Origin: a virus
DNA: 64,000 nucleotides
Virus record (IMG/VR): IMGVR_UViG_3300032278_000002
Location: 1 to 64,000 of that record
Direction: 5' to 3' (one strand)
Shown: piece after piece, positions 1-64,000 of the stretch
Layout: each line of letters opens with the position of its first letter
How positions within the stretch are numbered: the stretch's first letter is position 1
Translations under genes and position numbers: made by a program
Notes under the pieces: model-generated
What the model saw: the letters and a program-made list of their open reading frames with translations, nothing else
Databases searched by the model: none
Told to the model about the DNA's origin: nothing

Positions 1-423
1 GGCCCACAGCGACTCGTTGCCGAAAGCCGCGCGTGCCTGATCGGGATTCCACTCCCACTCGTGTGCGGCATCCTGCATTTCGGGAAACATGTCCTCGAAC
101 ATACCGCTACTATACTTGGAGCCGACGTCCGGCATCCTCATAGAGAGATCAGCCAACACCTGCGACGTGCGAAGCCTATTACCTTCTTCCGCCCTCGCCC
201 TCGCCCCGGCCACTTGCCCGGCGGACCAACTGTCGCCGCGCACCTTAGCTAGGGCCAAGTCACTCTTAGCCTTTTGAGCGCCGGCTCTATCAGAAAGCAT
301 TTGCTTAAGACCCGCCTGCACGCCCGCGGCCGCGTACGGGTCCACTAAATTAGGAGTCCCGTACGGGTCGGGATTGCTCCGTGCCAGATCGGAGTCAGTT
401 AAGCCATAGAATGGTTGTGCCAT
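1..423 (-). CDS. Partial ORF running off the left edge, probable virion/ejection protein
   Basis: Not in ORF track. ATG at 423 overlaps the upstream stop (TAATG); 141 open codons MAQPFYGLTDSDLARSNPDPYG... Confidence 0.8.
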   Translation of the reverse strand, partial: MAQPFYGLTDSDLARSNPDPYGTPNLVDPYAAAGVQAGLKQMLSDRAGAQKAKSDLALAKVRGDSWSAGQVAGARARAEEGNRLRTSQVLADLSMRMPDVGSKYSSGMFEDMFPEMQDAAHEWEWNPDQARAAFGNESLWA

Positions 424-1634
424 TACCAACCGGTTTGATTATTATATTGGTTGCCGAAAGATTGATTATAAAAAGGATCGTTGCGGATGCCTTGATTCCA
501 AAAGGGCTTAGGGCCACCCGGGAGCATGCTATACATATTGCTCCCGAACGATCCGTAACCTTGTCCTGAAGTACCCGCCAACTGGCCCAAGAAGCCGCCT
601 CCGCCTCCGCCCATCATGCTACCAAACATGCCTCCTCCGCCGCCACCGCCGCCAAGCATGCCGCCTAGAGCTGCCTGACCGGCCCCGCCGCCAAACATGC
701 CGGCAACTCCGCTTCCTATGCCAGCCGTCAAACCGGCGGACAACCCGCCCGTGGCGCCAGCGAGGAGGGCGCCGCCAACGGCTGGGAGCACCTTGCCGAG
801 GAAAGTTTTCTTCTTGGGAATCACCCGTTTCATGAAAGGACTGGCTTTTCCGATGGCGGTGGGGTCGGCTGCCTTGGGCGTCGACCTCATGATTTGGTCC
901 GTGACAGCGGTCGGGAAAGTGTCGAGCGCGCCGAGCTGACCCATGGCGCCTTGAGCGCCTGCGGCCCTTTGCTGCATCATGGCGGGCAACACCGAATTGG
1001 CGAACTGGTTTTGAGCGGCGGCATCCTGAGCATTGAACTGAAGGTTGCCTAAATCGGCGGCGTTCTGGGCCACCTGTCTCGCCTGCGCCACCGAGCCGGC
1101 ATTTATCATGTTCTGGTTGAGGAGTCTTTGCTGCGCGCCGGCGGTATTCATGTTGGGGTCGACCGCCATGCCGTGCGCGGCTTGCGCGCGCATTCGGGAA
1201 AGATAATCTCCCTGAGCTTGAATCCCTGCCTCGTTGGCGGCAATCCCCGCCTGCCCCGTGGCTTGGGTTAAGTTGCGTCCAGCTTGTTGCTGACTCTGAA
1301 AATCGGATTTAGCGTCGGCCAGCCCCGCTTCACCCCCCAATCCCTTAAAGTAGCTCGCCATGTGCTGGTACATGGGCCGAAAACTATCTGCGGTGCTGAC
1401 AGCGGTATCCCAAGCACCGGGGAAAAGACCAAGTGTTTTTCTGGCGATGTTCTGGGTTTCGCCAGCGAACATGCCCCCGACTCCCCCGAAAGCGGGGCCC
1501 TTGTTTTTTACGCCTTCCTTGCTCTTGTAACCAGCGAGAATCGACTTCCAATCAAGGTCGACGAGACCATGACTCGCCTGGTTTTCGTCCTGAACCGCGT
1601 GTGCGGCGTTGTCTCTCTTTGATAAAAGTCCCAT
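423..1634 (-). CDS. Gly/Ala/Gln-rich protein, probable internal virion (ejection/pilot) protein
   Basis: A/Q-rich helical middle and glycine-zipper-like GGALLAGATGGLSAGL tail; located after tail genes. Function inferred. Confidence 0.6.
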   Translation of the reverse strand: MGLLSKRDNAAHAVQDENQASHGLVDLDWKSILAGYKSKEGVKNKGPAFGGVGGMFAGETQNIARKTLGLFPGAWDTAVSTADSFRPMYQHMASYFKGLGGEAGLADAKSDFQSQQQAGRNLTQATGQAGIAANEAGIQAQGDYLSRMRAQAAHGMAVDPNMNTAGAQQRLLNQNMINAGSVAQARQVAQNAADLGNLQFNAQDAAAQNQFANSVLPAMMQQRAAGAQGAMGQLGALDTFPTAVTDQIMRSTPKAADPTAIGKASPFMKRVIPKKKTFLGKVLPAVGGALLAGATGGLSAGLTAGIGSGVAGMFGGGAGQAALGGMLGGGGGGGGMFGSMMGGGGGGFLGQLAGTSGQGYGSFGSNMYSMLPGGPKPFWNQGIRNDPFYNQSFGNQYNNQTGW

Positions 1635-1638
1635 AATA

Positions 1639-2334
1639 TTATCCCATTAAGGCCCGAGTGGGGCTCCAGTGTGGAGGTCTCCAACCACCGGGTATTCCCC
1701 TCTTCTGAGGCACAACTTTATCTTTGTTTTGCAAAGGCATCAACTCCTTTTGTTGCGGAGCGGGCATTGGGGGCATTGGTAGTGGCCCGCCCGGGGGCAT
1801 TGGAGGCATTGGTAGTGGCCCGCCCCGGGGCATTGGGGGCATTGGTAGTGGTTGACCCCAGCCGGCGGGAGCCGGCGGTTCGGGGGGAGGAGGAGCTCCC
1901 CAGCCGGGGGGAGCCGGTGGTTCGGGGGGAGGAGGAGCTCCCCAGCCGGCGGGAGCCGGTGGTTCCCGGTTGGCGGGATGCAATTCCGGATGCAACCGCC
2001 ACCAATCTTCGATGTGCATGCGGGGCAAGTTATCCGGATTCTCTATTGGCCCAACGTCTTCGGGATTATCTTGAAAAATGCCGTCCGGCGCCGGCGGGAT
2101 AAGGGGTATGGGGCCATCATGGCCCCCACCTTCGAGATCACGCTGTTGCAGCTCTTCAAAAATTTGTCGTAAGTTCCGTTCATCTCCGCCGTCACCTCGC
2201 CGAAGGAACGGATAAAGAATCCTATCTCTTTCCAGCGGAGGGAGCTCCCACGGATTGCTCAGTCGGCTTCCCATGGGTGGCCATGTGTTTGCCCAGCCGA
2301 AGCGGTCAACCGCCTTTGTGCCCGGAGATATCAT
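1639..2334 (-). CDS. Proline-rich repeat protein, unknown function
   Basis: ATGA overlap with upstream gene; PPAPxGWGAPPPPE and PLPMPPMPxGG repeats. Confidence 0.7.
   Translation of the reverse strand: MISPGTKAVDRFGWANTWPPMGSRLSNPWELPPLERDRILYPFLRRGDGGDERNLRQIFEELQQRDLEGGGHDGPIPLIPPAPDGIFQDNPEDVGPIENPDNLPRMHIEDWWRLHPELHPANREPPAPAGWGAPPPPEPPAPPGWGAPPPPEPPAPAGWGQPLPMPPMPRGGPLPMPPMPPGGPLPMPPMPAPQQKELMPLQNKDKVVPQKRGIPGGWRPPHWSPTRALMG
1762..1851. repeat. 33-bp tandem repeat, about 2.7 copies
   Basis: Unit gggcattgggggcattggtagtggcccgcccgg at 1762, 1795, 1828 (partial). Confidence 0.9.
1856..1965. repeat. 42-bp tandem repeat, about 2.6 copies
   Basis: Unit ccccagccggcgggagccggcggttcggggggaggaggagct at 1856, 1898, 1940 (partial). 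Confidence 0.9.
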
Positions 2335-3215
2335 GTCTTTATCAAATAGTTGATGGCTATTGAAGGGGGTGCGTTGTCGTGGGCCTCATCTCCGCCGGGA
2401 CCTTTGGCCTTCCCGGTAAAGCTGCCGCCAAATTCATTATCGTGCTGAGAACCCGGAGTTAAGGCCCTGCCGTTTTCATCCGCCCCTCCTACCAACGTGT
2501 CGCTCCCAATGTCGTACCGCTGCAGCGTGTCGGTTTGCCACTTGTTGACGCCCCGGTTGAAACCGTTCCCCTTATCCTTCGTATTGTCCGCGCTCTGGTG
2601 GGTCCTGCCCGACAAAAAGTCATGCTCGTGGGAGGGCATTTGATCTCTCGTCAAAGTCACTTCGGAAGCCCCTACCACTTCCGACCCCATGGGGGCTTCC
2701 ACCCGGGTTGTGTCGGAAACCACGACTCCCGCTGTTCCGCCCACCAAATAACGGCCCTGAAGATCGGGTAACCTGAACGAAACTCCCGAAGAGCCGTAAG
2801 TCTGACCGATGGCTTGAAACAAAGCTGGGTAATCGCCCTGAGGAAGAAGACGGCCGTCACAAAGCAAAAATCCGGTGTTGGCTTCGTTCCACACGGTGCC
2901 GGCGAAAGGAAAGATGGCTCCAGCGGGCACCAATGCATTGGACGCCCCGGCGCTGATAGCGGATTGGGGGATGGAATCGTCCATGAAATGGCGGGCTTCC
3001 AACGAGCTGTCTTGTATGGAGTCCCCATCCACGTACTGCCCCTGACGAGCAGTGAAGTTTGCGGCGGCCTGCTTGGCAATCAGCCAGAGGTTCTGGTCCA
3101 TTTGAATATGGGACAGCGGGCCGGCCTGACCGGAGGCGGTTCTGAATTTCACGACGTTACCGCTGCCGGGGGCGGCGGCTAATGTCGACGAGTTAATGAT
3201 AGGAGCTTCAGCCAT
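2331..3215 (-). CDS. Phage tail collar domain protein
   Basis: VPAGAIFPFAG...GFLLCDG...YPALFQAIGQTYG...FRLPDLQGR, VTLTRDQMPSHEH and C-terminal AHDNAPPSIAINYLIKT match tail-collar proteins. Confidence 0.88.
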   Translation of the reverse strand: MAEAPIINSSTLAAAPGSGNVVKFRTASGQAGPLSHIQMDQNLWLIAKQAAANFTARQGQYVDGDSIQDSSLEARHFMDDSIPQSAISAGASNALVPAGAIFPFAGTVWNEANTGFLLCDGRLLPQGDYPALFQAIGQTYGSSGVSFRLPDLQGRYLVGGTAGVVVSDTTRVEAPMGSEVVGASEVTLTRDQMPSHEHDFLSGRTHQSADNTKDKGNGFNRGVNKWQTDTLQRYDIGSDTLVGGADENGRALTPGSQHDNEFGGSFTGKAKGPGGDEAHDNAPPSIAINYLIKT

Positions 3216-3429
3216 TAGTAGGTTCCTCAGTTAAATGTTCGTTTAGAAGCCGGTCTTGTTCAAGGATAAAGGTCCTCAACTTCCCATGGAAAGCCCGGAG
3301 TTCGTCATTATAGTCCACTAGTTCCGGGAAACGCTTTAACAAAGACTCGGGGATCAGCGGCACTTCATCCTCCGTGGGCAGGGGGGATGATGGAATTCTG
3401 GTCCGTATTTCCTTCACCCGCACGCTCAT
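3208..3429 (-). CDS. Hypothetical protein
   Basis: Fills the operon gap with overlaps on both sides. Confidence 0.7.
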   Translation of the reverse strand: MSVRVKEIRTRIPSSPLPTEDEVPLIPESLLKRFPELVDYNDELRAFHGKLRTFILEQDRLLNEHLTEEPTNG

Positions 3430-6152
3430 GAATCCACGGAGAGTATCCTCCCTTGACTGTTAACCAACATCGCTTCGACGGACCGAGCGAAAACTCTACC
3501 GGAATCGACCCCGGACATCTCTACTCTGTCTTTTAAAAACGTGGACCTGAACCACACGGGGATGGAAACCTCGTCTCGGTCCGAAAGCGTCTCATCCACC
3601 TCCAACCTATGGACACCCCCCACGGAATCCCGGGAATACAACATAATCCTGAGCTGGAAATTCTCATCCACCAGCATCCTCAACCGGGGCGCCTGCGGCT
3701 GCTCGAAACCCTCTTCGTTCAAAGCAATTCGTGAGTCGGTGAAGGAAGGTTCCACCGGAACTTCCAAGAACCTAGGGAGATAAAAAGGCAGCTCCAGCCC
3801 CGGGTTTCCCTCGGAGGTCTGGAGAGTCATGTAATAGTTGGTGGGATCTGATTGAAAGCTCATGAGGTACATCCGGTAGTCCTTCTCGTTCATCCTGTCC
3901 CCGAAATCTATCCAACCACTCTCTATGACCGAATCATAAGTCTTGTCCACTACCGTCGAGTTCTCCACGGCCTGTCGCACGTACTTCCGGCGGCCCGACG
4001 GGTCGTAAGGGACCTCGTGATTCAGGTAATCGGATAGCTCCAAATCACTAGGCTCGTCGTACGAATACTTGAAGAGAGCGCAGCTTTTGTTGTCTTGATA
4101 GGCGCTATTGCGCAATTGAACCAGCTCTATGGGGGTTCTGATTCCCATGAGGAACGCGTTCAATCCCGTAACGGGGTCTTTAATGGAATGGGCGCAAGTA
4201 AACACCTCGTCAATCTCGGAAACCGTGTTGAACTTGTAGTCGAAAGCCAACGTCTTGTGGGAACCGCAAATGAATATCTCCGAAGTAAGGACATTGTCCG
4301 TTAAATAAAAAGTGTCCCCGTAACCGAACTCCTTGGCCACGTCCAACTGAGCCGGGACATCGGGTTCAGCGAAAGATACCGTTATGGAATAGAGATCCTC
4401 TTTGCCAGCGTACAGCAAGTGGCGGTCATTGACGGCGGCCAAAGTGAACCTATCCACGGGGACCCTAGACCCGTTGTACCGATGCTCGAAGGAAAAAGGA
4501 GCGTCCAAGGTCGGATCCTCGGGAGAAAACGGAGACAATATCCCGTACCCCGACTCGCGAAAAACAACCATCCGATTCTTCAACTTCTCCAAAGCAATCA
4601 AAGCGGTTCCGTCCCCAGTCAAATCAAAGAAATTGGAGACGTTCGATATGGAATCATCCACGGAAAACCCATAAATCTCAGTTATGTTCCCTTGCTCGTC
4701 CTTACCATAGATTTGTTGAAGGTTGTTTTGGGTGATGTGATCAACCCGTTCCATCCAGCCCCGAATCTCCTTGTCCGAGAAATCCAAGGAATTCTCGTTA
4801 TCTTCGTCATACTCGGAAACCCCGGTATGGCCCGAGCGGCGAGAGCGGCGGCCGGCGCCCATGTCCAGATACTCCTGAAGCTCACTTTCCCGGTTAGTGT
4901 CATCGGAAGACAGCGTAACCTTGAAATTCAAGGGGGCGTCGAACTTGTACTTAACATATCCGTTTTCTTCCTGAACGTCCACTATCTCGCGGTAATTGCG
5001 GATCCATACGGTAGTCCCGTCCTTGGCGTACGTGCCGAGGACGGAAACCTTGACGCCTTTGTAAAAAGTGGGAGGAGCCTGCCGATTCAAGGGGATTAGC
5101 GGATCCCGTATGTGGTATGGGAGACGAGTAGTGAACCACTCGTCGCCATGGGACATCCACCCCGTGCCTCCGTCCCCGTCTCCGGACTCAGCCTGAGATC
5201 CCCACCTCCCGGGGGAACTGGGGTTCGAATAATACACCCGGTAGGCTACGTTTTTCACGGTGACGGCTCCCGAGGCGTAATACGAGGAATCATAAACACT
5301 TCCATAATAAGGATATCCAGTATCCGCGCACCACTTGCCCCAAAGATACTGTTGATGGATATCCGTAAACTCAGTCACGTTGGCCAACACCAGATACCCG
5401 CTATAAGACGTTACTATCTCCGCGGAAACTATACCAGTTTCCCTCAACTCGTAGATGGGGTGTGCGTTAGTCCAGTCGCTGTGGAACAAAAAAGGAAGGT
5501 CCCGAGCATTGTTGAAGGTTACATATCTATCCAGCCATGCGGTCTGAAACCGGTCCCCTTTCGAAGAAGGCGTAAGTTCCGAGGGCGTTATGTCGGTCCA
5601 AGCGTCCATGGAAGACCGATGCTCCTCCTCGGTTCCCACTACGTCTGTGACATAATCATCCAAAGGGCTATTCGGATGCACGTCCACGTATCCCCCGTCG
5701 TCGAACCGGTCAAAATACAAGTTCGCCTTTTTGCCAGCCTCGCTCGTCGGGTCCTTGTTCAATACGTAAAGCTTGGTGTTGGTAGCCGCAACGGTCACCC
5801 GAGTGCCGCTCTCATACTGATCGAGGGCCACTATCGACTCGTCGGTGATAAGGCTCTGCCCCTTCAAGTTAGCCTTCTCCACGTCCGACCCCAAGTTCGT
5901 GGGAAGGTCAAACGGTAAATACAGACTGTCGGGAAACGCCGCGTCATCGGAGGCGAGCCAAGGGGCCCCAGCATAGGGTTTGAAAAACTCCCACCCTTCC
6001 CGGCGCGTCTCGAAATCGTGCTCCCGCCTAAAATTGAGTTTTACCTCGTAGTTGGCGGGATTATTAGCCAACTCTTCCGACATCGCAGGAGCCAGCGTGC
6101 CCCCCGAAGTGGGTTTGATAGTTAACTGCTTATATCCTCGTTTCTTAGCCAC
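3426..6152 (-). CDS. Probable tail nozzle/tubular protein
   Basis: 908 aa, acidic, beta-rich, in the tail cluster; analogy to T7 gp12 / P22 gp10 is inference. Confidence 0.55.
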   Translation of the reverse strand: MAKKRGYKQLTIKPTSGGTLAPAMSEELANNPANYEVKLNFRREHDFETRREGWEFFKPYAGAPWLASDDAAFPDSLYLPFDLPTNLGSDVEKANLKGQSLITDESIVALDQYESGTRVTVAATNTKLYVLNKDPTSEAGKKANLYFDRFDDGGYVDVHPNSPLDDYVTDVVGTEEEHRSSMDAWTDITPSELTPSSKGDRFQTAWLDRYVTFNNARDLPFLFHSDWTNAHPIYELRETGIVSAEIVTSYSGYLVLANVTEFTDIHQQYLWGKWCADTGYPYYGSVYDSSYYASGAVTVKNVAYRVYYSNPSSPGRWGSQAESGDGDGGTGWMSHGDEWFTTRLPYHIRDPLIPLNRQAPPTFYKGVKVSVLGTYAKDGTTVWIRNYREIVDVQEENGYVKYKFDAPLNFKVTLSSDDTNRESELQEYLDMGAGRRSRRSGHTGVSEYDEDNENSLDFSDKEIRGWMERVDHITQNNLQQIYGKDEQGNITEIYGFSVDDSISNVSNFFDLTGDGTALIALEKLKNRMVVFRESGYGILSPFSPEDPTLDAPFSFEHRYNGSRVPVDRFTLAAVNDRHLLYAGKEDLYSITVSFAEPDVPAQLDVAKEFGYGDTFYLTDNVLTSEIFICGSHKTLAFDYKFNTVSEIDEVFTCAHSIKDPVTGLNAFLMGIRTPIELVQLRNSAYQDNKSCALFKYSYDEPSDLELSDYLNHEVPYDPSGRRKYVRQAVENSTVVDKTYDSVIESGWIDFGDRMNEKDYRMYLMSFQSDPTNYYMTLQTSEGNPGLELPFYLPRFLEVPVEPSFTDSRIALNEEGFEQPQAPRLRMLVDENFQLRIMLYSRDSVGGVHRLEVDETLSDRDEVSIPVWFRSTFLKDRVEMSGVDSGRVFARSVEAMLVNSQGRILSVDS

Positions 6153-6156
6153 ATCA

Positions 6157-7209
6157 TCAGAGGGAAACCTTCAGGACTCCGGATAGTACGTATAATTGCC
6201 CGGGGTCCCCGGGGTCGGACGTCGGAAGATTACCATGCCCGGGGATGACCACTTGCTGGATGGCGGTCCCGCCAAGAACAATTTGATTGGAAGTCGTGGC
6301 GACCGCGTTGGCTCCCAGCGCGACGCTATTGGTGTTAGACCCGGCGGTGGCCGAACGGCCTATCACGACCGAGTCCGTCGGGCTGCCTGTTTCCCCCGCG
6401 GCATGTCCTATAAACACGTTCCCATCTTGCCCGCAGGCTTCTCCGGCGCGATACCCCACGGCGACATTATGGCTTCCGCCTCCGCCGCTCTTAATGGCTT
6501 GCGCGCCCACGGCTACGTTTTGATCCCCGTCTTGAAGATTCTCCAAAGCATCGGCCCCAACGGCGACGTTACGGGCCGCAGTTCCCAGACTGGAATGGCT
6601 GAGGGAAGAACATCCCACGGCGACGTTATCGGCACCGGACCCGGTCCCCGCCATCGCGGATCGGCCAACGGCAACATTATTGGTACCCGTGTTCGCTTGA
6701 GCGGCTCGGGAACCAAGGGCCGTGTTGTAATTGGCGGCGTTTTGCTTGAGGGCCTCCCAGCCAACGGCCACGTTCTCAAGCTGTACGGCCGCGGTTCTCA
6801 AAGCAGAGCTTCCAACGGCGACATTCCTATCTCCGGTGGAAATCGTCTTGCCGGCCTCGTGTCCGACGCCGACGTTGTCAGTAGACCCTGAAAGAGTGCC
6901 CTGCCCTGCGTTGACGCCTATGAAAGTGTCATTGGTCCCGGAAACCCCAGACCCATCCCCGAGTGCGAGGCGTCCCGTAGCGGAATTTTGGTCCAAGGTA
7001 GCGAAAGTCTTGGCGTCCAGCCTCACTACATTGTCCGCGGGATCCGTGCCCTCGATGCCTAAAATCTGCAACTCGTTGGTATAAGTCCCCGTGGTCAGGT
7101 TCCCCACCAGCTCCACGGTCGGTGACGCGTCGGCAACGTGTTCGTTGAGATTGTCGTTGGTTACCTGCCCCGTGGCGGCGTAAGAATGTCCGGGTGTGAA
7201 ATTACTCAT
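6157..7209 (-). CDS. Tail fibre/spike protein with YadA-head-like repeats
   Basis: Many ~14-aa NVAVG/NTALG repeats. Confidence 0.75.
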   Translation of the reverse strand: MSNFTPGHSYAATGQVTNDNLNEHVADASPTVELVGNLTTGTYTNELQILGIEGTDPADNVVRLDAKTFATLDQNSATGRLALGDGSGVSGTNDTFIGVNAGQGTLSGSTDNVGVGHEAGKTISTGDRNVAVGSSALRTAAVQLENVAVGWEALKQNAANYNTALGSRAAQANTGTNNVAVGRSAMAGTGSGADNVAVGCSSLSHSSLGTAARNVAVGADALENLQDGDQNVAVGAQAIKSGGGGSHNVAVGYRAGEACGQDGNVFIGHAAGETGSPTDSVVIGRSATAGSNTNSVALGANAVATTSNQIVLGGTAIQQVVIPGHGNLPTSDPGDPGQLYVLSGVLKVSL

Positions 7210-8144
7210 GACGGCAACGTGGGTGCGGCGGTTTCGACGGCAGCTTCAACCACCGTGGTAGGTACAGGGGACGGAACGGGATTAGTACCGTCCGCCCCCT
7301 GCGAGGAGGTTTGCGAGAAAATAGTGCTGGTACTGTCGTTTATGTAATACCACTTGCCGTCGCGAACGGACCAAACCCAAGGAGTGATTCCACCCCCGGC
7401 AGATTCCGTGGAGGCGATTACTTTCCAAAAACACCAACCGAACGCGGTGCCATCCACATAAGGGATATATATCCAAATGCCGGGGATGGACGTGTCCACA
7501 ACCGCGGCTCGGGAATGGCCCGGGTCAAACCAGAACCAATCCATTGCCTTGTGATACATCCACACACCCTTCTGGGCGGCATCCTTTCCGCCAGTGGCGT
7601 AAAAAAGCTTTGCGTCGTCATCTCCCGTGAAATCCTTCGCTGTCCCGCCCACGGTGCCCGGGAGCCCATCGACGTCGATCCACACATTCAACCCGTCGTT
7701 GAGGAAACTGTTTACGTTAAACTGCCCGAAATCAAACATGGTGTCATCCGCGCCGGGGTTCGAGCCGGTGGATAGTATAGCGAGTCTGCTGGCATAATAT
7801 ACACGATTAATGTATTTTAAAAACCGCCCGGCTCCGCCTCTATGGTCAGTGAGGATGCCGTTCGTGTAAGTAAGCCGAGTGGAAACGGAATAATAAGGCA
7901 GGTAATCTTGGTAGGTCAGGTGACTGCCGGTGGGATTCGAGTCCCGAATAGTGGTGAACGGAACGTCCACGATCACGGTGGAGGACGCGGTGTCCCCCGT
8001 AGTGGCACCGCTCTGAGCGTCAAGCACTCCCGAAGTGAATCCCGCGCCCGTCGGCGGCTCGGCTAAATCCAAGGTATGTCCGGCGGGCACTGATACCGTG
8101 CTGCCCGAGGAACTTTGTATGGTATCTACTTTAAGTGTACTCAT
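7206..8144 (-). CDS. Putative tail fibre-associated protein
   Basis: MSTLKVDTIQ N-terminus, Trp-rich C-terminal domain, between two fibre genes. Confidence 0.55.
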   Translation of the reverse strand: MSTLKVDTIQSSSGSTVSVPAGHTLDLAEPPTGAGFTSGVLDAQSGATTGDTASSTVIVDVPFTTIRDSNPTGSHLTYQDYLPYYSVSTRLTYTNGILTDHRGGAGRFLKYINRVYYASRLAILSTGSNPGADDTMFDFGQFNVNSFLNDGLNVWIDVDGLPGTVGGTAKDFTGDDDAKLFYATGGKDAAQKGVWMYHKAMDWFWFDPGHSRAAVVDTSIPGIWIYIPYVDGTAFGWCFWKVIASTESAGGGITPWVWSVRDGKWYYINDSTSTIFSQTSSQGADGTNPVPSPVPTTVVEAAVETAAPTLPS

Positions 8145-8177
8145 TTCTTCAACAAATTAAGGATTATAATCATAACA

Positions 8178-10196
8178 TCAAGCTTCCAATGAGTCCACTC
8201 TTGCCGAGAGCTCTTGCACTGCCTTTATGAGCGGAGAAATAAATTCAGTGTAACGTAAGCCTAAATGCCCTTTCACTCCGGGGTCAATGTACCCCGCGAA
8301 ATCAGTATCCCCCAAGACTTCCTTTACTTCCTGAGCGATCAATCCGTAATGAAACCTAGAGTATGTCCGGGCTACCTGCGACGTTCGCGTATGCGTAGAT
8401 TCGCCTAAGTCGGGGTCTGAGATCGTAATAACCTCCGTTTTTTCGGGTATGTCCTTGAGCTTGAACTTGCAAGCCCTCAAGGAGTTTATGAAATTTAATC
8501 CCAAGTCGGAATCCGCAATCTCTCGTTTTACGTCCCGGTCGGACGATTGGATGGTGGTATTGGTCGCCCAGAGATCGTCGAACTTATTATACGTGGAGCC
8601 AAGATCGCAGGCGTTATTGCTCATTGGCCGTATATTGACCACGTCGTCGTTACCTAGCACCACTTGGTTGTCGAACAATTCAACGCTTATTCCAGCATAA
8701 GCCCCGAGGCACGTGGAATTCGAGTGAGTTTGCTCGGAGGAATACGCCATGGTACTTTTTCCGATAGCCGTGTTGTCTCCGCCCGTAGTGTTGTATCCGG
8801 CGTAATCGCCGATGAAAGTACTATGATCAGTGGTTAGGTCGCCATCAGGGGAATTGCCGGCGTTCGCACCGACCGCCACGTTCTGCTGCCCCGTGGTGCA
8901 ATTCGACAGCGCGTTGTAACCGACCGCCACGTTTCCTTCGCTACCGACGGATGTACCTTGTGTGAAATTCACCAAGGCGTTGCCGCCGACGGCCGTGCAC
9001 GCCCCTCCATCAGTGCATTCCATCAGCGCGGAGCCGCCAATGGCGGTATTTATTGAGCCTACCGTGCTACTATACCCCGCTTTGTACCCCATATACGTGT
9101 TCCACGAACCTGAGGTCACGGCAACGCCGCAAGTCAGTCCTACGGCTACGTTGGCCACGCCCTCGTCCGACCCGTTGCTATCAAGAACCCGAAGGTTGTC
9201 CTCCCCTATGGCAACATTGCCATTTGGTTCGCCCGTACACTCACCCATGGCGGAAACGCCAATGGCAATGTTATTATATGCGGTTGTGGGCGGATCTGCG
9301 ATTTGTCCCTTCAGCGCGTTCCACCCGAGCATAATGTTATCCCACCCGGTTTCGACGCCTAGTCCCGTGAGTTGCCCGAGGGCGACATTCCGATAACCTG
9401 ACGTCAAATTTATCAGCGCCCCGCTTCCGAGTGCAATGTTGAACGAACCGTCCGCTAACCCGATGACGCTCAAGACACCGTCTTCGTCAACGGTCATGTC
9501 CGGGCCGGGCTTGACTCCGCCAACGACGCTGTCAGTGGCAGCAGGTAAAGTGTAATTATTGGCTCCGTCTTCGACGTTCAACAGCGTCCTGACTTGGGAG
9601 GTGGTGAGCATCTGGGTTTCCGCCGGGCTCGCCGTATTATTTCCCAACAACGAGTGGGACTCAAGGTTTTGCACCTTCGCCCACGTTACCGCCAAGTCAG
9701 CGAGCGCGGCAGTGGTAACTGCCCCGGCAGTAATGTCGGAAGGAGTCAGGGAGCCGGAATAAACATCGAACCTGAGGGGCCCCGTCCAATTAGCGAGCGC
9801 AAAAACTTGAGGAACCAAGTTGGCCTTGGATACCCAAAGGGCCCATCCTGTGAAGGTCTTCGTGACATCCCACCCCGTGGGCGTCCCAGCCGTCCAGCCC
9901 GAAGGCACCGTGTGCGGAGTGGTGGATCCGTCATTGTCCAGCGACGTTATCTGATAAGTGCTGGGGTTGTAATAATAAGTGGTCGTGGCTGCTCCGGTTC
10001 CGGCGACGAACCCCACCGTGGTGGCGTCCGCTATGGTTTCCCACGGCCACTCGGCGTAAATGACGACATCGCCCGTGGAATAAGAGGCTAGGGGGTCAAA
10101 AAGGGAAAGCGTGGATCCCTCTACATGAATAGAGTCTATTTGGTCAGCGCTGCTGGCCTGATGAATCTCTCCGTTCTTTAGGAATAAGGGCTTCAT
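8178..10196 (-). CDS. Tail fibre with C-terminal intramolecular chaperone (Peptidase S74)
   Basis: NVAVG-type repeats, then SSDRDVKREI...GLIAQEV...LRYTEFISPLIKAVQEL. Confidence 0.88.
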   Translation of the reverse strand: MKPLFLKNGEIHQASSADQIDSIHVEGSTLSLFDPLASYSTGDVVIYAEWPWETIADATTVGFVAGTGAATTTYYYNPSTYQITSLDNDGSTTPHTVPSGWTAGTPTGWDVTKTFTGWALWVSKANLVPQVFALANWTGPLRFDVYSGSLTPSDITAGAVTTAALADLAVTWAKVQNLESHSLLGNNTASPAETQMLTTSQVRTLLNVEDGANNYTLPAATDSVVGGVKPGPDMTVDEDGVLSVIGLADGSFNIALGSGALINLTSGYRNVALGQLTGLGVETGWDNIMLGWNALKGQIADPPTTAYNNIAIGVSAMGECTGEPNGNVAIGEDNLRVLDSNGSDEGVANVAVGLTCGVAVTSGSWNTYMGYKAGYSSTVGSINTAIGGSALMECTDGGACTAVGGNALVNFTQGTSVGSEGNVAVGYNALSNCTTGQQNVAVGANAGNSPDGDLTTDHSTFIGDYAGYNTTGGDNTAIGKSTMAYSSEQTHSNSTCLGAYAGISVELFDNQVVLGNDDVVNIRPMSNNACDLGSTYNKFDDLWATNTTIQSSDRDVKREIADSDLGLNFINSLRACKFKLKDIPEKTEVITISDPDLGESTHTRTSQVARTYSRFHYGLIAQEVKEVLGDTDFAGYIDPGVKGHLGLRYTEFISPLIKAVQELSARVDSLEA

Positions 10197-10738
10197 AGGG
10201 TCAAGGATTCAAGAGGCACGTATTTCCACGAGATGCCGTTATGGGCGAATAAAGCAGTCCAGACATAAGCCTGTGTTACGGACGATTCAGTGGCTATGAC
10301 GGAATTTGCCACGGACCCCTCCCGAACATTGAGGGTTGCGGCGGCGGCGGGAAAATCACCCCTGATAGTAACCTGAACCCCCGTGAGTGGAACTTCCGAG
10401 GAGACCGAAGGCAATATCAAGTCCAAAGTGGACGACGCGTCCATGGTGATGTCCACAAAATGAGACACTTGCCCCTGAGGGACCTCGACAGCCTGTGATT
10501 GGCCGGAGGCTCCGGCGGTGAGTTTGGTGGCTCCGCTAAGGGCGGGAACGTTCTGCAAAAGAGCCCAGTCCACGTAAACTGCGGTCGTGGAAATACTCAA
10601 GTCGTTGATTAACTCCAGCAACGAACACTGGACCGACTTCCCGTCTTGTACGATGAGGATAGTCTCGGTCTTGTCCAGCGGGCGAAGTTTGGACTGAAGC
10701 TCGGACAGTTGAATGTCTGACGTGTACCTGAAACTCAT
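10193..10738 (-). CDS. Putative virion structural protein
   Basis: Operon position, beta-rich; LSEL N-terminal motif resembles 59826..60170. Confidence 0.55.
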   Translation of the reverse strand: MSFRYTSDIQLSELQSKLRPLDKTETILIVQDGKSVQCSLLELINDLSISTTAVYVDWALLQNVPALSGATKLTAGASGQSQAVEVPQGQVSHFVDITMDASSTLDLILPSVSSEVPLTGVQVTIRGDFPAAAATLNVREGSVANSVIATESSVTQAYVWTALFAHNGISWKYVPLESLTL

Positions 10739-11760
10739 AGCCGTACCGGTTGATCGGGTTCGAAATTGATTTCAGTGTCCGAAAGCGCCTTGCCGATGAA
10801 CTGGGATATCCCCGTGGAAGGGCTAATGGTCGTGACGAGCCCGGGGGTCTCGGAAAGATAATACCGGGTTCCGGCGACGTATCCCTCTCCCGGCAGAACG
10901 CCCTCCAAGAAAACGGCGGCCGACGCGCCCGAAGCTACGGCGGTTTTCACGTAGCCGTCGGCGGAATACCCGGCGATGGCTTGTGCTTTCAAGGCCCCCG
11001 CGGGCGTGAAAGTAACCAAATCGTTGGCGGAAAGGTTCTCAGCGGCGGTGGCGGTCTCGGCGTTAGTGCTCATCGTGGTCGAATTGTATTTTATTATTTG
11101 AGTGTCGTCCATACATTCCGGCGTGTATTCCGCACGGTCAAGGTGATAGATGGACCTATCCTTAGCGTAATCAAGCATGTAGCTGCTGTAAAGTTGCAAG
11201 TCCTTGTCTATTTCACGGGACACGTGAGCCTTCACGTAGTTAGCAACTAGTTTGGCGCAGCGGTCATCGAATGGAACAAGGTCCGGTTCCTCGAAATCCG
11301 AGACTTCCGAGATGTACCTCAGCATTACCTTTTCACTGGAAGTAACCCCATCGGTCGTGGTGATTGACACCAAGGGCGGGCGGACCTCGAACGAGCAGCT
11401 TCTGAAGGATGCGTTCGGGAAGTCGTCTATCCGCGTGGTGGGAAGTTTTTGCTGGTACTCGTCGTAGGTAATGCGCGCCCGGGACTCCACCCCAGTGGTT
11501 CGTATGACGTGTACGGAAGTTATGTTGGTCGCGGGGGACGCGAATTCCACGGAACTCTCGTCCGTGGTGTGCGTGAAATCGTCGTATTCGTACGTGTGGG
11601 AAAAGTGGGGCTTGAGGGACGGAATGAAAGACTGGAGGTCCAGTACTCCGGCTTTTATGACTTGATCAATGTACTTCTGAGTAAAGGACCCCTTGCGAAC
11701 GCCGTCTACGGTCAGTAGGACACGGACCTTGTCTGTAAACTTCTTCCAAGGAATGAACAT
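10735..11760 (-). CDS. Putative head-tail adaptor with C-terminal capsid-cement-like domain
   Basis: Position after capsid genes; C-terminal ENLSANDLV...GTRYYLS...IGKALS resembles DUF2190-type decoration domains. Confidence 0.5.
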   Translation of the reverse strand: MFIPWKKFTDKVRVLLTVDGVRKGSFTQKYIDQVIKAGVLDLQSFIPSLKPHFSHTYEYDDFTHTTDESSVEFASPATNITSVHVIRTTGVESRARITYDEYQQKLPTTRIDDFPNASFRSCSFEVRPPLVSITTTDGVTSSEKVMLRYISEVSDFEEPDLVPFDDRCAKLVANYVKAHVSREIDKDLQLYSSYMLDYAKDRSIYHLDRAEYTPECMDDTQIIKYNSTTMSTNAETATAAENLSANDLVTFTPAGALKAQAIAGYSADGYVKTAVASGASAAVFLEGVLPGEGYVAGTRYYLSETPGLVTTISPSTGISQFIGKALSDTEINFEPDQPVRL

Positions 11761-11761
11761 T

Positions 11762-12148
11762 TCATTTCTTCTTCCTAGGCTGCTTCTTCTTGGGTTTGGG
11801 CTTCTCGTCGAGTGGATCGACTATTTCAGCTTCACCTTCCAGCAATACCTCTTCTACTTTCTCAGGCTTTGGATCTTCCGCAGGAGCCGCATCCGGTGGC
11901 GCGGGCGGGCTTACCTCGGATTCTTGCGAGGATGTCCCTTTGTTTTTTTTTAGGTCCTCGTACTCCTCTAAAGTAAGTTCTCGGAGAACTCGAGGCGTCT
12001 TCAAGAATTCCTTCGGGTCTACCTTAGCCTCGTTGAGCGCCAGTACCCCGATCCAAATGCCGGACGTCATTACTATAGGTTCCGCCAAGTACGACTTGGG
12101 ACCGAACCTAATTGGATTTACAGCATTCTTGATCTCAAAGTACTTCAC
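11762..12148 (-). CDS. Hypothetical protein with Pro/Glu linker and basic tail
   Basis: Operon position; starts at GTG overlapping the upstream stop. Confidence 0.7.
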   Translation of the reverse strand: MKYFEIKNAVNPIRFGPKSYLAEPIVMTSGIWIGVLALNEAKVDPKEFLKTPRVLRELTLEEYEDLKKNKGTSSQESEVSPPAPPDAAPAEDPKPEKVEEVLLEGEAEIVDPLDEKPKPKKKQPRKKK

Positions 12149-12711
12149 CGCTCCCTAGCTACAAGTGCGATCGCCTTCAGCCCGCCCTTTTCGATATCTG
12201 AGCCGGTTGTATTAGACAACTCAACCCCGGGGAGCACTGCGCAGCGGTCATAATAGTTGGCAGCTTGTCCGGTGGCTGCGAAACTGAACGTCTCGATGCT
12301 CTCATCTGAGCCGGTGATCTCAACATCGTCGTACCCTTTTGGTCCGTGTGGTGAAGCCTCTCCAGACAGGGGAGTGGACTCGTTGAGGGTGGCACCCGCG
12401 GCCTTGAACAACCTCAGGGTTTGGCCCTTGAAGTCATCCGCGGCGGCGATGATGCCGTCCGCGACTACTGCAGTAGTAGTTGTGCTGGTGCAATCGTTAA
12501 CCTCGGTACCGGCCAGCGCCTTTACGTCGCCGAACGAATTAGTACCCATATTAACGACGCCTTCGATATTCCCGCCGTCCGAAGTGAAGTCGTAGCCTTG
12601 ATTGACATTCACTACTTCTTTGCCGGTGTTCGCGTCAACCGTGCCTGCGTTAGTGACCACGACCAAATCAATGGCCTGTCCGTTAGATCCTCTTCCTAGT
12701 ACTGATTCCAT
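12145..12711 (-). CDS. Putative capsid decoration/structural protein
   Basis: Directly downstream of the capsid gene, G/T/A-rich. Confidence 0.55.
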   Translation of the reverse strand: MESVLGRGSNGQAIDLVVVTNAGTVDANTGKEVVNVNQGYDFTSDGGNIEGVVNMGTNSFGDVKALAGTEVNDCTSTTTTAVVADGIIAAADDFKGQTLRLFKAAGATLNESTPLSGEASPHGPKGYDDVEITGSDESIETFSFAATGQAANYYDRCAVLPGVELSNTTGSDIEKGGLKAIALVARER

Positions 12712-12736
12712 GGTAATATCCCTATGTTAATTAGAG

Positions 12737-14554
12737 TTAAGCTATTGTTGCACCGGCATCTTCGTGGTAGCCGAGCTTGTCGGTCACGCCTTCGAAGCCG
12801 ATGTTGGTGCCGGCGGTAAGCGTACCAAGACTGAAGTTTTGGATCAGCAGGTGACGATCGGGACGATCGAGGAACGTGGTCCACTTGGTGGAGCGGAGGT
12901 TGTGTTCCGTGGAGTTGGACGAGATGCGGCACTTGTAGAGGCGGTCCGTCTCGGGATCCGGGCTCTTGCGGGTGACGCTGCTCGTTCCGCCGACTCCGAC
13001 TTGAATGTCGGACCAATCCAGCGCCCAGAGGCAGCGCGCACGGGTCTTGAAGTCCTGATCGTCGGCCGCGCCGGTGAGGTTTGTTCCACCCACTGCGCCC
13101 TGATCGGGGCCTGCGTTGTCGGCGTACTTGTAGGCGAAGATTTGATCGTCGAAGAACTGATCCCGGAAAACGGCCAACTGGCAGCTGGCGTCGGGAATGT
13201 CGTACAGATCGTACTCGAAGCTCACCAAGTTGTTGTAGGTAAGTTTCTGGTTGAGCTTCGCGAAACGGTCGGTGCTCCAGCCGTAACGAGTCTTGAAGTA
13301 CTTGGTGAAGAGCTCGAACAGGTAGTTCGCGGTCTCACGGTCCGTCATGACGTCGATGACTTGGATGCTGTCGCCGTCCGCCTCGCGGTGGCGCTTCAGC
13401 TCGTAGAGGTCCTCGAAGAACGTGATGAAGTCGATAACTCCTCCGTCCATGTCCTTCACGCGGCCCTTCTCGTTGAGCATCGTGTAAATGCCGAGCGCGT
13501 TGGCCTTGTACTCCAGCGTGCAGGTGGGATCTTCGGGATCGCTCACCGTGGGCAGGGAGGTGTAGGTTTCCGGAGTTTGAGCGGAGCTGAGATAATCGTT
13601 GAAGAACACGCTGTTCAACCAAGCTCTCTCGGAGAGTTGGGCGGCGCGCTTGTTCTGCTCAGCTATGCTCAGGAAGTTGAAGGTCTGGTCCCAAGGATTG
13701 ATCTTGCCGTCCAGAATCTTCTGCAAGGTTTCGCGATATACTTGAGAAGTCACGCGCGACTCGCGGGTAGTCTGGAACCAATTGACGAGGAGGCCGAGGT
13801 TTTGGTCGGCTGGCTGGTTTTCGCACCATGCCTCGTAATCGGAGATGTTGTTGGCTGCCAATACACCGATGCCGTAGACGGGAATGAACCCGGGGGCGGA
13901 TTTGCCCAGCGGGAACAAGGTGACCGTGGCTTGTCGGAGGGTGCTGGTGTCGGAATTGACGGACCGGACGATCTGATAATGGATGGTGGCTCCTGTTTGA
14001 GCGGCGCCGACATTGGAATCCCACGTGTGCACGATGAGCGTGGAGCCTGAAAGGAAGTAGCGTTCCAGTTCGCGAGGTCCGCCGGCCTTGTCTCCGGAAG
14101 CGTTCTCGTGGCTCTTCCACGGGCTGTCGCCGAGGTCGAAGGTAATGTCAATGGCGTCGGTCGGGATGGATACCCCGTCGACCACGCTTCCCGCGTCACT
14201 GCAAGTTGTGCCGGCGTTGATTCGCCAGTAATTGGCATTGAGGCGCCTGCGTTGCCTGCGCTGTATATAAGGAAGAATTACGCTTTGCTCGTCGAATCGC
14301 ACTTTGTTCAAGGAGCCCTTCAAGTTCTTTATGGAAGACTTGAGGAGAATCGAGAGATTCGACTCCTTGACGCCGAGGATCTTGGCTTCGGCCGAACTGG
14401 CGATTACTTGCGCGAGATTAGTCTCAGTGCCGGCAAGTGCCTTGAAGTTCTCCGGTGTTAGTCCGGTGATACTAGCGTTAGTGAGCGTGCAGCCCCGCTG
14501 AGGGGTGACGGATACGAGTTGCGGTAGATAACCAGTAGGAGGTGTAGTAGCCAT
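12737..14554 (-). CDS. Major capsid protein (probable)
   Basis: Follows portal and scaffold; strong third-position bias consistent with high expression; own upstream AT-rich promoter region. Confidence 0.75.
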   Translation of the reverse strand: MATTPPTGYLPQLVSVTPQRGCTLTNASITGLTPENFKALAGTETNLAQVIASSAEAKILGVKESNLSILLKSSIKNLKGSLNKVRFDEQSVILPYIQRRQRRRLNANYWRINAGTTCSDAGSVVDGVSIPTDAIDITFDLGDSPWKSHENASGDKAGGPRELERYFLSGSTLIVHTWDSNVGAAQTGATIHYQIVRSVNSDTSTLRQATVTLFPLGKSAPGFIPVYGIGVLAANNISDYEAWCENQPADQNLGLLVNWFQTTRESRVTSQVYRETLQKILDGKINPWDQTFNFLSIAEQNKRAAQLSERAWLNSVFFNDYLSSAQTPETYTSLPTVSDPEDPTCTLEYKANALGIYTMLNEKGRVKDMDGGVIDFITFFEDLYELKRHREADGDSIQVIDVMTDRETANYLFELFTKYFKTRYGWSTDRFAKLNQKLTYNNLVSFEYDLYDIPDASCQLAVFRDQFFDDQIFAYKYADNAGPDQGAVGGTNLTGAADDQDFKTRARCLWALDWSDIQVGVGGTSSVTRKSPDPETDRLYKCRISSNSTEHNLRSTKWTTFLDRPDRHLLIQNFSLGTLTAGTNIGFEGVTDKLGYHEDAGATIA

Positions 14555-14590
14555 AGTATGTTTGGATTAAAAGTTAACTTTCACATAACC

Positions 14591-14599
14591 AGAATAGCA
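14591..14599 (-). promoter_or_regulatory. Extended -10 element (TGcTATTCT) upstream of the capsid gene
   Basis: Reverse complement of agaatagca, about 37 bp before the ATG in an AT-rich gap. Confidence 0.4.
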
Positions 14600-14692
14600 C
14601 ACACGTTGAAAAAAAGGAGCTTTTTCGAATTTTTCTTGAAATTAGCTAAAAGTTGAGGAAACTGCTCCTGTTTTTTGATTTTAAAAAAGCCC

Positions 14693-16078
14693 CTACAGCC
14701 CCAAGACCCCTAAGACCGGGTGAGCTGTCGAAGGCTCTTCCGTCATGGAAGTCGTTGCTCCCGTGGACTTTGTGGGACGTGCTTTAGGTGCTTCAGGCTC
14801 TTCAGCAACTGGTTGATGTTGTTTGGCGGCCGGAGGCGGTTTTCCCGTTTTATAAGACTCCAAGCTGCCTCGGACCTGCTCGAGCTGTCCGTTAACTTGA
14901 TCTTTTACATAAAATTTCACCATATCCAAGACCTCATTGTCGGAAAAAGTCCAGTATTCCTTCCGCTTTTCGGCAGAAAGCTTATGGAAATCAGAGCGGG
15001 GGACGAATTTCTTCTTGTCCCGGAACCGATCTTTCCCGCCCTGCTTGGCAAAAGCACGACCCTGCGTATCCACGAACTCCGAAACTTCCGCGTGCGCGGG
15101 GTTGTTCTTATCATACGAAACCAGCCCGTTGCTCAGAGCCAAGAAGGTTGACCCGAAATGATGAGCCAGTTGAAGCGCCTCCTCTATGACGGGAACCTCG
15201 AACTGACGAGAAGCCCTCACAGCCTCTAATCCATCCTTTTGCACCGCTTCCTTTATGTCGTCCGGTATAGTGACTTCCGTTAATTCGTTATAAAATTTGG
15301 CAACTCGTTGCTGAACCATGGGAGCTGTCTGGGCCGCCCGGGCTCGGGCTTCGGCTTGAGCTACCCGCTCGTCGGTCTTTGAAAGTATTTCATGGCGGTC
15401 CATCGCGCGCTCGGCCTTACGCTTCTGCAACTCGGAGAACTTGGGACGATTCTTTGATATGAACTCGGCATACTCCATGTTATCCATACTTGCCTCGAAC
15501 ATGGAATCGTCCTGAGTCGCCTTCTCCATGAAGGCCGCTTTTTTCCGGTGGAACTCAACCATCCTGTCAGGCAAGTCCTTGAGTTTCTCGTCGTTGGCTC
15601 CCGCCCACAACGTCAGCTCGTATTCATCCTTCTCCTCGTCGGTAAGGTCCATTCCGGCCACCGCGCTGACTGGTTGGTACGACTCGGCTTGCGCGGTGGC
15701 AGGGGTGAACTCCTTCTCGATATCATCAAAATAGTCCTGAGACTCGGAATCTAGGTCCTCTTTCTTCGGGGCCTCCTCCGCCGGTTCCGGCTTGGGTTCG
15801 GGTTTCGCAGCCTCTGTTTCAGGAGTTTCCTCCTCCGAGTCAGCCAAATCGACCAAAGCATCCTCAAGGGACATGGCGACGGAACTTACGGGAGTGTCTC
15901 CCGGATGAGAGTCCTCCACCACCGGAACTTCCGTGGGCTCCTGTTCCGGGGGGACTTCCCCCAAGTCCTGAGAATACAGGGAGTCGAGTATTTGGTTACC
16001 CTGACCCGCTTCGTAGTCCTCAGCTTCGTGAGCGTTCTCGTTGGTTTCCTCTACTACTTCTTTAGTATCTTCGTCCAT
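14693..16078 (-). CDS. Capsid scaffolding protein (probable)
   Basis: Very acidic low-complexity N-terminus plus coiled coil, between portal and capsid. Confidence 0.7.
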   Translation of the reverse strand: MDEDTKEVVEETNENAHEAEDYEAGQGNQILDSLYSQDLGEVPPEQEPTEVPVVEDSHPGDTPVSSVAMSLEDALVDLADSEEETPETEAAKPEPKPEPAEEAPKKEDLDSESQDYFDDIEKEFTPATAQAESYQPVSAVAGMDLTDEEKDEYELTLWAGANDEKLKDLPDRMVEFHRKKAAFMEKATQDDSMFEASMDNMEYAEFISKNRPKFSELQKRKAERAMDRHEILSKTDERVAQAEARARAAQTAPMVQQRVAKFYNELTEVTIPDDIKEAVQKDGLEAVRASRQFEVPVIEEALQLAHHFGSTFLALSNGLVSYDKNNPAHAEVSEFVDTQGRAFAKQGGKDRFRDKKKFVPRSDFHKLSAEKRKEYWTFSDNEVLDMVKFYVKDQVNGQLEQVRGSLESYKTGKPPPAAKQHQPVAEEPEAPKARPTKSTGATTSMTEEPSTAHPVLGVLGL

Positions 16079-18450
16079 TATACCTGCTGTGGTTGTTGTT
16101 GTTGCGCCATGGCTAGTTGGGCTTCCTGAGCTTGGGCAGCTTCCTCTTGAGAGTTAGCCACCGTTGCCGGAGGTGCCGCTTGAGCGACCGTGCCTTGCCC
16201 GGCCTCTTGTTGTGGTAAAATACCAAGCTGCTGCAAATCGCTTATCAATTGCTGCATGAACTTCTCCATTTCGTCCAAACGCTGCATGTTCTGCTGAACT
16301 TGTTGCTCGGCCTGATCCGGAAGAGCCTCGTCCTCGCCGTCCTCGATTTCCAAATTCAAGTCGAATCCCGTGCCGGAATTGCGGAAGATCTCGTTGATCA
16401 TGGAGAACACGCGGTTCTTGCCGATGGCCTGCACCAGTTCTGGAGAGCCAAGCAGCTGGCCCAACAATTGAGTCAGCGTCTGAGCTATCATCGGATTGGA
16501 CTGCCTTTCGGCGCCGTCCCGAGTAGTGAAAATGTAATCATGCTTCAATTTATCGAGATCTCCCAAAACGGTGTATTGAGCTGGAAGGTCTTCCCCCGTG
16601 GCATCTTCGGGAGCATCAAGCTCGAACCCGGCGTCCTCTATGGTTTTTCTGGTGTACCTCTTCAGCACGGGCACCTCGAGATCCTCGGTTCCGTGGGACA
16701 ATAGGGATTCGTACAGCAGCTTCTTCAGGCCGGCTCTTTGTTCGTCGATGCCGTCCGAAATATACGCGTACATGGTGTTGGTGGTGTTAGCCAACTCCTG
16801 AACCTCAGTGGCGGTGGACTCGGACTTGAGAGGCTGCCCCAACTCGGTGGGAGACATTATGAGCAACCTCTCGACTATCTGCAACAAACTGACGATAGAT
16901 CGGAACCCCTCGTTCACCTTCTCGGCCATACTGACTTGGATGATCTCGACCACCTTGTTGGTGTCTATCCCCAGATCCGCCGCCTTTCGGGCCGAATACA
17001 GCAGAGCCTTGGGTTCTTCGTAGTAGTTGCGCCCGCGCAAGGACTCCTTGACGTATTCCCGCATGTCCTCGGAAAGAACATCCTGATTGATCATCCAGAT
17101 TTGAGTGAGCCCGGCCTTCATGTTCAACAAGATCTGAGACAGTATGTTGCTCATCTGATCTTGATAAGGCATGAGCTCATGGGCCATGGAAGTATTCACC
17201 AAGCGGGAATCATTCTGGTTTATGCCCCCGTAAACTGCGGGAATGCTCGGAAGGAACTCTCCATATACCACAGTGGCGTCGCTAGCCACGACCAGCCTCA
17301 TCCAAATGTCCCCCTGATAATCCCCAAACCCGTCCCGCTTGGGATTAACTCGACGATAGTACTGGGTGAGAAACACCGAATCATCCTCTTGATCCTTGGT
17401 ATAAGTTCCCGTGGAAGTTCCTACGTTGGCCACTCGGTCGTTCAATAACGGGAAAGCGTCGGCATCCGCGGAAGTCTGGGCCGTCACCGACGGGAAGTTG
17501 ATGTTAATATGGGAATAGTAATAACTGAACAAAGCCCGGTACAAGTTGAAGGTATCTATCAAGCTGGACGAATACTTTATGGCCTCTCGGTTCCAATAGG
17601 CGTTGTCGTTCTTGATGTCCCGGAACCGAACAACGTCCCAATATCCTATCCAGTCGGGGCCGGTGTCCGTGTTCAATTGGGCCATGGGCTTGGCTATATC
17701 ATAAAAAGTCCGCGTGGGATGTGGGCTTACGAACTCTACCCCTTCTCTGAGCACCCGGTTCTTTATATTGACATCCCCATCGTCAAACGCCGAGGCTCGT
17801 TTGTCGTCGTAAAACTCCACTTTTCTATCCCACGCGGAAGACGAAAAAACCAAGCTGTAACCATATAGGAACATGTCCCGGATGGCTTGGTTGAAAAAGT
17901 GTCGATAACCGTACTGGTCCGACATGATCTCGATTCGCTGCGACAATACGTCGGCACGGAGCTTGTCCGCTTGGGACGTTCCTCGGGGATCATACCGGAA
18001 ATAGGGCCATAAATTGGAGAAGCGGGAACTCTGCGCCGCGGCGCGACGAGTGATATAAGACTTCAACAAGTTGACGGAAACCTCATATAAGCGGGGGAGG
18101 CTTATGTTGGTGATCTCTCCGGTGCTGTCGTACTCGGTGAAATCCTGACCGCACTGAAGATCCTCCAGTTGACTAGAGCACGCCTTCATGTCGATCTTGC
18201 CTTGCGCGTACAGCATCAAGGGAATCGTCGCTTTGTTAACGGGGTTCGAATCCCAAGCCAAGTCCACGGACTGGTATATCCGTGCGTTCTTGCAAGACCA
18301 ATCCAATCCCTCGTGGATGTGGCGCTGGATCTCGTCCTCCCACTTCTCCCTCAAATCGTGATCAGGATCTTCCACATCCTCGCACGTGAATATTTTTCGA
18401 ATGCGCTCGGAAGTGCACCCGAAATGTTTCAATACCTTCTTAGTGACCAT
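16078..18450 (-). CDS. Portal protein (probable)
   Basis: 790 aa after terminase; STATEVQ motif and Q-rich helical C-terminus typical of podovirus-like portals. Confidence 0.8.
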   Translation of the reverse strand: MVTKKVLKHFGCTSERIRKIFTCEDVEDPDHDLREKWEDEIQRHIHEGLDWSCKNARIYQSVDLAWDSNPVNKATIPLMLYAQGKIDMKACSSQLEDLQCGQDFTEYDSTGEITNISLPRLYEVSVNLLKSYITRRAAAQSSRFSNLWPYFRYDPRGTSQADKLRADVLSQRIEIMSDQYGYRHFFNQAIRDMFLYGYSLVFSSSAWDRKVEFYDDKRASAFDDGDVNIKNRVLREGVEFVSPHPTRTFYDIAKPMAQLNTDTGPDWIGYWDVVRFRDIKNDNAYWNREAIKYSSSLIDTFNLYRALFSYYYSHININFPSVTAQTSADADAFPLLNDRVANVGTSTGTYTKDQEDDSVFLTQYYRRVNPKRDGFGDYQGDIWMRLVVASDATVVYGEFLPSIPAVYGGINQNDSRLVNTSMAHELMPYQDQMSNILSQILLNMKAGLTQIWMINQDVLSEDMREYVKESLRGRNYYEEPKALLYSARKAADLGIDTNKVVEIIQVSMAEKVNEGFRSIVSLLQIVERLLIMSPTELGQPLKSESTATEVQELANTTNTMYAYISDGIDEQRAGLKKLLYESLLSHGTEDLEVPVLKRYTRKTIEDAGFELDAPEDATGEDLPAQYTVLGDLDKLKHDYIFTTRDGAERQSNPMIAQTLTQLLGQLLGSPELVQAIGKNRVFSMINEIFRNSGTGFDLNLEIEDGEDEALPDQAEQQVQQNMQRLDEMEKFMQQLISDLQQLGILPQQEAGQGTVAQAAPPATVANSQEEAAQAQEAQLAMAQQQQPQQV

Positions 18451-18730
18451 TTCTAAACACCATGGGTTCGTCGATGGGATCCGGTACCGTGTCCGACACC
18501 GCGTAGTTTTCTATCAGAGTGAACAAGATACAAACGGGGCCGGGGAACCTACCCTCTTCCCGATACTCCTCGAAATTAGTGTGATCGCACATAATCATAC
18601 TAGCTAATTCTCTCCACGTGACATCGATCAATGAACATAAGCGATCCACTCGTCGGGTATCCCACGCCTCACGTACGCCGGACTCCTTGTAATGAATATC
18701 GATCAACAGCGAGTTGTCAGCTCTTACCAC
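18440..18730 (-). CDS. Hypothetical protein, possible HTH
   Basis: LIDVTWRELASMI segment; overlaps neighbours. Confidence 0.6.
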   Translation of the reverse strand: MVRADNSLLIDIHYKESGVREAWDTRRVDRLCSLIDVTWRELASMIMCDHTNFEEYREEGRFPGPVCILFTLIENYAVSDTVPDPIDEPMVFRNGH

Positions 18731-18950
18731 GCATTACCTCCAGAGCGGGGACCTTGGCGGGCTCCTTGTTCAAACTACCTGAATCAGTAACCTTGCCGTC
18801 GACTGACTCGATGTGGGCAGTCAGCGACTCGTCGGTGATCTCGCCGACCTCGACCTTCAGTTTTAAAATCATCTTGTCGCCCGGCTCCTTGCCAGAGAAC
18901 AAGTCGCGGACTTCACTGTCCTCGAGGCTCAAGTGTATAGAGTTATCCAT
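18717..18950 (-). CDS. Hypothetical protein
   Basis: Coupled between terminase and portal genes. Confidence 0.65.
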   Translation of the reverse strand: MDNSIHLSLEDSEVRDLFSGKEPGDKMILKLKVEVGEITDESLTAHIESVDGKVTDSGSLNKEPAKVPALEVMRGKS

Positions 18951-20514
18951 CGGATCCTATTGTGATTAGTTCATCTTCGTAGTCTGCATGTGAAACAATT
19001 TCACCCGCAGTCGTCATTTCATAGCACGCTATCGCGTAAGTCAAGGCGTCAAAGGTGTGTACGTGCTGAGACCGTCGGGGCTTGAACGGAAGCCGGGGGT
19101 CATACTTGTCAACCTTGGGTTTTTCCGACTCCAAGAACATAAGCATTTTTCGCACTTTCGTGCAATGCGCGGATATCAAAATAGATTCCTGAAGAAGCTT
19201 GGCTTGCAGCATTCGCACGCGGGCCTCGACCGAACCGGGGAACTTGGGGGCCGGGCGAAACATAATCTTGAACGACGGCTCCTCAAACGACTCGGAAACG
19301 CGCTCGGAAATCCTTTCAACGTCCAAATGGTCGTAAGTTCCACTGGCGGCGCGAAATTGATTGAACGCCGAATTGTCGGAACAATGGTCCCAAGCGAACA
19401 CGGTGTCCATCCGCTCGTTCCAGAAATTCATGCGCCGGACGACGTTGGGAACTAGTTGCTCATAAGAGATTTTGCGCTGGTGGTATACCATCTCGTCGAA
19501 AATCACCCATACCATCTTATCTTTCAGAGGTATGTTTTGCATGAACACGATGGCATTGCACACCTGACCGAGGTCATACCCCACGATGACTGGATAAGCG
19601 GGGTTCGGGAGTAGCCGTTTCTGCAAGCCGTCTCCCCGCATGTGAAGTTGCTCGAAAAAGAAATCTTTGAATATAGCGTCGCCCGACGGTCTATCCACCC
19701 ATTTGCCCTCCACCAGCCGCTGATAGTCAATGGGGTCATTGGAAACCGCATCCATCACCCGGTCATAATAATCCGAAGGTATGTTTTGCATGTTCTCGGA
19801 TATGGGGACGTGGAACACGTCAAAATCCGGTCTCTCCCCCTCCTTGTTCAACCCCCGTTCGAAAAACAACTCGTAGCACCAGTGCGAGGGCCCCTCCGGA
19901 TTGCAAGACGCGCAATATTGCTGAGGAACCTGCGCGCCCTTCTTCCGGCCCACTTGCTGCACCATGGCGTCATAATAGGAAGGCCCTTCCATGGAAGTTA
20001 TTTCATCGACGTATATCATGGAAGGCTCGATCCCCTTTACGCGCGGGGCCACCTGCTCCTCGTGGGGGAGGGACATGAGGAATATCTTGCTCCATCCTCC
20101 GTGCCGATTCTCGATGAAAACATACCGGCACCTCATCTCATCCATCTTTTCCTCGGATGTCTTAAGACCCAAGCCCCGCTCCCACTGCGGTAAAACGTCA
20201 TATATCAAGTTGGTCCAAACCCCTCCGTTAGTGGCCATGGACCTGACTTTCACCACAATCATCACCAAGGCGTTGAAGCCTTCGTAGCAATGGCGGATTA
20301 TCTTGTGCAGAAACCCAACGGACTTCCCGGAGGCACGCTCCCCATATGCGAACACGTTCTTCTTGTTGGAATCAAATATCTCCCACTGAGTCGGGTTTAG
20401 AGAGGGCGTCCACGAATCTGTCGAGCCCGGCGTCGTCGACCCCTCCTCCTCCTGATGGAGGAGGTCGTTTAGCTCTTCGACCACGTCGTCGGTTAACTTT
20501 AGTTTTTTTGCCAT
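18943..20514 (-). CDS. terL: Terminase large subunit
   Basis: Walker A GERASGKS, Walker B IYVDEI, SCNP, nuclease-domain VGYDLG and HTFDALTY. Confidence 0.93.
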   Translation of the reverse strand: MAKKLKLTDDVVEELNDLLHQEEEGSTTPGSTDSWTPSLNPTQWEIFDSNKKNVFAYGERASGKSVGFLHKIIRHCYEGFNALVMIVVKVRSMATNGGVWTNLIYDVLPQWERGLGLKTSEEKMDEMRCRYVFIENRHGGWSKIFLMSLPHEEQVAPRVKGIEPSMIYVDEITSMEGPSYYDAMVQQVGRKKGAQVPQQYCASCNPEGPSHWCYELFFERGLNKEGERPDFDVFHVPISENMQNIPSDYYDRVMDAVSNDPIDYQRLVEGKWVDRPSGDAIFKDFFFEQLHMRGDGLQKRLLPNPAYPVIVGYDLGQVCNAIVFMQNIPLKDKMVWVIFDEMVYHQRKISYEQLVPNVVRRMNFWNERMDTVFAWDHCSDNSAFNQFRAASGTYDHLDVERISERVSESFEEPSFKIMFRPAPKFPGSVEARVRMLQAKLLQESILISAHCTKVRKMLMFLESEKPKVDKYDPRLPFKPRRSQHVHTFDALTYAIACYEMTTAGEIVSHADYEDELITIGSDG

Positions 20515-20624
20515 ACTGAATCAAGTCATGCTCCGGGGGGTCCAGCCCCCGGCGGTGCCAAAAACTAAGGTACTTCTCATTAAGGTACTTCTTGAAGCGG
20601 TTTGACGTAACGGGGGCATACGCG

Positions 20625-21287
20625 TCAGGATGAAGTTCCCTTTCCATCTTCAGGCAAAGGTTTGAATCCGGGCTTGTTCGAGGTACCGCTCCCGTCCGAC
20701 AAAAGCTTGGTCATGGCTACGGTCCCGCTCAAGATATTGTTGTAGCCCTTGAACATTTGATCGATGCACGCATTGTACGCTCGTTGCCATGTCACCTTAT
20801 CTTTTGAGTTCAAATTTTTATTTTGCAAGTATGTTTTGTCGATGTGTTCGGCCTTCTCGAAAAGCGCTACCGTGGAATACGTGACCAATCGCTGCGCGAT
20901 ATCCAAAGACCCCACCAAGAATCGACCGGCGGACTTCTCAAATCCCCCCAGCCCCTTCAACTTGTCGACGGTTTCCGGGGCGATGCCATTCCTCTCCAGC
21001 CCATCAGCTATGATATCCAGATTGTTAAGCTGCACGGCGTCTATCAACTCTCCCTGAGGAACATCGTCGCTCCGCTCCCGAGTCATGAGGGAGGCCACGG
21101 TCAGGTTGTGGAGATCGGCATTTGGGGAAAACAAGGCACGCAGCTTCTTGTCGTCCAAGATCCTATCCCGCAAAGTAGTAGTCGCTATGCCCAGTTCGGC
21201 AGCGGCCTTGGGCACGTCACAGCCAAACTTATTCAAGGCGTCCGTTATTGCCTTACGAGTCGGTGACTTTTCTTTTGACGCGGGCAT
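20625..21287 (-). CDS. Fis-type HTH protein, candidate terminase small subunit
   Basis: AITDALNKFGCDVPKAAAELGIATTTLRDRI; upstream of terL. Confidence 0.6.
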   Translation of the reverse strand: MPASKEKSPTRKAITDALNKFGCDVPKAAAELGIATTTLRDRILDDKKLRALFSPNADLHNLTVASLMTRERSDDVPQGELIDAVQLNNLDIIADGLERNGIAPETVDKLKGLGGFEKSAGRFLVGSLDIAQRLVTYSTVALFEKAEHIDKTYLQNKNLNSKDKVTWQRAYNACIDQMFKGYNNILSGTVAMTKLLSDGSGTSNKPGFKPLPEDGKGTSS

Positions 21288-21933
21288 CGCAAATTTCAGA
21301 GTACCTCTTGTTCCTATAGCTGGCGATAGTTTTATGGACGGTTACGAGGCTGCTCTTCAAGAACTTAAGGCGTCTGGAATATTCAACTATTTCCCCCCGA
21401 GCCTTATCGTGAAGCTCAGCTTTCCTAGCATTCACGTCATCCACCAAAGCCTTTCGCTCGTCCCGAAGCGACACATATTGGTCGTAAACCCTCTGCAACT
21501 TGTTGTCAAACTTCTGTAAGTCAGTCAAAAGCTCGGCGTACTCCTTGCCCTTGGACGCAGCAGAGTCCAAATTGGACTGGCATTCGGTTTCTTGAGAAGT
21601 CAAGCCATCGCGTTCGCGGACCAACTCGACGTAATCAATCTCTTGACCAATCAGATCTTCGAAATCTTTTTTTCTTAAAACTCTCAGGTATCTCATTTTC
21701 ATTGTTTTGAAATATAACACGAGCTTGCTCCAGAAGTTCAGCATACTCCTTTTCTCCGACGAACTCCCGGATGAGGATGTCTTTGATTCTATGGATTTTT
21801 TCAGAAGCTTTTCGTGATACCCTTCTGGCGGGATGATGAGATCCTCCGGAGGCAAGGAACTGGAGTCGCTCTTTCTCCGGGTTATTCTCCCTCCACCTTC
21901 TAGCCTTTCGCCGATTGAGTCTCTTTTTGTCAT
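21253..21933 (-). CDS. Coiled-coil hypothetical protein (true start probably near 21700)
   Basis: Heptad-rich C-terminal half; the 5' part overlaps 21635..22003. Confidence 0.55.
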   Translation of the reverse strand: MTKRDSIGERLEGGGRITRRKSDSSSLPPEDLIIPPEGYHEKLLKKSIESKTSSSGSSSEKRSMLNFWSKLVLYFKTMKMRYLRVLRKKDFEDLIGQEIDYVELVRERDGLTSQETECQSNLDSAASKGKEYAELLTDLQKFDNKLQRVYDQYVSLRDERKALVDDVNARKAELHDKARGEIVEYSRRLKFLKSSLVTVHKTIASYRNKRYSEICDARVKRKVTDS

Positions 21934-22003
21934 CTTCGATTTCTTCCGGGGTCATCCCCCGGCGTCTCTCAACGGTCTCCCGACGCCTGTCCGTTGCTTG
22001 CAT
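21635..22003 (-). CDS. Basic hypothetical protein
   Basis: KARRWRENNPEK motif common in phage DNA-binding proteins. Confidence 0.55.
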   Translation of the reverse strand: MQATDRRRETVERRRGMTPEEIEDDKKRLNRRKARRWRENNPEKERLQFLASGGSHHPARRVSRKASEKIHRIKDILIREFVGEKEYAELLEQARVIFQNNENEIPESFKKKRFRRSDWSRD

Positions 22004-22358
22004 TAAAATATTTCTTGATTAGAGGCATGAACACGGACTTCCACTGCGAGCTGTCCTTCAAGTAAGTGAACTTGGGGCCCCCCTTCTGATTACGGTAAGC
22101 AGTCAACCGATTTCGATCGGCGGAATTCTCGGGATCAAAATCGCAAGCGGCGCAAAACGACCTCAATTCTCCCACGGAAATCTCGTCCCACGTGCGCGAG
22201 TCATAGATAGCGCGTACGCGCGCGAGGGGGATATCCGATACAATGGCTATCTCTTCGTCGGAAATGGCTCTTATTCTTTTACCCGTAAGCCGCTTCTTGG
22301 CAAAACAGCGAATGAGGTAGGGAGGGTATTCGTCCAAAAGAGCCCAAGTTGTTCGCAT
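21969..22358 (-). CDS. Hypothetical protein, possible HTH
   Basis: SDEEIAIVSDIPLARVRAI. Confidence 0.65.
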   Translation of the reverse strand: MRTTWALLDEYPPYLIRCFAKKRLTGKRIRAISDEEIAIVSDIPLARVRAIYDSRTWDEISVGELRSFCAACDFDPENSADRNRLTAYRNQKGGPKFTYLKDSSQWKSVFMPLIKKYFNASNGQASGDR

Positions 22359-22377
22359 GGACTATTTTTAAAAAGAA

Positions 22378-23637
22378 CTATGAGAAAAAGTCAAGGTCTG
22401 AATCCAACAACTTGTTGAGGTTATCGATCTTAGCCTCAACCTTCTTCTTCACATTCTCCTCGATGGTGCCGGCAGCTATCACTATGCGCTGCACCGCAGG
22501 GCTCTTCGAACCCACTCTGTTGATCCTCCCCAAAGCCTGAACCAAATCCACGGCCGAATAAGAAGGAGAGACCAGCGCCACACGCGGCCGGCCGCGCGTG
22601 TCGTGTAGAGATATCCCCACGCCCCCGCACTGAATTTGGCATATGATCACTTTTTCATGATTGGTCTGGAAAAGCTCTATGTTCAGGGTTCGTTCGTCCG
22701 CGGACTGATCCCCGGTAACCAAACAAGGGGTGCCCAAGTTATTAGCCAGCTGGCGAATGCTTTCAGTGAAATTCAGAAAGACGGCCACCGAGTTCCCGGT
22801 ATTGAGGTAATCTCGAGCTAATTCAGTTATGGCAGGCACCTTCATCAACTCCACCGTCTGCCGAGCGCGCAATTGGTCGACTATAGGTAATGCCATGTCT
22901 TCCTTTCGGATCAAGGATAGTTCATCGAGGGCAGCTTGAATTTGCTTGGTTTTGCCGGTTTCCACCGAAAGGGCCTTGATTTGATTCTTCGGAAACCCCG
23001 GTATGTCAGTAGTGAGCTCGCGGTGCCCATGGTCGGGGAACAGTTTTTCATGAAGACGCTTTAACGCTTTGACGCCTCCTTTGAACTCAAAGCCGAAAGT
23101 CCCGCGGCGGACTCCGTGCTGATGCATCCAGTGAAACCAGTCGGAGCTGCCGTCATGGAAGCCTAAGACCATGCCGACCGCGTACATATCCATGGGGCTA
23201 GTAGCTATCGTCGCCGACATCATGAGGACCCTACAGTCAGTCCGAGTCAAAGCCGTCAACATCTTGGAATTCTGGGTTTTCCAGTTCTTACACCGGTGAA
23301 CTTCGTCCCATATGAACAAGCACTTGGGGGGTAGTTTCCACTTGTACTTTCGATTTTTGACAAGCCATCCCCCAAAGTCAAAGGCGGGACTCTTCACTTT
23401 TTCCGGATTTTTTATGAAAAAAGTTTTAACCCCGCATGCTTGAGCGGTTCTCTCCCAATCCGGAATGATGGTCTTGGGACACACGACCGCGATAGGCAAA
23501 TTAAGCTTCTTGGCCACCAAACAGGCCACGACGGTCTTACCGTACCCGGTGCCGGAAGCCTCGAGCGCGACCTTGTTCTTGGACAGGATCCTGTACAACT
23601 CGTCGAACCCCCGCTGCTGAAAAGGATATAATTTCAT
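22378..23637 (-). CDS. Superfamily 2 DEAD/H-box helicase
   Basis: GTGYGKT, WDEVH, SAT, QALGRINRVG. Confidence 0.92.
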   Translation of the reverse strand: MKLYPFQQRGFDELYRILSKNKVALEASGTGYGKTVVACLVAKKLNLPIAVVCPKTIIPDWERTAQACGVKTFFIKNPEKVKSPAFDFGGWLVKNRKYKWKLPPKCLFIWDEVHRCKNWKTQNSKMLTALTRTDCRVLMMSATIATSPMDMYAVGMVLGFHDGSSDWFHWMHQHGVRRGTFGFEFKGGVKALKRLHEKLFPDHGHRELTTDIPGFPKNQIKALSVETGKTKQIQAALDELSLIRKEDMALPIVDQLRARQTVELMKVPAITELARDYLNTGNSVAVFLNFTESIRQLANNLGTPCLVTGDQSADERTLNIELFQTNHEKVIICQIQCGGVGISLHDTRGRPRVALVSPSYSAVDLVQALGRINRVGSKSPAVQRIVIAAGTIEENVKKKVEAKIDNLNKLLDSDLDFFS

Positions 23638-23741
23638 TTCCTACACATTCCTACACATAAAAGGCGAGGGGGCGGGCGCTAACCCGCAACTGCGTCTACC
23701 CCTAAACGCATCCCCCCGCCAAAGTGTCGTTTCAACTAACA

Positions 23742-25160
23742 TCAACTAACATCCGGGTTGTATATCTTGTATCCACGGCCGCCGCTGGTCCTCGGGAGTC
23801 GAGTAACATGCTCTGGAGCAGACTTGGTCAGGAGCCCCATCAACTTGCCCATTTTACGACTGTCCTTTATTCCCAAGACGTCAAACTCCGTGGCTGCCTG
23901 CAACTGCAGCTTAGCCATGGCCTCAGAGGCGGATCCCGTCCAATCCGGTTCCTCTTGCCAATTGGTGCTGGCGGCCTTACCGGCTATCCTAGTTTTAGGG
24001 GACCCCCGGAAGAGGTATTTCCTCATAACCACCCAAAGCGCGGTGTGGTCCTCGTTGTCTTCTATCTCAAACTCGGCATCGGAGTTCATGTAGCTGGCTT
24101 GTCCAAAGCGCACACAGGGATTCTTTATCTTAAACTTGTCGAGGAAATAGGCGAAAGCAGGCAACTCGTTGATTAAATTGCTGTCCAGTTGTTCCTGTTC
24201 TTCGTCCGTGTCGTTCTTCAAACGACCCTTGAACTGTATGGGAGTGGACTTCATGACTATGAGTTTGTCGCGGGTCTCCTCCAAGGAAGGAAGACATCGC
24301 ATGGAATTGTCCGTGTTATTGACCAAAAACACTATTCGGTTGAATAACCTAGCCGACGTGAAGGACACCGCCTTCTCGTACTTGTCATGGTATTGGAACC
24401 CTTTCCCGGCGATAGCGTTCTTTATGTTCTCGCTCATCGTCAGCCTCTTGTCCAAGTCCATCGAGCCTCCGCGGTCATCCACAAGCCACATCTCGTTTCC
24501 TATGAGATCCCCGTTTCTATCAGACTGTCCCGACAGGAACGGAACCGGATTAAAGCAGGTCCTCCCGATCAACGGCCCCAATATGGCCGAAGTAAAGAAA
24601 GTTTTCCCATCGTTAGGCTCTCCCTTGAGGATAAATGCCTGCCCGGGGCGAAACCGCTGGTTGTCCAACGATTTCCTCAGGGAGGCCCTGCTACACTTCA
24701 GCCAACCGTAGAAATTATCCATTTGGCCGGAGTGTCCTCCGATAAGCTGCTCTATCAGTTCCCTTATGGTATCCCACTTGCCCGGTGCGGGCTTTATGTA
24801 AATGGGCTCGCTGTCCACAAGCACCCTCTGGTCTCCAAACTCATACACCCCCTTGCGCTTCCCGGAAATAGGAAGCTTGCCGTTGACCACGTTATTGAGC
24901 CGTATGGAACGGAGCATGCGACGGCCTAAGCCGGGCTTGCTTTCCGAACCGGGGGCCAAAGAGTAATCGAACAACAGATTCTGCAAAACATCGGCCTTCG
25001 CCATCTTCATGAGCTGCGTAACTCCCCTCGGGTCCTTGAAGAGATGGTACAAAGCTCCGTCCTGATGCACGAAGTACTCCGCTAGCACCGCGGCTTGCTT
25101 GGTCGCAACCTTGGAATTGGCCGCCGCGTTCTTGACCTTCTTGATGTTAGCTTTCTTCAA
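23742..25160 (-). CDS. Primase-associated P-loop helicase (SF3/DUF5906-like)
   Basis: Walker A GEPNDGKT, Walker B WLVDD; adjacent to primase. Confidence 0.75.
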   Translation of the reverse strand: MKKANIKKVKNAAANSKVATKQAAVLAEYFVHQDGALYHLFKDPRGVTQLMKMAKADVLQNLLFDYSLAPGSESKPGLGRRMLRSIRLNNVVNGKLPISGKRKGVYEFGDQRVLVDSEPIYIKPAPGKWDTIRELIEQLIGGHSGQMDNFYGWLKCSRASLRKSLDNQRFRPGQAFILKGEPNDGKTFFTSAILGPLIGRTCFNPVPFLSGQSDRNGDLIGNEMWLVDDRGGSMDLDKRLTMSENIKNAIAGKGFQYHDKYEKAVSFTSARLFNRIVFLVNNTDNSMRCLPSLEETRDKLIVMKSTPIQFKGRLKNDTDEEQEQLDSNLINELPAFAYFLDKFKIKNPCVRFGQASYMNSDAEFEIEDNEDHTALWVVMRKYLFRGSPKTRIAGKAASTNWQEEPDWTGSASEAMAKLQLQAATEFDVLGIKDSRKMGKLMGLLTKSAPEHVTRLPRTSGGRGYKIYNPDVS

Positions 25161-26097
25161 CGCCGTCCCCCGGTTCTTCCTTTACGTACAAGAGTTGCTG
25201 CTCCTTCTTTCCCCGAAAGGAATAAGGCAGCCGAGTCAAACGAACCGGGGTGAGGGAGTTGGGGTCCGCGCCACTCATGACCAACGGTTCGTAAAGGCTG
25301 TTTACCATGCTATCAAATTCCCGAGAAGTTTCCGTTCCCAAATCAACGATGGCGTGCACGCTTTTGCCGCCGGACGTCACAATTGATTTTATCGCCAACG
25401 GGAGAGTTATCAAGTATTTCAACCAATATTCGGTGATATTGGGGTAATCATGGTCACACTCCAGCACTAAATGGCGGAAATCAGTGACACAATCCTTTGA
25501 CCGCCACGACCCCTTGACGGCCTCTCCCTTCACCGGGTTGTTGAGGAAAAACACACCTTCTTCGCCACCGGGCACCCTGTGTGAATGTGGGGGCTTCTTG
25601 AAATCACGGGGGTAAAACAAATCCTTTTTGTAGCGGGCGCTCCTTAAGATGCAGGCGGTTTCGTCCGTCCGGAAAAGTTTGGATAGGAACTCCGCCACCG
25701 TGTGGCAGGAGTCCGTGTGTTTATCCAAGATTTTATAGGGATCCCCGACTCCATCGACCTGGTCTTCCAGACACTCGAAGTCAAAATCCACCGCAGGCCG
25801 CTTGGGCCGGGCGTTCCTCTCCAGCGGATCTAGGGCGAGGAACTCTTTCGCACGCTCTATAGAGCGGGAGGTTTCTTCGGCAAGCTTGGCTTCGTCACTT
25901 CTCGCTGACAGCGTTCGCACAATGCCTCGGATGTCGGACTCATCCACACCGCTTGCCATAAGCGAGATAACAGTCCGGTAATTCCAAGCATTACAGCCTT
26001 GGCCGTCCGGCGGACTACCCTCCACCAAACCTTCCTGCAACATAATTTCTGCGAGTGACTCTCCGGGCTTATTTTCATAGGTTGTTTCATGATTCAT
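25147..26097 (-). CDS. AEP-superfamily (RepB-like) primase
   Basis: HLVLECD, VTSGGKSVHAIV, RLTRLP. Confidence 0.78.
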   Translation of the reverse strand: MNHETTYENKPGESLAEIMLQEGLVEGSPPDGQGCNAWNYRTVISLMASGVDESDIRGIVRTLSARSDEAKLAEETSRSIERAKEFLALDPLERNARPKRPAVDFDFECLEDQVDGVGDPYKILDKHTDSCHTVAEFLSKLFRTDETACILRSARYKKDLFYPRDFKKPPHSHRVPGGEEGVFFLNNPVKGEAVKGSWRSKDCVTDFRHLVLECDHDYPNITEYWLKYLITLPLAIKSIVTSGGKSVHAIVDLGTETSREFDSMVNSLYEPLVMSGADPNSLTPVRLTRLPYSFRGKKEQQLLYVKEEPGDGVEES

Positions 26098-27872
26098 TTT
26101 TGGTATCTTGTTGTCAGGATCCCATCACAGTCCAGAGGCAGCCCGTGGATCCAGTCCGGTGTCTCCCTCATTATCTCCTTTATTTTATTCAAATCCTCCT
26201 CGTCGTCCACTTCGACGACCACCTCGTCGTGAACGTGCATGACCACCGAGAAATGTTTCTCCACTTCCAGTATAGCGTCTCGGAGGCAATCCCTCGCAGT
26301 GGCTTGCACTAAATTCTCAGTGAGCTTGCCTCCGTAAAACTTGTACCGAACGGCATTCATGGTGGTGCAGGCTCGATAGTCATAACCGAAGCGCTTCCCG
26401 GCTTCCCTAGTTATGGCAAAGTAGTTGAGGACTCTTCCCGAAGGTAATTCTATCGAGTAGTCTCCGTTCAGGGACCGGCGGAACGCCTTGTCCAAGGACT
26501 TCCACAACCTTATTATAAGCGGGTTGTTCTGCCGGTAATCGGAAACAACTTCCGAGGCTTCCTCAATGGATATATCCAACCCGGCGAGTATCTTGGCCAC
26601 ATCCACGAACTTCGCAGCTCCGCACCCAAACCCCAAACCAAGGCTACGGGCCTTCGCCAAAGCATAGAGCTCGGGATCTTCTTTCTTCAAGTTATTGCCC
26701 TCCCACCCCATGGTGACTTCCGCGTGGGCTTGGTAGGGAGAGGTGGTCTTGCATTTGTCCAAGAACTCGTGGTCTCCGGACAACGAGTGGATGACCCGGC
26801 ATTCGATCTGGCTGTAATCCACGATGGCGAACTTCTTGCCCGGCTGAGGGACTATCAGACTTCGTATGTTAACGGAAGTCCGCCCCGCCTTGACTGGGTC
26901 TCTGTGCAAATTCTGCATGTTAAGCCCGCCGGCTCCACTCCAACGCCCGGTGTGGGCACCGAAATAAAACAACCCGTATTCCATGCGCCGGATATCTCCG
27001 GTTCCCTCGCACCTGATCAAAATAGTTTCCACGGTTTTCAACAACTTGTTGTATTTCCTCCAAAGCTGGACCGCCTTGACGAACGGCGCGCTCTCGCCGT
27101 AAGTGTCGAACCAGAGCTCAAACTTAGGGTCCTTGGCATTCGTCGTCTTGGGTTTGGGTATTCCGGCCGTCTCGCAGGCAATGGCTATTTGCTTCGGGGA
27201 GGTCACGGGGACGGGTTTCCCCTTGGGAGTCTTGGTTCCAGCCCAAGGGATTGTCTTTTGCACCCGCTTCAAGGCCGCTTTCAGCGCTTTTTGGTAGGTC
27301 TTCGCACGTGCGTAATCTATATAAACTCCGCGTTCGCACATGGACAAGGTGTGGAGGGATATGGACTTTTCCTTGTCCGGCCACTGGGAGTGAAACTTGT
27401 TCCAGAATTTAAAACAAATCTGGGAGTCCAAGAGAGCATACTCTTTCCAGATTTCTTTCTGGTCGTCGTCCAGTGTGCTGTAGTGCACTCCTTTCATGTT
27501 ATCTCGGACATCCTTGCTCATCTTGTTGCCAAAAGCATTCTCGGAAGCAGTCGCAAGAGCTCGGCCCGCACACAAGAAGACCGAAAGATGGGAGGCGTCG
27601 TGCCAAACCTTGGGCATTACGCCGATCTTCTTCAACTCGACAAACCGGCGATGGACAGCGCGATCAAACCCGGTGTTCCAAGAAACCCACTCGAGGTCGG
27701 CTACCTGCTCCCAGTCAAAATCTTCCGGGGGGCCGGAATACTCTATCCCATCAGCTACTACTGATACGAGGGGGGATTCGAACCTCGGGTCGAGGACGTA
27801 TTTCCTCGGGCCAAGGGTCCTGACGGAATAATCCTCCGAATAGAAAGTTTCATAGTCAACGGCGCAATACAC
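26094..27872 (-). CDS. polA: Phage family A DNA polymerase with 3'-5' exonuclease
   Basis: Exo I VDYET; HTGRWSG; motif A DYSQIECR; motif B AKARSLGLGFG; motif C HVHDEVV. Confidence 0.95.
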   Translation of the reverse strand: MYCAVDYETFYSEDYSVRTLGPRKYVLDPRFESPLVSVVADGIEYSGPPEDFDWEQVADLEWVSWNTGFDRAVHRRFVELKKIGVMPKVWHDASHLSVFLCAGRALATASENAFGNKMSKDVRDNMKGVHYSTLDDDQKEIWKEYALLDSQICFKFWNKFHSQWPDKEKSISLHTLSMCERGVYIDYARAKTYQKALKAALKRVQKTIPWAGTKTPKGKPVPVTSPKQIAIACETAGIPKPKTTNAKDPKFELWFDTYGESAPFVKAVQLWRKYNKLLKTVETILIRCEGTGDIRRMEYGLFYFGAHTGRWSGAGGLNMQNLHRDPVKAGRTSVNIRSLIVPQPGKKFAIVDYSQIECRVIHSLSGDHEFLDKCKTTSPYQAHAEVTMGWEGNNLKKEDPELYALAKARSLGLGFGCGAAKFVDVAKILAGLDISIEEASEVVSDYRQNNPLIIRLWKSLDKAFRRSLNGDYSIELPSGRVLNYFAITREAGKRFGYDYRACTTMNAVRYKFYGGKLTENLVQATARDCLRDAILEVEKHFSVVMHVHDEVVVEVDDEEDLNKIKEIMRETPDWIHGLPLDCDGILTTRYQK

Positions 27873-28005
27873 GGTTCTTTCTGGTAAAAATTAGCTAGAG
27901 CGAGGCAAGCCTCGGCATCGACCCCCCGTTCCCGCGCCTGCCAGAACGGGAACGAGGAAGTTGACACCTTTAGGAGGCTCGCTGATGCGAGCAGTGATGG
28001 GAGGA

Positions 28006-28710
28006 TCACAAAATGCAGTGCTCTTCCAAGAACCCCAACATAGCGTCGTCGTGACGGCCCATCGACCGAAGAATCGGGACGAACCACGACATGGACTTGT
28101 TGGAACGGAGCTCGGAGGTGAGGCTCCACTTCCCGCGGTGGACTCCGTCGCGTAGATGTCCGGCCAGCATGGCCGTGGCGACGGTGCGACCAACGGTGTT
28201 GAAAGCGGAGGACTGAACGATCCAGAGAGCCCTCACGAACCCGACTTCCTTCTTCCCGGTGCCGAAGAAGAGCGTGGCATGCTCCTTGTCGACGGGAATG
28301 AGGACGACCAGCTCGGCTGCCTCCTTGACGCGGCGCTCGGCCTCGAATTCGAGAGAAAACCCCTCTGCCAGAAACTCCTCGCGGGTATTGAACCTCTTGG
28401 GACGGATCTCGGGGTCGAACTCACAGTCCTCCACGAAATACTTGTCCGCGCGAAGCACGGTGATCTCGATGGGTTCCTTGCCGTCACCGACGCAAAGCTC
28501 CTTGTTGAACACAAACCCTCCGGGGTCAAACTCGTTGCCGAGCATTCCAGTTTTCTGAACGAGCGAGAAATAGGGGATCCTAATGTCCTCTATGTCCCAC
28601 CCACTTCCGCCGGGGCCATTGTAGGCAGTTATTTCCGCTGCTTTTTCTACCACGATGTCCGTCGTTTCCTCTTCCTTCTTCGAAGGGCTTTTGAATGATG
28701 TCTTAGCCAT
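28006..28710 (-). CDS. Putative ssDNA-binding/annealing protein
   Basis: EDIRIPYFSLVQKT; between exonuclease and polymerase; strong codon bias. Confidence 0.55.
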   Translation of the reverse strand: MAKTSFKSPSKKEEETTDIVVEKAAEITAYNGPGGSGWDIEDIRIPYFSLVQKTGMLGNEFDPGGFVFNKELCVGDGKEPIEITVLRADKYFVEDCEFDPEIRPKRFNTREEFLAEGFSLEFEAERRVKEAAELVVLIPVDKEHATLFFGTGKKEVGFVRALWIVQSSAFNTVGRTVATAMLAGHLRDGVHRGKWSLTSELRSNKSMSWFVPILRSMGRHDDAMLGFLEEHCIL

Positions 28711-28747
28711 AGTTTTTTTGTAGTTTAGTATTATTGTTGATAGTAAA

Positions 28748-29854
28748 TTAGTTTTCTCGTTTCAAGGAGCGTACGTCATCCCCAAAGCCAAGTACCCCGG
28801 CTTTCTCCAAAGTAGCCTCCAGCACTTTCCGGGCTTTGCCTTTTTCTCCCCTTTCGGACATGGACCCAATTGATTTCTGAAGCTTGGGCAAACTCACCGT
28901 GGCACACTCCAAGAACTCGTCCAAGTCCAGCAAATCCTTCAAAACGTCGTAAACTTCCTGAGTGCTGGTGAATTTAGGGCGGCCTCGTCGTATATTCAAG
29001 TGATAGTTGGGGATTTCGACCCCATCCTCCACCCGCATGGCCATGGCGGATTCCTTTATCTCCCGAATGAAAGCTTCCAACGCCGGGACCGCATCCAGCA
29101 CGGCTGACAAGTATTCCGCATCGTCCATGTCGCCGGCTGGAGGCAGCAGCCCCGGCCTTACCCCACTATTGAGAAATTTTACGAAAGAGGGGCAATGTAC
29201 CTTTCGAGCGCAGTACAAGCAGTTCTTGGGAGCGGCATGGAGTAGTGCCTCGTCTTGAGTGTCGTCGTACTCCTGCACCCTTTCGACGATGCCTCTGATT
29301 TTGACGAGGATTTCCTCCACGCCGTCCCGTGTGAACTGCGCCGTACTGATTACACCTAACCGAGGTTGCAGAAAATGCATAATGGCGGTTTCCACGTGAG
29401 GGAACTCAGCGAGCGTCCCGGCGACGTAAGCCATTCCCTGTAAATTTACCTCCGCGTCCGCGACGGGCAACCACCCGAACTTATAATCTATCACGTGCGC
29501 GACTTTCCCGAGATCCGTCAAAACCAAGTCGCAGAACCCGTAGACCTCCCCGTCGCAATGGAGTTTCCGCTCGTTGTGGAACGAGGGGTTTTCCATGTCG
29601 GCCGCCAAATCATCAACGTAATCCTGACAAACGGAAACCAGCTCCTTCAAGTTAGCGGGAAGCTTGGACCAATTCCCGGAATCCAGCGCCTCGTGGCAGT
29701 CGATGCCTTCCAGCGTGACTGGGTGCATCTTGGACTGGTCTTCGAACTCCCGGGCCACGTAACCCGGGCATCCGTCGAAATAAGCCAACTTACTCGGGCT
29801 GACCCGGGCGTGCTTCCTATCGGAGTGGTCTACTACTAGTTTTATTTTTTTCAT
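28748..29854 (-). CDS. PD-(D/E)XK exonuclease (DUF2800/Cas4-like)
   Basis: HARVSPS...CPG, GFCD...VIDYKFG, NLQGMAY, CLYCARKVHC. Confidence 0.88.
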   Translation of the reverse strand: MKKIKLVVDHSDRKHARVSPSKLAYFDGCPGYVAREFEDQSKMHPVTLEGIDCHEALDSGNWSKLPANLKELVSVCQDYVDDLAADMENPSFHNERKLHCDGEVYGFCDLVLTDLGKVAHVIDYKFGWLPVADAEVNLQGMAYVAGTLAEFPHVETAIMHFLQPRLGVISTAQFTRDGVEEILVKIRGIVERVQEYDDTQDEALLHAAPKNCLYCARKVHCPSFVKFLNSGVRPGLLPPAGDMDDAEYLSAVLDAVPALEAFIREIKESAMAMRVEDGVEIPNYHLNIRRGRPKFTSTQEVYDVLKDLLDLDEFLECATVSLPKLQKSIGSMSERGEKGKARKVLEATLEKAGVLGFGDDVRSLKREN

Positions 29855-30043
29855 CTTAAATTACAGCCCGGAATCTAGGGAGCGTAAGTTCGGGATGTAC
29901 CTTCCCGCCAATTGCTCTATCTCTCCGTGGTTCAAAAGGGCCCACATGTGTCATCCCGAACATGGCGTTTACGAAACACTACTATTTCACTACATGCAAG
30001 GAAAAAAGTTGACTTTTGTAAAAAAAAATCAAAGATCCGCATT

Positions 30044-30217
30044 ATGACTAAGGAAAACGTAAAAAAAGTTGTGGGGGTCCGGTTGACGGAAACCACTAAA
30101 AACAAGCTCGATACGCTCTCCGCCAAGTACCAAGTGTCCGTATCCACGTTAGTGAGGATAGCGGTTAACCGACTTGTCCAAGACGCGGAGAAAGATAAGG
30201 AGATTTCCTTGTCATGA
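30044..30217 (+). CDS. Ribbon-helix-helix (CopG/Arc-like) regulator
   Basis: VVGVRLTETTKNKLDTLSAKYQVSVSTLVRIAV; ATG at 30044 at a divergent junction with TTGACT at 30009. Confidence 0.8.
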   Translation: MTKENVKKVVGVRLTETTKNKLDTLSAKYQVSVSTLVRIAVNRLVQDAEKDKEISLS

Positions 30218-30654
30218 TAGCCGTGGACCCGGGTGTGAAGGGCGGCATGGCCTACGACGTCGGGAGTGGCCCGATATTAACCTCGTGGGGAGGCGTCGCC
30301 AAAATGTACGAAGAGTTGGAGACAGTGCTTACGGTTATGAAGACCCCGCCTAACACGGCACCCGTCGCATATGTGGAGCACGTCACGGCCTCTCCCATCA
30401 TGGGAAGGAAGGCGGCGTTTACTTTCGGGCACAACTTCGGGCAGTGGGAAACGCTTTTCTTCGCGCTCAACGTGCGCGTGGAGCTAATCAAGCCACAAGT
30501 GTGGCAAAGGGGAATACCGGGGCTTGGTGGAAGTACTCGGAAAAGAGCCTTGAAAGCCCATGCGACGAGACTTTACCCGGATCTTAAAGTTACGGCGGCG
30601 ACACAAGACGCCCTCCTGATACTAGACTACGCAAAAAGGACATATGATGGCTAA
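30214..30654 (+). CDS. RuvC-like Holliday junction resolvase
   Basis: IAVDPG, YVEHV, AFTFG, PQVWQR, DALLI. Confidence 0.85.
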   Translation: MIAVDPGVKGGMAYDVGSGPILTSWGGVAKMYEELETVLTVMKTPPNTAPVAYVEHVTASPIMGRKAAFTFGHNFGQWETLFFALNVRVELIKPQVWQRGIPGLGGSTRKRALKAHATRLYPDLKVTAATQDALLILDYAKRTYDG

Positions 30655-31000
30655 AATAGATTATGAACATGGTAAGGACGCGGACGCGGAAGGATTTGAT
30701 TACGACAAGTTCGCAACCGAGCTCGGTCTGGAAACACACCAAGCTCGGTTGGCGTTGGAGCTAGCTTGCTCGAACCTAAAACTGTTCGACAAGAAACAAA
30801 AGGACTACGGCAGTGCGAATATCTCCAATAACCCCATGCCAGAGTTCGGGGTGGCTATCCGGGCCAACGACAAAATCCAACGAATAATGAATCTTCTGGG
30901 GAAAGACACGGCTCAATGTGAGTCTAGAGAGGACTCGTGGATGGATTTGGCGAACTACGGCCTTATCGGATATATGGTGGCAACGGGACTTTGGAGGTAA
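30644..31000 (+). CDS. DUF1599 (nucleotide-modification-associated domain 1) protein
   Basis: KKQKDYG...IRANDKIQR...ESREDSWMDLANYGLI. Confidence 0.8.
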   Translation: MMAKIDYEHGKDADAEGFDYDKFATELGLETHQARLALELACSNLKLFDKKQKDYGSANISNNPMPEFGVAIRANDKIQRIMNLLGKDTAQCESREDSWMDLANYGLIGYMVATGLWR

Positions 31001-31004
31001 TGGG

Positions 31005-31343
31005 ATGAACGGAGCAGCGGGCAACCCGAGAAACCTACCGGACGGCATCGACTATAGCGCTATGTTGGACGTCAAGGCGTCTGTCGAGAGGGTAGCTCTC
31101 GAAATGGAGCGGATGGACAACCCCAACATAAAACTATTTGATGAATTGGCTCCTGCCTTCATGGGCTTCGCCACACGAGGTTCGAGCTCCGAACCGATGG
31201 CAGCCTATGATTACGACAAATGTAGCACTTTGCTACAAGAACGGCAGAAGTGGACTCAAGAAGAGGCCATCGAGTATCTGGAGTTCAACTACGTGAACGC
31301 TTGGTTCGGGGACGGGACGCCCTTCTTCGTGAAGACTGTTTAG
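31005..31343 (+). CDS. Phage hypothetical protein
   Basis: AYDYDKC...EEAIEYLEFNYVNAWFGDGTPFFV; ATG at 31005. Confidence 0.7.
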   Translation: MNGAAGNPRNLPDGIDYSAMLDVKASVERVALEMERMDNPNIKLFDELAPAFMGFATRGSSSEPMAAYDYDKCSTLLQERQKWTQEEAIEYLEFNYVNAWFGDGTPFFVKTV

Positions 31344-31527
31344 CCTTCTTGTTCATCTTGGCGGCGTAGGCTTTCCCCTTCTTGGTGTAGGACGCCTTTT
31401 GTTTCCGTCCCCGGCTGTCGGTGTATGATGGCACGGTCCTCATCATGTAGTCTATGGGGTGGGTGCGTCAAGTCTTCTTGATCGTACTGCCGGGCTACTT
31501 CCAAACAAAGTTCCACCTCCGTCTCAT

Positions 31528-31768
31528 CAATGACATGAGGCTTTCTCTTCATGTCATTGCGTAAAACGTTCGAAATGAGCGAGATCCAGCCCAAAATGAC
31601 ATGATGACATGTAATCCGGCCAAAAACCCAATAAATGTTATTACCTTATATATACTCACACTTTTTTACTGTTTTACATGTCATCATGTCATTGGCGTAT
31701 ATAGTGTGCTGGATACCAAAGAGTTATGAAATGACATGTAAGAATACCCTCATGTCATTCATGTCATT
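31528..31768. repeat. Cluster of nine ATGACATG/CATGTCAT octamers in inverted and direct arrangement
   Basis: 11-bp IR 31528-31538/31549-31559; perfect 20-bp IR 31595-31614/31674-31693; further copies at 31731, 31751, 31760. Confidence 0.92.
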
Positions 31769-32066
31769 CCTCGTTCCATCCAATTTTTAGCCCTGAGTCG
31801 TCGGACCAGCACGTAGCTTGGGTTTTAGCGGATTTGAAGGGCATATAGCACCCACACCCGAATCCGACGGCATTGGGTCCGCAAGTCTTGGAGTCCCGGT
31901 TATATATAGGACATTGCCGGCATTTCCTCATTCGGCTCCACCACAGTTTGCGGCCCGCGTTCCTCCCTATTGCGAGTAAAACCATTTTCCAGAGCGTGAG
32001 GGGGTTTCTAAGCCCTCCCACTGCCTTAGCCCATTCCTTCAGTCTGCGGCGGTTTATGATACCCAT
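31764..32066 (-). CDS. Small Cys-rich (metal-binding) protein
   Basis: CRQCP...TCG...GCGCY...TCW; ATG at 32066. Confidence 0.65.
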   Translation of the reverse strand: MGIINRRRLKEWAKAVGGLRNPLTLWKMVLLAIGRNAGRKLWWSRMRKCRQCPIYNRDSKTCGPNAVGFGCGCYMPFKSAKTQATCWSDDSGLKIGWNEE

Positions 32067-32280
32067 ACGCTCGATTAAACCCCAAAAGCACCGGGACACG
32101 AGCAAAAAGTTTGAGAATGCTCCGACTAGAGACGCCCTATGTTATACTCGTACGCAGGCAAAAGAGCAAACCCCCCTTGCCCCCCTTCCCTAGTGGTATG
32201 GTTTGGGTAGTACCCTACCACAATCTCCTTGCTTCGGCTTATAGTCTAACCGCAACAGAAACCAAGTGACCAACAAAACA

Positions 32281-32826
32281 ATGAGTAAGACTCCACTACC
32301 TGCTTCCCTTGGCGGAAGCGTCTCGATGCTTGACCTAATAGGGAAAGCCCGAGCTGAAATAGACACGAAACATACGGACAATACACAATCCGCTTATGAT
32401 AACCTCGTGTCCGTTAACGAATCGACTGGCGTAATAACCTTCGGTTCCCACGGGGTAGACATGACCCGTGAAAAGACTGCTGACGGCAAGTTCGTTGCAA
32501 TGACCTCTGAGCAATCAGGAGCAAGGCAAGCCAACAGCCAAGCCAAGAAACATATTGGCAACACAATGACCAAGGAGCAGTCCGATGAGCATGGACTCGC
32601 AATCCTTGCCGATATAACCGCTGACCCTAACCTTCGGATTATCGGCATCGCAAAGGACGGCAAGTATGGGTGGAAGATAATGGTTCAAGATGTATCGGGA
32701 ACCAAGTCCATCCTTCAAGTCCAGTCCGAGCATCTCCAAGCTCACGAGGCTACCATCGAGGAGATTGTGAAGGCTGGCGATGTCGGAGCCGTGATGAAGT
32801 TCCTTGACGACTTGGTGAACCTGTAA
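32281..32826 (+). CDS. Hypothetical protein, first gene of the plus-strand block
   Basis: Clean ORF with biased codons, followed by hairpin and T-tract. Confidence 0.8.
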   Translation: MSKTPLPASLGGSVSMLDLIGKARAEIDTKHTDNTQSAYDNLVSVNESTGVITFGSHGVDMTREKTADGKFVAMTSEQSGARQANSQAKKHIGNTMTKEQSDEHGLAILADITADPNLRIIGIAKDGKYGWKIMVQDVSGTKSILQVQSEHLQAHEATIEEIVKAGDVGAVMKFLDDLVNL

Positions 32827-32838
32827 TCCGACAGGTTT

Positions 32839-32878
32839 CCGCTAGCCCAATTCGGGGCTAGCGGTTCACGCTTTTTTT
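32839..32878 (+). terminator. Intrinsic terminator-like hairpin
   Basis: ccgctagccc-aattcg-gggctagcgg, then T7 at 32872. Confidence 0.65.
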
Positions 32879-32885
32879 AGGGGTA

Positions 32886-32902
32886 TGACCTGTGGACATC
32901 AA
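32886..32902 (+). promoter_or_regulatory. TGACCTGTGGACATCAA motif, intergenic copy 1
   Basis: CTGTGGACATCAA identical at 33784 and 35114; inverted near-copy at 50569-50585. Confidence 0.7.
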
Positions 32903-32944
32903 TGCAGGGCATCCATTTTAACCACTAACCACGAGGATATAATT

Positions 32945-33184
32945 ATGTTCTGTCTCTATTGTTTCGGGAAGTTCATCCAAACTTTGAATGCACTCCCAAC
33001 ATTCCATGACCTTGGTCCAGACCCAGTCACGGACCACATCGATGCCGACAAGGATGGCATAACCCAATGGATTCCCTTGGGCAAAACCGATGCCTTGTCT
33101 CCGTTGGTTGTCGAATGGGAAGACAACCCACCACATCCAAGCCCAGCCGAACGGGCTGAACTGCTTGAGGAGCTACGCTCATGA
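32945..33184 (+). CDS. Hypothetical protein
   Basis: GAGG upstream of ATG 32945; ATGA overlap with next gene. Confidence 0.6.
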   Translation: MFCLYCFGKFIQTLNALPTFHDLGPDPVTDHIDADKDGITQWIPLGKTDALSPLVVEWEDNPPHPSPAERAELLEELRS

Positions 33185-33483
33185 AGTTCAAGACCTTGAG
33201 CTGTCAAACGATGACCAAGAAAGAACTCAAGACAATGCTCAAGCTTGAGGTTGCCTTGTCTCTTGATGACATCAAGCAACTCAAACGCATCCTTAGCAAG
33301 GGATGCCATCCCGACCATCACAAGACTCTCGGCTTGTCGAAGAAGACTTGCGAGAGGTTGATGAAGGATGTGAACCAACTCATCAAGGACTTGGAGGACT
33401 GCACTATCCTCCACGACTCCATGGTTCGACAACTCGATGAACGAGGGCTTCATCGAGGGAACACCAAACTCCTCAAGGAATAA
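33181..33483 (+). CDS. Hypothetical protein
   Basis: GAGGAG upstream, coupled start. Confidence 0.7.
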   Translation: MKFKTLSCQTMTKKELKTMLKLEVALSLDDIKQLKRILSKGCHPDHHKTLGLSKKTCERLMKDVNQLIKDLEDCTILHDSMVRQLDERGLHRGNTKLLKE

Positions 33484-33719
33484 CACTTTGCTTTTCATCA
33501 CCATGCGTTACATCACAAAGTCCTCGGCAGTGAGGCACAATTGGGAGGATTGCCTTCATGTATTAGCTCTAGGAACAGAGGAGGGTGGCACCCTCGGGCA
33601 AACAGCCGATAGCAAGGAGAAAAACGGGTTGGCTCATGACCAATCCAAGCGAGAGGTACGCTTTAGTGTAATGCTACGGCTAGATAACCAAGACCTCGAA
33701 GTATCCGAGCGGGTTCCAT

Positions 33720-33770
33720 CTCCTCGGTGGTTGCATACCACCGAGGAGAGCCTGTTTACCTCACTTTATT
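33720..33770 (+). terminator. 12-bp hairpin, terminator-like
   Basis: ctcctcggtggt-tgcat-accaccgaggag; T-rich tract is displaced and imperfect. Confidence 0.4.
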
Positions 33771-33783
33771 TAAGGGGTGACAA

Positions 33784-33796
33784 CTGTGGACATCAA
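33784..33796 (+). promoter_or_regulatory. CTGTGGACATCAA motif, intergenic copy 2
   Basis: Exact 13-mer, preceded by GGGG and followed by TTTTAACCAC as in copy 1. Confidence 0.7.
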
Positions 33797-33843
33797 CGCA
33801 CAACACCCCTTTTAACCACACCAACATCGAACAGAAAGACCAA

Positions 33844-34425
33844 ATGAATATATATCTAATGCTACTACGACTCGTTCTCGCAGTCGTTGACCTTGCCAAG
33901 AAGCACAGACTCAAGGCGAGGGAGATTGACCCAGTCCTTCAACTTGTCAGCGATATCTCGGAGGCAACTGTCCATGAGGAATGCCACCGCGAGACTCTGA
34001 GTGAACGAGCCACTACTCTAGCCAACGAGCTCGCCACCGCTATTGATGACCTCGACCGGAAATACAAAGCTCAAGAGCTCACCGAGGAACAGGGGTGGAA
34101 AGAGCGGAGGTCACTCCACACGCACATCGGACAAGCACGGGAGCGGGTGAAAGAGATGGGTAACTTGGACGAGCACAAGGACATCTACAAGGCGGTGGCT
34201 ATCTACGAGCAGGTGCTGATAGAACTTTGCGTCATGTTCCCTCGCACCAATGTACCGCTGGAGGTCGACCGCCGGAAAGGCTCGGGTACTATAAATGCCT
34301 TCCCCGAAGGAGTACTGCCCAACGGTGACACCATCCATGTTATAGAAGCTGACGGCACGGGTGCGGACATCTCCGACCTCGAAGCCTTTCGAACCGCAGC
34401 TAACAACAAGGGAGACCAATCATAA
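33844..34425 (+). CDS. Hypothetical helical protein
   Basis: 193-aa ORF, TAATG coupling to next gene. Confidence 0.75.
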   Translation: MNIYLMLLRLVLAVVDLAKKHRLKAREIDPVLQLVSDISEATVHEECHRETLSERATTLANELATAIDDLDRKYKAQELTEEQGWKERRSLHTHIGQARERVKEMGNLDEHKDIYKAVAIYEQVLIELCVMFPRTNVPLEVDRRKGSGTINAFPEGVLPNGDTIHVIEADGTGADISDLEAFRTAANNKGDQS

Positions 34426-34700
34426 TGGGTAAACCAAATCACTCACCGAAGGGTAAGGGCCGGAACTGGTGGTATCGCATCCGCAACATCCGAAAGGACC
34501 AAAAGGACGCCGCAGACCGCAACACCCACAAGAAATTCGTTGCGGAGGAGGAGAAGAAGAAGGAGAGCCGGGAAGCATCCATACCATCCGTCCTCCCCGA
34601 ACGCCTGCGTAACATCGGCCCAGTTAGCCCGAAGGCTACCACCAACTGGTTTGGCAAAGCATGGTCTGGCGTGAAGGGTGCTTTAAGGGGGAAGTCATGA
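34425..34700 (+). CDS. Small basic hypothetical protein
   Basis: GGAG upstream; coupled on both sides. Confidence 0.7.
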   Translation: MGKPNHSPKGKGRNWWYRIRNIRKDQKDAADRNTHKKFVAEEEKKKESREASIPSVLPERLRNIGPVSPKATTNWFGKAWSGVKGALRGKS

Positions 34701-35029
34701 AGGTTACGGTAGGACTCAAGATGGGCGAAGGTGTCGCTGGCTTCCTGTTCAAGTTAGGCGACCTCGTCCTTGAAAACTCTTACTCGAACATTTCGGGTGG
34801 ACCCAATGCCAAGGAGGACATGGAGGAAGCCATCGAGGCTTTCATCCGTGAGATGCGGGAGCTGGGTCATGAAATCATCGTTGACCCAAGCATCATCGCC
34901 AAACTCAAGGAAACTTATCCTTACTTCAAGCTCCCTTCCCTCGAGAACAAGGGACCATACGATGATGCCATGGCAGATGCGGATATCGAGGAAGCAGGGG
35001 AAAACCTCGCAAAGGATTGGGTAGATTAA
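34697..35029 (+). CDS. Small acidic hypothetical protein
   Basis: ATG 34697 in ATGA overlap. Confidence 0.7.
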   Translation: MKVTVGLKMGEGVAGFLFKLGDLVLENSYSNISGGPNAKEDMEEAIEAFIREMRELGHEIIVDPSIIAKLKETYPYFKLPSLENKGPYDDAMADADIEEAGENLAKDWVD

Positions 35030-35057
35030 TGTTTGACCTTCGCCCCTACCAACACAC

Positions 35058-35101
35058 GACCCAGCTCATCATCGCCATGGTGAGCTGGGTCACCTTTTTT
35101 T
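35058..35101 (+). terminator. Intrinsic terminator
   Basis: gacccagctca...tgagctgggtc, then T7. Confidence 0.75.
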
Positions 35102-35110
35102 GGGGGATTT

Positions 35111-35126
35111 CGCCTGTGGACATCAA
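35111..35126 (+). promoter_or_regulatory. CGCCTGTGGACATCAA motif, intergenic copy 3
   Basis: Same hairpin, T-tract, GGGG, motif, TTTAAC arrangement. Confidence 0.7.
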
Positions 35127-35146
35127 TTTAACAACACACCAATAAC

Positions 35147-35473
35147 ATGAAGAAGCTAAAATATATTTGCGTCTACTTGCACGGCACGACCCTCCTTGAC
35201 GACTGCCTTCCCCACGAAGCCCAACTTGTTCCCCCATTCAATCCTCAAGCCGTGTGGGATGCTGGTGTGGAGGAGATGAACGAAGCCATGCACCAAGTCG
35301 GTAATAACGAACGCAGTCGGCTACTGGCAACGTTGCTCATGCGTTTCCAACAATTTCTTCCGTCCCATGATGCCATGATAGCATTGAATGGCGTAGCCAA
35401 GCTAATGCATGACACGGACACAACGAACGGAACCGTAATTATTATTCGTAAAGACGGGAGTACCCGTCTGTAA
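35147..35473 (+). CDS. Hypothetical protein
   Basis: Starts after an A/C-rich leader. Confidence 0.7.
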   Translation: MKKLKYICVYLHGTTLLDDCLPHEAQLVPPFNPQAVWDAGVEEMNEAMHQVGNNERSRLLATLLMRFQQFLPSHDAMIALNGVAKLMHDTDTTNGTVIIIRKDGSTRL

Positions 35474-35498
35474 CAACCAAAAAGAAAGACCAAGACCA

Positions 35499-35990
35499 AT
35501 GACAACACCCAATGATACCGACATCCGCTCTGATATTGAGCAAGAAGTCGATGAAATACAGAAGAAGAACGACAACCAACTAGTCAATCAACTGCGAGAA
35601 CTGCGGGAGGGAGACCAATTCATCTCGACCGGTGGTGACGGATGTGCTTTCACCCAGCATCTCAAGTTCTTGATTCTCTTTGGAGGCACCCTTGCCGAAG
35701 AGATGCAGGCCAATCCTCAAGTAATGGGGGACAAGGAAAGCGAGAAGATACTCTTGGGCTTGGAAGTCGCAATCGAGGGAATCAATCACATCCTCACATT
35801 ACCCAGTCAATACGATGTGATTGACAGACTCATCGACCGAGTCGAAGCCTGCGATGCCGAACGCTCCAACCTTCTCAATGCAGTCGGACAGCAGGAAGCC
35901 GGAGGCGAGGCTGTCTACTTGGAAGATTGGAAAAAGGACGGCTCACTTCCCTTCACCTTCCCATCCGGAATCGGGAGAGACCAATCATGA
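35499..35990 (+). CDS. Acidic hypothetical protein
   Basis: 163-aa ORF, ATGA overlap with next gene. Confidence 0.75.
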   Translation: MTTPNDTDIRSDIEQEVDEIQKKNDNQLVNQLRELREGDQFISTGGDGCAFTQHLKFLILFGGTLAEEMQANPQVMGDKESEKILLGLEVAIEGINHILTLPSQYDVIDRLIDRVEACDAERSNLLNAVGQQEAGGEAVYLEDWKKDGSLPFTFPSGIGRDQS

Positions 35991-36763
35991 CAGTACTGGA
36001 TACAATACTAGCGACCTTCATCCTTGTGGTGCTTGGGTTCACGCTTCGTGGTTTGGTGGCTTACGCCAGTGAACGCCAAAGACTAAGGCTCCCCAAGCCA
36101 GTTCATGAGGACAAGGCATTCCGTGACAAGTTGGACTCAATCAAACATGAGGACAATGTCATAAGCTTCTTTGATGACCTCGGCCCTCCTCCATCCCAAC
36201 TTGATATCAGCGGTTTCATGCATAACCATCGTTCGGTTGAGGAGTATCAACTCTACGGTATTCGCCGCTGCTGTCGGCTGCTCCTCGACCCAATACATCC
36301 ACACAGCGAGGATTGGCCTTGGAGATGCCGAGCACGCTTGGGAGGTGTCTCCGGTTACAGGGGAAATCGCTTCCACTCCCTGCCCAAGAAGGTTCTGTAT
36401 CAGCAAGCCCTTGAGTATTTGTCGGAGAATGCATCGCACCACCAGCTCCTTGATTGGAAAAGCTTCTACCGCAACCACCCCGAAGAAGAAATTGCCATGA
36501 TAGCGGAATCCCAATCAATGGGCGGTCATAGCATCCCCGAAATGTCCAAGGAAATATGCCAAGCTCTCGGATCAATGCTCACCCCCCGCCAACAACTCGA
36601 CACCTTGTGCAAGGAGATATTCCCCGACATGGAACCGTACGCCGCTCGCTCTCGATTCCGATGGTACAACAGGCGATGGGTGCAAACCCATGACGAGGCA
36701 GGGACGCCTGTGGACATGGCAGACAAGGCAATCGAAAAGGGAGGACACCACGATGTCAGTTGA
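35987..36763 (+). CDS. Hypothetical protein with N-terminal transmembrane segment
   Basis: MTVLDTILATFILVVLGFTLRGLVAY from ATG 35987. Confidence 0.7.
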   Translation: MTVLDTILATFILVVLGFTLRGLVAYASERQRLRLPKPVHEDKAFRDKLDSIKHEDNVISFFDDLGPPPSQLDISGFMHNHRSVEEYQLYGIRRCCRLLLDPIHPHSEDWPWRCRARLGGVSGYRGNRFHSLPKKVLYQQALEYLSENASHHQLLDWKSFYRNHPEEEIAMIAESQSMGGHSIPEMSKEICQALGSMLTPRQQLDTLCKEIFPDMEPYAARSRFRWYNRRWVQTHDEAGTPVDMADKAIEKGGHHDVS

Positions 36764-37019
36764 CAACATATTGAAGAGAGCGGGGTTTCATTCCCCCGAC
36801 CAAGTGAAGGAACATCTCGCCTCGATACCTAGTTCGGTCGATGGCGTCATTGGCTCCCGAAAATTCATTCATGCTCCCAGTTCCCGTCTCGTGAATGCCT
36901 TGCTGTACCAAGGAATCAATCATGTCACGCCGTTGATGCCCGGTGAGGTAAACACGGGGCGTGCGTGGAGGTGCCCGACCAACGAAGTTCGTAATTACGA
37001 AGGAGGTTACTGTGAATAA
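36753..37019 (+). CDS. Hypothetical protein
   Basis: GGAGG upstream of ATG 36753. Confidence 0.65.
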   Translation: MSVDNILKRAGFHSPDQVKEHLASIPSSVDGVIGSRKFIHAPSSRLVNALLYQGINHVTPLMPGEVNTGRAWRCPTNEVRNYEGGYCE

Positions 37020-40000
37020 GTTTCTTAAGAATCTCGAGAGGGACAACCTCTACCCGTTGGGGCGTGACGCAACCCTGTCCGATTGGAAGTCGGGCAGGTT
37101 CGTTCGCATGTTCGCTCCAAGTAGTTGGTACTCATCAATGAGGCACCGAATGGATCCCGATGCCGACCACCCAACGGGCCCGCACCGAGTAGGCGGCCAA
37201 GGTATTACGCACTCCAGTAAAGCCTCCCTGCACTTGCCTAGTTGGTTTCATGAATCATACGACCTTAAGTGGAACGCAAATGTTTGCGGTAGACCCCTCG
37301 CAGTAAGCGAAGGGCAAAACTTCAATACCTCTTGGGGAACGAATGGCAAGAAAGATGTATTCAAGGATGATTTCCATGGTGTGCTACCCGAAGGCTACTT
37401 GTTAATTCCCCACGACTTCTTGATAGGGTCTGAGCCAAGGTGGGAATCTCCCCTGAGCCTGTTCGAATACCCATTCTATGCACCGTTCGCCACCCTCACC
37501 TCCTTGTTTCATGACTCGGGAGCCAGCATAGTGGACAAGTGGGAGTTGGAAGATGAGTCAAAGGGGTACGAAGTACGCTATCAACGGGAGCTTGTATCCA
37601 AAATCAATGCCAAGTGGTGGGTCGGCAAAGCCAAGACCTGTCGTCACAAGATTGAATACATACTCAAGTGGTTGCGAGACCCCACGCTTGACCTCCGCGT
37701 GAGGTGGGGAATCACTCCCAGCGATCAATTGAAAACTAGCAAAGAGAGATTCACTTGCACTGACGTGGCGGAATTGTGGAATTCCTATGACAATCCGGAA
37801 GAACCCTACGCTTTGCGGTATAATCTTAGGAATGACTACGGTCACCAAAGAAAGGATCCAGACCAGACTAGTGGCAAGCACCTCGATGGCACCAAGAGCA
37901 TAATCTACGGACGGAGGTTTGAACTGAACAGCGACCGCGTGCGATTGCGTATCGGGATGATGCCTCGCTTGAAACAGTACATTGTCTGCAAGGACACTTA
38001 TTCACCTGCATTGGCCGCGCCTTGCAAAGAATATAAAACTGATGCAGTCGCCAGTCGCAGGGAGACTGGTTCATGGGACGCAACGCGCTTCCGTGCTCAT
38101 CCCAACTACAATGACGCCCAAGACCACCTCTTCACTACTCCCATCAACTTGTTGGGAGTGTTCGGGGAACAGCGCAACTCCTTGATCAAGGACAACCTTT
38201 GCTACAAAGCTCATACGGATTCACACTATCGCAGCCCCAAAAGGTCTTGGTTCTATGTCAATACGCCCGTGCCAGATGCAAAGAGCGAGCACGGCCGTGT
38301 TAGAACAACGCTCGAGCTGGGCTGGACACACATTCGTTCGTTCAACTTGTGTTTCAAGCGGGTTGGGCAGGGACTGTATGAGTGGAAGGATTTGGGATGG
38401 GAACTCCCCGAGGAATCATATGACCCGCCGGGAGCTGAAACCAATACAAAGGCGGACAATCAACTCATGGCCGTTCGGTGGCTCACCGCACGTATGAACA
38501 AGGAGTTGAAGGGACGTTGGTATCTGCGAACAACTGGGCCCGCTTACACAAACCTCCCAATTAAAGGCACGAACAGAAACAGCACCCATCAACAGATAGC
38601 GTGGCTCGGCGAGTGGATCAACATGCTGGAGACGTTGATGGAAACTGACCGCCGAGGCGCCGAGTACTTGGCTCTGATGATGAACCAACTAATTGACCCG
38701 AAAAGAACAACTGGTTGGGACAGTCCCCGGTATCAATTGAATGCCGAGATGAAATTCATCAAAGGCAGTCACCCCGGTCGCCTTCGAAAATTGATAAATG
38801 ACCCCAATATACTGACACCGCCCACGGGCTTGCCCGATTCTGAGAGAGAATCACTACACAAAGCACGCAACGTGTTCTATAAGTATCTTCCAGCTTTTAC
38901 CGTCAAAATGTTCAAGAAAGCGAAAAAGGATTACCTCAAGCAGAGGCATCATGAGGATTGTGACCAAGTCTTGACTTGCAAATGCCCACCCAACGGAGGC
39001 TTGAATATTTCCTACAAGTACTTGAAGCAGTTATATCGCAAGAGATGTAACCTAGCCGTCAAGTGGCACATATCCGACAACGACTGTCAAAGTGGAAAAG
39101 TATTCAATGCATTGACTGGTTCCCTTGTCGTCCTACTCCCTCGAAACAGGGTATCTCATAAGCAGAGCCGAGACGGACCCACGATACTCAATACCATGAA
39201 CGTTGATTATTCCGGCGGATTCATTGTGTTGTCCAACGGAACCTTGGATTCAATGCACGTGTCCGAAGCTACCGGTCACCATCAGCGGGGACAATATCCG
39301 GAAGGGGATTCTCCGCCATTCGCAGGGCCCGTGAGGTTCAGATGCACCGTTGATGCGGTAAGGGCTTTCCGCGATCCATATGTCAGCGCCTTGTCCTCCA
39401 AAGAATTCAAAGGATACCCAGCCACGTACGCATACGACCGCCCCTATTGCGTGGTAAGGAAATCAGAGAGACAATCAACCCCCGACTGGTTGTTGGTTCG
39501 ATCCCATGCCAGCGTGACCGAGGTTCGCCCGAAAGAAGAGATAGCTCATGACCTCCGAGTCCATCAAATTACGTACGATAGGCTCAAGTTGGAACTGGCC
39601 AATGGCGTGGATGCCGCCGGCATGCCGCTGAGCAAGCGATCTCGGTTGGATTATGTGAACTGCTACCTCCCTCGGTTGGAGAATCAACTTAAGTTCCCTC
39701 GGGAATTCAACCAACACAGGGTGTCCAAGGGGTTTGACGAACAACTTCAATTAACTAACTCGATAGGTCAGCTTTACCACGACCGATCAATTGGACAATT
39801 TCCGGTCATGAGTACGGCGTATGCAGTGCTATTTATGCCTGTGGACATGTTCGATGCCTCTCCAATGGAAATATACAACTGGATGAAAGATTATTGTGAC
39901 AAGTTGATCACCCGCTCCCTTCGCAGTCGCAGGTATTGCTACGCCAATTGCGTGTGGCAATCACTACATAAGCTACGGTGGTGGGCCAAGTCTTTTGGGC

Positions 40001-40203
40001 TGACTCGGAAATTCAACCGCCAGTTTCCCATGAACAAGTTGGAGAATATATACATGAAACAACTGATTCGGTACCGAGTGAAAAATTTATGTCCGCTTAC
40101 TGGGCGGCCAATGAACAGAACAACAAATGTAGATACCTTCCGTGAACGCGAGGGGTATGTACGAAACGTAAAGGAAGAAGAAATATGGAAATACCAACGC
40201 TAA
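37012..40203 (+). CDS. Large (~1060 aa) basic, aromatic-rich protein of unknown function
   Basis: AGGAGG at 37001 before GTG 37012; no family motif recognised. Confidence 0.85.
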   Translation: MNKFLKNLERDNLYPLGRDATLSDWKSGRFVRMFAPSSWYSSMRHRMDPDADHPTGPHRVGGQGITHSSKASLHLPSWFHESYDLKWNANVCGRPLAVSEGQNFNTSWGTNGKKDVFKDDFHGVLPEGYLLIPHDFLIGSEPRWESPLSLFEYPFYAPFATLTSLFHDSGASIVDKWELEDESKGYEVRYQRELVSKINAKWWVGKAKTCRHKIEYILKWLRDPTLDLRVRWGITPSDQLKTSKERFTCTDVAELWNSYDNPEEPYALRYNLRNDYGHQRKDPDQTSGKHLDGTKSIIYGRRFELNSDRVRLRIGMMPRLKQYIVCKDTYSPALAAPCKEYKTDAVASRRETGSWDATRFRAHPNYNDAQDHLFTTPINLLGVFGEQRNSLIKDNLCYKAHTDSHYRSPKRSWFYVNTPVPDAKSEHGRVRTTLELGWTHIRSFNLCFKRVGQGLYEWKDLGWELPEESYDPPGAETNTKADNQLMAVRWLTARMNKELKGRWYLRTTGPAYTNLPIKGTNRNSTHQQIAWLGEWINMLETLMETDRRGAEYLALMMNQLIDPKRTTGWDSPRYQLNAEMKFIKGSHPGRLRKLINDPNILTPPTGLPDSERESLHKARNVFYKYLPAFTVKMFKKAKKDYLKQRHHEDCDQVLTCKCPPNGGLNISYKYLKQLYRKRCNLAVKWHISDNDCQSGKVFNALTGSLVVLLPRNRVSHKQSRDGPTILNTMNVDYSGGFIVLSNGTLDSMHVSEATGHHQRGQYPEGDSPPFAGPVRFRCTVDAVRAFRDPYVSALSSKEFKGYPATYAYDRPYCVVRKSERQSTPDWLLVRSHASVTEVRPKEEIAHDLRVHQITYDRLKLELANGVDAAGMPLSKRSRLDYVNCYLPRLENQLKFPREFNQHRVSKGFDEQLQLTNSIGQLYHDRSIGQFPVMSTAYAVLFMPVDMFDASPMEIYNWMKDYCDKLITRSLRSRRYCYANCVWQSLHKLRWWAKSFGLTRKFNRQFPMNKLENIYMKQLIRYRVKNLCPLTGRPMNRTTNVDTFREREGYVRNVKEEEIWKYQR

Positions 40204-41276
40204 CGCCAACCGAGCTAACTCAATGCTTGAAATTGGCTTTCATCAATAATGAGAACACTATTGTCACGGGGGCACCGGGACAGGGGAAAACGGCTCTCGT
40301 CAAGGACGCCATTCGTGCGGTCGGCTTTGACTCGATATTCGTTCACCTCTGCTGCAGTGACCCGGTGGATGTAAAGGGGATGCCACACTTCGACAAGGAT
40401 CCGGAAACCGGGGACACGGTGCCCAACTTCCTCCCCTTCGGAGACATGCGACGCATGATGTACGCCAAGAGGCCAACGGTGGTGTTCTTGGACGACTTCG
40501 GCACTGCACCGATATCAGTTCAAACCGGATACATGCAAATCGTTCAAGAGAGAAGATTGAATGATTTCCCAATCAGCGAGCACATCCGGTTCTGCATTGC
40601 CACCAACCGTTCGGACGACAAGGCCGGTGCCAACCAAGGCGTGATCGAAACAATCAAGGGTCGCGCTACCATCTTGCCAACACGCCCGGATGTCGCCGAG
40701 TGGTGCAATTATGTCAGCAAGCACGGCGTGGCTGATTACAGCGATGAACCATATGACCCATGCCCGCATGAGTTGTTGGCCTTCGCCCGCTTCGTCAATT
40801 CCAAGGGAACTCCGCTGTTCGAGTTCAAGGCGGAGAAGAACGTGGAACACCAGTGCTGTACTCCAAGGAACTTGTCTAGGATGGGCAGGTGGATCAATCG
40901 CTACCAAGAAGAAAGCATCGATATGTCTGATATTCCCTTGGCTGTCATCCACGGCACCGTGGGAGATGTGGTCGGTACCAAACTGGCCGGGTTCGTCAAG
41001 ACTATCAGCAAGTTACCTTCGTTCGCCGAGATTATGAAAGATCCTTACGGCACCCGCGTCCCCAACGAACCAAACGAGTGTTACGCGTTGGTTGGGTTCT
41101 TGGCCAACAAGGCTGATCATAAGAACTTCGATGAACTCGTAGACTACGTGCTTCGTTTCTCGCCCGAGTTCCGGATGGTGTTCCAACAGGACGTGGTCAC
41201 TAACAACGAGGCGTTGATGCAAGTATCCAAGTACGATGACCTGCTTCAATCCACCAAGGAAGTGGTGCTACCATGA
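40185..41276 (+). CDS. MoxR-like AAA+ ATPase
   Basis: Walker A GAPGQGKT, Walker B VVFLDD, sensor ATNR, TPR. Confidence 0.9.
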   Translation: MEIPTLTPTELTQCLKLAFINNENTIVTGAPGQGKTALVKDAIRAVGFDSIFVHLCCSDPVDVKGMPHFDKDPETGDTVPNFLPFGDMRRMMYAKRPTVVFLDDFGTAPISVQTGYMQIVQERRLNDFPISEHIRFCIATNRSDDKAGANQGVIETIKGRATILPTRPDVAEWCNYVSKHGVADYSDEPYDPCPHELLAFARFVNSKGTPLFEFKAEKNVEHQCCTPRNLSRMGRWINRYQEESIDMSDIPLAVIHGTVGDVVGTKLAGFVKTISKLPSFAEIMKDPYGTRVPNEPNECYALVGFLANKADHKNFDELVDYVLRFSPEFRMVFQQDVVTNNEALMQVSKYDDLLQSTKEVVLP

Positions 41277-42574
41277 CACGGATAAACGTAGCACCAACAT
41301 CAGCTCCCCTCAGCAAAGAGGACCAGAAAGACCTTATCGACAAGGGCACCCTCCGAATCAGACGCATTCAATGTCGGAAGCTGGTCATGGAAAAGCCCTT
41401 TTGGGCGGCGATCATGTATCAATTGTTGATGTCGGTTCGCATGGGAGAGGGCACTGCTTGGACGGACGGCCGCCGACTGGTGTTCGATGCTCAATTCATC
41501 GACTTGTTGACCGAAGAACAACTACTCGGACTCATCCTACACGAACTAGCTCACGTGGTGTTCATGCACCACCTTCGCCGAGGACCCCGGGACGGTCAAC
41601 TCTGGAACATGGCGGCTGATTATTGCATAAATTGGCTGTTGGTTCATGTCGACAGTCAAGTCCTGCCCGATGGGGCTCTTCTCGAGGATGAGTACAAGGA
41701 TGACACGGCTGAACAAGCTTACGCCAAGTTGTACAAGAAATATCCGCCGCCGCCGCAGGGGCATGGGAACCCTCCCGGACCTTGCAATGGTGGGCTGGGA
41801 GGTCAGCAACCACCGGGTGTGCCCGGCGTACCTGGCCAAGATTGGGGCGAAGTACGCGATGCGACTGGGGAAGGGGACGTAAAATTAACCGATTCCCAAA
41901 AGAAAGCGGCCGAGCAGCTGATGGCAGTGTCAATTCGACAAGCGATGAACACCGCCAGACGCCAAGGCAAGATGCCGGGTGGCTTGCGGGAGAAATTCGA
42001 GGGGTTACTCAAACCTACCGTTGATTGGAAGAAAATTCTCAACGACTTCTTGTCAGAAAGATTCCCCTTGGATTACAGTTGGACCACGGTCAATACTCGA
42101 CGCAGCCTCCCCGACTCCTGCCTCCCGGGCAGGGACGGAATCCAATGGGCACGGGTTGCCGTTGCCATCGACACGTCCGGTTCCGTGACAGTGGATGAGA
42201 TCCGGCAAATGTGCTCGGAGATAATGCACTGTCTGGACTGCTATGATTCAAATGGTCAAGGGATGGAAATTGACGTCCTTTACTGTGACACTGAGTTACA
42301 CGGCCATGAAACACTGACGTCCGGCGACATGCCGTACCAAGAAATCAAGGGAGGCGGAGGCGGTACCATGTTCTCTCCAGTCATGGAGGAGTTCAAGGAC
42401 CGTCAATACCTCACCGAAGACCCAGCCGCCTTGATCTACATGACGGACGGCTGCTGTGATGATTTCGGGGATGATCCCGAAATCCCTGTCCTCTGGATGA
42501 TGGTCGGGGATTACTATAATAAAACATTCAAACCACCGTTCGGCACTGTTAGCCGGATGGAACTTGCTAACTAG
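41273..42574 (+). CDS. DUF2201-type metallopeptidase-vWA protein
   Basis: AWTDG, HELAH (HExxH), WNMAADYCIN; MIDAS DTSGS, GGGGT, YMTDG. Confidence 0.9.
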   Translation: MTRINVAPTSAPLSKEDQKDLIDKGTLRIRRIQCRKLVMEKPFWAAIMYQLLMSVRMGEGTAWTDGRRLVFDAQFIDLLTEEQLLGLILHELAHVVFMHHLRRGPRDGQLWNMAADYCINWLLVHVDSQVLPDGALLEDEYKDDTAEQAYAKLYKKYPPPPQGHGNPPGPCNGGLGGQQPPGVPGVPGQDWGEVRDATGEGDVKLTDSQKKAAEQLMAVSIRQAMNTARRQGKMPGGLREKFEGLLKPTVDWKKILNDFLSERFPLDYSWTTVNTRRSLPDSCLPGRDGIQWARVAVAIDTSGSVTVDEIRQMCSEIMHCLDCYDSNGQGMEIDVLYCDTELHGHETLTSGDMPYQEIKGGGGGTMFSPVMEEFKDRQYLTEDPAALIYMTDGCCDDFGDDPEIPVLWMMVGDYYNKTFKPPFGTVSRMELAN

Positions 42575-42584
42575 GAAAGGAAAA

Positions 42585-43556
42585 ATGACTAAGCTACATA
42601 TGGCTACTAGCCAAAACGACCCCAGAAATGGGAAAATACTACAAATCGCCAAGCTCAAGGGACTTCGTCCCCACTTCACCAAGTGGGTCAACGGTATTCT
42701 GATTGAGCAGGGCTTCGTTGACTCCGATGGAACGGCTAAGGGCGGATTAGGCCACGCTGTCCGTGGGCCTTTGGTCGGTGACGACCGGGTCGAGGAGTTC
42801 TACGATAGAGTAATCAATGGATTGGAGGCCGTTGAACCTCTTGCGCCCGGAGATCCCTTGCCCGAGGGACATCCGTTTGCAATTCCCCTCGCCGAGTTGA
42901 TGGCAGGAGAAAAGGAGACGCCTGTGGACCGCACGAGCACAATAGAAAAATACACGGCTGACTCCGAAGAAGTTGAAGCCCATTCCAAGAATGATGGCGA
43001 GGTTCGAGGCGTTGACAGCAAGGTCGATCCGCTCGATGCCGCTCAACCCTGCCCCGAGCTGGCTTGCCAAGTGGATGAACAAGTCGGTGACCCAAATCCA
43101 TTGGCCCACGTAACTGCTGATGAACTCGATGGTTTCCGGGAATTCATGACGGGAGCTAAGGATACTGCCAAGGAAGCGCTCAAGGAAGTGGTTGTTCTCG
43201 GTGAATCCAATATGCTCATGGAGGGGAGACTCTCCGCTTTGGAGCAACAAAACTCCGCTCAACGACTCGACAAGGTCGAAGACATACTCGGGAATTGCTC
43301 GAATCCGTGTCAAGGTGATCCCGACGAGACTCCAGCTCAGACACTCAATGTGATTGAGGCCCGACTCAGCCAAGCGGAGGTATCTCTCCAAGACTTGGGG
43401 GACTCTCTCCCCGGGGGAGCTAGCAATCGTGATGGCGCGGACATTGCTGCAATTACCGCAAGCATAACGCACGCCGTGCTTGATGAAGTAGTCAAGCTGT
43501 GTGTTACCCGTAACGATCTTCAAGTTTTACTCAACCTAAATAAGGAAGGCAAATAA
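42585..43556 (+). CDS. Acidic coiled-coil hypothetical protein
   Basis: ATG 42585 after AGGAAAGGA; RLSALEQ/RLSQAEV heptads. Confidence 0.75.
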   Translation: MTKLHMATSQNDPRNGKILQIAKLKGLRPHFTKWVNGILIEQGFVDSDGTAKGGLGHAVRGPLVGDDRVEEFYDRVINGLEAVEPLAPGDPLPEGHPFAIPLAELMAGEKETPVDRTSTIEKYTADSEEVEAHSKNDGEVRGVDSKVDPLDAAQPCPELACQVDEQVGDPNPLAHVTADELDGFREFMTGAKDTAKEALKEVVVLGESNMLMEGRLSALEQQNSAQRLDKVEDILGNCSNPCQGDPDETPAQTLNVIEARLSQAEVSLQDLGDSLPGGASNRDGADIAAITASITHAVLDEVVKLCVTRNDLQVLLNLNKEGK

Positions 43557-44416
43557 TGACGGATATAAGAAAGAAGGCTCAACTAGTGGCGCTGCAAGTC
43601 AGCAGCTGGGGTGGGCAGAAAGTCGACAGGAGTGTGTCAATCGCTACCTGTCAATCGCAGAACGCCGATCGCAAGTCGGGAAGTTTTGTAAAGAAGTTGG
43701 TACCTCCCGAGGCTCTTAAGCCTAGGGGGCGTGCCGTCAATGCGCTACGTGAGTTCATCAACCACATAACGCTCCCATGGGACAGGGGTCGGCGACTTCT
43801 CCCCAACCAATCGTACATGAAGAACCTGCCATCAATCGACAAGCACATACAAACCGTCAATGATTGCACCAACACCTTCTTGAACGATTACGCTTCTTGG
43901 GAGCAGGCGGGGAAAGCTCAGCTCGGCAATATGTACGATCCCGGGGATTACCCATCAATCCCGGACTTGAGGCAACGCTTCAGTATTGACCTCGAGTTCG
44001 AGCCCATACCGAGAAAGGAGCACTTCCTCCTCGATATGCAACAAGCAACGGTCGATGAAATTGCAGCCAAGGCCGAGAAGGTCGTTTCCAAACGAATGCA
44101 AGAAGCTCAACAGTCCGTGTGGACTGGCCTCCTCGAGGTGACGAGCCACTTCGCTGACGTAATGGCCCAACCGGACAAGCGATTCAAGTCATCCACTCTC
44201 ACCAACTTGTTGGACACCTTGGAAGTGGCTCCCTCTCTCAATCTTGAGGATGACCCTGTGCTTAATGACGTGGTAACCGACATTCGCACTTGCCTCAAGG
44301 GGCTTGACGCTGATCAACTCCGCAAGAATCCGTTACTTCGCAAGACTGCGGCCAATGCAGGCACGAAAATCGTTGGCGAAATAGAACAAATCTTAGAAAT
44401 GGCAGATGCCGTTTAA
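43556..44416 (+). CDS. DUF3150-like protein
   Basis: VSSWGGQKVD, KKLVP, TLPW, YPSIPDLRQRF; usual partner of AAA/vWA pairs in mobile elements. Confidence 0.7.
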   Translation: MTDIRKKAQLVALQVSSWGGQKVDRSVSIATCQSQNADRKSGSFVKKLVPPEALKPRGRAVNALREFINHITLPWDRGRRLLPNQSYMKNLPSIDKHIQTVNDCTNTFLNDYASWEQAGKAQLGNMYDPGDYPSIPDLRQRFSIDLEFEPIPRKEHFLLDMQQATVDEIAAKAEKVVSKRMQEAQQSVWTGLLEVTSHFADVMAQPDKRFKSSTLTNLLDTLEVAPSLNLEDDPVLNDVVTDIRTCLKGLDADQLRKNPLLRKTAANAGTKIVGEIEQILEMADAV

Positions 44417-44990
44417 CCTAAAAACCAAAAGAAAGAACAGAATAGTGAAAACAATAGTAGAAAAACCAATAACCGTACGTGATCGCGTACGGAATGTAAT
44501 AGAGAATAACTCAACACTTCCCACGCTGGACGTCATGTCGCAGGAAATGGGAATAAACAAGGCGAACCTATCCAATGAAATCTCGGTCATGCGAGGCTTG
44601 GGGTGGTCAATTGACATAATTGGCGAGAGGGGCAATCCCCGAGGTTACGTGGTAACTCCTCCTCACACCACATGGACCCCGGATGAAAAGAGGAGCTCAC
44701 TAGCTCGGTCAATGGAGCAATCGGGAATATATCGAGCGGAAGATGGAACGTTTCGAGCTGACCAGAAGAAGAAGGCCAAGAAGAAGCAACACCGGAAAAC
44801 AAGGCGAGAGCTTGCGGGAAAGCAACTGCAAGAAACAATTGCCCGACGCCGGAACCCGCAGCTCGACATAATACTGCACGTAACTGACTTGGATGCCAAG
44901 CTGACCCGGTACGCCAAATACTTCGTAGTTCTACTGGGGGTGATATCAGTCAGTATCGCCGCCCTCGCAATACACACAATAATCAACTGA
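44406..44990 (+). CDS. Winged-HTH protein with C-terminal transmembrane helix
   Basis: TLDVMSQEMGINKANLSNEISVMRGLGWSI...RGY; YFVVLLGVISVSIAALAI. Confidence 0.65.
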   Translation: MPFNLKTKRKNRIVKTIVEKPITVRDRVRNVIENNSTLPTLDVMSQEMGINKANLSNEISVMRGLGWSIDIIGERGNPRGYVVTPPHTTWTPDEKRSSLARSMEQSGIYRAEDGTFRADQKKKAKKKQHRKTRRELAGKQLQETIARRRNPQLDIILHVTDLDAKLTRYAKYFVVLLGVISVSIAALAIHTIIN

Positions 44991-45010
44991 TCTGGGAGGA
45001 TCACATCAAT

Positions 45011-45646
45011 ATGGCTATAAAAACCAACAACGCATTGTCAGCTTTCGGTAAGAAGGCGGCAACTACATCAACGAAAGTCTACTCAAAGCTACCGGACCCG
45101 GACGGCACTATCTCCAAGATGGTCGACCAACGGGTGGATTGCGCTAGCACCGAGAAGGCCGCTTCCGGCACCAAGAAACAAATCGATGGTGTCTTGAAGA
45201 ACTACGGCCTCGATACTTGGGTGGATAACAACGAGGATAAGGACCTCACCGAGGACACGTTCCAAGCGGACGGCAAGTCCGGCTCGGTGAAGGTCATATT
45301 CACCAGCCGTTATTACGACCTAACCATCGACCGAGAAGATCCGAAGTCAGCCCAACGCCTCAGCGAAATCCAATCACTGTTGGGCCTATCATACGGACGG
45401 TTCGTCACGGAGAAGTTCAAGCTGGACGTGGATGGTTCCGCCATACCGGCCGACCAACAAGAAGACTTCCTCGGCGAGCTCGCGGAACTTCTCGAGAAGC
45501 ACGGATCCAACCCGGCGGAAGCTGTCCAAGTGAAGGAGGTGCTGGCCATCAGCAAGAAGTTCCATGGGGAACGACACTCCATACTGTCCCAAGAAGAGAA
45601 CAAGCACTTCCACGACTTGTGGTCCTGTGTAGTGGCGGTAAAGTAA
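45011..45646 (+). CDS. Hypothetical protein
   Basis: GGAGG upstream; strong codon bias. Confidence 0.8.
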   Translation: MAIKTNNALSAFGKKAATTSTKVYSKLPDPDGTISKMVDQRVDCASTEKAASGTKKQIDGVLKNYGLDTWVDNNEDKDLTEDTFQADGKSGSVKVIFTSRYYDLTIDREDPKSAQRLSEIQSLLGLSYGRFVTEKFKLDVDGSAIPADQQEDFLGELAELLEKHGSNPAEAVQVKEVLAISKKFHGERHSILSQEENKHFHDLWSCVVAVK

Positions 45647-46374
45647 TGCAAGACAACATTCCGGGATTACTACCAACGGACCCGGATTCATTACCGTTCT
45701 TCCATCAGCGTCCCATGACGGGTGGAAGATTCGAGCAGCAGTTGGGGTTCATCCCCCAGCTGCTTAGCTTGAAGTATAACGGCTGGATGGCTCTTATCCA
45801 TCTGACATCCATGAGGATGTTCAACCGACATGGTCAGCCGTTAAGCATCAGTGATGAGTTCGCATCCGTCATCAATACGTTGAGCAGACACTCGATCCGT
45901 ATTCCGCACCAGCAATCCGATCCAGCGTGGCTTGTTTGCGAGGCACTCCAACGTCGACATGACATCGGGCGAGGCTCTTTGTTCGTAATTGACTATTGGG
46001 ACTGCCTTTCCACTCAGGATCCACATGCTGGGACGCATTGGAAAAACTCAAAGGGACGTTACTCGGCAGGGACCAGCAAATCCTCGATGCATGCTCCTCC
46101 ATTCATAGAGCGGCATGAAAGGCTGAGGACCTTTCTCCCTGTCCATGACTGGAGAGACAAGCCGCGGGAAAACAACGTGTATCTCATTGATCAATTCGCG
46201 GCCTCGGATGAAAGGGCCACGGATATCTGGGAAGAAATCCCCGAGGTCAATGAACGTTGGGGCTGTGAGTTCTATGAAGGATTCGTGGCCACGCAACGCA
46301 ACAGTCAGCTGAAACCGCAGTACAACTCAAACAACAAATGTAGCCATATTATAAAGTATAGACATGATAACTAA
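45646..46374 (+). CDS. ATP-dependent ligase-like nucleotidyltransferase domain, divergent, no OB domain
   Basis: LKYNGW (KxDG-like), FNRHG, VCEAL, FVID, PFIER, EGFV. Confidence 0.65.
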   Translation: MQDNIPGLLPTDPDSLPFFHQRPMTGGRFEQQLGFIPQLLSLKYNGWMALIHLTSMRMFNRHGQPLSISDEFASVINTLSRHSIRIPHQQSDPAWLVCEALQRRHDIGRGSLFVIDYWDCLSTQDPHAGTHWKNSKGRYSAGTSKSSMHAPPFIERHERLRTFLPVHDWRDKPRENNVYLIDQFAASDERATDIWEEIPEVNERWGCEFYEGFVATQRNSQLKPQYNSNNKCSHIIKYRHDN

Positions 46375-48877
46375 TGAAAATCCAGTACTAACCTACTCCA
46401 TTGACGGGTTGATTCAAATCAACTTGATGGATGACCAACGAGTCGAGCTCGGCAAGGAGTGGTGTGAAAAACTCGAGTGCTTCGATGGCAAGATCGCCGA
46501 AGAAGTTATTCGTGAGCAATACTTGAGGGAACATGCTCAAGAAATAATAGATGCCTATAACGATGACTTGTTCAAGATAGCAGTATCAGTCGAGATCAAG
46601 TTGAACGTAGCGTTAAAGGCATACGGGAAAGCCTGCGCTCCATTGATGCCCCCAACTGACTATGAGCTCATCGCCTACGTGGATGGGTTGCAGAAGGGGT
46701 TGGTTTGTGACGACGCCGTATCCGGCATGTCGTTCACCAAGGGATGGACATATCCTGTCCGCACGGAATTCTTCGAGTATTCGGAGAAGTTCGTAGTCAA
46801 TCGTCCTTATTACGATGAAAAGACCAAGAGCTATCTGAAAAAGAAGCACCGGATCAGCCGTAAAGGGAAGGATCGAGCCATCGTTGTTCGGGACGACTTC
46901 GGCGAGGAGAACTACTTCTTGGAAAAGCCGACCCTGTTTCCAACGAGCCGGCTGCCCTCGAATGGGCAATACAGACTGCACGACATCGATTGTATGTGGC
47001 TGGCTTTCCAACGGCCTAAGATATCCACGGTCAAGGAGACCTTGAGAGAAACGTATGATGATGTGATCAATCGGCTCGAGGTATATGAAATGATGTGCGG
47101 ATTCGAATACTATGAAGGTCAGCGAGATTTCATTGCTCGCATGGCGTGCCGGGACTTCGGCATAGTGGGCGCCGCCTGCGGATGCGGGAAATCCTTGATG
47201 GCTATCACATTGATGAAGGTGAAGGAGGATGCCTTGAAAATCTTACTCATAGCACCGGCATCAACTGTGACCAGCGGAAATGGGTACACTCCCGCTCAAT
47301 GGGCGCAAGAGTTTGCCGACTTCGCTCCCGACATCAACACCTTCGAGTTGTTCTCGTTCGATCACTACGAGTTGTTGAAGAAACGGTACAAGGGCAAGCT
47401 GCCCCCCGGAGTGTACATCACTTACCCCGAAGCCATGTTTACTTCGGGCGCTCGGGAGTACTTACCGCAAACATGGAAAGAGGAAGGCCGAAAGGATCCT
47501 TGGCTGGTCGAACGAAAGTTCCGGAAAATCATGAAGATGCCGCCTGTGGACGAGGACAATCTCATACATGAGGAGCAGTATCACAAGGGGCTTGGACAAA
47601 CTTGCGGAGAAGGGGAGATACTCTGCGTTGCGAAACCTAGTCTGAGTTCGGTGGTGTCCCAAGAACAAGGCGACTTCGACATGATCGTATTGGACGAGGC
47701 CCACACCGTGGCGGCGAACATAAAGTCACAGAGAGGTCGCGCGTTCCTTCGAATGCAGTCAAAGTACCGGTACTGCCTATCGGCTACTCCCATTCCCAAT
47801 AATATTGGCGACTTGTTCGGGATAATGGGATGGGTCACCGTTCCCAAGTGGTACAGGGGGAACAAGCGCTCAGTTAGCTTCCCTTACTCAATTGAGCAAA
47901 AGGGTAACTTCGAATCCGCTTACTTGACCTACGAAGATGACTTGACCGCCACCATGCGAGCATCGGTCAAATATGTCAAAGGTCGGCAAAGAAGAGTGCG
48001 AAGACGGTCCAACATAGTGAGTCAACCCACTAGCCTGCTCAAACTACTGAAGCCTACCATTGGATATGTTGACAAAAGCGACTGTCGGAACGACATGCCC
48101 AAATGTATCATCAATGAAGTTAGGGTTCCGTTGGGACAAATACAAGCGCGGGCGTACCACATTGCCAAGAGTATGGCGAGAGGGGCCTTTGCCCGATACA
48201 GCCAGCTTAGGCAAGTGTGCGCGGACCCTTCCGCTTATGGATCGCCTCCGGAAAATCCAAAAACCATGACCGTGCTGCAATTAGCGCTGCAGTGTCTCGA
48301 GAAGCACGAGCAGGTGGTAATCGTGTCGGCACGCCACGGAATGACCAACGCGTTGGAGGAAAAATTCTGGGAGTCTGGAGTAACGACTTCTCGATTGGAC
48401 GGGTCTATGTCGTCGAGAATGCAAAGCCAAGAATCACAGGATTTCAAGGATCAACGAACACAGATTATGTTGATGGGAATCAAATGTGCGATGGGTCATT
48501 CCTACCCGCAGTGCCCCAACTTGATATGTACGAGCTTGGAGTGGAGTTACGGCACCAAGGAACAAGCCTTCGGGCGTGTGTTCAGAGTCAACTCTCCCAA
48601 GACAGTCAATATCTGGTGTGTGCTGCATGCGGAATCCATCGAGGATACCATGTTCTCCCGAGTCAGCGACAAACAGGAGTCAGCATTGCTCTGTCTCCAT
48701 GGAAAACGAATGACTCGCACACCCAAGTTCTCCACACCGGAGGACATCTTGGCGGAACACCTCATTGATTACGCCGCCGGGGAAACGATAGATGAACAAG
48801 TTTGCATAAGGGAATGGCCGTCCTTACGCACCAAGCTTGCCGATGCGGCCCAAATATTCGACCCAACACTAGCATGA
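46364..48877 (+). CDS. SNF2-like helicase/ATPase with N-terminal extension
   Basis: GCGKS, LDEAH, LSATPIPN, QLRQVCADP, QAFGRVFR. Confidence 0.88.
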   Translation: MITNENPVLTYSIDGLIQINLMDDQRVELGKEWCEKLECFDGKIAEEVIREQYLREHAQEIIDAYNDDLFKIAVSVEIKLNVALKAYGKACAPLMPPTDYELIAYVDGLQKGLVCDDAVSGMSFTKGWTYPVRTEFFEYSEKFVVNRPYYDEKTKSYLKKKHRISRKGKDRAIVVRDDFGEENYFLEKPTLFPTSRLPSNGQYRLHDIDCMWLAFQRPKISTVKETLRETYDDVINRLEVYEMMCGFEYYEGQRDFIARMACRDFGIVGAACGCGKSLMAITLMKVKEDALKILLIAPASTVTSGNGYTPAQWAQEFADFAPDINTFELFSFDHYELLKKRYKGKLPPGVYITYPEAMFTSGAREYLPQTWKEEGRKDPWLVERKFRKIMKMPPVDEDNLIHEEQYHKGLGQTCGEGEILCVAKPSLSSVVSQEQGDFDMIVLDEAHTVAANIKSQRGRAFLRMQSKYRYCLSATPIPNNIGDLFGIMGWVTVPKWYRGNKRSVSFPYSIEQKGNFESAYLTYEDDLTATMRASVKYVKGRQRRVRRRSNIVSQPTSLLKLLKPTIGYVDKSDCRNDMPKCIINEVRVPLGQIQARAYHIAKSMARGAFARYSQLRQVCADPSAYGSPPENPKTMTVLQLALQCLEKHEQVVIVSARHGMTNALEEKFWESGVTTSRLDGSMSSRMQSQESQDFKDQRTQIMLMGIKCAMGHSYPQCPNLICTSLEWSYGTKEQAFGRVFRVNSPKTVNIWCVLHAESIEDTMFSRVSDKQESALLCLHGKRMTRTPKFSTPEDILAEHLIDYAAGETIDEQVCIREWPSLRTKLADAAQIFDPTLA

Positions 48878-49893
48878 GTATTAACAAAGCAGTTAACGCG
48901 TGGTCCGAATGGTTGGGGGAGACTCTCTCCCCCGCCCTTCGGGACACATATGAAAAACGACTGAAAGCTTTCGCCAAGAGGCGGAAGCTCAAGGACGTCA
49001 CTTGGAAAACCATCAACCAGTTTCTGAGAGACAAAGGCAAACGCGGGTTGAAGTACAGTACGATCAAGCAATATATCAGCGCTTTGAAAAGCTTCTGCAA
49101 ATTTGCTTACGCCGAGGGCTTGCTGGACAAAGACCCGTCTTCACTGATAAAGATACGGCCGCAAACCTTAGCCATACGACAGCTCGAGGATGAGCCGCGT
49201 GTTCCGTTCACCTACGACGAGTATGAGTCAATCTTGGCGTACGTCACGATGTGGGAACATGGGGCAAAGCAGATGAAGACACGGCAATGGGCCACCTTCT
49301 GGAAGATTGCGGTTCCCTTGTCGTACTGGACGGGAGTTCGTCTGCATGACTGCGCTTGCCTCGAGGTAGGTAATTTCTATTACGAGTTGTTTGACTACGA
49401 GCTGCCGAAATTTGCAGGCATGCTTTTTTGGACGAAGAAGAGAAACAAGAGGGTCTTTCTACCACTGGATAATCCGCTGATAGGTCACCGTCATTTGGTG
49501 GACATACCGAACCAATTGAAAAGAAGGTCATGGATCGCCGCCGCCTCCGGTGCAGTATCCCACCAATACGGAAATGCCGAGAAACTGGACGATCTCAACG
49601 GGGAGTTCTATTTCCCCCTGCAATATAGACTTATCGACTCTCCTCAAAGAAACCAATTCTCCCAGCGATTCAAAAGAATCACCGACTCGTTGGGCATCCA
49701 TGGAAAAAGTTTCCATTGCCTAAGGCATTCGTTCGCCACCCGCTTGGAAGAAGCTGGCGTAACTTACGAGGATATCGCTAGATTTATTGGACATGGTCAA
49801 ACGATAACCACCCAAGGGTATTGCCACGGGCAAGAGTTGCCCGATTTAGGTATCCCGAACCAAGCTAGAAAATTCTTCAACCCGAAATACTGA
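48874..49893 (+). CDS. int: Tyrosine recombinase/integrase
   Basis: SAM-like N-domain (STIKQYISALKSFCKF), TGVR, FHCLRHSFAT, IGH, TTQGY; catalytic residues appear intact. Confidence 0.93.
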   Translation: MSINKAVNAWSEWLGETLSPALRDTYEKRLKAFAKRRKLKDVTWKTINQFLRDKGKRGLKYSTIKQYISALKSFCKFAYAEGLLDKDPSSLIKIRPQTLAIRQLEDEPRVPFTYDEYESILAYVTMWEHGAKQMKTRQWATFWKIAVPLSYWTGVRLHDCACLEVGNFYYELFDYELPKFAGMLFWTKKRNKRVFLPLDNPLIGHRHLVDIPNQLKRRSWIAAASGAVSHQYGNAEKLDDLNGEFYFPLQYRLIDSPQRNQFSQRFKRITDSLGIHGKSFHCLRHSFATRLEEAGVTYEDIARFIGHGQTITTQGYCHGQELPDLGIPNQARKFFNPKY

Positions 49894-50162
49894 TGACTAA
49901 AGTAAACTACAAAGTAGGCACCCGCTACCCGTATCGCTGTTCTAACTGCGGACACTCGGGACGTGCGCGCCGTCGATATCACTGTTCCAACTGCGGACGC
50001 ACGGGGCATAACAAAAGGAACTGCCCGGAACCGGAAAACAAATACAGCTGGGTTTTGACAAAGGAGTACGAGAAATATCGCGTATTCATAAGAAGTTTGC
50101 CAACATGGATGACAAGCCGATTTCCGATATGGCATCCGAAGAACCCGAGGAATGTAACATGA
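49893..50162 (+). CDS. CCHC zinc-knuckle protein
   Basis: CSNCGRTGHNKRNC fits C-x2-C-x4-H-x4-C; TGATG/ATGA coupling. Confidence 0.7.
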   Translation: MTKVNYKVGTRYPYRCSNCGHSGRARRRYHCSNCGRTGHNKRNCPEPENKYSWVLTKEYEKYRVFIRSLPTWMTSRFPIWHPKNPRNVT

Positions 50163-50371
50163 ACATAGACATCTACTTACACGACCCAAAAGCCCACGAC
50201 TCGTACTACGCTTTGCCGAAATGCATAGATTGCGATGAGGAATTGGACGAAGATCCGCAAGAACTACCGGATCCCGTTCGATGTCCGGATTGTCATGCTA
50301 ATTCGGATAACGTTCTTGATGATACCGAAGAAATAATAGATGCCTTGACGGCTCAAGGTCGGTATCCTTGA
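50159..50371 (+). CDS. Small acidic zinc-ribbon protein
   Basis: CIDC...CPDC; ATG 50159. Confidence 0.65.
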   Translation: MNIDIYLHDPKAHDSYYALPKCIDCDEELDEDPQELPDPVRCPDCHANSDNVLDDTEEIIDALTAQGRYP

Positions 50372-50390
50372 GGTTGCGTTGTGGTTACGC

Positions 50391-50425
50391 GCCCGTCCCT
50401 CTTCGGAGGGGCGGGCTTTTTTTTT
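50391..50425 (+). terminator. Strong intrinsic terminator closing the plus-strand block
   Basis: gcccgtccctc-ttcg-gaggggcgggc plus T9. Confidence 0.92.
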
Positions 50426-50453
50426 GCTTTGATTCCAAAGGAAGCTCCATTGT

Positions 50454-50482
50454 TTGACGAATCATGCCTTCGATGGTAGAAT
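50454..50482 (+). promoter_or_regulatory. Sigma70-type promoter
   Basis: TTGACG (50454) - 17 bp - TAGAAT (50477). Confidence 0.75.
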
Positions 50483-50488
50483 ACTCTT

Positions 50489-50559
50489 TGTCTAGTTTGC
50501 CTTCGCTCTCGCGGCTGTCGCTACGCCAGACTTGCCGGCCGGGAGCGGAGGTTTTTTTT
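50489..50559 (+). ncRNA. Candidate ~70-nt small RNA
   Basis: Follows the promoter; ccttcgctctc-g-cggct pairs with ggccg-ggagcggagg, then T8; no plausible ORF. Confidence 0.55.
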
Positions 50560-50568
50560 GGATTTTTT

Positions 50569-50585
50569 TTGGTGTCCACAGGTCA
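50569..50585 (-). promoter_or_regulatory. TGACCTGTGGACACCAA motif, inverted copy
   Basis: 16/17 match to 32886-32902; its TGA is the stop codon of 50583..51332. Confidence 0.65.
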
Positions 50586-51332
50586 ACACAACAGGAATGC
50601 GACGGCCCACAAATCCTCTACCTCGTTTAGGTTGTGCCGTAAGTAATCGGGCTCCGCATCCCGTGGCTGGTGTGATGCCGCACGGCCTCTGCTCATCTTA
50701 TGGACATATTCTTCTCTAGTTTTGCAAAAATAATGGTTTATCTGCGCCACGTCGTCTGGCCCGTCGGGATTGAAGGGACCACGACCGACATGTAAATTCG
50801 TATCAACCCATTTGAGATTAGAATAATGAGGGTTTCTATACACGGGATTCTTACTTAGCTTGACCATTGTTTTTACGTGCTTATTAACCCCGATACCCCT
50901 TTTCGTGAACCTATCTATAACACTATAATTCCCTTTTGAGACTTCTTTATGCCCGTTGTTTCCGAAGATATGCCAATTCACCGCAATGCTATCGTACTCC
51001 CCATAGCATTGAATGAAATTTTTAATGGAATCGTGTTTCTTTAGGACGAGAAACTCATCGACGTCTATGAAACATGCCCAATCATAATTCCCTTTATTCG
51101 ATTCGATGAAAAGGTTATAAGCCTTCATCTGCGGTCGCTCCAATATGGGCTTATGGGCAGCGGTCTTCCCGTCATGTTCAACCAAATGGACGTTTTCCCC
51201 GATTACCCCCTCAGCTCTCCATTCGTTTTGATAAATCCATATATCGTCAAACCCCAGAGCGGTATGATAATCAACCCATTCTTGGATATAATGGTCTTCG
51301 TTTTTGGCTATACATACCAAAGCTAATTTCAT
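50583..51332 (-). CDS. GT-A glycosyltransferase (GT92/GT2-like)
   Basis: CIAKNEDHYIQEWVDYH, FIDVDEFL, INHY. Confidence 0.88.
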   Translation of the reverse strand: MKLALVCIAKNEDHYIQEWVDYHTALGFDDIWIYQNEWRAEGVIGENVHLVEHDGKTAAHKPILERPQMKAYNLFIESNKGNYDWACFIDVDEFLVLKKHDSIKNFIQCYGEYDSIAVNWHIFGNNGHKEVSKGNYSVIDRFTKRGIGVNKHVKTMVKLSKNPVYRNPHYSNLKWVDTNLHVGRGPFNPDGPDDVAQINHYFCKTREEYVHKMSRGRAASHQPRDAEPDYLRHNLNEVEDLWAVAFLLC

Positions 51333-52012
51333 AGTTCCTCCATGTCCGGATAAAGGTCTAATATATGTGGGTCATTAACTAGTTGTTGTTTTTGGATTTC
51401 ACTTAAATCAATTTTTGAAATATCATTATTTGATACAAAGGGTTGGTTAATTTGCCAAGTTCTCAATTCCTCGTGGTCTTTATCCTTGGGTTTTTTAACT
51501 GGTAGTTTAACACCGGAGTGAGAAACATTCGTATATTTGGTATTATCAAATATAGTATCATCATAGTTTAGACCAATATCGTCTAGTATTATTTTTAATG
51601 CTTGATGCTCATTTTTAAAGAGGTCTTCATATTTAATAGTATATATATCTTTTTCCGGATTATCTCTATAATTGATAAACCGTTTTACGATACTAATATA
51701 TTTTGCAATTGTGGGCCGGACCCGCTGGTGCCGAGGGATGGCATTCGCAAATCGTTTATTTATTGATGAAAAAACAAATAGTGGATTACGAATAATAAAT
51801 ATTTTTATATAATCTTCGTAGTCTTCACCAAAAAATTTAAGGTCCGCTCGTGGATATTTACACATTAAATACGGCTTATCCGTACTCTTGCTATACAAGA
51901 TTGCCTTGGTTCTTTCATCGTCAATTTCTTCAACGTCTTCTATATGCCCTATTATTGATTTCAAAATAGTGGTTCCACAATGGGGAAATCCGGTGATTAT
52001 GATTTTTTGCAT
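51329..52012 (-). CDS. Sulfotransferase-fold protein
   Basis: ITGFPHCGTT (5'-PSB loop), IIRNP...SS, IKYEDL. Confidence 0.82.
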   Translation of the reverse strand: MQKIIITGFPHCGTTILKSIIGHIEDVEEIDDERTKAILYSKSTDKPYLMCKYPRADLKFFGEDYEDYIKIFIIRNPLFVFSSINKRFANAIPRHQRVRPTIAKYISIVKRFINYRDNPEKDIYTIKYEDLFKNEHQALKIILDDIGLNYDDTIFDNTKYTNVSHSGVKLPVKKPKDKDHEELRTWQINQPFVSNNDISKIDLSEIQKQQLVNDPHILDLYPDMEEL

Positions 52013-52722
52013 AATCTCCTTAGTCGGTCTGTCTCTGGGATTAGTTTACTAAAGAGTCGGCGAGTGGCTGGCCCCAGCCAAGGTTTGTGCAATCCGAACG
52101 GGATGTCCTCGTCAACATATCCATGGTCCCAAGAAAAACGCTTACTATCCCGACCAAGGTCCGGGTGGTGCATGAATGCTCTACTATAAAACCTATCTTC
52201 GGGCTCTATCCCGCCACTTTTGAGTTTTAGATTGAGTTTCAGAGTAGGTTTCGGAACGTCGAGCATCGCCTTTTTCCGCCTAAGAGACAAGCCCCCGTTC
52301 ATAAAGGGGGGTTCCCCGGCGCGAGCGAGATTTCCATTCTTAGTTCCCGCCGCCGGAACCCCTCCGATATAATCATAATGCTCGAAATCCGATATTTTAT
52401 ACTTTGAATCCTTACATAGCATCGTATCCGTCTGGAACATAAGAATCAAATCCCCGTGGCATTTCTCCCAAAAGTCATTACTAAGGAGGAGAATACTATA
52501 ATCGTGCATGGTGCGCGTGTAGGGCACATCGGGTATTTTGTCCCAATGAATCTTCCTGCCATGACGAATAGGGAGGTCGCGCACCAACTGTCGACGGACG
52601 TAGTCATCCGTATGGAAAATCTGGAACTCCCACTCCTTCGGGAGTATTGACATGAAGTTGTCCACAACGAACCCAAGGGCGGGATGCACCCGCGTTTCAA
52701 CGATTGTTGCGACTTTTCTCAT
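51997..52722 (-). CDS. DUF5672 family putative glycosyltransferase
   Basis: ILMFQTD, YDYIG, NGGLSLRRK, EDRFYS, PFGLHKPW. Confidence 0.82.
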   Translation of the reverse strand: MRKVATIVETRVHPALGFVVDNFMSILPKEWEFQIFHTDDYVRRQLVRDLPIRHGRKIHWDKIPDVPYTRTMHDYSILLLSNDFWEKCHGDLILMFQTDTMLCKDSKYKISDFEHYDYIGGVPAAGTKNGNLARAGEPPFMNGGLSLRRKKAMLDVPKPTLKLNLKLKSGGIEPEDRFYSRAFMHHPDLGRDSKRFSWDHGYVDEDIPFGLHKPWLGPATRRLFSKLIPETDRLRRLCKKS

Positions 52723-53555
52723 AACGAGTTGAGGAATTGTATGTATTTTTTTGGAGATTGCCCAGCGAAGTTATTGATGCATAGGAAGGGTGTGTTTCTT
52801 TTCCTTTTGTATTCGTTTTCCATCAAGTCGTGATACCCGAGATACTCTGTCATGCGGTACCCCCTCCCATCGTTTATGATTTGAGTAAAGTGGTCGCTTG
52901 CAAGCGAATGGATTGCGTCAGTTCCCCCCAACCAATTCTTCCCCCTAACCACATCCGAACACGCTGTATGGATGAGCTGCGGATAATTCCTCCTCATCTC
53001 GCGGCACGCGGATTGACTTAGAATGTGGGGCATATGGGAGTTAAAGAACTCCCAACCCGGATTGGCCCCAAGTAGGAGGGACTGCATTTGACCCCAACTA
53101 CCCTTACCAATTTTCTTTTTATGGGGGAACCCGTAACAAGCGAGCTTCCCCTCGGCTTGGAAGACGTCGGGTTCGATGTCCTTGGTTAGGAAAATATCAT
53201 CATCCCAAGATATGAACGTCTCCGAGAGGTTGGGGATAAGGTCTTGGTAAAGTTGCAGGGGGTCACTATTAAACGTTGGATAATACTCTTCCGGTAGGTA
53301 GTCCCGAACATCCACGATTTCACAAGGCAACCCGGGGATGTCTTGGTCATCCGTGACCACTATCTTCCTTCCCTTGTGCCAAGGCATGTATTTGTAGCAA
53401 CTTGCTACGGAGCTTTGCAATTCGTTGGCTACCGTGGAGTATCGGTCCACGTTCGGCTTACGCCCAGTGGCTTCGGTGAACCTCTTAGCCCACTTGGGGT
53501 CACTCATGTCCACGGTAACCCACACGCAGTCTGCGGATATGATGTCCTCAATCAT
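52719..53555 (-). CDS. Stealth-family sugar-1-phosphate transferase
   Basis: DCVWVTVD (CR1-like); EL...YMPW...PTFNS...IPNLSETFISWDDDIFL (CR2); FLCINN (CR4-like). Confidence 0.8.
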   Translation of the reverse strand: MIEDIISADCVWVTVDMSDPKWAKRFTEATGRKPNVDRYSTVANELQSSVASCYKYMPWHKGRKIVVTDDQDIPGLPCEIVDVRDYLPEEYYPTFNSDPLQLYQDLIPNLSETFISWDDDIFLTKDIEPDVFQAEGKLACYGFPHKKKIGKGSWGQMQSLLLGANPGWEFFNSHMPHILSQSACREMRRNYPQLIHTACSDVVRGKNWLGGTDAIHSLASDHFTQIINDGRGYRMTEYLGYHDLMENEYKRKRNTPFLCINNFAGQSPKKYIQFLNSL

Positions 53556-54357
53556 TTACATTTCGAACCCCCTCTACGAATTTAAATATATCCAAATGGT
53601 AATGCGCCAAGTAGTACAGGACACGGTTCATCATTTCCCGGTACACTTTTTCCAACCCCGGGTCTGCGTTCACGAACATGTGGTTAGTTAAGTGAGCGTG
53701 AAATGAAATCACCTTCATGGGCTCTGGTGCCATTATACTGCCGTCTTTTAGTTTGAATCGCCAAAAACCTAGGTTGTGGGAAGGGGAGAATCTCCCTATG
53801 TCAAACTCCTCGTGGAAATGAATCATGCCTTGTTGTTCGTAAAAATTGGATCGGTCGCGGTAGATTTCCCGCCAAAAGTCAGGTAAGCCTAAATCCGCGC
53901 AAAATAAGTAACCCGCGTTGTAGTAGCCATATACTTTCCGGTTTTTCTCAGGCTCGTTCCCGTGGTAATGGGGGGACAGCATGACGGGGTGGGTCAACTT
54001 CGTGTCCAAGGGGGCCACTGACACGATGTCGGCATCTAAAAACAGGGTGTTGCCATACGTCAAAATAGCCCGCTCCAATGCGTCCATTTTCTTGGCGATG
54101 CAATCCACTCGGTGGTACTTGTTCCTTTCCTTCACGCCTTCATATTCCTCGGCTGCCGCCAACAAATCCGGAGGATCGGCATCCACGTCGAAAACGATGT
54201 CGGGGAAATTGAATGGAGCTATGAAATCCTCGGTAACACCGTCGCAAAGGAGGTAGATCGGCTGATCATGAAATTTGCGAAGAGAGAACAGTAGAATGGC
54301 CGCTTCTTCTTTCATTTCCTCCGTGGCCACTAAGGAAAAGGACTCCAGCGTATACAT
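53548..54357 (-). CDS. GT-A glycosyltransferase (GT8-like)
   Basis: LLFSLRKFH, LFLDADI, YNAGY, YEQQ. Confidence 0.75.
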   Translation of the reverse strand: MYTLESFSLVATEEMKEEAAILLFSLRKFHDQPIYLLCDGVTEDFIAPFNFPDIVFDVDADPPDLLAAAEEYEGVKERNKYHRVDCIAKKMDALERAILTYGNTLFLDADIVSVAPLDTKLTHPVMLSPHYHGNEPEKNRKVYGYYNAGYLFCADLGLPDFWREIYRDRSNFYEQQGMIHFHEEFDIGRFSPSHNLGFWRFKLKDGSIMAPEPMKVISFHAHLTNHMFVNADPGLEKVYREMMNRVLYYLAHYHLDIFKFVEGVRNVND

Positions 54358-54387
54358 GGGATTACTATCCTCGAGCAGTTGCCACGG

Positions 54388-54813
54388 TCAACGAAAAAAG
54401 TCCCAATCCTCCCGGAACTGTTCGTAGTATCCTTTGGAGCCGCCTTCGGTGGTCGGATACAACCAAACCGAGCATGACTTGATCTTGAGGCAAGGGACTA
54501 GATACCACGTATCCACAGGTTCGATGTATGCGGCCAACACGTCTACTTTTGAACAATCCAAAGGCACCTTGGCTTTGCTACCCCTTGCACGACCAGCGGT
54601 TATGCGGTATCGAGGGTTACTGCGTTGTTCGGCTTTTGCGTTGGCGGTACCCTTGACCTGCACTCTGAAAGCAGTGCCGGCCGCATTGCTTACCATTATG
54701 TCATGGGGTAGGAAATCTCCTATCGTGAGGTGAGGTTCAAACCCCTCCCTCAAAGCACGTACTATGAATATTTGTTCATATATCGTCCCCGCTCTCTTGG
54801 TCTCCGATGTCAT
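54388..54813 (-). CDS. PD-(D/E)XK endonuclease
   Basis: GTIYE, PHDIMV, RVQVKGT, WYLVP; ATG 54813. Confidence 0.8.
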   Translation of the reverse strand: MTSETKRAGTIYEQIFIVRALREGFEPHLTIGDFLPHDIMVSNAAGTAFRVQVKGTANAKAEQRSNPRYRITAGRARGSKAKVPLDCSKVDVLAAYIEPVDTWYLVPCLKIKSCSVWLYPTTEGGSKGYYEQFREDWDFFR

Positions 54814-54994
54814 CAAATATATTTGGGTCAGCTTCAAAAGTTATATCGCCATCTTCTTCTCCTTCGCAGCGAAAAGCGTTCAGAGCCTCCACTGCAGCTA
54901 ATATCAACTCGTCGTCCTCCAGATCGGACTCTTGTTTCCATCGCCCTATCAAATTCCTGAACTCGTGCTTGAATTGCTTAGTGGCGAATTTCAT
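54776..54994 (-). CDS. Small acidic hypothetical protein
   Basis: ATGA overlap with upstream gene. Confidence 0.6.
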   Translation of the reverse strand: MKFATKQFKHEFRNLIGRWKQESDLEDDELILAAVEALNAFRCEGEEDGDITFEADPNIFDDIGDQESGDDI

Positions 54995-55245
54995 TTTCCC
55001 GCTCCCAACTTTCCAAGCCTGTCATAGAGTTTGATACAGTCCTCTCGCCTGTCTTCCATTAATTTATGGGCCACCGCCCATCGTTCGCAATCCCGTACGT
55101 CGTTCTTGGCCAAAAGCATCTCCAAAGTCCCTATCCTTTTACTCATGTCCTCGGTTTTACGAGCTTCCTTTTTAAGGAAGAAACCGAGAACGCTGATAGC
55201 AACCCCCACTCCCAAGAACACGTATGAGGAAAACCCATCCATCAT
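54991..55245 (-). CDS. Single-TM coiled-coil protein (holin/antiholin-like)
   Basis: MMDGFSSYVFLGVGVAISVLGFFLKK; ATG 55245 in ATGA overlap. Confidence 0.6.
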   Translation of the reverse strand: MMDGFSSYVFLGVGVAISVLGFFLKKEARKTEDMSKRIGTLEMLLAKNDVRDCERWAVAHKLMEDRREDCIKLYDRLGKLGAGK

Positions 55246-55409
55246 TTGTTTTTCCACATTCGGATTAACGACCAAGACATGAACGTAATTGTAAGTATGC
55301 CAGACGCAAAAGCAAGGTACGGGTTGATTTGAGTGAGCCACCAAGTAGCACCGGACCCCGTGGCCCCCAAAGCTCCTATGCCAGCGATTCCACTAATCGT
55401 GTCGTTCAT
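55242..55409 (-). CDS. 55-aa membrane protein, holin candidate
   Basis: Not in ORF track: MNDTISGIAGIGALGATGSGATWWLTQINPYLAFASGILTITFMSWSLIRMWKNK; ATGA overlaps at both ends. Confidence 0.65.
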   Translation of the reverse strand: MNDTISGIAGIGALGATGSGATWWLTQINPYLAFASGILTITFMSWSLIRMWKNK

Positions 55410-55525
55410 TGCTTAAGTCCCTCTATGATCAAGAACAGCACGGCTGCCGTCCCCATTACAACTAAAGCTTTCCCACGTCTGGAAAGGCCATTGAACCAAT
55501 TAACCACTACTTTTATCTTTTCCAT
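55406..55525 (-). CDS. 39-aa membrane peptide
   Basis: Not in ORF track: MEKIKVVVNWFNGLSRRGKALVVMGTAAVLFLIIEGLKQ; GGAGG upstream. Confidence 0.6.
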   Translation of the reverse strand: MEKIKVVVNWFNGLSRRGKALVVMGTAAVLFLIIEGLKQ

Positions 55526-55952
55526 TTAAGTCCTCCACATGTTTTTTAACTTGTTTCTTTACGTGCCACCGGGCCCAAACTATTGGTAGCACGAACCACC
55601 CTGCGCAGGCTATGCCCAGTAGCCACAATATTCGGTAGATGCCGTCAATTACTTTGTCGAAAGTGCCTTTCTGTTCCCCCGCCCGTAGTTCAATCATCTT
55701 CTTCACGTCGCCTTCGGATATCGCTTTGATGACTTCCTTGGTCTCTTCCTTCGCCTCCCGCACGTCCCCTTCTCCTTTTGCGATCTGACCGATCGCCGCA
55801 CCAGCTCCCGACCCCACGGCAGCCCCGGCGATTCCCAGAGGACTCCCCGCTGCGCCTCCTACCACGGCGCCCATGGTGGGATAAAATGTTCGCAATGAAC
55901 ATCCGCTCAGTCCGAGGAGGGCGACGATTCCGATGGTTTTGAGAGAGCGCAT
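55500..55952 (-). CDS. Lipoprotein with glycine zipper and C-terminal TM helix
   Basis: Lipobox LSGC; GAVVGGAAG...GAGAAIG; ILWLLGIACAGWFVLPIVW. Confidence 0.75.
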   Translation of the reverse strand: MRSLKTIGIVALLGLSGCSLRTFYPTMGAVVGGAAGSPLGIAGAAVGSGAGAAIGQIAKGEGDVREAKEETKEVIKAISEGDVKKMIELRAGEQKGTFDKVIDGIYRILWLLGIACAGWFVLPIVWARWHVKKQVKKHVEDLNGKDKSSG

Positions 55953-56068
55953 TGTTTTAGTATATTTGCGATAAGGAGATGTACCTCTGCATAGGGGCGA
56001 GTGGTCAAGATACTTAGGATAACATTAACCTCTTCTTCGGTAAGGCTCAACTGGTATTTTTCTAACAT
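55907..56068 (-). CDS. Small phage protein
   Basis: MLEKYQLSLTEEEVNVILSILTTRPYAEV; ATG 56068. Confidence 0.65.
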   Translation of the reverse strand: MLEKYQLSLTEEEVNVILSILTTRPYAEVHLLIANILKQCALSKPSESSPSSD

Positions 56069-59000
56069 TCCGATATATGTATTCTGTCTAGGTAATAAGC
56101 ATAAGGAGAGGGTGAGCTGGGGGCATCCGAATACGATCTCACGTATATGGTGTAGGTTCCCGAAACAGGCACAGTGATAAGGGGCCACTCGTCGTCCGCC
56201 ATGGTGACCGGAGTGCCGTCAATGGTCCCTACGTTCGAAGACCAACTCGCCCCCGAGGCCAAGGTAAAGGCCGAATCATCCGAAAGGGTTCCGGAAATGT
56301 CCGTGTTGGCATACACCGTAGCATCTCCCACGAACTGTATTTCGTAAGTCTTTGTCTGATCCAAGTAAACGTCTTGTTGAGCTATGATGGGATCGTAATC
56401 CGGAGGTATGGTGCCGGAGTTCCCCCACCCACCTGTTGCAAACTTACCATCAGCCATGTCAAGGTGGTCCAAGGAAACGGTGTTATCTACGGTCCATCCC
56501 GCGAACGCTCCACTGGTTTCCATGAATTCCCCGTTCGTCAACACGTTGCTGGTAAAGTCCATGACATGGAACGAGTTGGCTGAGTTTCCAATGCCGGGCT
56601 GAATAGGTTCCCCCGACAGCGGTGTTCTACCATTCCGCCGAGCGGCTATGGTGAACGAATGGTCCGTCACGTCCTTGATGGGGTACACACCCGTAACTAT
56701 TTCTGCTACGTTTTGCACCAAGATCCAAGCCCCTTCCCTATATTGAGGGAAATTGGACAAGTTCTCTATGGTAACGATGATTGCATCGCACTCCGAGAAC
56801 GCCAAGTAATCCAAATACACGCACGTGTGGTGTTGAGCGGTGAACTCCAGACAACCTAGAGTCGCCACGCTGGCGCCCCCTGTCCCGGTAACGGTGAAAG
56901 CATCCTCGGGGACTGCCGTAGTCCCATCACATTCAATTGGAGGAGGCGTCCCGGGGTCCGGTGGGTCGGGGGGATCCACGGGGGGATCTATTAACTCCTC
57001 TTCCGCACAGTCCACGCCGGGAGTACAATCGCCGTCGTTTAGCTCATAGCAGCAGGAGCCGTCCCACACCCAGCCGGGCGGGCATGGCTGGTCTACGCAG
57101 ACAGGGTCTTCGTCCTCATCTTCGCCGACAGGTGTTGGGATCGGCGGCTCGGGAGGACTCCCCACCGGGTCTCCCATGACAGTACAGGAAGCCGGGCATT
57201 CCCACAAATCGTTATCAGGCTGTCCCCCGGCAGTTATCAAGGAATTTTGATAAATTTCACCAATTCCTACGATTCGACTCAATTCTTCAATGGCAACTAC
57301 GCCGGCTTCCAAACTACCTGCGTCACAATTCAAGGTGAATATCCCGTGAGTGGCGCTTTCGCAGTCCCCATGATCCCACAAACCGCTGTCGCAATCCACT
57401 CGGGTGGGATGTTCATCCGTTTCGGCACCCGTTGGGGAAGCCATCGGCGGATCCCAATCGTCCAACCAACTCGCGCCGAAGGACCAAGGGTGGAATACTT
57501 CGGTATCTTGAAAATCCCATATATCCAAGGAGACCCACTCATCCCCATTCACCAAGAAGTTGGTGGGTCCATAGGTACGGTCGGCGTCGGAAGAGGCCCC
57601 TTTTTCAAAACCAAAGGACTGGATGGTACCTGATTTTTGGGACATCACCCACCCGTTGGCAGTTAGCGTTTCCGCCGCGTAATACACGGTTTGACCCGCT
57701 GCGGAGGCGCCGTTGTACGTTACATCCCAGACACCGTCGGATTTGATCCATTTCCAACCATCCATTCCCGGTACGTCCGAACCGGATTCCGTACTCTCCT
57801 CGCAAGCGTCCTCGGTGCAGGATCCCTTAAAAACAGCGTTCGACCCTCGCTCCGCTCCGGGGTGCGCAGTGGTGAAGTCGTTCCAGAAGGTCTTGAACTC
57901 GGCGAAGGTTATGGTCCCGGATTCATACTCCGCCCATTTTACAGCGGCCCAGCTTGGAAGGTACGGCAGGGTCGCTCCGTACAGGGGAACGTCGGTAGTG
58001 CTCCCGTTATTCAGCATCATTTCCATTAACCCAACCCAATCCGAGTACGGATTCAGCGATCCGGCGGCGAAATGGGTGTCGAAAGGGCCCACTAATTCAA
58101 CCGAGTATGAGAGTCCGTCGCTATCCGTGGGTATGAATACTTGCCCTTCCCCATTGGAACACCATGGCTCGAGATCGCCGTTGGCATCGCGCATCGAGCA
58201 CCCGAGGCCGGCGTAACTAAAACGTCGATGTCCCCAAGAAGCCACGCATTCGTTGTCGTTTTCAGGGTCCACCGCCCCGTCAACATCTTCCTTCAACCGG
58301 ACCGACCAATAACAACCTTCAATTGCCACCATGTTGTCGGCACCCTCTAAAATGAGCTCTTTTTTAGAGGATTCCGCGATAGTTGTGGCGCACACTCGGT
58401 AATCCACCAAAGTCCATTCCCCGGGGAGACCGGGAAGTCTTACGCAAGTACCGGGGTCGTACCGGCAACCGTCGTATTCCAAGGGGTGAAGGCATCTCCT
58501 TATGGTATTGCAGGGGAGCCCGAGCGACGCGGCTTGCGCCGTGGTTTGCACGCAAAGATCCACCAACTCGTCGATGGTATCCCACGTCTGCCCGTTCGCA
58601 GTGGGTTCGGGGATGATTACGCCCGCGGGTATCGCAGTTTCCACTACCCAGTAAGTAATGCGGCCGCAATCGTCGGGGTGCGAGACCTCGTCGGGATCTC
58701 CTGTAACGAAATACACGACTTGCCCCTCCGGCAGCCCCCCTGAGGGAACGGTATATCCATCGTTTAAAGGGACGGGCCAAACGTTTTCGCCGGGATATGG
58801 AATTATGGGCACATACGTAAGATCGTCGTCATCCGGATCGGGGTTGTCGCAGTCACAAACGTCGGTTTGAAGTACAAACTTCACATGCCCCGCACCCATC
58901 GGCCGGTGGCTGGCTCCGCCCCCACCCACACTTCCGCCAAACTGGGCGGGCGCGCGATAACAGCTTCCGCGGCGTCCTTCGGGCCAAGCATTTTCGATTC

Positions 59001-59826
59001 CCACTCGACCTGCGACCACGTTACCGTGGATATTATCCAAGACCGCGTCTTGGATGCCTCCCTCTCCGTGGTAAGGATCTCCGTTATATCTATCCGAATA
59101 GAGGAACCAGAAATCGTCGTAACTGGAGTGCCACATCCCATATGCGCAGTCTCCCGACGGCATGTCGTCGGTGTCCACATATTGGGAGTTCCACCCTATG
59201 CACTGAGATACATTACCACAGCGGGTAGCGTTAACTTGTTGATCGGAGGCTTCGCTTACCGCGGTTGCCCAAAAAGTCCCGTATTCGTTGTTGATGATCC
59301 GCACTTCGCAGTCGTCACCACACTCCCCTAACTTCAACACGTTGCTGTAATAAGTTCTCCAGTAATCAGACCCCGTTGATTTCCGATAAGGCGCCCCACT
59401 GTCTTCGTCGATGCCCCAGCCGGCCGGCGGCTTTCTAGGAAAGGTCAGCATTTCGGTGTCTTCTACCCACGGGCCCCACTCGTCGTCTACTTTACATCTC
59501 CTCTTTATTTTAAGGGGAAGGCAAAAATCCCGGGCTTCCGCATATGTGTGAAATTCATTGACGCCGTCTCCGTCATTGTCGTGGATATACTCACTCATCG
59601 AGATAGAGGAACCTGTGTCCGAAGAGGAGTCCTCGGAGCATCCGGCCCCTCCGGTGCAAGGAACATAGTCGCTCGTATCCTGCGCCAAGATAGTCGCGGA
59701 ATCCGGTCCCTCCCCGTCGCAACTCCCCGAGGGGTCGGTCATGAGGGGTTCCATCACAATCATGCCGAAATACCGGCGATGAATGACTATCTTCCCCCGG
59801 ATCTCACATATATTTGTATTTTTCAT
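56062..59826 (-). CDS. Large acidic Cys-rich multidomain protein, probably virion-exposed
   Basis: 1254 aa, about 40 Cys, Pro-rich linkers, C-terminal LTNGEF...GWTV region resembling carbohydrate-binding modules. Confidence 0.7.
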   Translation of the reverse strand: MKNTNICEIRGKIVIHRRYFGMIVMEPLMTDPSGSCDGEGPDSATILAQDTSDYVPCTGGAGCSEDSSSDTGSSISMSEYIHDNDGDGVNEFHTYAEARDFCLPLKIKRRCKVDDEWGPWVEDTEMLTFPRKPPAGWGIDEDSGAPYRKSTGSDYWRTYYSNVLKLGECGDDCEVRIINNEYGTFWATAVSEASDQQVNATRCGNVSQCIGWNSQYVDTDDMPSGDCAYGMWHSSYDDFWFLYSDRYNGDPYHGEGGIQDAVLDNIHGNVVAGRVGIENAWPEGRRGSCYRAPAQFGGSVGGGGASHRPMGAGHVKFVLQTDVCDCDNPDPDDDDLTYVPIIPYPGENVWPVPLNDGYTVPSGGLPEGQVVYFVTGDPDEVSHPDDCGRITYWVVETAIPAGVIIPEPTANGQTWDTIDELVDLCVQTTAQAASLGLPCNTIRRCLHPLEYDGCRYDPGTCVRLPGLPGEWTLVDYRVCATTIAESSKKELILEGADNMVAIEGCYWSVRLKEDVDGAVDPENDNECVASWGHRRFSYAGLGCSMRDANGDLEPWCSNGEGQVFIPTDSDGLSYSVELVGPFDTHFAAGSLNPYSDWVGLMEMMLNNGSTTDVPLYGATLPYLPSWAAVKWAEYESGTITFAEFKTFWNDFTTAHPGAERGSNAVFKGSCTEDACEESTESGSDVPGMDGWKWIKSDGVWDVTYNGASAAGQTVYYAAETLTANGWVMSQKSGTIQSFGFEKGASSDADRTYGPTNFLVNGDEWVSLDIWDFQDTEVFHPWSFGASWLDDWDPPMASPTGAETDEHPTRVDCDSGLWDHGDCESATHGIFTLNCDAGSLEAGVVAIEELSRIVGIGEIYQNSLITAGGQPDNDLWECPASCTVMGDPVGSPPEPPIPTPVGEDEDEDPVCVDQPCPPGWVWDGSCCYELNDGDCTPGVDCAEEELIDPPVDPPDPPDPGTPPPIECDGTTAVPEDAFTVTGTGGASVATLGCLEFTAQHHTCVYLDYLAFSECDAIIVTIENLSNFPQYREGAWILVQNVAEIVTGVYPIKDVTDHSFTIAARRNGRTPLSGEPIQPGIGNSANSFHVMDFTSNVLTNGEFMETSGAFAGWTVDNTVSLDHLDMADGKFATGGWGNSGTIPPDYDPIIAQQDVYLDQTKTYEIQFVGDATVYANTDISGTLSDDSAFTLASGASWSSNVGTIDGTPVTMADDEWPLITVPVSGTYTIYVRSYSDAPSSPSPYAYYLDRIHISEC

Positions 59827-60170
59827 TAGTCCACCTTCACGGTACCGGTAAGTTCTATCTCGGCTTCTGGGTTCTTAAGTTGTTGGCCGGGAGCTATATA
59901 CCCATTGTTGGAGACAAATCCTCCCTCTGACGCTAGGTTCGTTTCGGCAACGGTGTCCAATCCAGCGGAAGCGAGTAGCTGCAATAATTCTTTCCTCAAG
60001 TGGTTCTGGAAAAACGAATTCTTTGTAAAAGCTGTCACGAAATCCGCGTCGGTCCCTATGTAGTCTATCAAGCTGGAGAGGGTTACTCGCTGAGATTCCC
60101 CCTCTGCGTTAACGACGATTAGTGTGTCCCCGCTTTTGGCGAGGTCGAGTGGTAGCTCTGATAATTTCAT
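59826..60170 (-). CDS. Hypothetical structural protein
   Basis: MKLSELPL...SGDTLIVV; coupled on both sides. Confidence 0.65.
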   Translation of the reverse strand: MKLSELPLDLAKSGDTLIVVNAEGESQRVTLSSLIDYIGTDADFVTAFTKNSFFQNHLRKELLQLLASAGLDTVAETNLASEGGFVSNNGYIAPGQQLKNPEAEIELTGTVKVD

Positions 60171-60415
60171 TTTCCTTTAGCCTTCCCTTTTTTGCCTTTT
60201 CTCCAGCCCCGGTTCTTCTTAACCGATACACATTTCAAATTTGATTTTTTATTATTGCGTGGATTACGATCTTTATGGTCAACTTCCTTACCCTTCGGAC
60301 ATTTTTTACTACGGTTCGCTTTTTTGCGAGCATCGTTTCTTCTCCGTTGCGCCGGCTTTGACTGGTAGTCGCGGTACTCCTTCTTATAATTGCGCTTTCT
60401 CTTTTTCTTAGGCAT
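60167..60415 (-). CDS. Small basic HNH-motif protein
   Basis: EVDHKDRNPRNNKKSNLKCVSVKKNR. Confidence 0.8.
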   Translation of the reverse strand: MPKKKRKRNYKKEYRDYQSKPAQRRRNDARKKANRSKKCPKGKEVDHKDRNPRNNKKSNLKCVSVKKNRGWRKGKKGKAKGK

Positions 60416-60416
60416 C

Positions 60417-63400
60417 TTATCTTTCGTAGCTTGTTATTAACTTGTCGTATTTATCAAATAGCCTCATGGCGTCTTGAACGCTTTCCCGGCCACCACTGGG
60501 CATGATGGAGAACAGTCGCCGAAGTTCCTTATCGTTGGGCTTTGACCTAAACACGTTATTCAAAGGGTGTCTGGACCTCCATGATCGTCTCACCGCTTTA
60601 TCTTCCTCATCGTAAAATTCTTTGGATCTCCGCAAAGCCTCAACGTAGAACTCCCTGAAATCCTCTCGATTGTCTTCCATTGCAGCCCGTAACATCAACG
60701 ACGTATAATAAGATTGTTCGGTAGGCATACCTTGAATGGGGGCCCTAACTTCCAATCCCAGCTGTTCACCAGCTGCTTGAAGATATCTTTTTGCGTTTAA
60801 TTTTCGGGTGACGGCAAATTCCGTGGGGGATATGGGAGGTAAACCTAAGTCCGTGCCAAGCTTGTTGGCTATTTGAAGAAACTGTATAGCACCAGACATC
60901 CCCGGAGTTCCTCTAGTTACAGTTTGCCAGTCCACTCCTCCTTGCAACCACGTCCTTCTCACGGAGGTAACGAAGTTATCAAGCATCGAAGCTACGAAAA
61001 TCCTTTCCATCGCCACCCCGCGCCCAACGCCCATTTTAGGATCCGTCCAATTCAGGGCCATGTGCATCATGGACCCAATCAAACCAAGTTGTCCTGTCCT
61101 ATCCACGTCTTCGACTAAAGCTTGGAAATTTTTATATGCACCCAAACGCGTGGAATATTGACGGGCGTACGGGGCTTTCCCGCGAAGCTTTCGATCAAAT
61201 TCGTCTAGCATAAAGGCCCACACAAGGGTTACGGGAAGGGAAGCCAAGGCCAAGTTCAACGCAAAGTGGCCCCACATGGCCTTTTCTTGAGCATCTCGAG
61301 AAGTATCCACGACACGTTGAGTTTGAGAAAAAGACCATCCCGTTATAATGCCAGCCAAACGCCCCACCTCATTGCCTTTGGTCCACCCCGGGCGTGTGTT
61401 TATGTTGGAATCCAAAGTCATTTCTCCTTGGGACATCAATACCATTCCCCTTAACATGGTCGCGTCGAGGATACCTTCTCCCATTTCATTGCGGCGGACC
61501 ATGTCCCTAGCGACTTCGTCTATTGTTTTTCCTAAATATTCCAAACTTTTTATGGCTATGAACTTCATCCCTCGATCGTTCTTTCCAAATAATTTTTTAA
61601 GTAACTTAGGATTATCTATGACGGAAAACGACGGATTATTCATGACTGCTGGGTTGACTCGAAAGTATTCAGCCAAGGTTCTCGCACTTTCCACGTAAAC
61701 TTTCATAAGTCCCACTGCATTACCGAGAGTGGTGGCTTTTGACCATACTTTGAACCCGTTCCAAGGCATCATGAGGTTCCCTTTGCTGAGTCTTTTCCCC
61801 ACGGTTCTGAAAAATCTCTGCCAATTAATGCCGAACTTGTTTTTGTTTTGATATGCAAACCGGTAACCGACGTCCGCCATGGCGTATTCATCCCAATTCA
61901 AGTTTTCGAATTGGGTTTGGTAAATAAGGTCTTTCATGTACTGCTCTTCCTTGGACAGCGTGGCAATATCCATGGCAAACACTTTCCCCCAGTCGTTGAT
62001 TACGCTTTTCCCAGAGGTTTTGAAAGATTGGCTCAAAGCTTTTCGGGATTCTTTCGTCCATCCGCCCATGAAAAACGGCATTACTGTCTGGCCCTGACTT
62101 TGCACAAGCCAAGAGCGAGGCCCGGCTAACACTCCCTGTACTATTAACCCCAAACCTTCTATAAAGCCCGGGATGTCCGCCATCTCCCCCTGCCCCGAAT
62201 TATAAACCTTGTTAAGAACACTCCGTATGCCGTCATTCTTATCCACAAGTTGTCGAGCAAATTTCATATATGCGTAGTGCTCCGAGCTGTTTTCCCCGAA
62301 CTCAAGGTCAATTTTCCGCTGCCGGCGCTGGATTTCCGCTTGTAGTTTAGCGAATAGCCGGTTGCCTTCCTGCGCGTCGCGCCCGAAGGCTTTAGTTATT
62401 GCCAGTTTTTTCACTGACATCAAAGTGCCTACCTCGTCTCTCGGCACCAAGTCGTAATATTTTCTGGGAATGTAAGGGTTCGTGCGGGCGTCAATGATGA
62501 AATGTCCGGCCCCGGGGTTGAATATATTGGGGTCTTCCGTCATTTCAGCATTTATCTTCAACTTCCTCATGTCGAGGAACTGCTTTCGAATTTTCCCGTA
62601 AACTGTTTCCCTGCGTTCATTCAATGGGATTTCCTCGAAAGTGGAATCTTGTTCGGAAAGCAAAGCCACTAGATCCAAAAACATCATTAACTGGTCCCCG
62701 CCAACTTGTGCTTCCGGGGATAGCTTTCCATAATTTTCTCCTATCATGTTGTCCCACAAACCCCTCAAGGAGGATATGCCGGTGGGGTCCAAGGGCTCTC
62801 CGTGTTTGTTCAAAATCTTTTCCATCAAAAATTCTTCCACGGGAATTACCATATTCCCCTTATCGGGGTTGGAATCATCCGCTGGCACGGTCACGGTTCC
62901 ATGAAAATTAATTCGCCCGAAGGGTAAAAGGAACTCGAACTCGGTGAACAGGGGTTCAATTAAAAGATCTATGACGTCTTGAGTAAACTTTTGAGCTAAG
63001 TTTGGGTCTGTTAGGAGATACTCCACTCCCTCGAGCAAGGCAGTGGTAAAGGGCTCTGACTCAGTTTCTACTCCATCCACTTTGGTAAGTTGCTCGTAAT
63101 CATGGAATATATCCATTCTCTTGAGCCTGAGCGGTGTGGTATTCCACCCTTTCTCCACGGCACGCCCATGAAGCATTTTCTGTTGCCCCGTAATCGGATC
63201 AAAAGTACGACTTCCTTTTCTAGCTACGCCTAGCCCCAGTTCGTCCCGAATTGAATTATACCACTTGCCATTGGCACCGTCCACGTGCAGGAGGTTCAGT
63301 AAAGCCACTTTGAACACTTCTACGTTTGCCCCTTTTCTTTGTACGGGAACTCTCCAGAACTCTTCGGCTACTTCCAACCCGGCTTCGTCGGACTCTACGT

Positions 63401-64000
63401 GCGGAGAACGATTCAATTGTATGGCCAAGGGGCGGTATATGTCGTTATGGAATCCCACGTGGTCGTTACCATACCCGGCCGCATGGGCTGCGCGACGAAA
63501 AGCCTTGCTCATTTTGGACGCCCATACCTTGGCTTCAGTCGAATATTTTAACATTACGTCGGTATACACGCGTAAGCGGCGAGCAAGTTCCCATCCAAAC
63601 ACAGACCCCGTTCTTTTCAACCGGTCAATGGGGGCTTCGAAGGCTCGCCCAATACCTTCCCAGAAGCCGGCGCTGCGAACTTCAAATAGATTTTTACGCA
63701 GGTTGAGTGCGAACAACTTATCGAACATAGCTTGAACCTGTCGGTACAGGGCCGTGCTCTTCTGATCCATGTTCTCAGATAGCCAAGCTTTCAAATACGA
63801 CACGTGTTTGAGGAACCTCGTACGCGCGGCTTCTTCCCGAAGGTCCATGTCGGCAATGGCTAAATGGGCCAGCTTAAATGGTTCGCGTTTTTTCTGATGC
63901 CGATGCTCCATTCGTTTTTCAAGGATTTCTATCTTAGAAGGCAACGGCACCCACTTTTCCTCCCCATCTTCATTGGGGTTGCTTAATATCAACGGGAGGC
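60417..64000 (-). CDS. Partial very large helical protein (starts beyond right edge), probable internal virion/ejection protein
   Basis: Over 1190 aa; frame is open to the window edge; function inferred from size and composition. Confidence 0.6.
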   Translation of the reverse strand, partial: LPLILSNPNEDGEEKWVPLPSKIEILEKRMEHRHQKKREPFKLAHLAIADMDLREEAARTRFLKHVSYLKAWLSENMDQKSTALYRQVQAMFDKLFALNLRKNLFEVRSAGFWEGIGRAFEAPIDRLKRTGSVFGWELARRLRVYTDVMLKYSTEAKVWASKMSKAFRRAAHAAGYGNDHVGFHNDIYRPLAIQLNRSPHVESDEAGLEVAEEFWRVPVQRKGANVEVFKVALLNLLHVDGANGKWYNSIRDELGLGVARKGSRTFDPITGQQKMLHGRAVEKGWNTTPLRLKRMDIFHDYEQLTKVDGVETESEPFTTALLEGVEYLLTDPNLAQKFTQDVIDLLIEPLFTEFEFLLPFGRINFHGTVTVPADDSNPDKGNMVIPVEEFLMEKILNKHGEPLDPTGISSLRGLWDNMIGENYGKLSPEAQVGGDQLMMFLDLVALLSEQDSTFEEIPLNERRETVYGKIRKQFLDMRKLKINAEMTEDPNIFNPGAGHFIIDARTNPYIPRKYYDLVPRDEVGTLMSVKKLAITKAFGRDAQEGNRLFAKLQAEIQRRQRKIDLEFGENSSEHYAYMKFARQLVDKNDGIRSVLNKVYNSGQGEMADIPGFIEGLGLIVQGVLAGPRSWLVQSQGQTVMPFFMGGWTKESRKALSQSFKTSGKSVINDWGKVFAMDIATLSKEEQYMKDLIYQTQFENLNWDEYAMADVGYRFAYQNKNKFGINWQRFFRTVGKRLSKGNLMMPWNGFKVWSKATTLGNAVGLMKVYVESARTLAEYFRVNPAVMNNPSFSVIDNPKLLKKLFGKNDRGMKFIAIKSLEYLGKTIDEVARDMVRRNEMGEGILDATMLRGMVLMSQGEMTLDSNINTRPGWTKGNEVGRLAGIITGWSFSQTQRVVDTSRDAQEKAMWGHFALNLALASLPVTLVWAFMLDEFDRKLRGKAPYARQYSTRLGAYKNFQALVEDVDRTGQLGLIGSMMHMALNWTDPKMGVGRGVAMERIFVASMLDNFVTSVRRTWLQGGVDWQTVTRGTPGMSGAIQFLQIANKLGTDLGLPPISPTEFAVTRKLNAKRYLQAAGEQLGLEVRAPIQGMPTEQSYYTSLMLRAAMEDNREDFREFYVEALRRSKEFYDEEDKAVRRSWRSRHPLNNVFRSKPNDKELRRLFSIMPSGGRESVQDAMRLFDKYDKLITSYER

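Follow-up and report, generated by a model that had tools for sequence, protein, structure and literature searches.

The source of the word described here is an uncultured marine phage with a genome of 72,681 bp, of which the window covers 64,000 nt. A plus-strand block of genes, which include a tyrosine recombinase and an SNF2 helicase, ends at a GC-rich hairpin with a T9 tract (50391..50425, +). An iteron cluster lies at 31.5-31.8 kb, and a predicted sigma-70-like promoter region with an extended -10 (TGT-TATACT; 32104..32148, +) precedes the gene 32281..32826. The product of this gene is a candidate early factor with one homologue only, and its structure model is unusable (pLDDT 41). From 36.7 kb on, the genes are packed without gaps over 13.6 kb.

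The nine-nucleotide word CCTGTGGAC occurs seven times in the whole genome, both strands considered, against 0.55 expected, and none of 100 dinucleotide shuffles gave seven matches. Six copies are on the plus strand (32889, 35113, 36707, 39838, 42921 and 47543) and one is on the minus strand (50574-50582); the genome beyond the window, up to 72,681 bp, holds no further copy. An eighth site at 33783 (+) carries the variant ACTGTGGAC. The looser pattern CTGTGGAC brings in 33784, and CTGTGGACATCAA matches exactly at 32890, 33784 and 35114. All coordinates given in the first-pass annotation (the six plus-strand copies, the minus-strand copy and 33784) proved correct, as did its counts of five copies of GCCTGTGGAC and four of CGCCTGTGGAC and its observation that the copies read in the direction of the local genes (8/8). 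It had also proposed that the motif marks the whole accessory block, which is not so: there is no copy at 29.9-32.8 kb, the part of the block that is common with a relative, L005. The minus-strand arms, with 51 kb of coding DNA, are free of the word (0 copies against 0.34 expected). By raw count other 9-mers are as common or commoner: at least 24 of them, mostly codon-like, occur seven or more times with strands pooled, and copies with one mismatch (9, making 16 matches in total against 14.35 expected) are not enriched. Neighbouring copies are spaced 0.9-4.6 kb apart, and 4 of the 7 plus-strand copies sit 34-61 nt upstream of a start codon, a zone that by our estimate makes up about 7% of the block. 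The plus-strand copies fall into two classes, three hairpin-associated cassettes (R1-R3) and four copies within ORFs; only 9-13 nt are common to R1-R3, the intragenic copies and the minus-strand copy.

Each cassette spans about 37 nt and consists of TCAC, a T-tract, GGGG, 6-7 nt, the core and ATCAA, with a hairpin of 10-15 bp ahead of it and a start codon 34-61 nt beyond. R1 (32866..32902, +) reads TCAC, a T7 tract, AGGGG, 6 nt, the core (32889-32897) and ATCAA, and its core starts 56 nt before the ATG at 32945. R2 (33761..33796, +) has TTTATTT after the TCAC, then AAGGGG, 6 nt, the variant core (33783-33791) and ATCAA; it lies 61 nt from the ATG at 33844 and may run into the end of a possible ORF (33503..33847). 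In R3 (35090..35126, +), TCAC and a T7 tract are followed by GGGGG, 7 nt, the core (35113-35121) and ATCAA, 34 nt from the ATG at 35147. The hairpin before R1 (32839..32864, +; 10-bp stem, found by eye and missed by the terminator scan) follows the stop of the gene 32281..32826 and is 7 nt from the R1 T-tract. That before R2 (33720..33748, +; also by eye) has a perfect 11-bp stem with a 7-nt loop and ends 16 nt before the R2 T-tract, and that before R3 (35058..35091, +) was detected by the terminator scan as a strong, terminator-like structure of 15 pairs followed by the T7 tract. The three stems are dissimilar in sequence and stand 25-45 nt upstream of the core. As the T-tract keeps a constant distance of 17-18 nt from the core and stands at a variable 3-16 nt from the hairpin, we take it to be part of the core's element.

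R1 and R3 wholly occupy the 55-67-nt gaps between hairpin and gene. Nine sigma-70-like sites were found at 29500-49400 and none of them falls inside R1-R3; no sigma-70-like hexamer pair is present in these gaps, which leaves the cassette as their only candidate promoter. The proteins flanking the cassettes are small and belong to no Pfam or PHROG family. A blastp comparison among 26 block proteins gave no matches, which speaks against gene duplication as the origin of the cassettes. No RNA fold is common to the copies, and small stems around the core are present only in R1 and R2. The minus-strand copy (50574..50582, -) lies directly past the stop of the last minus-strand gene (50583..51332), is followed by A-runs and stands some 150 nt ahead of the hairpin at 50391-50416.

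All four intragenic copies read CCT-GTG-GAC (Pro-Val-Asp) in one frame, as first annotated. The copy at 36707..36715 (+) is in the last 19 codons of ORF 35927..36763, 46 nt before an ATG at 36753 that has a GGGAGG ribosome site. The copy at 39838..39846 (+) encodes residues 960-962 of a 1080-aa orphan; that at 42921..42929 (+) encodes residues 120-122 of ORF 42564..43556, in an apparent linker; and that at 47543..47551 (+) encodes residues 394-396 of the SNF2 helicase, in a variable stretch. Four of the five Pro-Val-Asp triplets in the block are encoded CCT-GTG-GAC, CCT being the rarest Pro codon (16% of Pro codons). Expectations for these four coding copies are 0.15 (Pro-Val-Asp and codon usage), 0.07 (codon frequencies, three frames) and about 0.17 (synonymous shuffles), so that the enrichment survives the codon-preserving null called for in the first-pass annotation. 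In 300 synonymous shuffles the total number of copies was 2 in 262, 3 in 37 and 4 in 1, and the observed 6 was never reached. Among all 9-mers of the block, this null puts the word family in 2nd to 4th place, and once a look-elsewhere correction is made for every 9-mer the coding-only enrichment is borderline; what chiefly makes it convincing is that the word is defined independently, by the intergenic cassettes. The frame used carries 47% of the chance expectation, giving p of about 0.05 for 4/4. An in-frame GTG start would give the same one-frame pattern. The coding copies match R3 over up to 11 nt. Selection on nucleotides within ORFs, acting via codon choice, is supported by these data.

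L005 is the only useful relative, with a PolA 62-64% identical to that of the phage. The two have in common early genes, the sigma-70-like promoter (its conservation was judged by eye) and a hairpin after the first gene. Similarity stops shortly before the first cassette; the last common stretch reaches to near 31.95 kb. L005 keeps this layout, but after its hairpins it has a different 12-nt word (n=2) and then unrelated genes. The 47543 copy is lineage specific: homologues of the SNF2 protein (57-69% identity) have PLI, ELN or PLD at its site. A crude scan of 22 loci found no comparable post-hairpin word in more distant SNF2-bearing phages.

Taken together, the codon choice in ORFs, the exactness of the word, its restriction to one transcription block and its association with gene starts support a cis-acting, strand-polarised nucleic-acid signal. 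This part of the first-pass interpretation stands, and the best fit among the options that it named is a promoter or a phage transcription regulator; antitermination or RNA processing is less likely, titration of DnaA fits poorly, and a Chi/KOPS-like role finds no support. Our preferred reading, to which we give a probability of roughly 45%, sees in the word a phage-specific promoter core that serves the variable part of the plus-strand block. Host RNA polymerase would start at the conserved sigma-70-like promoter near 32.14 kb, transcribe one early gene (32281..32826) and then meet the first hairpin behind it. The later genes would be served by the cassettes (hairpin, T-tract, GGGG, spacer, CCTGTGGAC, ATCAA) upstream of the next gene group, where we infer that RNA starts. 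Beyond 36.7 kb, the 9-bp core alone would be placed in tolerant parts of ORFs by codon choice, and the copies at 36707, 39838, 42921 and 47543 may be internal, probably weaker, start or factor-binding sites. The reader of the word would be a phage factor that retargets the host polymerase, or an unrecognised phage polymerase. Some observations sit uneasily with a promoter. The 9-13 nt shared by the non-cassette copies are little for a full promoter, the minus-strand copy has no gene downstream, the phage turned up in no RNA run, and Pfam and/or PHROG searches of 55 of the ~67 ORFs (about 12 small ORFs being left out) found no RNA polymerase or sigma family.

The strict co-orientation of the copies with transcription would also suit an elongation-control site. 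Recognised either in the nascent transcript or in the non-template DNA strand, it would pause polymerase or load a factor for processivity or antitermination, much as ops or nut sites do, and would be renewed every 1-4.6 kb along the block. Four copies are in leader regions, the internal copies are roughly regularly spaced (3131, 3083 and 4622 nt), and a short core would suffice, in keeping with the 9-13 nt common to all copies. However, an ops or nut site is expected between promoter and first terminator, and there is no copy from the ~32.14 kb promoter to the first hairpin at 32839, so that polymerase would meet this hairpin unmodified. Moreover, no family resembling NusG/RfaH, N or Q came up in the Pfam/PHROG scans, in which most block proteins were orphans, the copies share no RNA structure, and the conserved T-tract and GGGG of R1-R3 would go unexplained; we regard elongation control as unlikely. 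A slightly less probable alternative places the signal in RNA, with GUG as a translation start (of short upstream ORFs in R1-R3 and of in-frame internal starts within ORFs) or as the target of an RNA-binding protein or nuclease. GTG is central in the word and in frame in all four coding copies, Shine-Dalgarno-like G-rich runs stand 5-9 nt upstream in five of the eight copies (GGGG in R1-R3, AGGGA at 36707, AAGGAG at 42921), each of R1-R3 has a 9-codon ORF from the GTG, that of R3 stopping 1 nt before the next ATG, and the L005 word contains an ATG. Against this, the R1-R3 peptides are alike in their first four residues only, the R3 ORF owes its equal length to a different stop, a ribosome-site-like run is missing from three copies, the minus-strand copy leads to no plausible gene, and the frame of the L005 ATG relative to its surroundings differs between its two sites. 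The invariant CC before GTG and GAC after it would also be unusual for starts, and there is no conserved fold.

Lower still we place two readings of equal standing, both improbable. The word could be a polar DNA site, whether a point at which modules are exchanged by recombination, a site of strand-specific nicking or priming, or one on which the tyrosine recombinase or SNF2 protein encoded within the block acts. Its direct repeats flank groups of ORFan genes, L005 similarity ends just upstream of the first cassette, and promoter-early stem-loops (PeSLs) are reported, in PMC2839356 and PMC4122927, to mediate such shuffling. Yet contigs from four other marine runs, a form of data that drops rare forms, contain no joints between copies, recombination at the copies in SNF2 and other ORFs would destroy genes, inverted pairs as used by tyrosine recombinases are absent, nothing ties the word to replication direction, and identity over 9-15 nt is short for homologous exchange. 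A Chi/KOPS-like role, which would entail over-representation across the whole replicon, is at odds with the confinement of the word to 18 kb and its absence from the other 51 kb of coding DNA. Alternatively, there may be no common function, in which case R1-R3 would be a single regulatory cassette repeated and the coding copies a chance codon triple. The borderline coding-only statistic, the similar raw counts of other 9-mers and the loss of the SNF2 copy in relatives point this way, but the rarest Pro codon in four of five Pro-Val-Asp triplets, the failure of all 300 shuffles to reach the observed count, the 11-nt match of coding copies to R3 and the lack of any copy in the rest of the genome do not. 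Very improbable, finally, are host DnaA boxes for titration or regulation. By eye, all eight copies are within two mismatches, on the opposite strand, of the actinobacterial box (M. tuberculosis and S. coelicolor; PMC4285127 Table 1), and 7 of 9 bases coincide with the box core. A DnaA site would confine conservation to the box, including its first two T's, whereas here the invariant CC (7/8 copies) falls outside the 9-bp box and box positions 1-2 vary (AT five times, GT, CG and TC once each). The 7-mer in common with the box, TGTGGAC, is at expectation in the 51 kb of minus-strand coding DNA (6 vs 6.08), the copies are co-oriented with transcription and dispersed over 18 kb instead of clustered, and the iteron cluster at 31.5-31.8 kb has a different word. 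The box is, besides, actinobacterial, and the sole clue to the host is to Verrucomicrobiota, not to Actinobacteria.

Returning to the phage-specific promoter, several known systems offer points of comparison. Like phage-polymerase promoters, the word is private, its co-oriented copies stand 0.9-4.6 kb apart and before gene groups, and the relative L005 has a different word. According to PMC4496689, T7-type polymerase promoters conserve about 23 bp (-17 to +6), and the N4 virion polymerase uses hairpin promoters, three in the early region, with a 5-7-bp stem and 3-nt loop centred near -11 and conservation from -17 to +1. Conservation here extends over ~37 nt in R1-R3 but 9-13 nt in the other five copies, and no cognate polymerase gene was recognised among the ORFs searched. 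The genome has an ORF of at least 4087 codons, the size of the N4 virion polymerase, and three hairpin-associated copies, as in N4; however, the hairpins are longer, divergent in sequence and 25-45 nt upstream of the core, and the giant ORF has no Pfam, PHROG or PDB sequence match that would make it a homologue of N4 gp50. It is improbable that the word and its cassettes are promoters of an unrecognised phage transcription machine, for which one candidate would be a polymerase domain hidden in this orphan ORF or in the 1080-residue orphan. If they were, a strategy like that of N4, in which an injected or private polymerase uses three promoters associated with hairpins, would have arisen in an unrelated marine phage lineage, with a change of specificity from one close relative to another, as the different word of L005 suggests.

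T4 late and middle promoters and those of SPO1 gp28/gp34 are minimal promoters read by phage-made factors. In such promoters a single element of 8-9 bp could suffice and may lie within ORFs, and once an early promoter has been read by the host they turn on a class of later genes. The present system differs in that no sigma-like gene was recognised and the core has no -10-like element at a fixed distance. PMC4496689 names, as a class, promoters that depend on sigma-like or appropriation factors made by the phage. The PeSLs of T4-type phages are composite terminator/promoter cassettes of hyperplastic regions (PMC2839356, PMC4122927), with an AT-rich tract upstream of the promoter (PMC2839356). 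As in these descriptions, R1-R3 are small and repeated, each unites a stable stem-loop with an AT-rich tract and a promoter-like sequence that is conserved, and they sit between small orphan genes in a variable region, exactly where the gene content of L005 differs. The stem-loop is directly upstream (10, 11 and 15 pairs), and a 7-nt T-rich tract precedes the core by 17-18 nt in all three cassettes. Unlike PeSLs, R1-R3 have no -35/-10 hexamers of the sigma-70 consensus, their stems are neither conserved nor polyG/polyC, and the 9-bp core also recurs in long ORFs by codon choice; the phage, too, is unrelated to T4. On the preferred reading, R1-R3 would be composite hairpin/promoter cassettes that resemble PeSLs but work without sigma-70 hexamers.

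The 72,681-bp contig whose first 64 kb form the window is a tailed-phage genome. Genes for a tail spike, portal, large terminase, family-A DNA polymerase, exonuclease, primase-like protein and helicase lie on the minus strand (1-29.85 kb), a plus-strand gene block occupies about 29.9-50.4 kb, and minus-strand genes start again at 50.58 kb (gene calls are our own greedy ORF picks). The block encodes an RHH repressor-like protein (30044..30217), a RuvC-like resolvase, a DUF1599 protein, a MoxR-type ATPase with its DUF2201 partner, an SNF2 helicase, a tyrosine recombinase and many orphans. A 1080-aa orphan (36961..40203) has no relatives in IMG/VR and no usable Atlas match, and among 1.84 billion representatives it matched only itself and two marginal sequences. 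Further orphan ORFs encode 1254 aa (56062..59826) and 908 aa (3426..6152), and a minus-strand orphan ORF of at least 4087 codons runs past the contig end (G000 60417-72681; L001 417-12680) and matched nothing in Pfam, in PHROGs or, by sequence, in the PDB. A tRNA search found none. A 33-nt unit with GGCATTGGTAGTGG stands in three tandem copies (1772-1851) within ORF 1639..2334. The minus-strand region 50583-54357 has low GC (0.41 in 50-52 kb), encodes a family-2 glycosyltransferase, a sulfotransferase, a DUF5672 protein and a Stealth CR2 protein, and looks like a glycan-modification island ending the minus arm; the sole minus-strand copy of the core word discussed below lies directly behind it.

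Near-identical DNA was found in many marine plankton metagenomes, with no RNA run among the sequencing runs listed for it, and no GenBank phage matched the block when searched at near identity. That collection contains no cultured relative. The SNF2 protein matched the GenBank phage collection only at about 20-22% identity (Listeria and Enterococcus phages). The host phylum is weakly hinted at by homologues of 37-39% identity, whose contigs were binned into Verrucomicrobiota genomes. Among prokaryote genomes the best matches (34-39%) are L108, L109 and L116, assigned to bins of Opitutus, Akkermansia and another Verrucomicrobia bacterium; chance binning of phage contigs may explain their placement.

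The 9-mer CCTGTGGAC is a genuine signal of this genome, polarised by strand and sound on statistical grounds. It occurs seven times genome-wide against 0.55 expected, and an eighth site, at 33783, reads ACTGTGGAC; the coordinates in the first-pass annotation were all correct on rechecking. At up to one mismatch there are 16 matches, 9 of them non-exact, against 14.35 expected; because these neighbours are not enriched, the word is sharply defined. The raw count is insufficient to single it out, since at least 24 9-mers reach a count of 7 with both strands pooled. Block ORFs contain five Pro-Val-Asp tripeptides (1.27 expected from residue frequencies), four of which are spelt CCT-GTG-GAC (0.15 expected), and CCT makes up only 16% of proline codons in the block. 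Codon frequencies predict 0.07 coding copies over all three frames. When synonymous codons were permuted within genes 300 times, block totals, which count two fixed intergenic copies, were 2 in 262 shuffles, 3 in 37 and 4 in 1, and the observed total of 6 was never reached. The enrichment claimed in the first-pass annotation thus persists under a codon-preserving null, against which the word family ranks second to fourth among all block 9-mers. Equal frequency in the other arm, which would have spoken against a block-specific signal, was not seen either: minus-strand coding DNA (51 kb) holds no copies (0.34 expected). In the same DNA TGTGGAC occurs at expectation (6 against 6.08), so the wider sense-strand bias of this 7-mer can be put down to codon usage, and block specificity belongs to the 9-mer. 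Another polar 9-mer, GGCAGGGAC, is found on the plus strand at 36697, 38366, 42128 and 46065 and nowhere else in the genome, always within ORFs and across three reading frames. It is expected 0.10 times in synonymous shuffles, which is borderline after correction for all 9-mers; its copies alternate with the four intragenic copies of CCTGTGGAC, the first lying directly 5' of the copy at 36707 with one base between.

The class I cassettes, R1 (32866-32902), R2 (33761-33796) and R3 (35090-35126), have in common TCAC, a 7-nt T-rich tract, GGGG, a spacer of 6-7 nt, the core and ATCAA. Each stands behind a hairpin whose stem comprises 10 to 15 pairs and differs in sequence from cassette to cassette, and the next start codon follows each class I copy after 34-61 nt, with a CA-rich leader between. 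The T-tract stands 17-18 nt from the core and 3-16 nt from the hairpin; its near-constant distance to the core makes it part of the core's element rather than of a terminator, and only the R3 hairpin forms a canonical intrinsic terminator. Blastp among 26 block proteins gave no matches, so the proteins flanking the cassettes are not paralogues and the likeness is limited to the cassettes. Four of the seven plus-strand copies are associated with gene starts, and such sequence makes up about 7% of the block by our own estimate rather than by simulation.

Possible reading frames may run into two of the cassettes. R2 and its hairpin lie in a 360-nt plus-strand stretch (33484-33847) without a confident gene, where R2 may fall within the tail of a possible 114-codon ORF (33503..33847); this ORF, whose end forms an ATGA overlap with gene 33844..34425, has a coding score of +0.14 bits per codon, compared with 0.19-0.36 in most genes. 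At R3 a 38-codon plus-strand ORF (35029..35145) reads through hairpin, T-tract and core, the core being in the Pro-Val-Asp frame; its ATG overlaps the upstream gene's stop and its middle part is hydrophobic. It may encode a small membrane peptide or be an open frame that arose by chance across a regulatory element. Logan contigs of marine runs X3 and X13 stop at, or a few bases from, the R1 and R3 cores (for example the X3 pieces 32000-32897 and 34104-35115), which may be an assembly effect of T-tracts or shared words.

Class II copies (36707, 39838, 42921 and 47543 on the plus strand; 50574 on the minus strand) have just 9-13 nt in common with class I. The copy at 36707 occupies the last codons of an ORF, 46 nt 5' of a start codon with a GGGAGG ribosome site, ATG 36753. 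Between this point and the closing hairpin (50391-50425) genes abut or overlap for 13.6 kb, so any internal signals are necessarily written within ORFs. The three deep copies look as if they occupy tolerant stretches: one falls in an apparent linker in ORF 42564..43556, and that in the SNF2 gene falls in a variable insertion where homologues (57-69% identity) have PLI, ELN or PLD instead of PVD. SNF2 homologues in this identity range are P0008-P0011, one of them encoded on an 87-kb contig. Of the findings that the first-pass annotation had named as arguing against the motif, only this absence of the SNF2 copy from relatives was encountered.

A metagenome scan with PolA found as close relatives, besides the related contig L005, only L006 and L007. 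L006 has a 77% identical PolA and ends short of the cassettes; L007 is the same contig as L005 (PolA 62-64% identical), the only informative relative found. Synteny with L005 covers the structural and replication genes and continues into the block as far as window position 31.95 kb. An A-tract plus TTGACT promoter 5' of the RHH gene (window 29990-30046; L005 about 5330-5385, minus-strand view) is conserved, with TTGACT, about 17 nt and a weak -10; in both phages it ends 6-7 nt before the RHH ATG, which suggests a leaderless early mRNA. Conserved too is a promoter with an extended -10, 5' of a gene whose product starts Met-Ser-Lys, and in both phages a hairpin follows that gene. Behind the hairpin in L005 a different 12-nt word occurs twice (L005 859 and 2255), co-oriented with the genes, and the genes after it are unrelated to those in the window; the L005 sequence reaches about 2.8 kb past its first cassette. 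A layout that is kept while word and cargo differ is what a private signal in a variable region, read by a co-evolving factor, would be expected to show. The two phages also have in common an iteron-like cluster. In the window (31529-31768) it consists of six exact and further partial copies of AATGACATGA, direct and inverted, includes a large inverted repeat (31589-31696, the site of the only Rfam hit, a chance hairpin match) and adjoins minus-strand gene 31764..32105; in L005 a matching TGACAT-type cluster lies beside the homologous gene. It is probably an operator or origin-iteron region, and GACAT, the core of its repeat, is similar to a portion of the class I cassette.

More distant comparisons returned no counterpart of the word. 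A k-mer and post-hairpin scan of 22 SNF2-bearing IMG/VR loci and the PolA relatives gave no clear analogue, the polar 9-mers in these sequences appearing codon-driven; in IMG/VR the pattern of GGGG, 6-8 nt and the 13-mer had just two matches, both in coding sequence and by chance; and a literature search on the 9-mer found it only in primers of unrelated papers. Four marine runs supplied contigs that hardly differ from the window and hence offer no variation by which to gauge conservation.

The most likely reading is a private promoter built into ORFs and into cassettes that resemble the promoter-early stem-loops (PeSLs) of T4-type phages; we put the probability that the word is a phage-specific promoter at roughly 0.45. 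In R1 and R3 the cassette takes up the whole gap between hairpin and gene (55-67 nt), and no sigma-70-like hexamer pair was found in these gaps. The cassette would be the promoter unless the downstream genes use read-through alone. The phage's conserved early promoters look sigma-70-like; the cassette promoter would not be read by unmodified host holoenzyme. Judged by eye, a sigma-70 arrangement with TGGACA as -35 followed by 17 nt fits R1 and R2 weakly and R3 not at all, and a sigma-54 arrangement misses its spacing by two bases. The exact 9-bp word carries 18 bits, which just suffice for uniqueness in 73 kb, so a core-only site could work and might serve as a minimal promoter or binding site. 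No polymerase or sigma family was found in the 55 of about 67 ORFs that were scanned. The 32281..32826 protein is the sole product of the conserved promoter before the first hairpin; its positional counterpart in L005 is unalignable, and folding with its single homologue gave an unusable model (pLDDT 41).

An ops- or nut-like elongation signal, proposed in the first-pass annotation as antitermination, would fit the strict polarity and the short core; it sits poorly with the lack of a copy ahead of the first hairpin, of a factor recognised in Pfam or PHROG scans and of a common RNA fold among the eight sites. A translational role, a less probable reading, is hinted at by the GTG at the word's centre, by G-rich runs 5-9 nt upstream of five of the eight copies and by the four coding copies all being read in one frame. 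That frame already accounts for 47% of the chance expectation and the other frames require Trp or Cys. The peptides that R1-R3 would encode are nine codons long and conserved for four residues only.

The likeness to host DnaA boxes noted in the first-pass annotation is real at seven of nine positions, but the box leaves out the conserved CC, its positions 1-2 vary, and the copies are polar and dispersed in a way that does not suit it. The Chi- or KOPS-like polar site named in that annotation is excluded by the confinement of the word to one block. A recombination or nicking role may exist beside the promoter role, by analogy with what has been proposed for PeSLs, although contigs of the four marine runs, which drop rare forms, revealed no joints.

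Should the word prove to be a private promoter, it would offer a handle on how genes are regulated in an uncultured lineage of marine phages, with genomes of about 73 kb, that occurs widely in plankton metagenomes and most of whose proteins lack a known family. It would then define a temporal gene class, set the variable block apart as a unit under its own control and serve as bait for the factor that reads it. The ORF-embedded copies would indicate that codon and residue choice alone can install a regulatory word in tight operons, which helps in annotating phage genomes when only the sequence is at hand.

The PeSLs of T4-type phages likewise combine a stem-loop, an AT-rich tract and a conserved promoter between orphan genes in hyperplastic regions. 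In contrast to the cassettes, their promoters follow the sigma-70 consensus, which the promoter part here does not. By this analogy, hairpin-plus-promoter cassettes that flank orphan genes may be a general design of phage variable regions, beyond T4.
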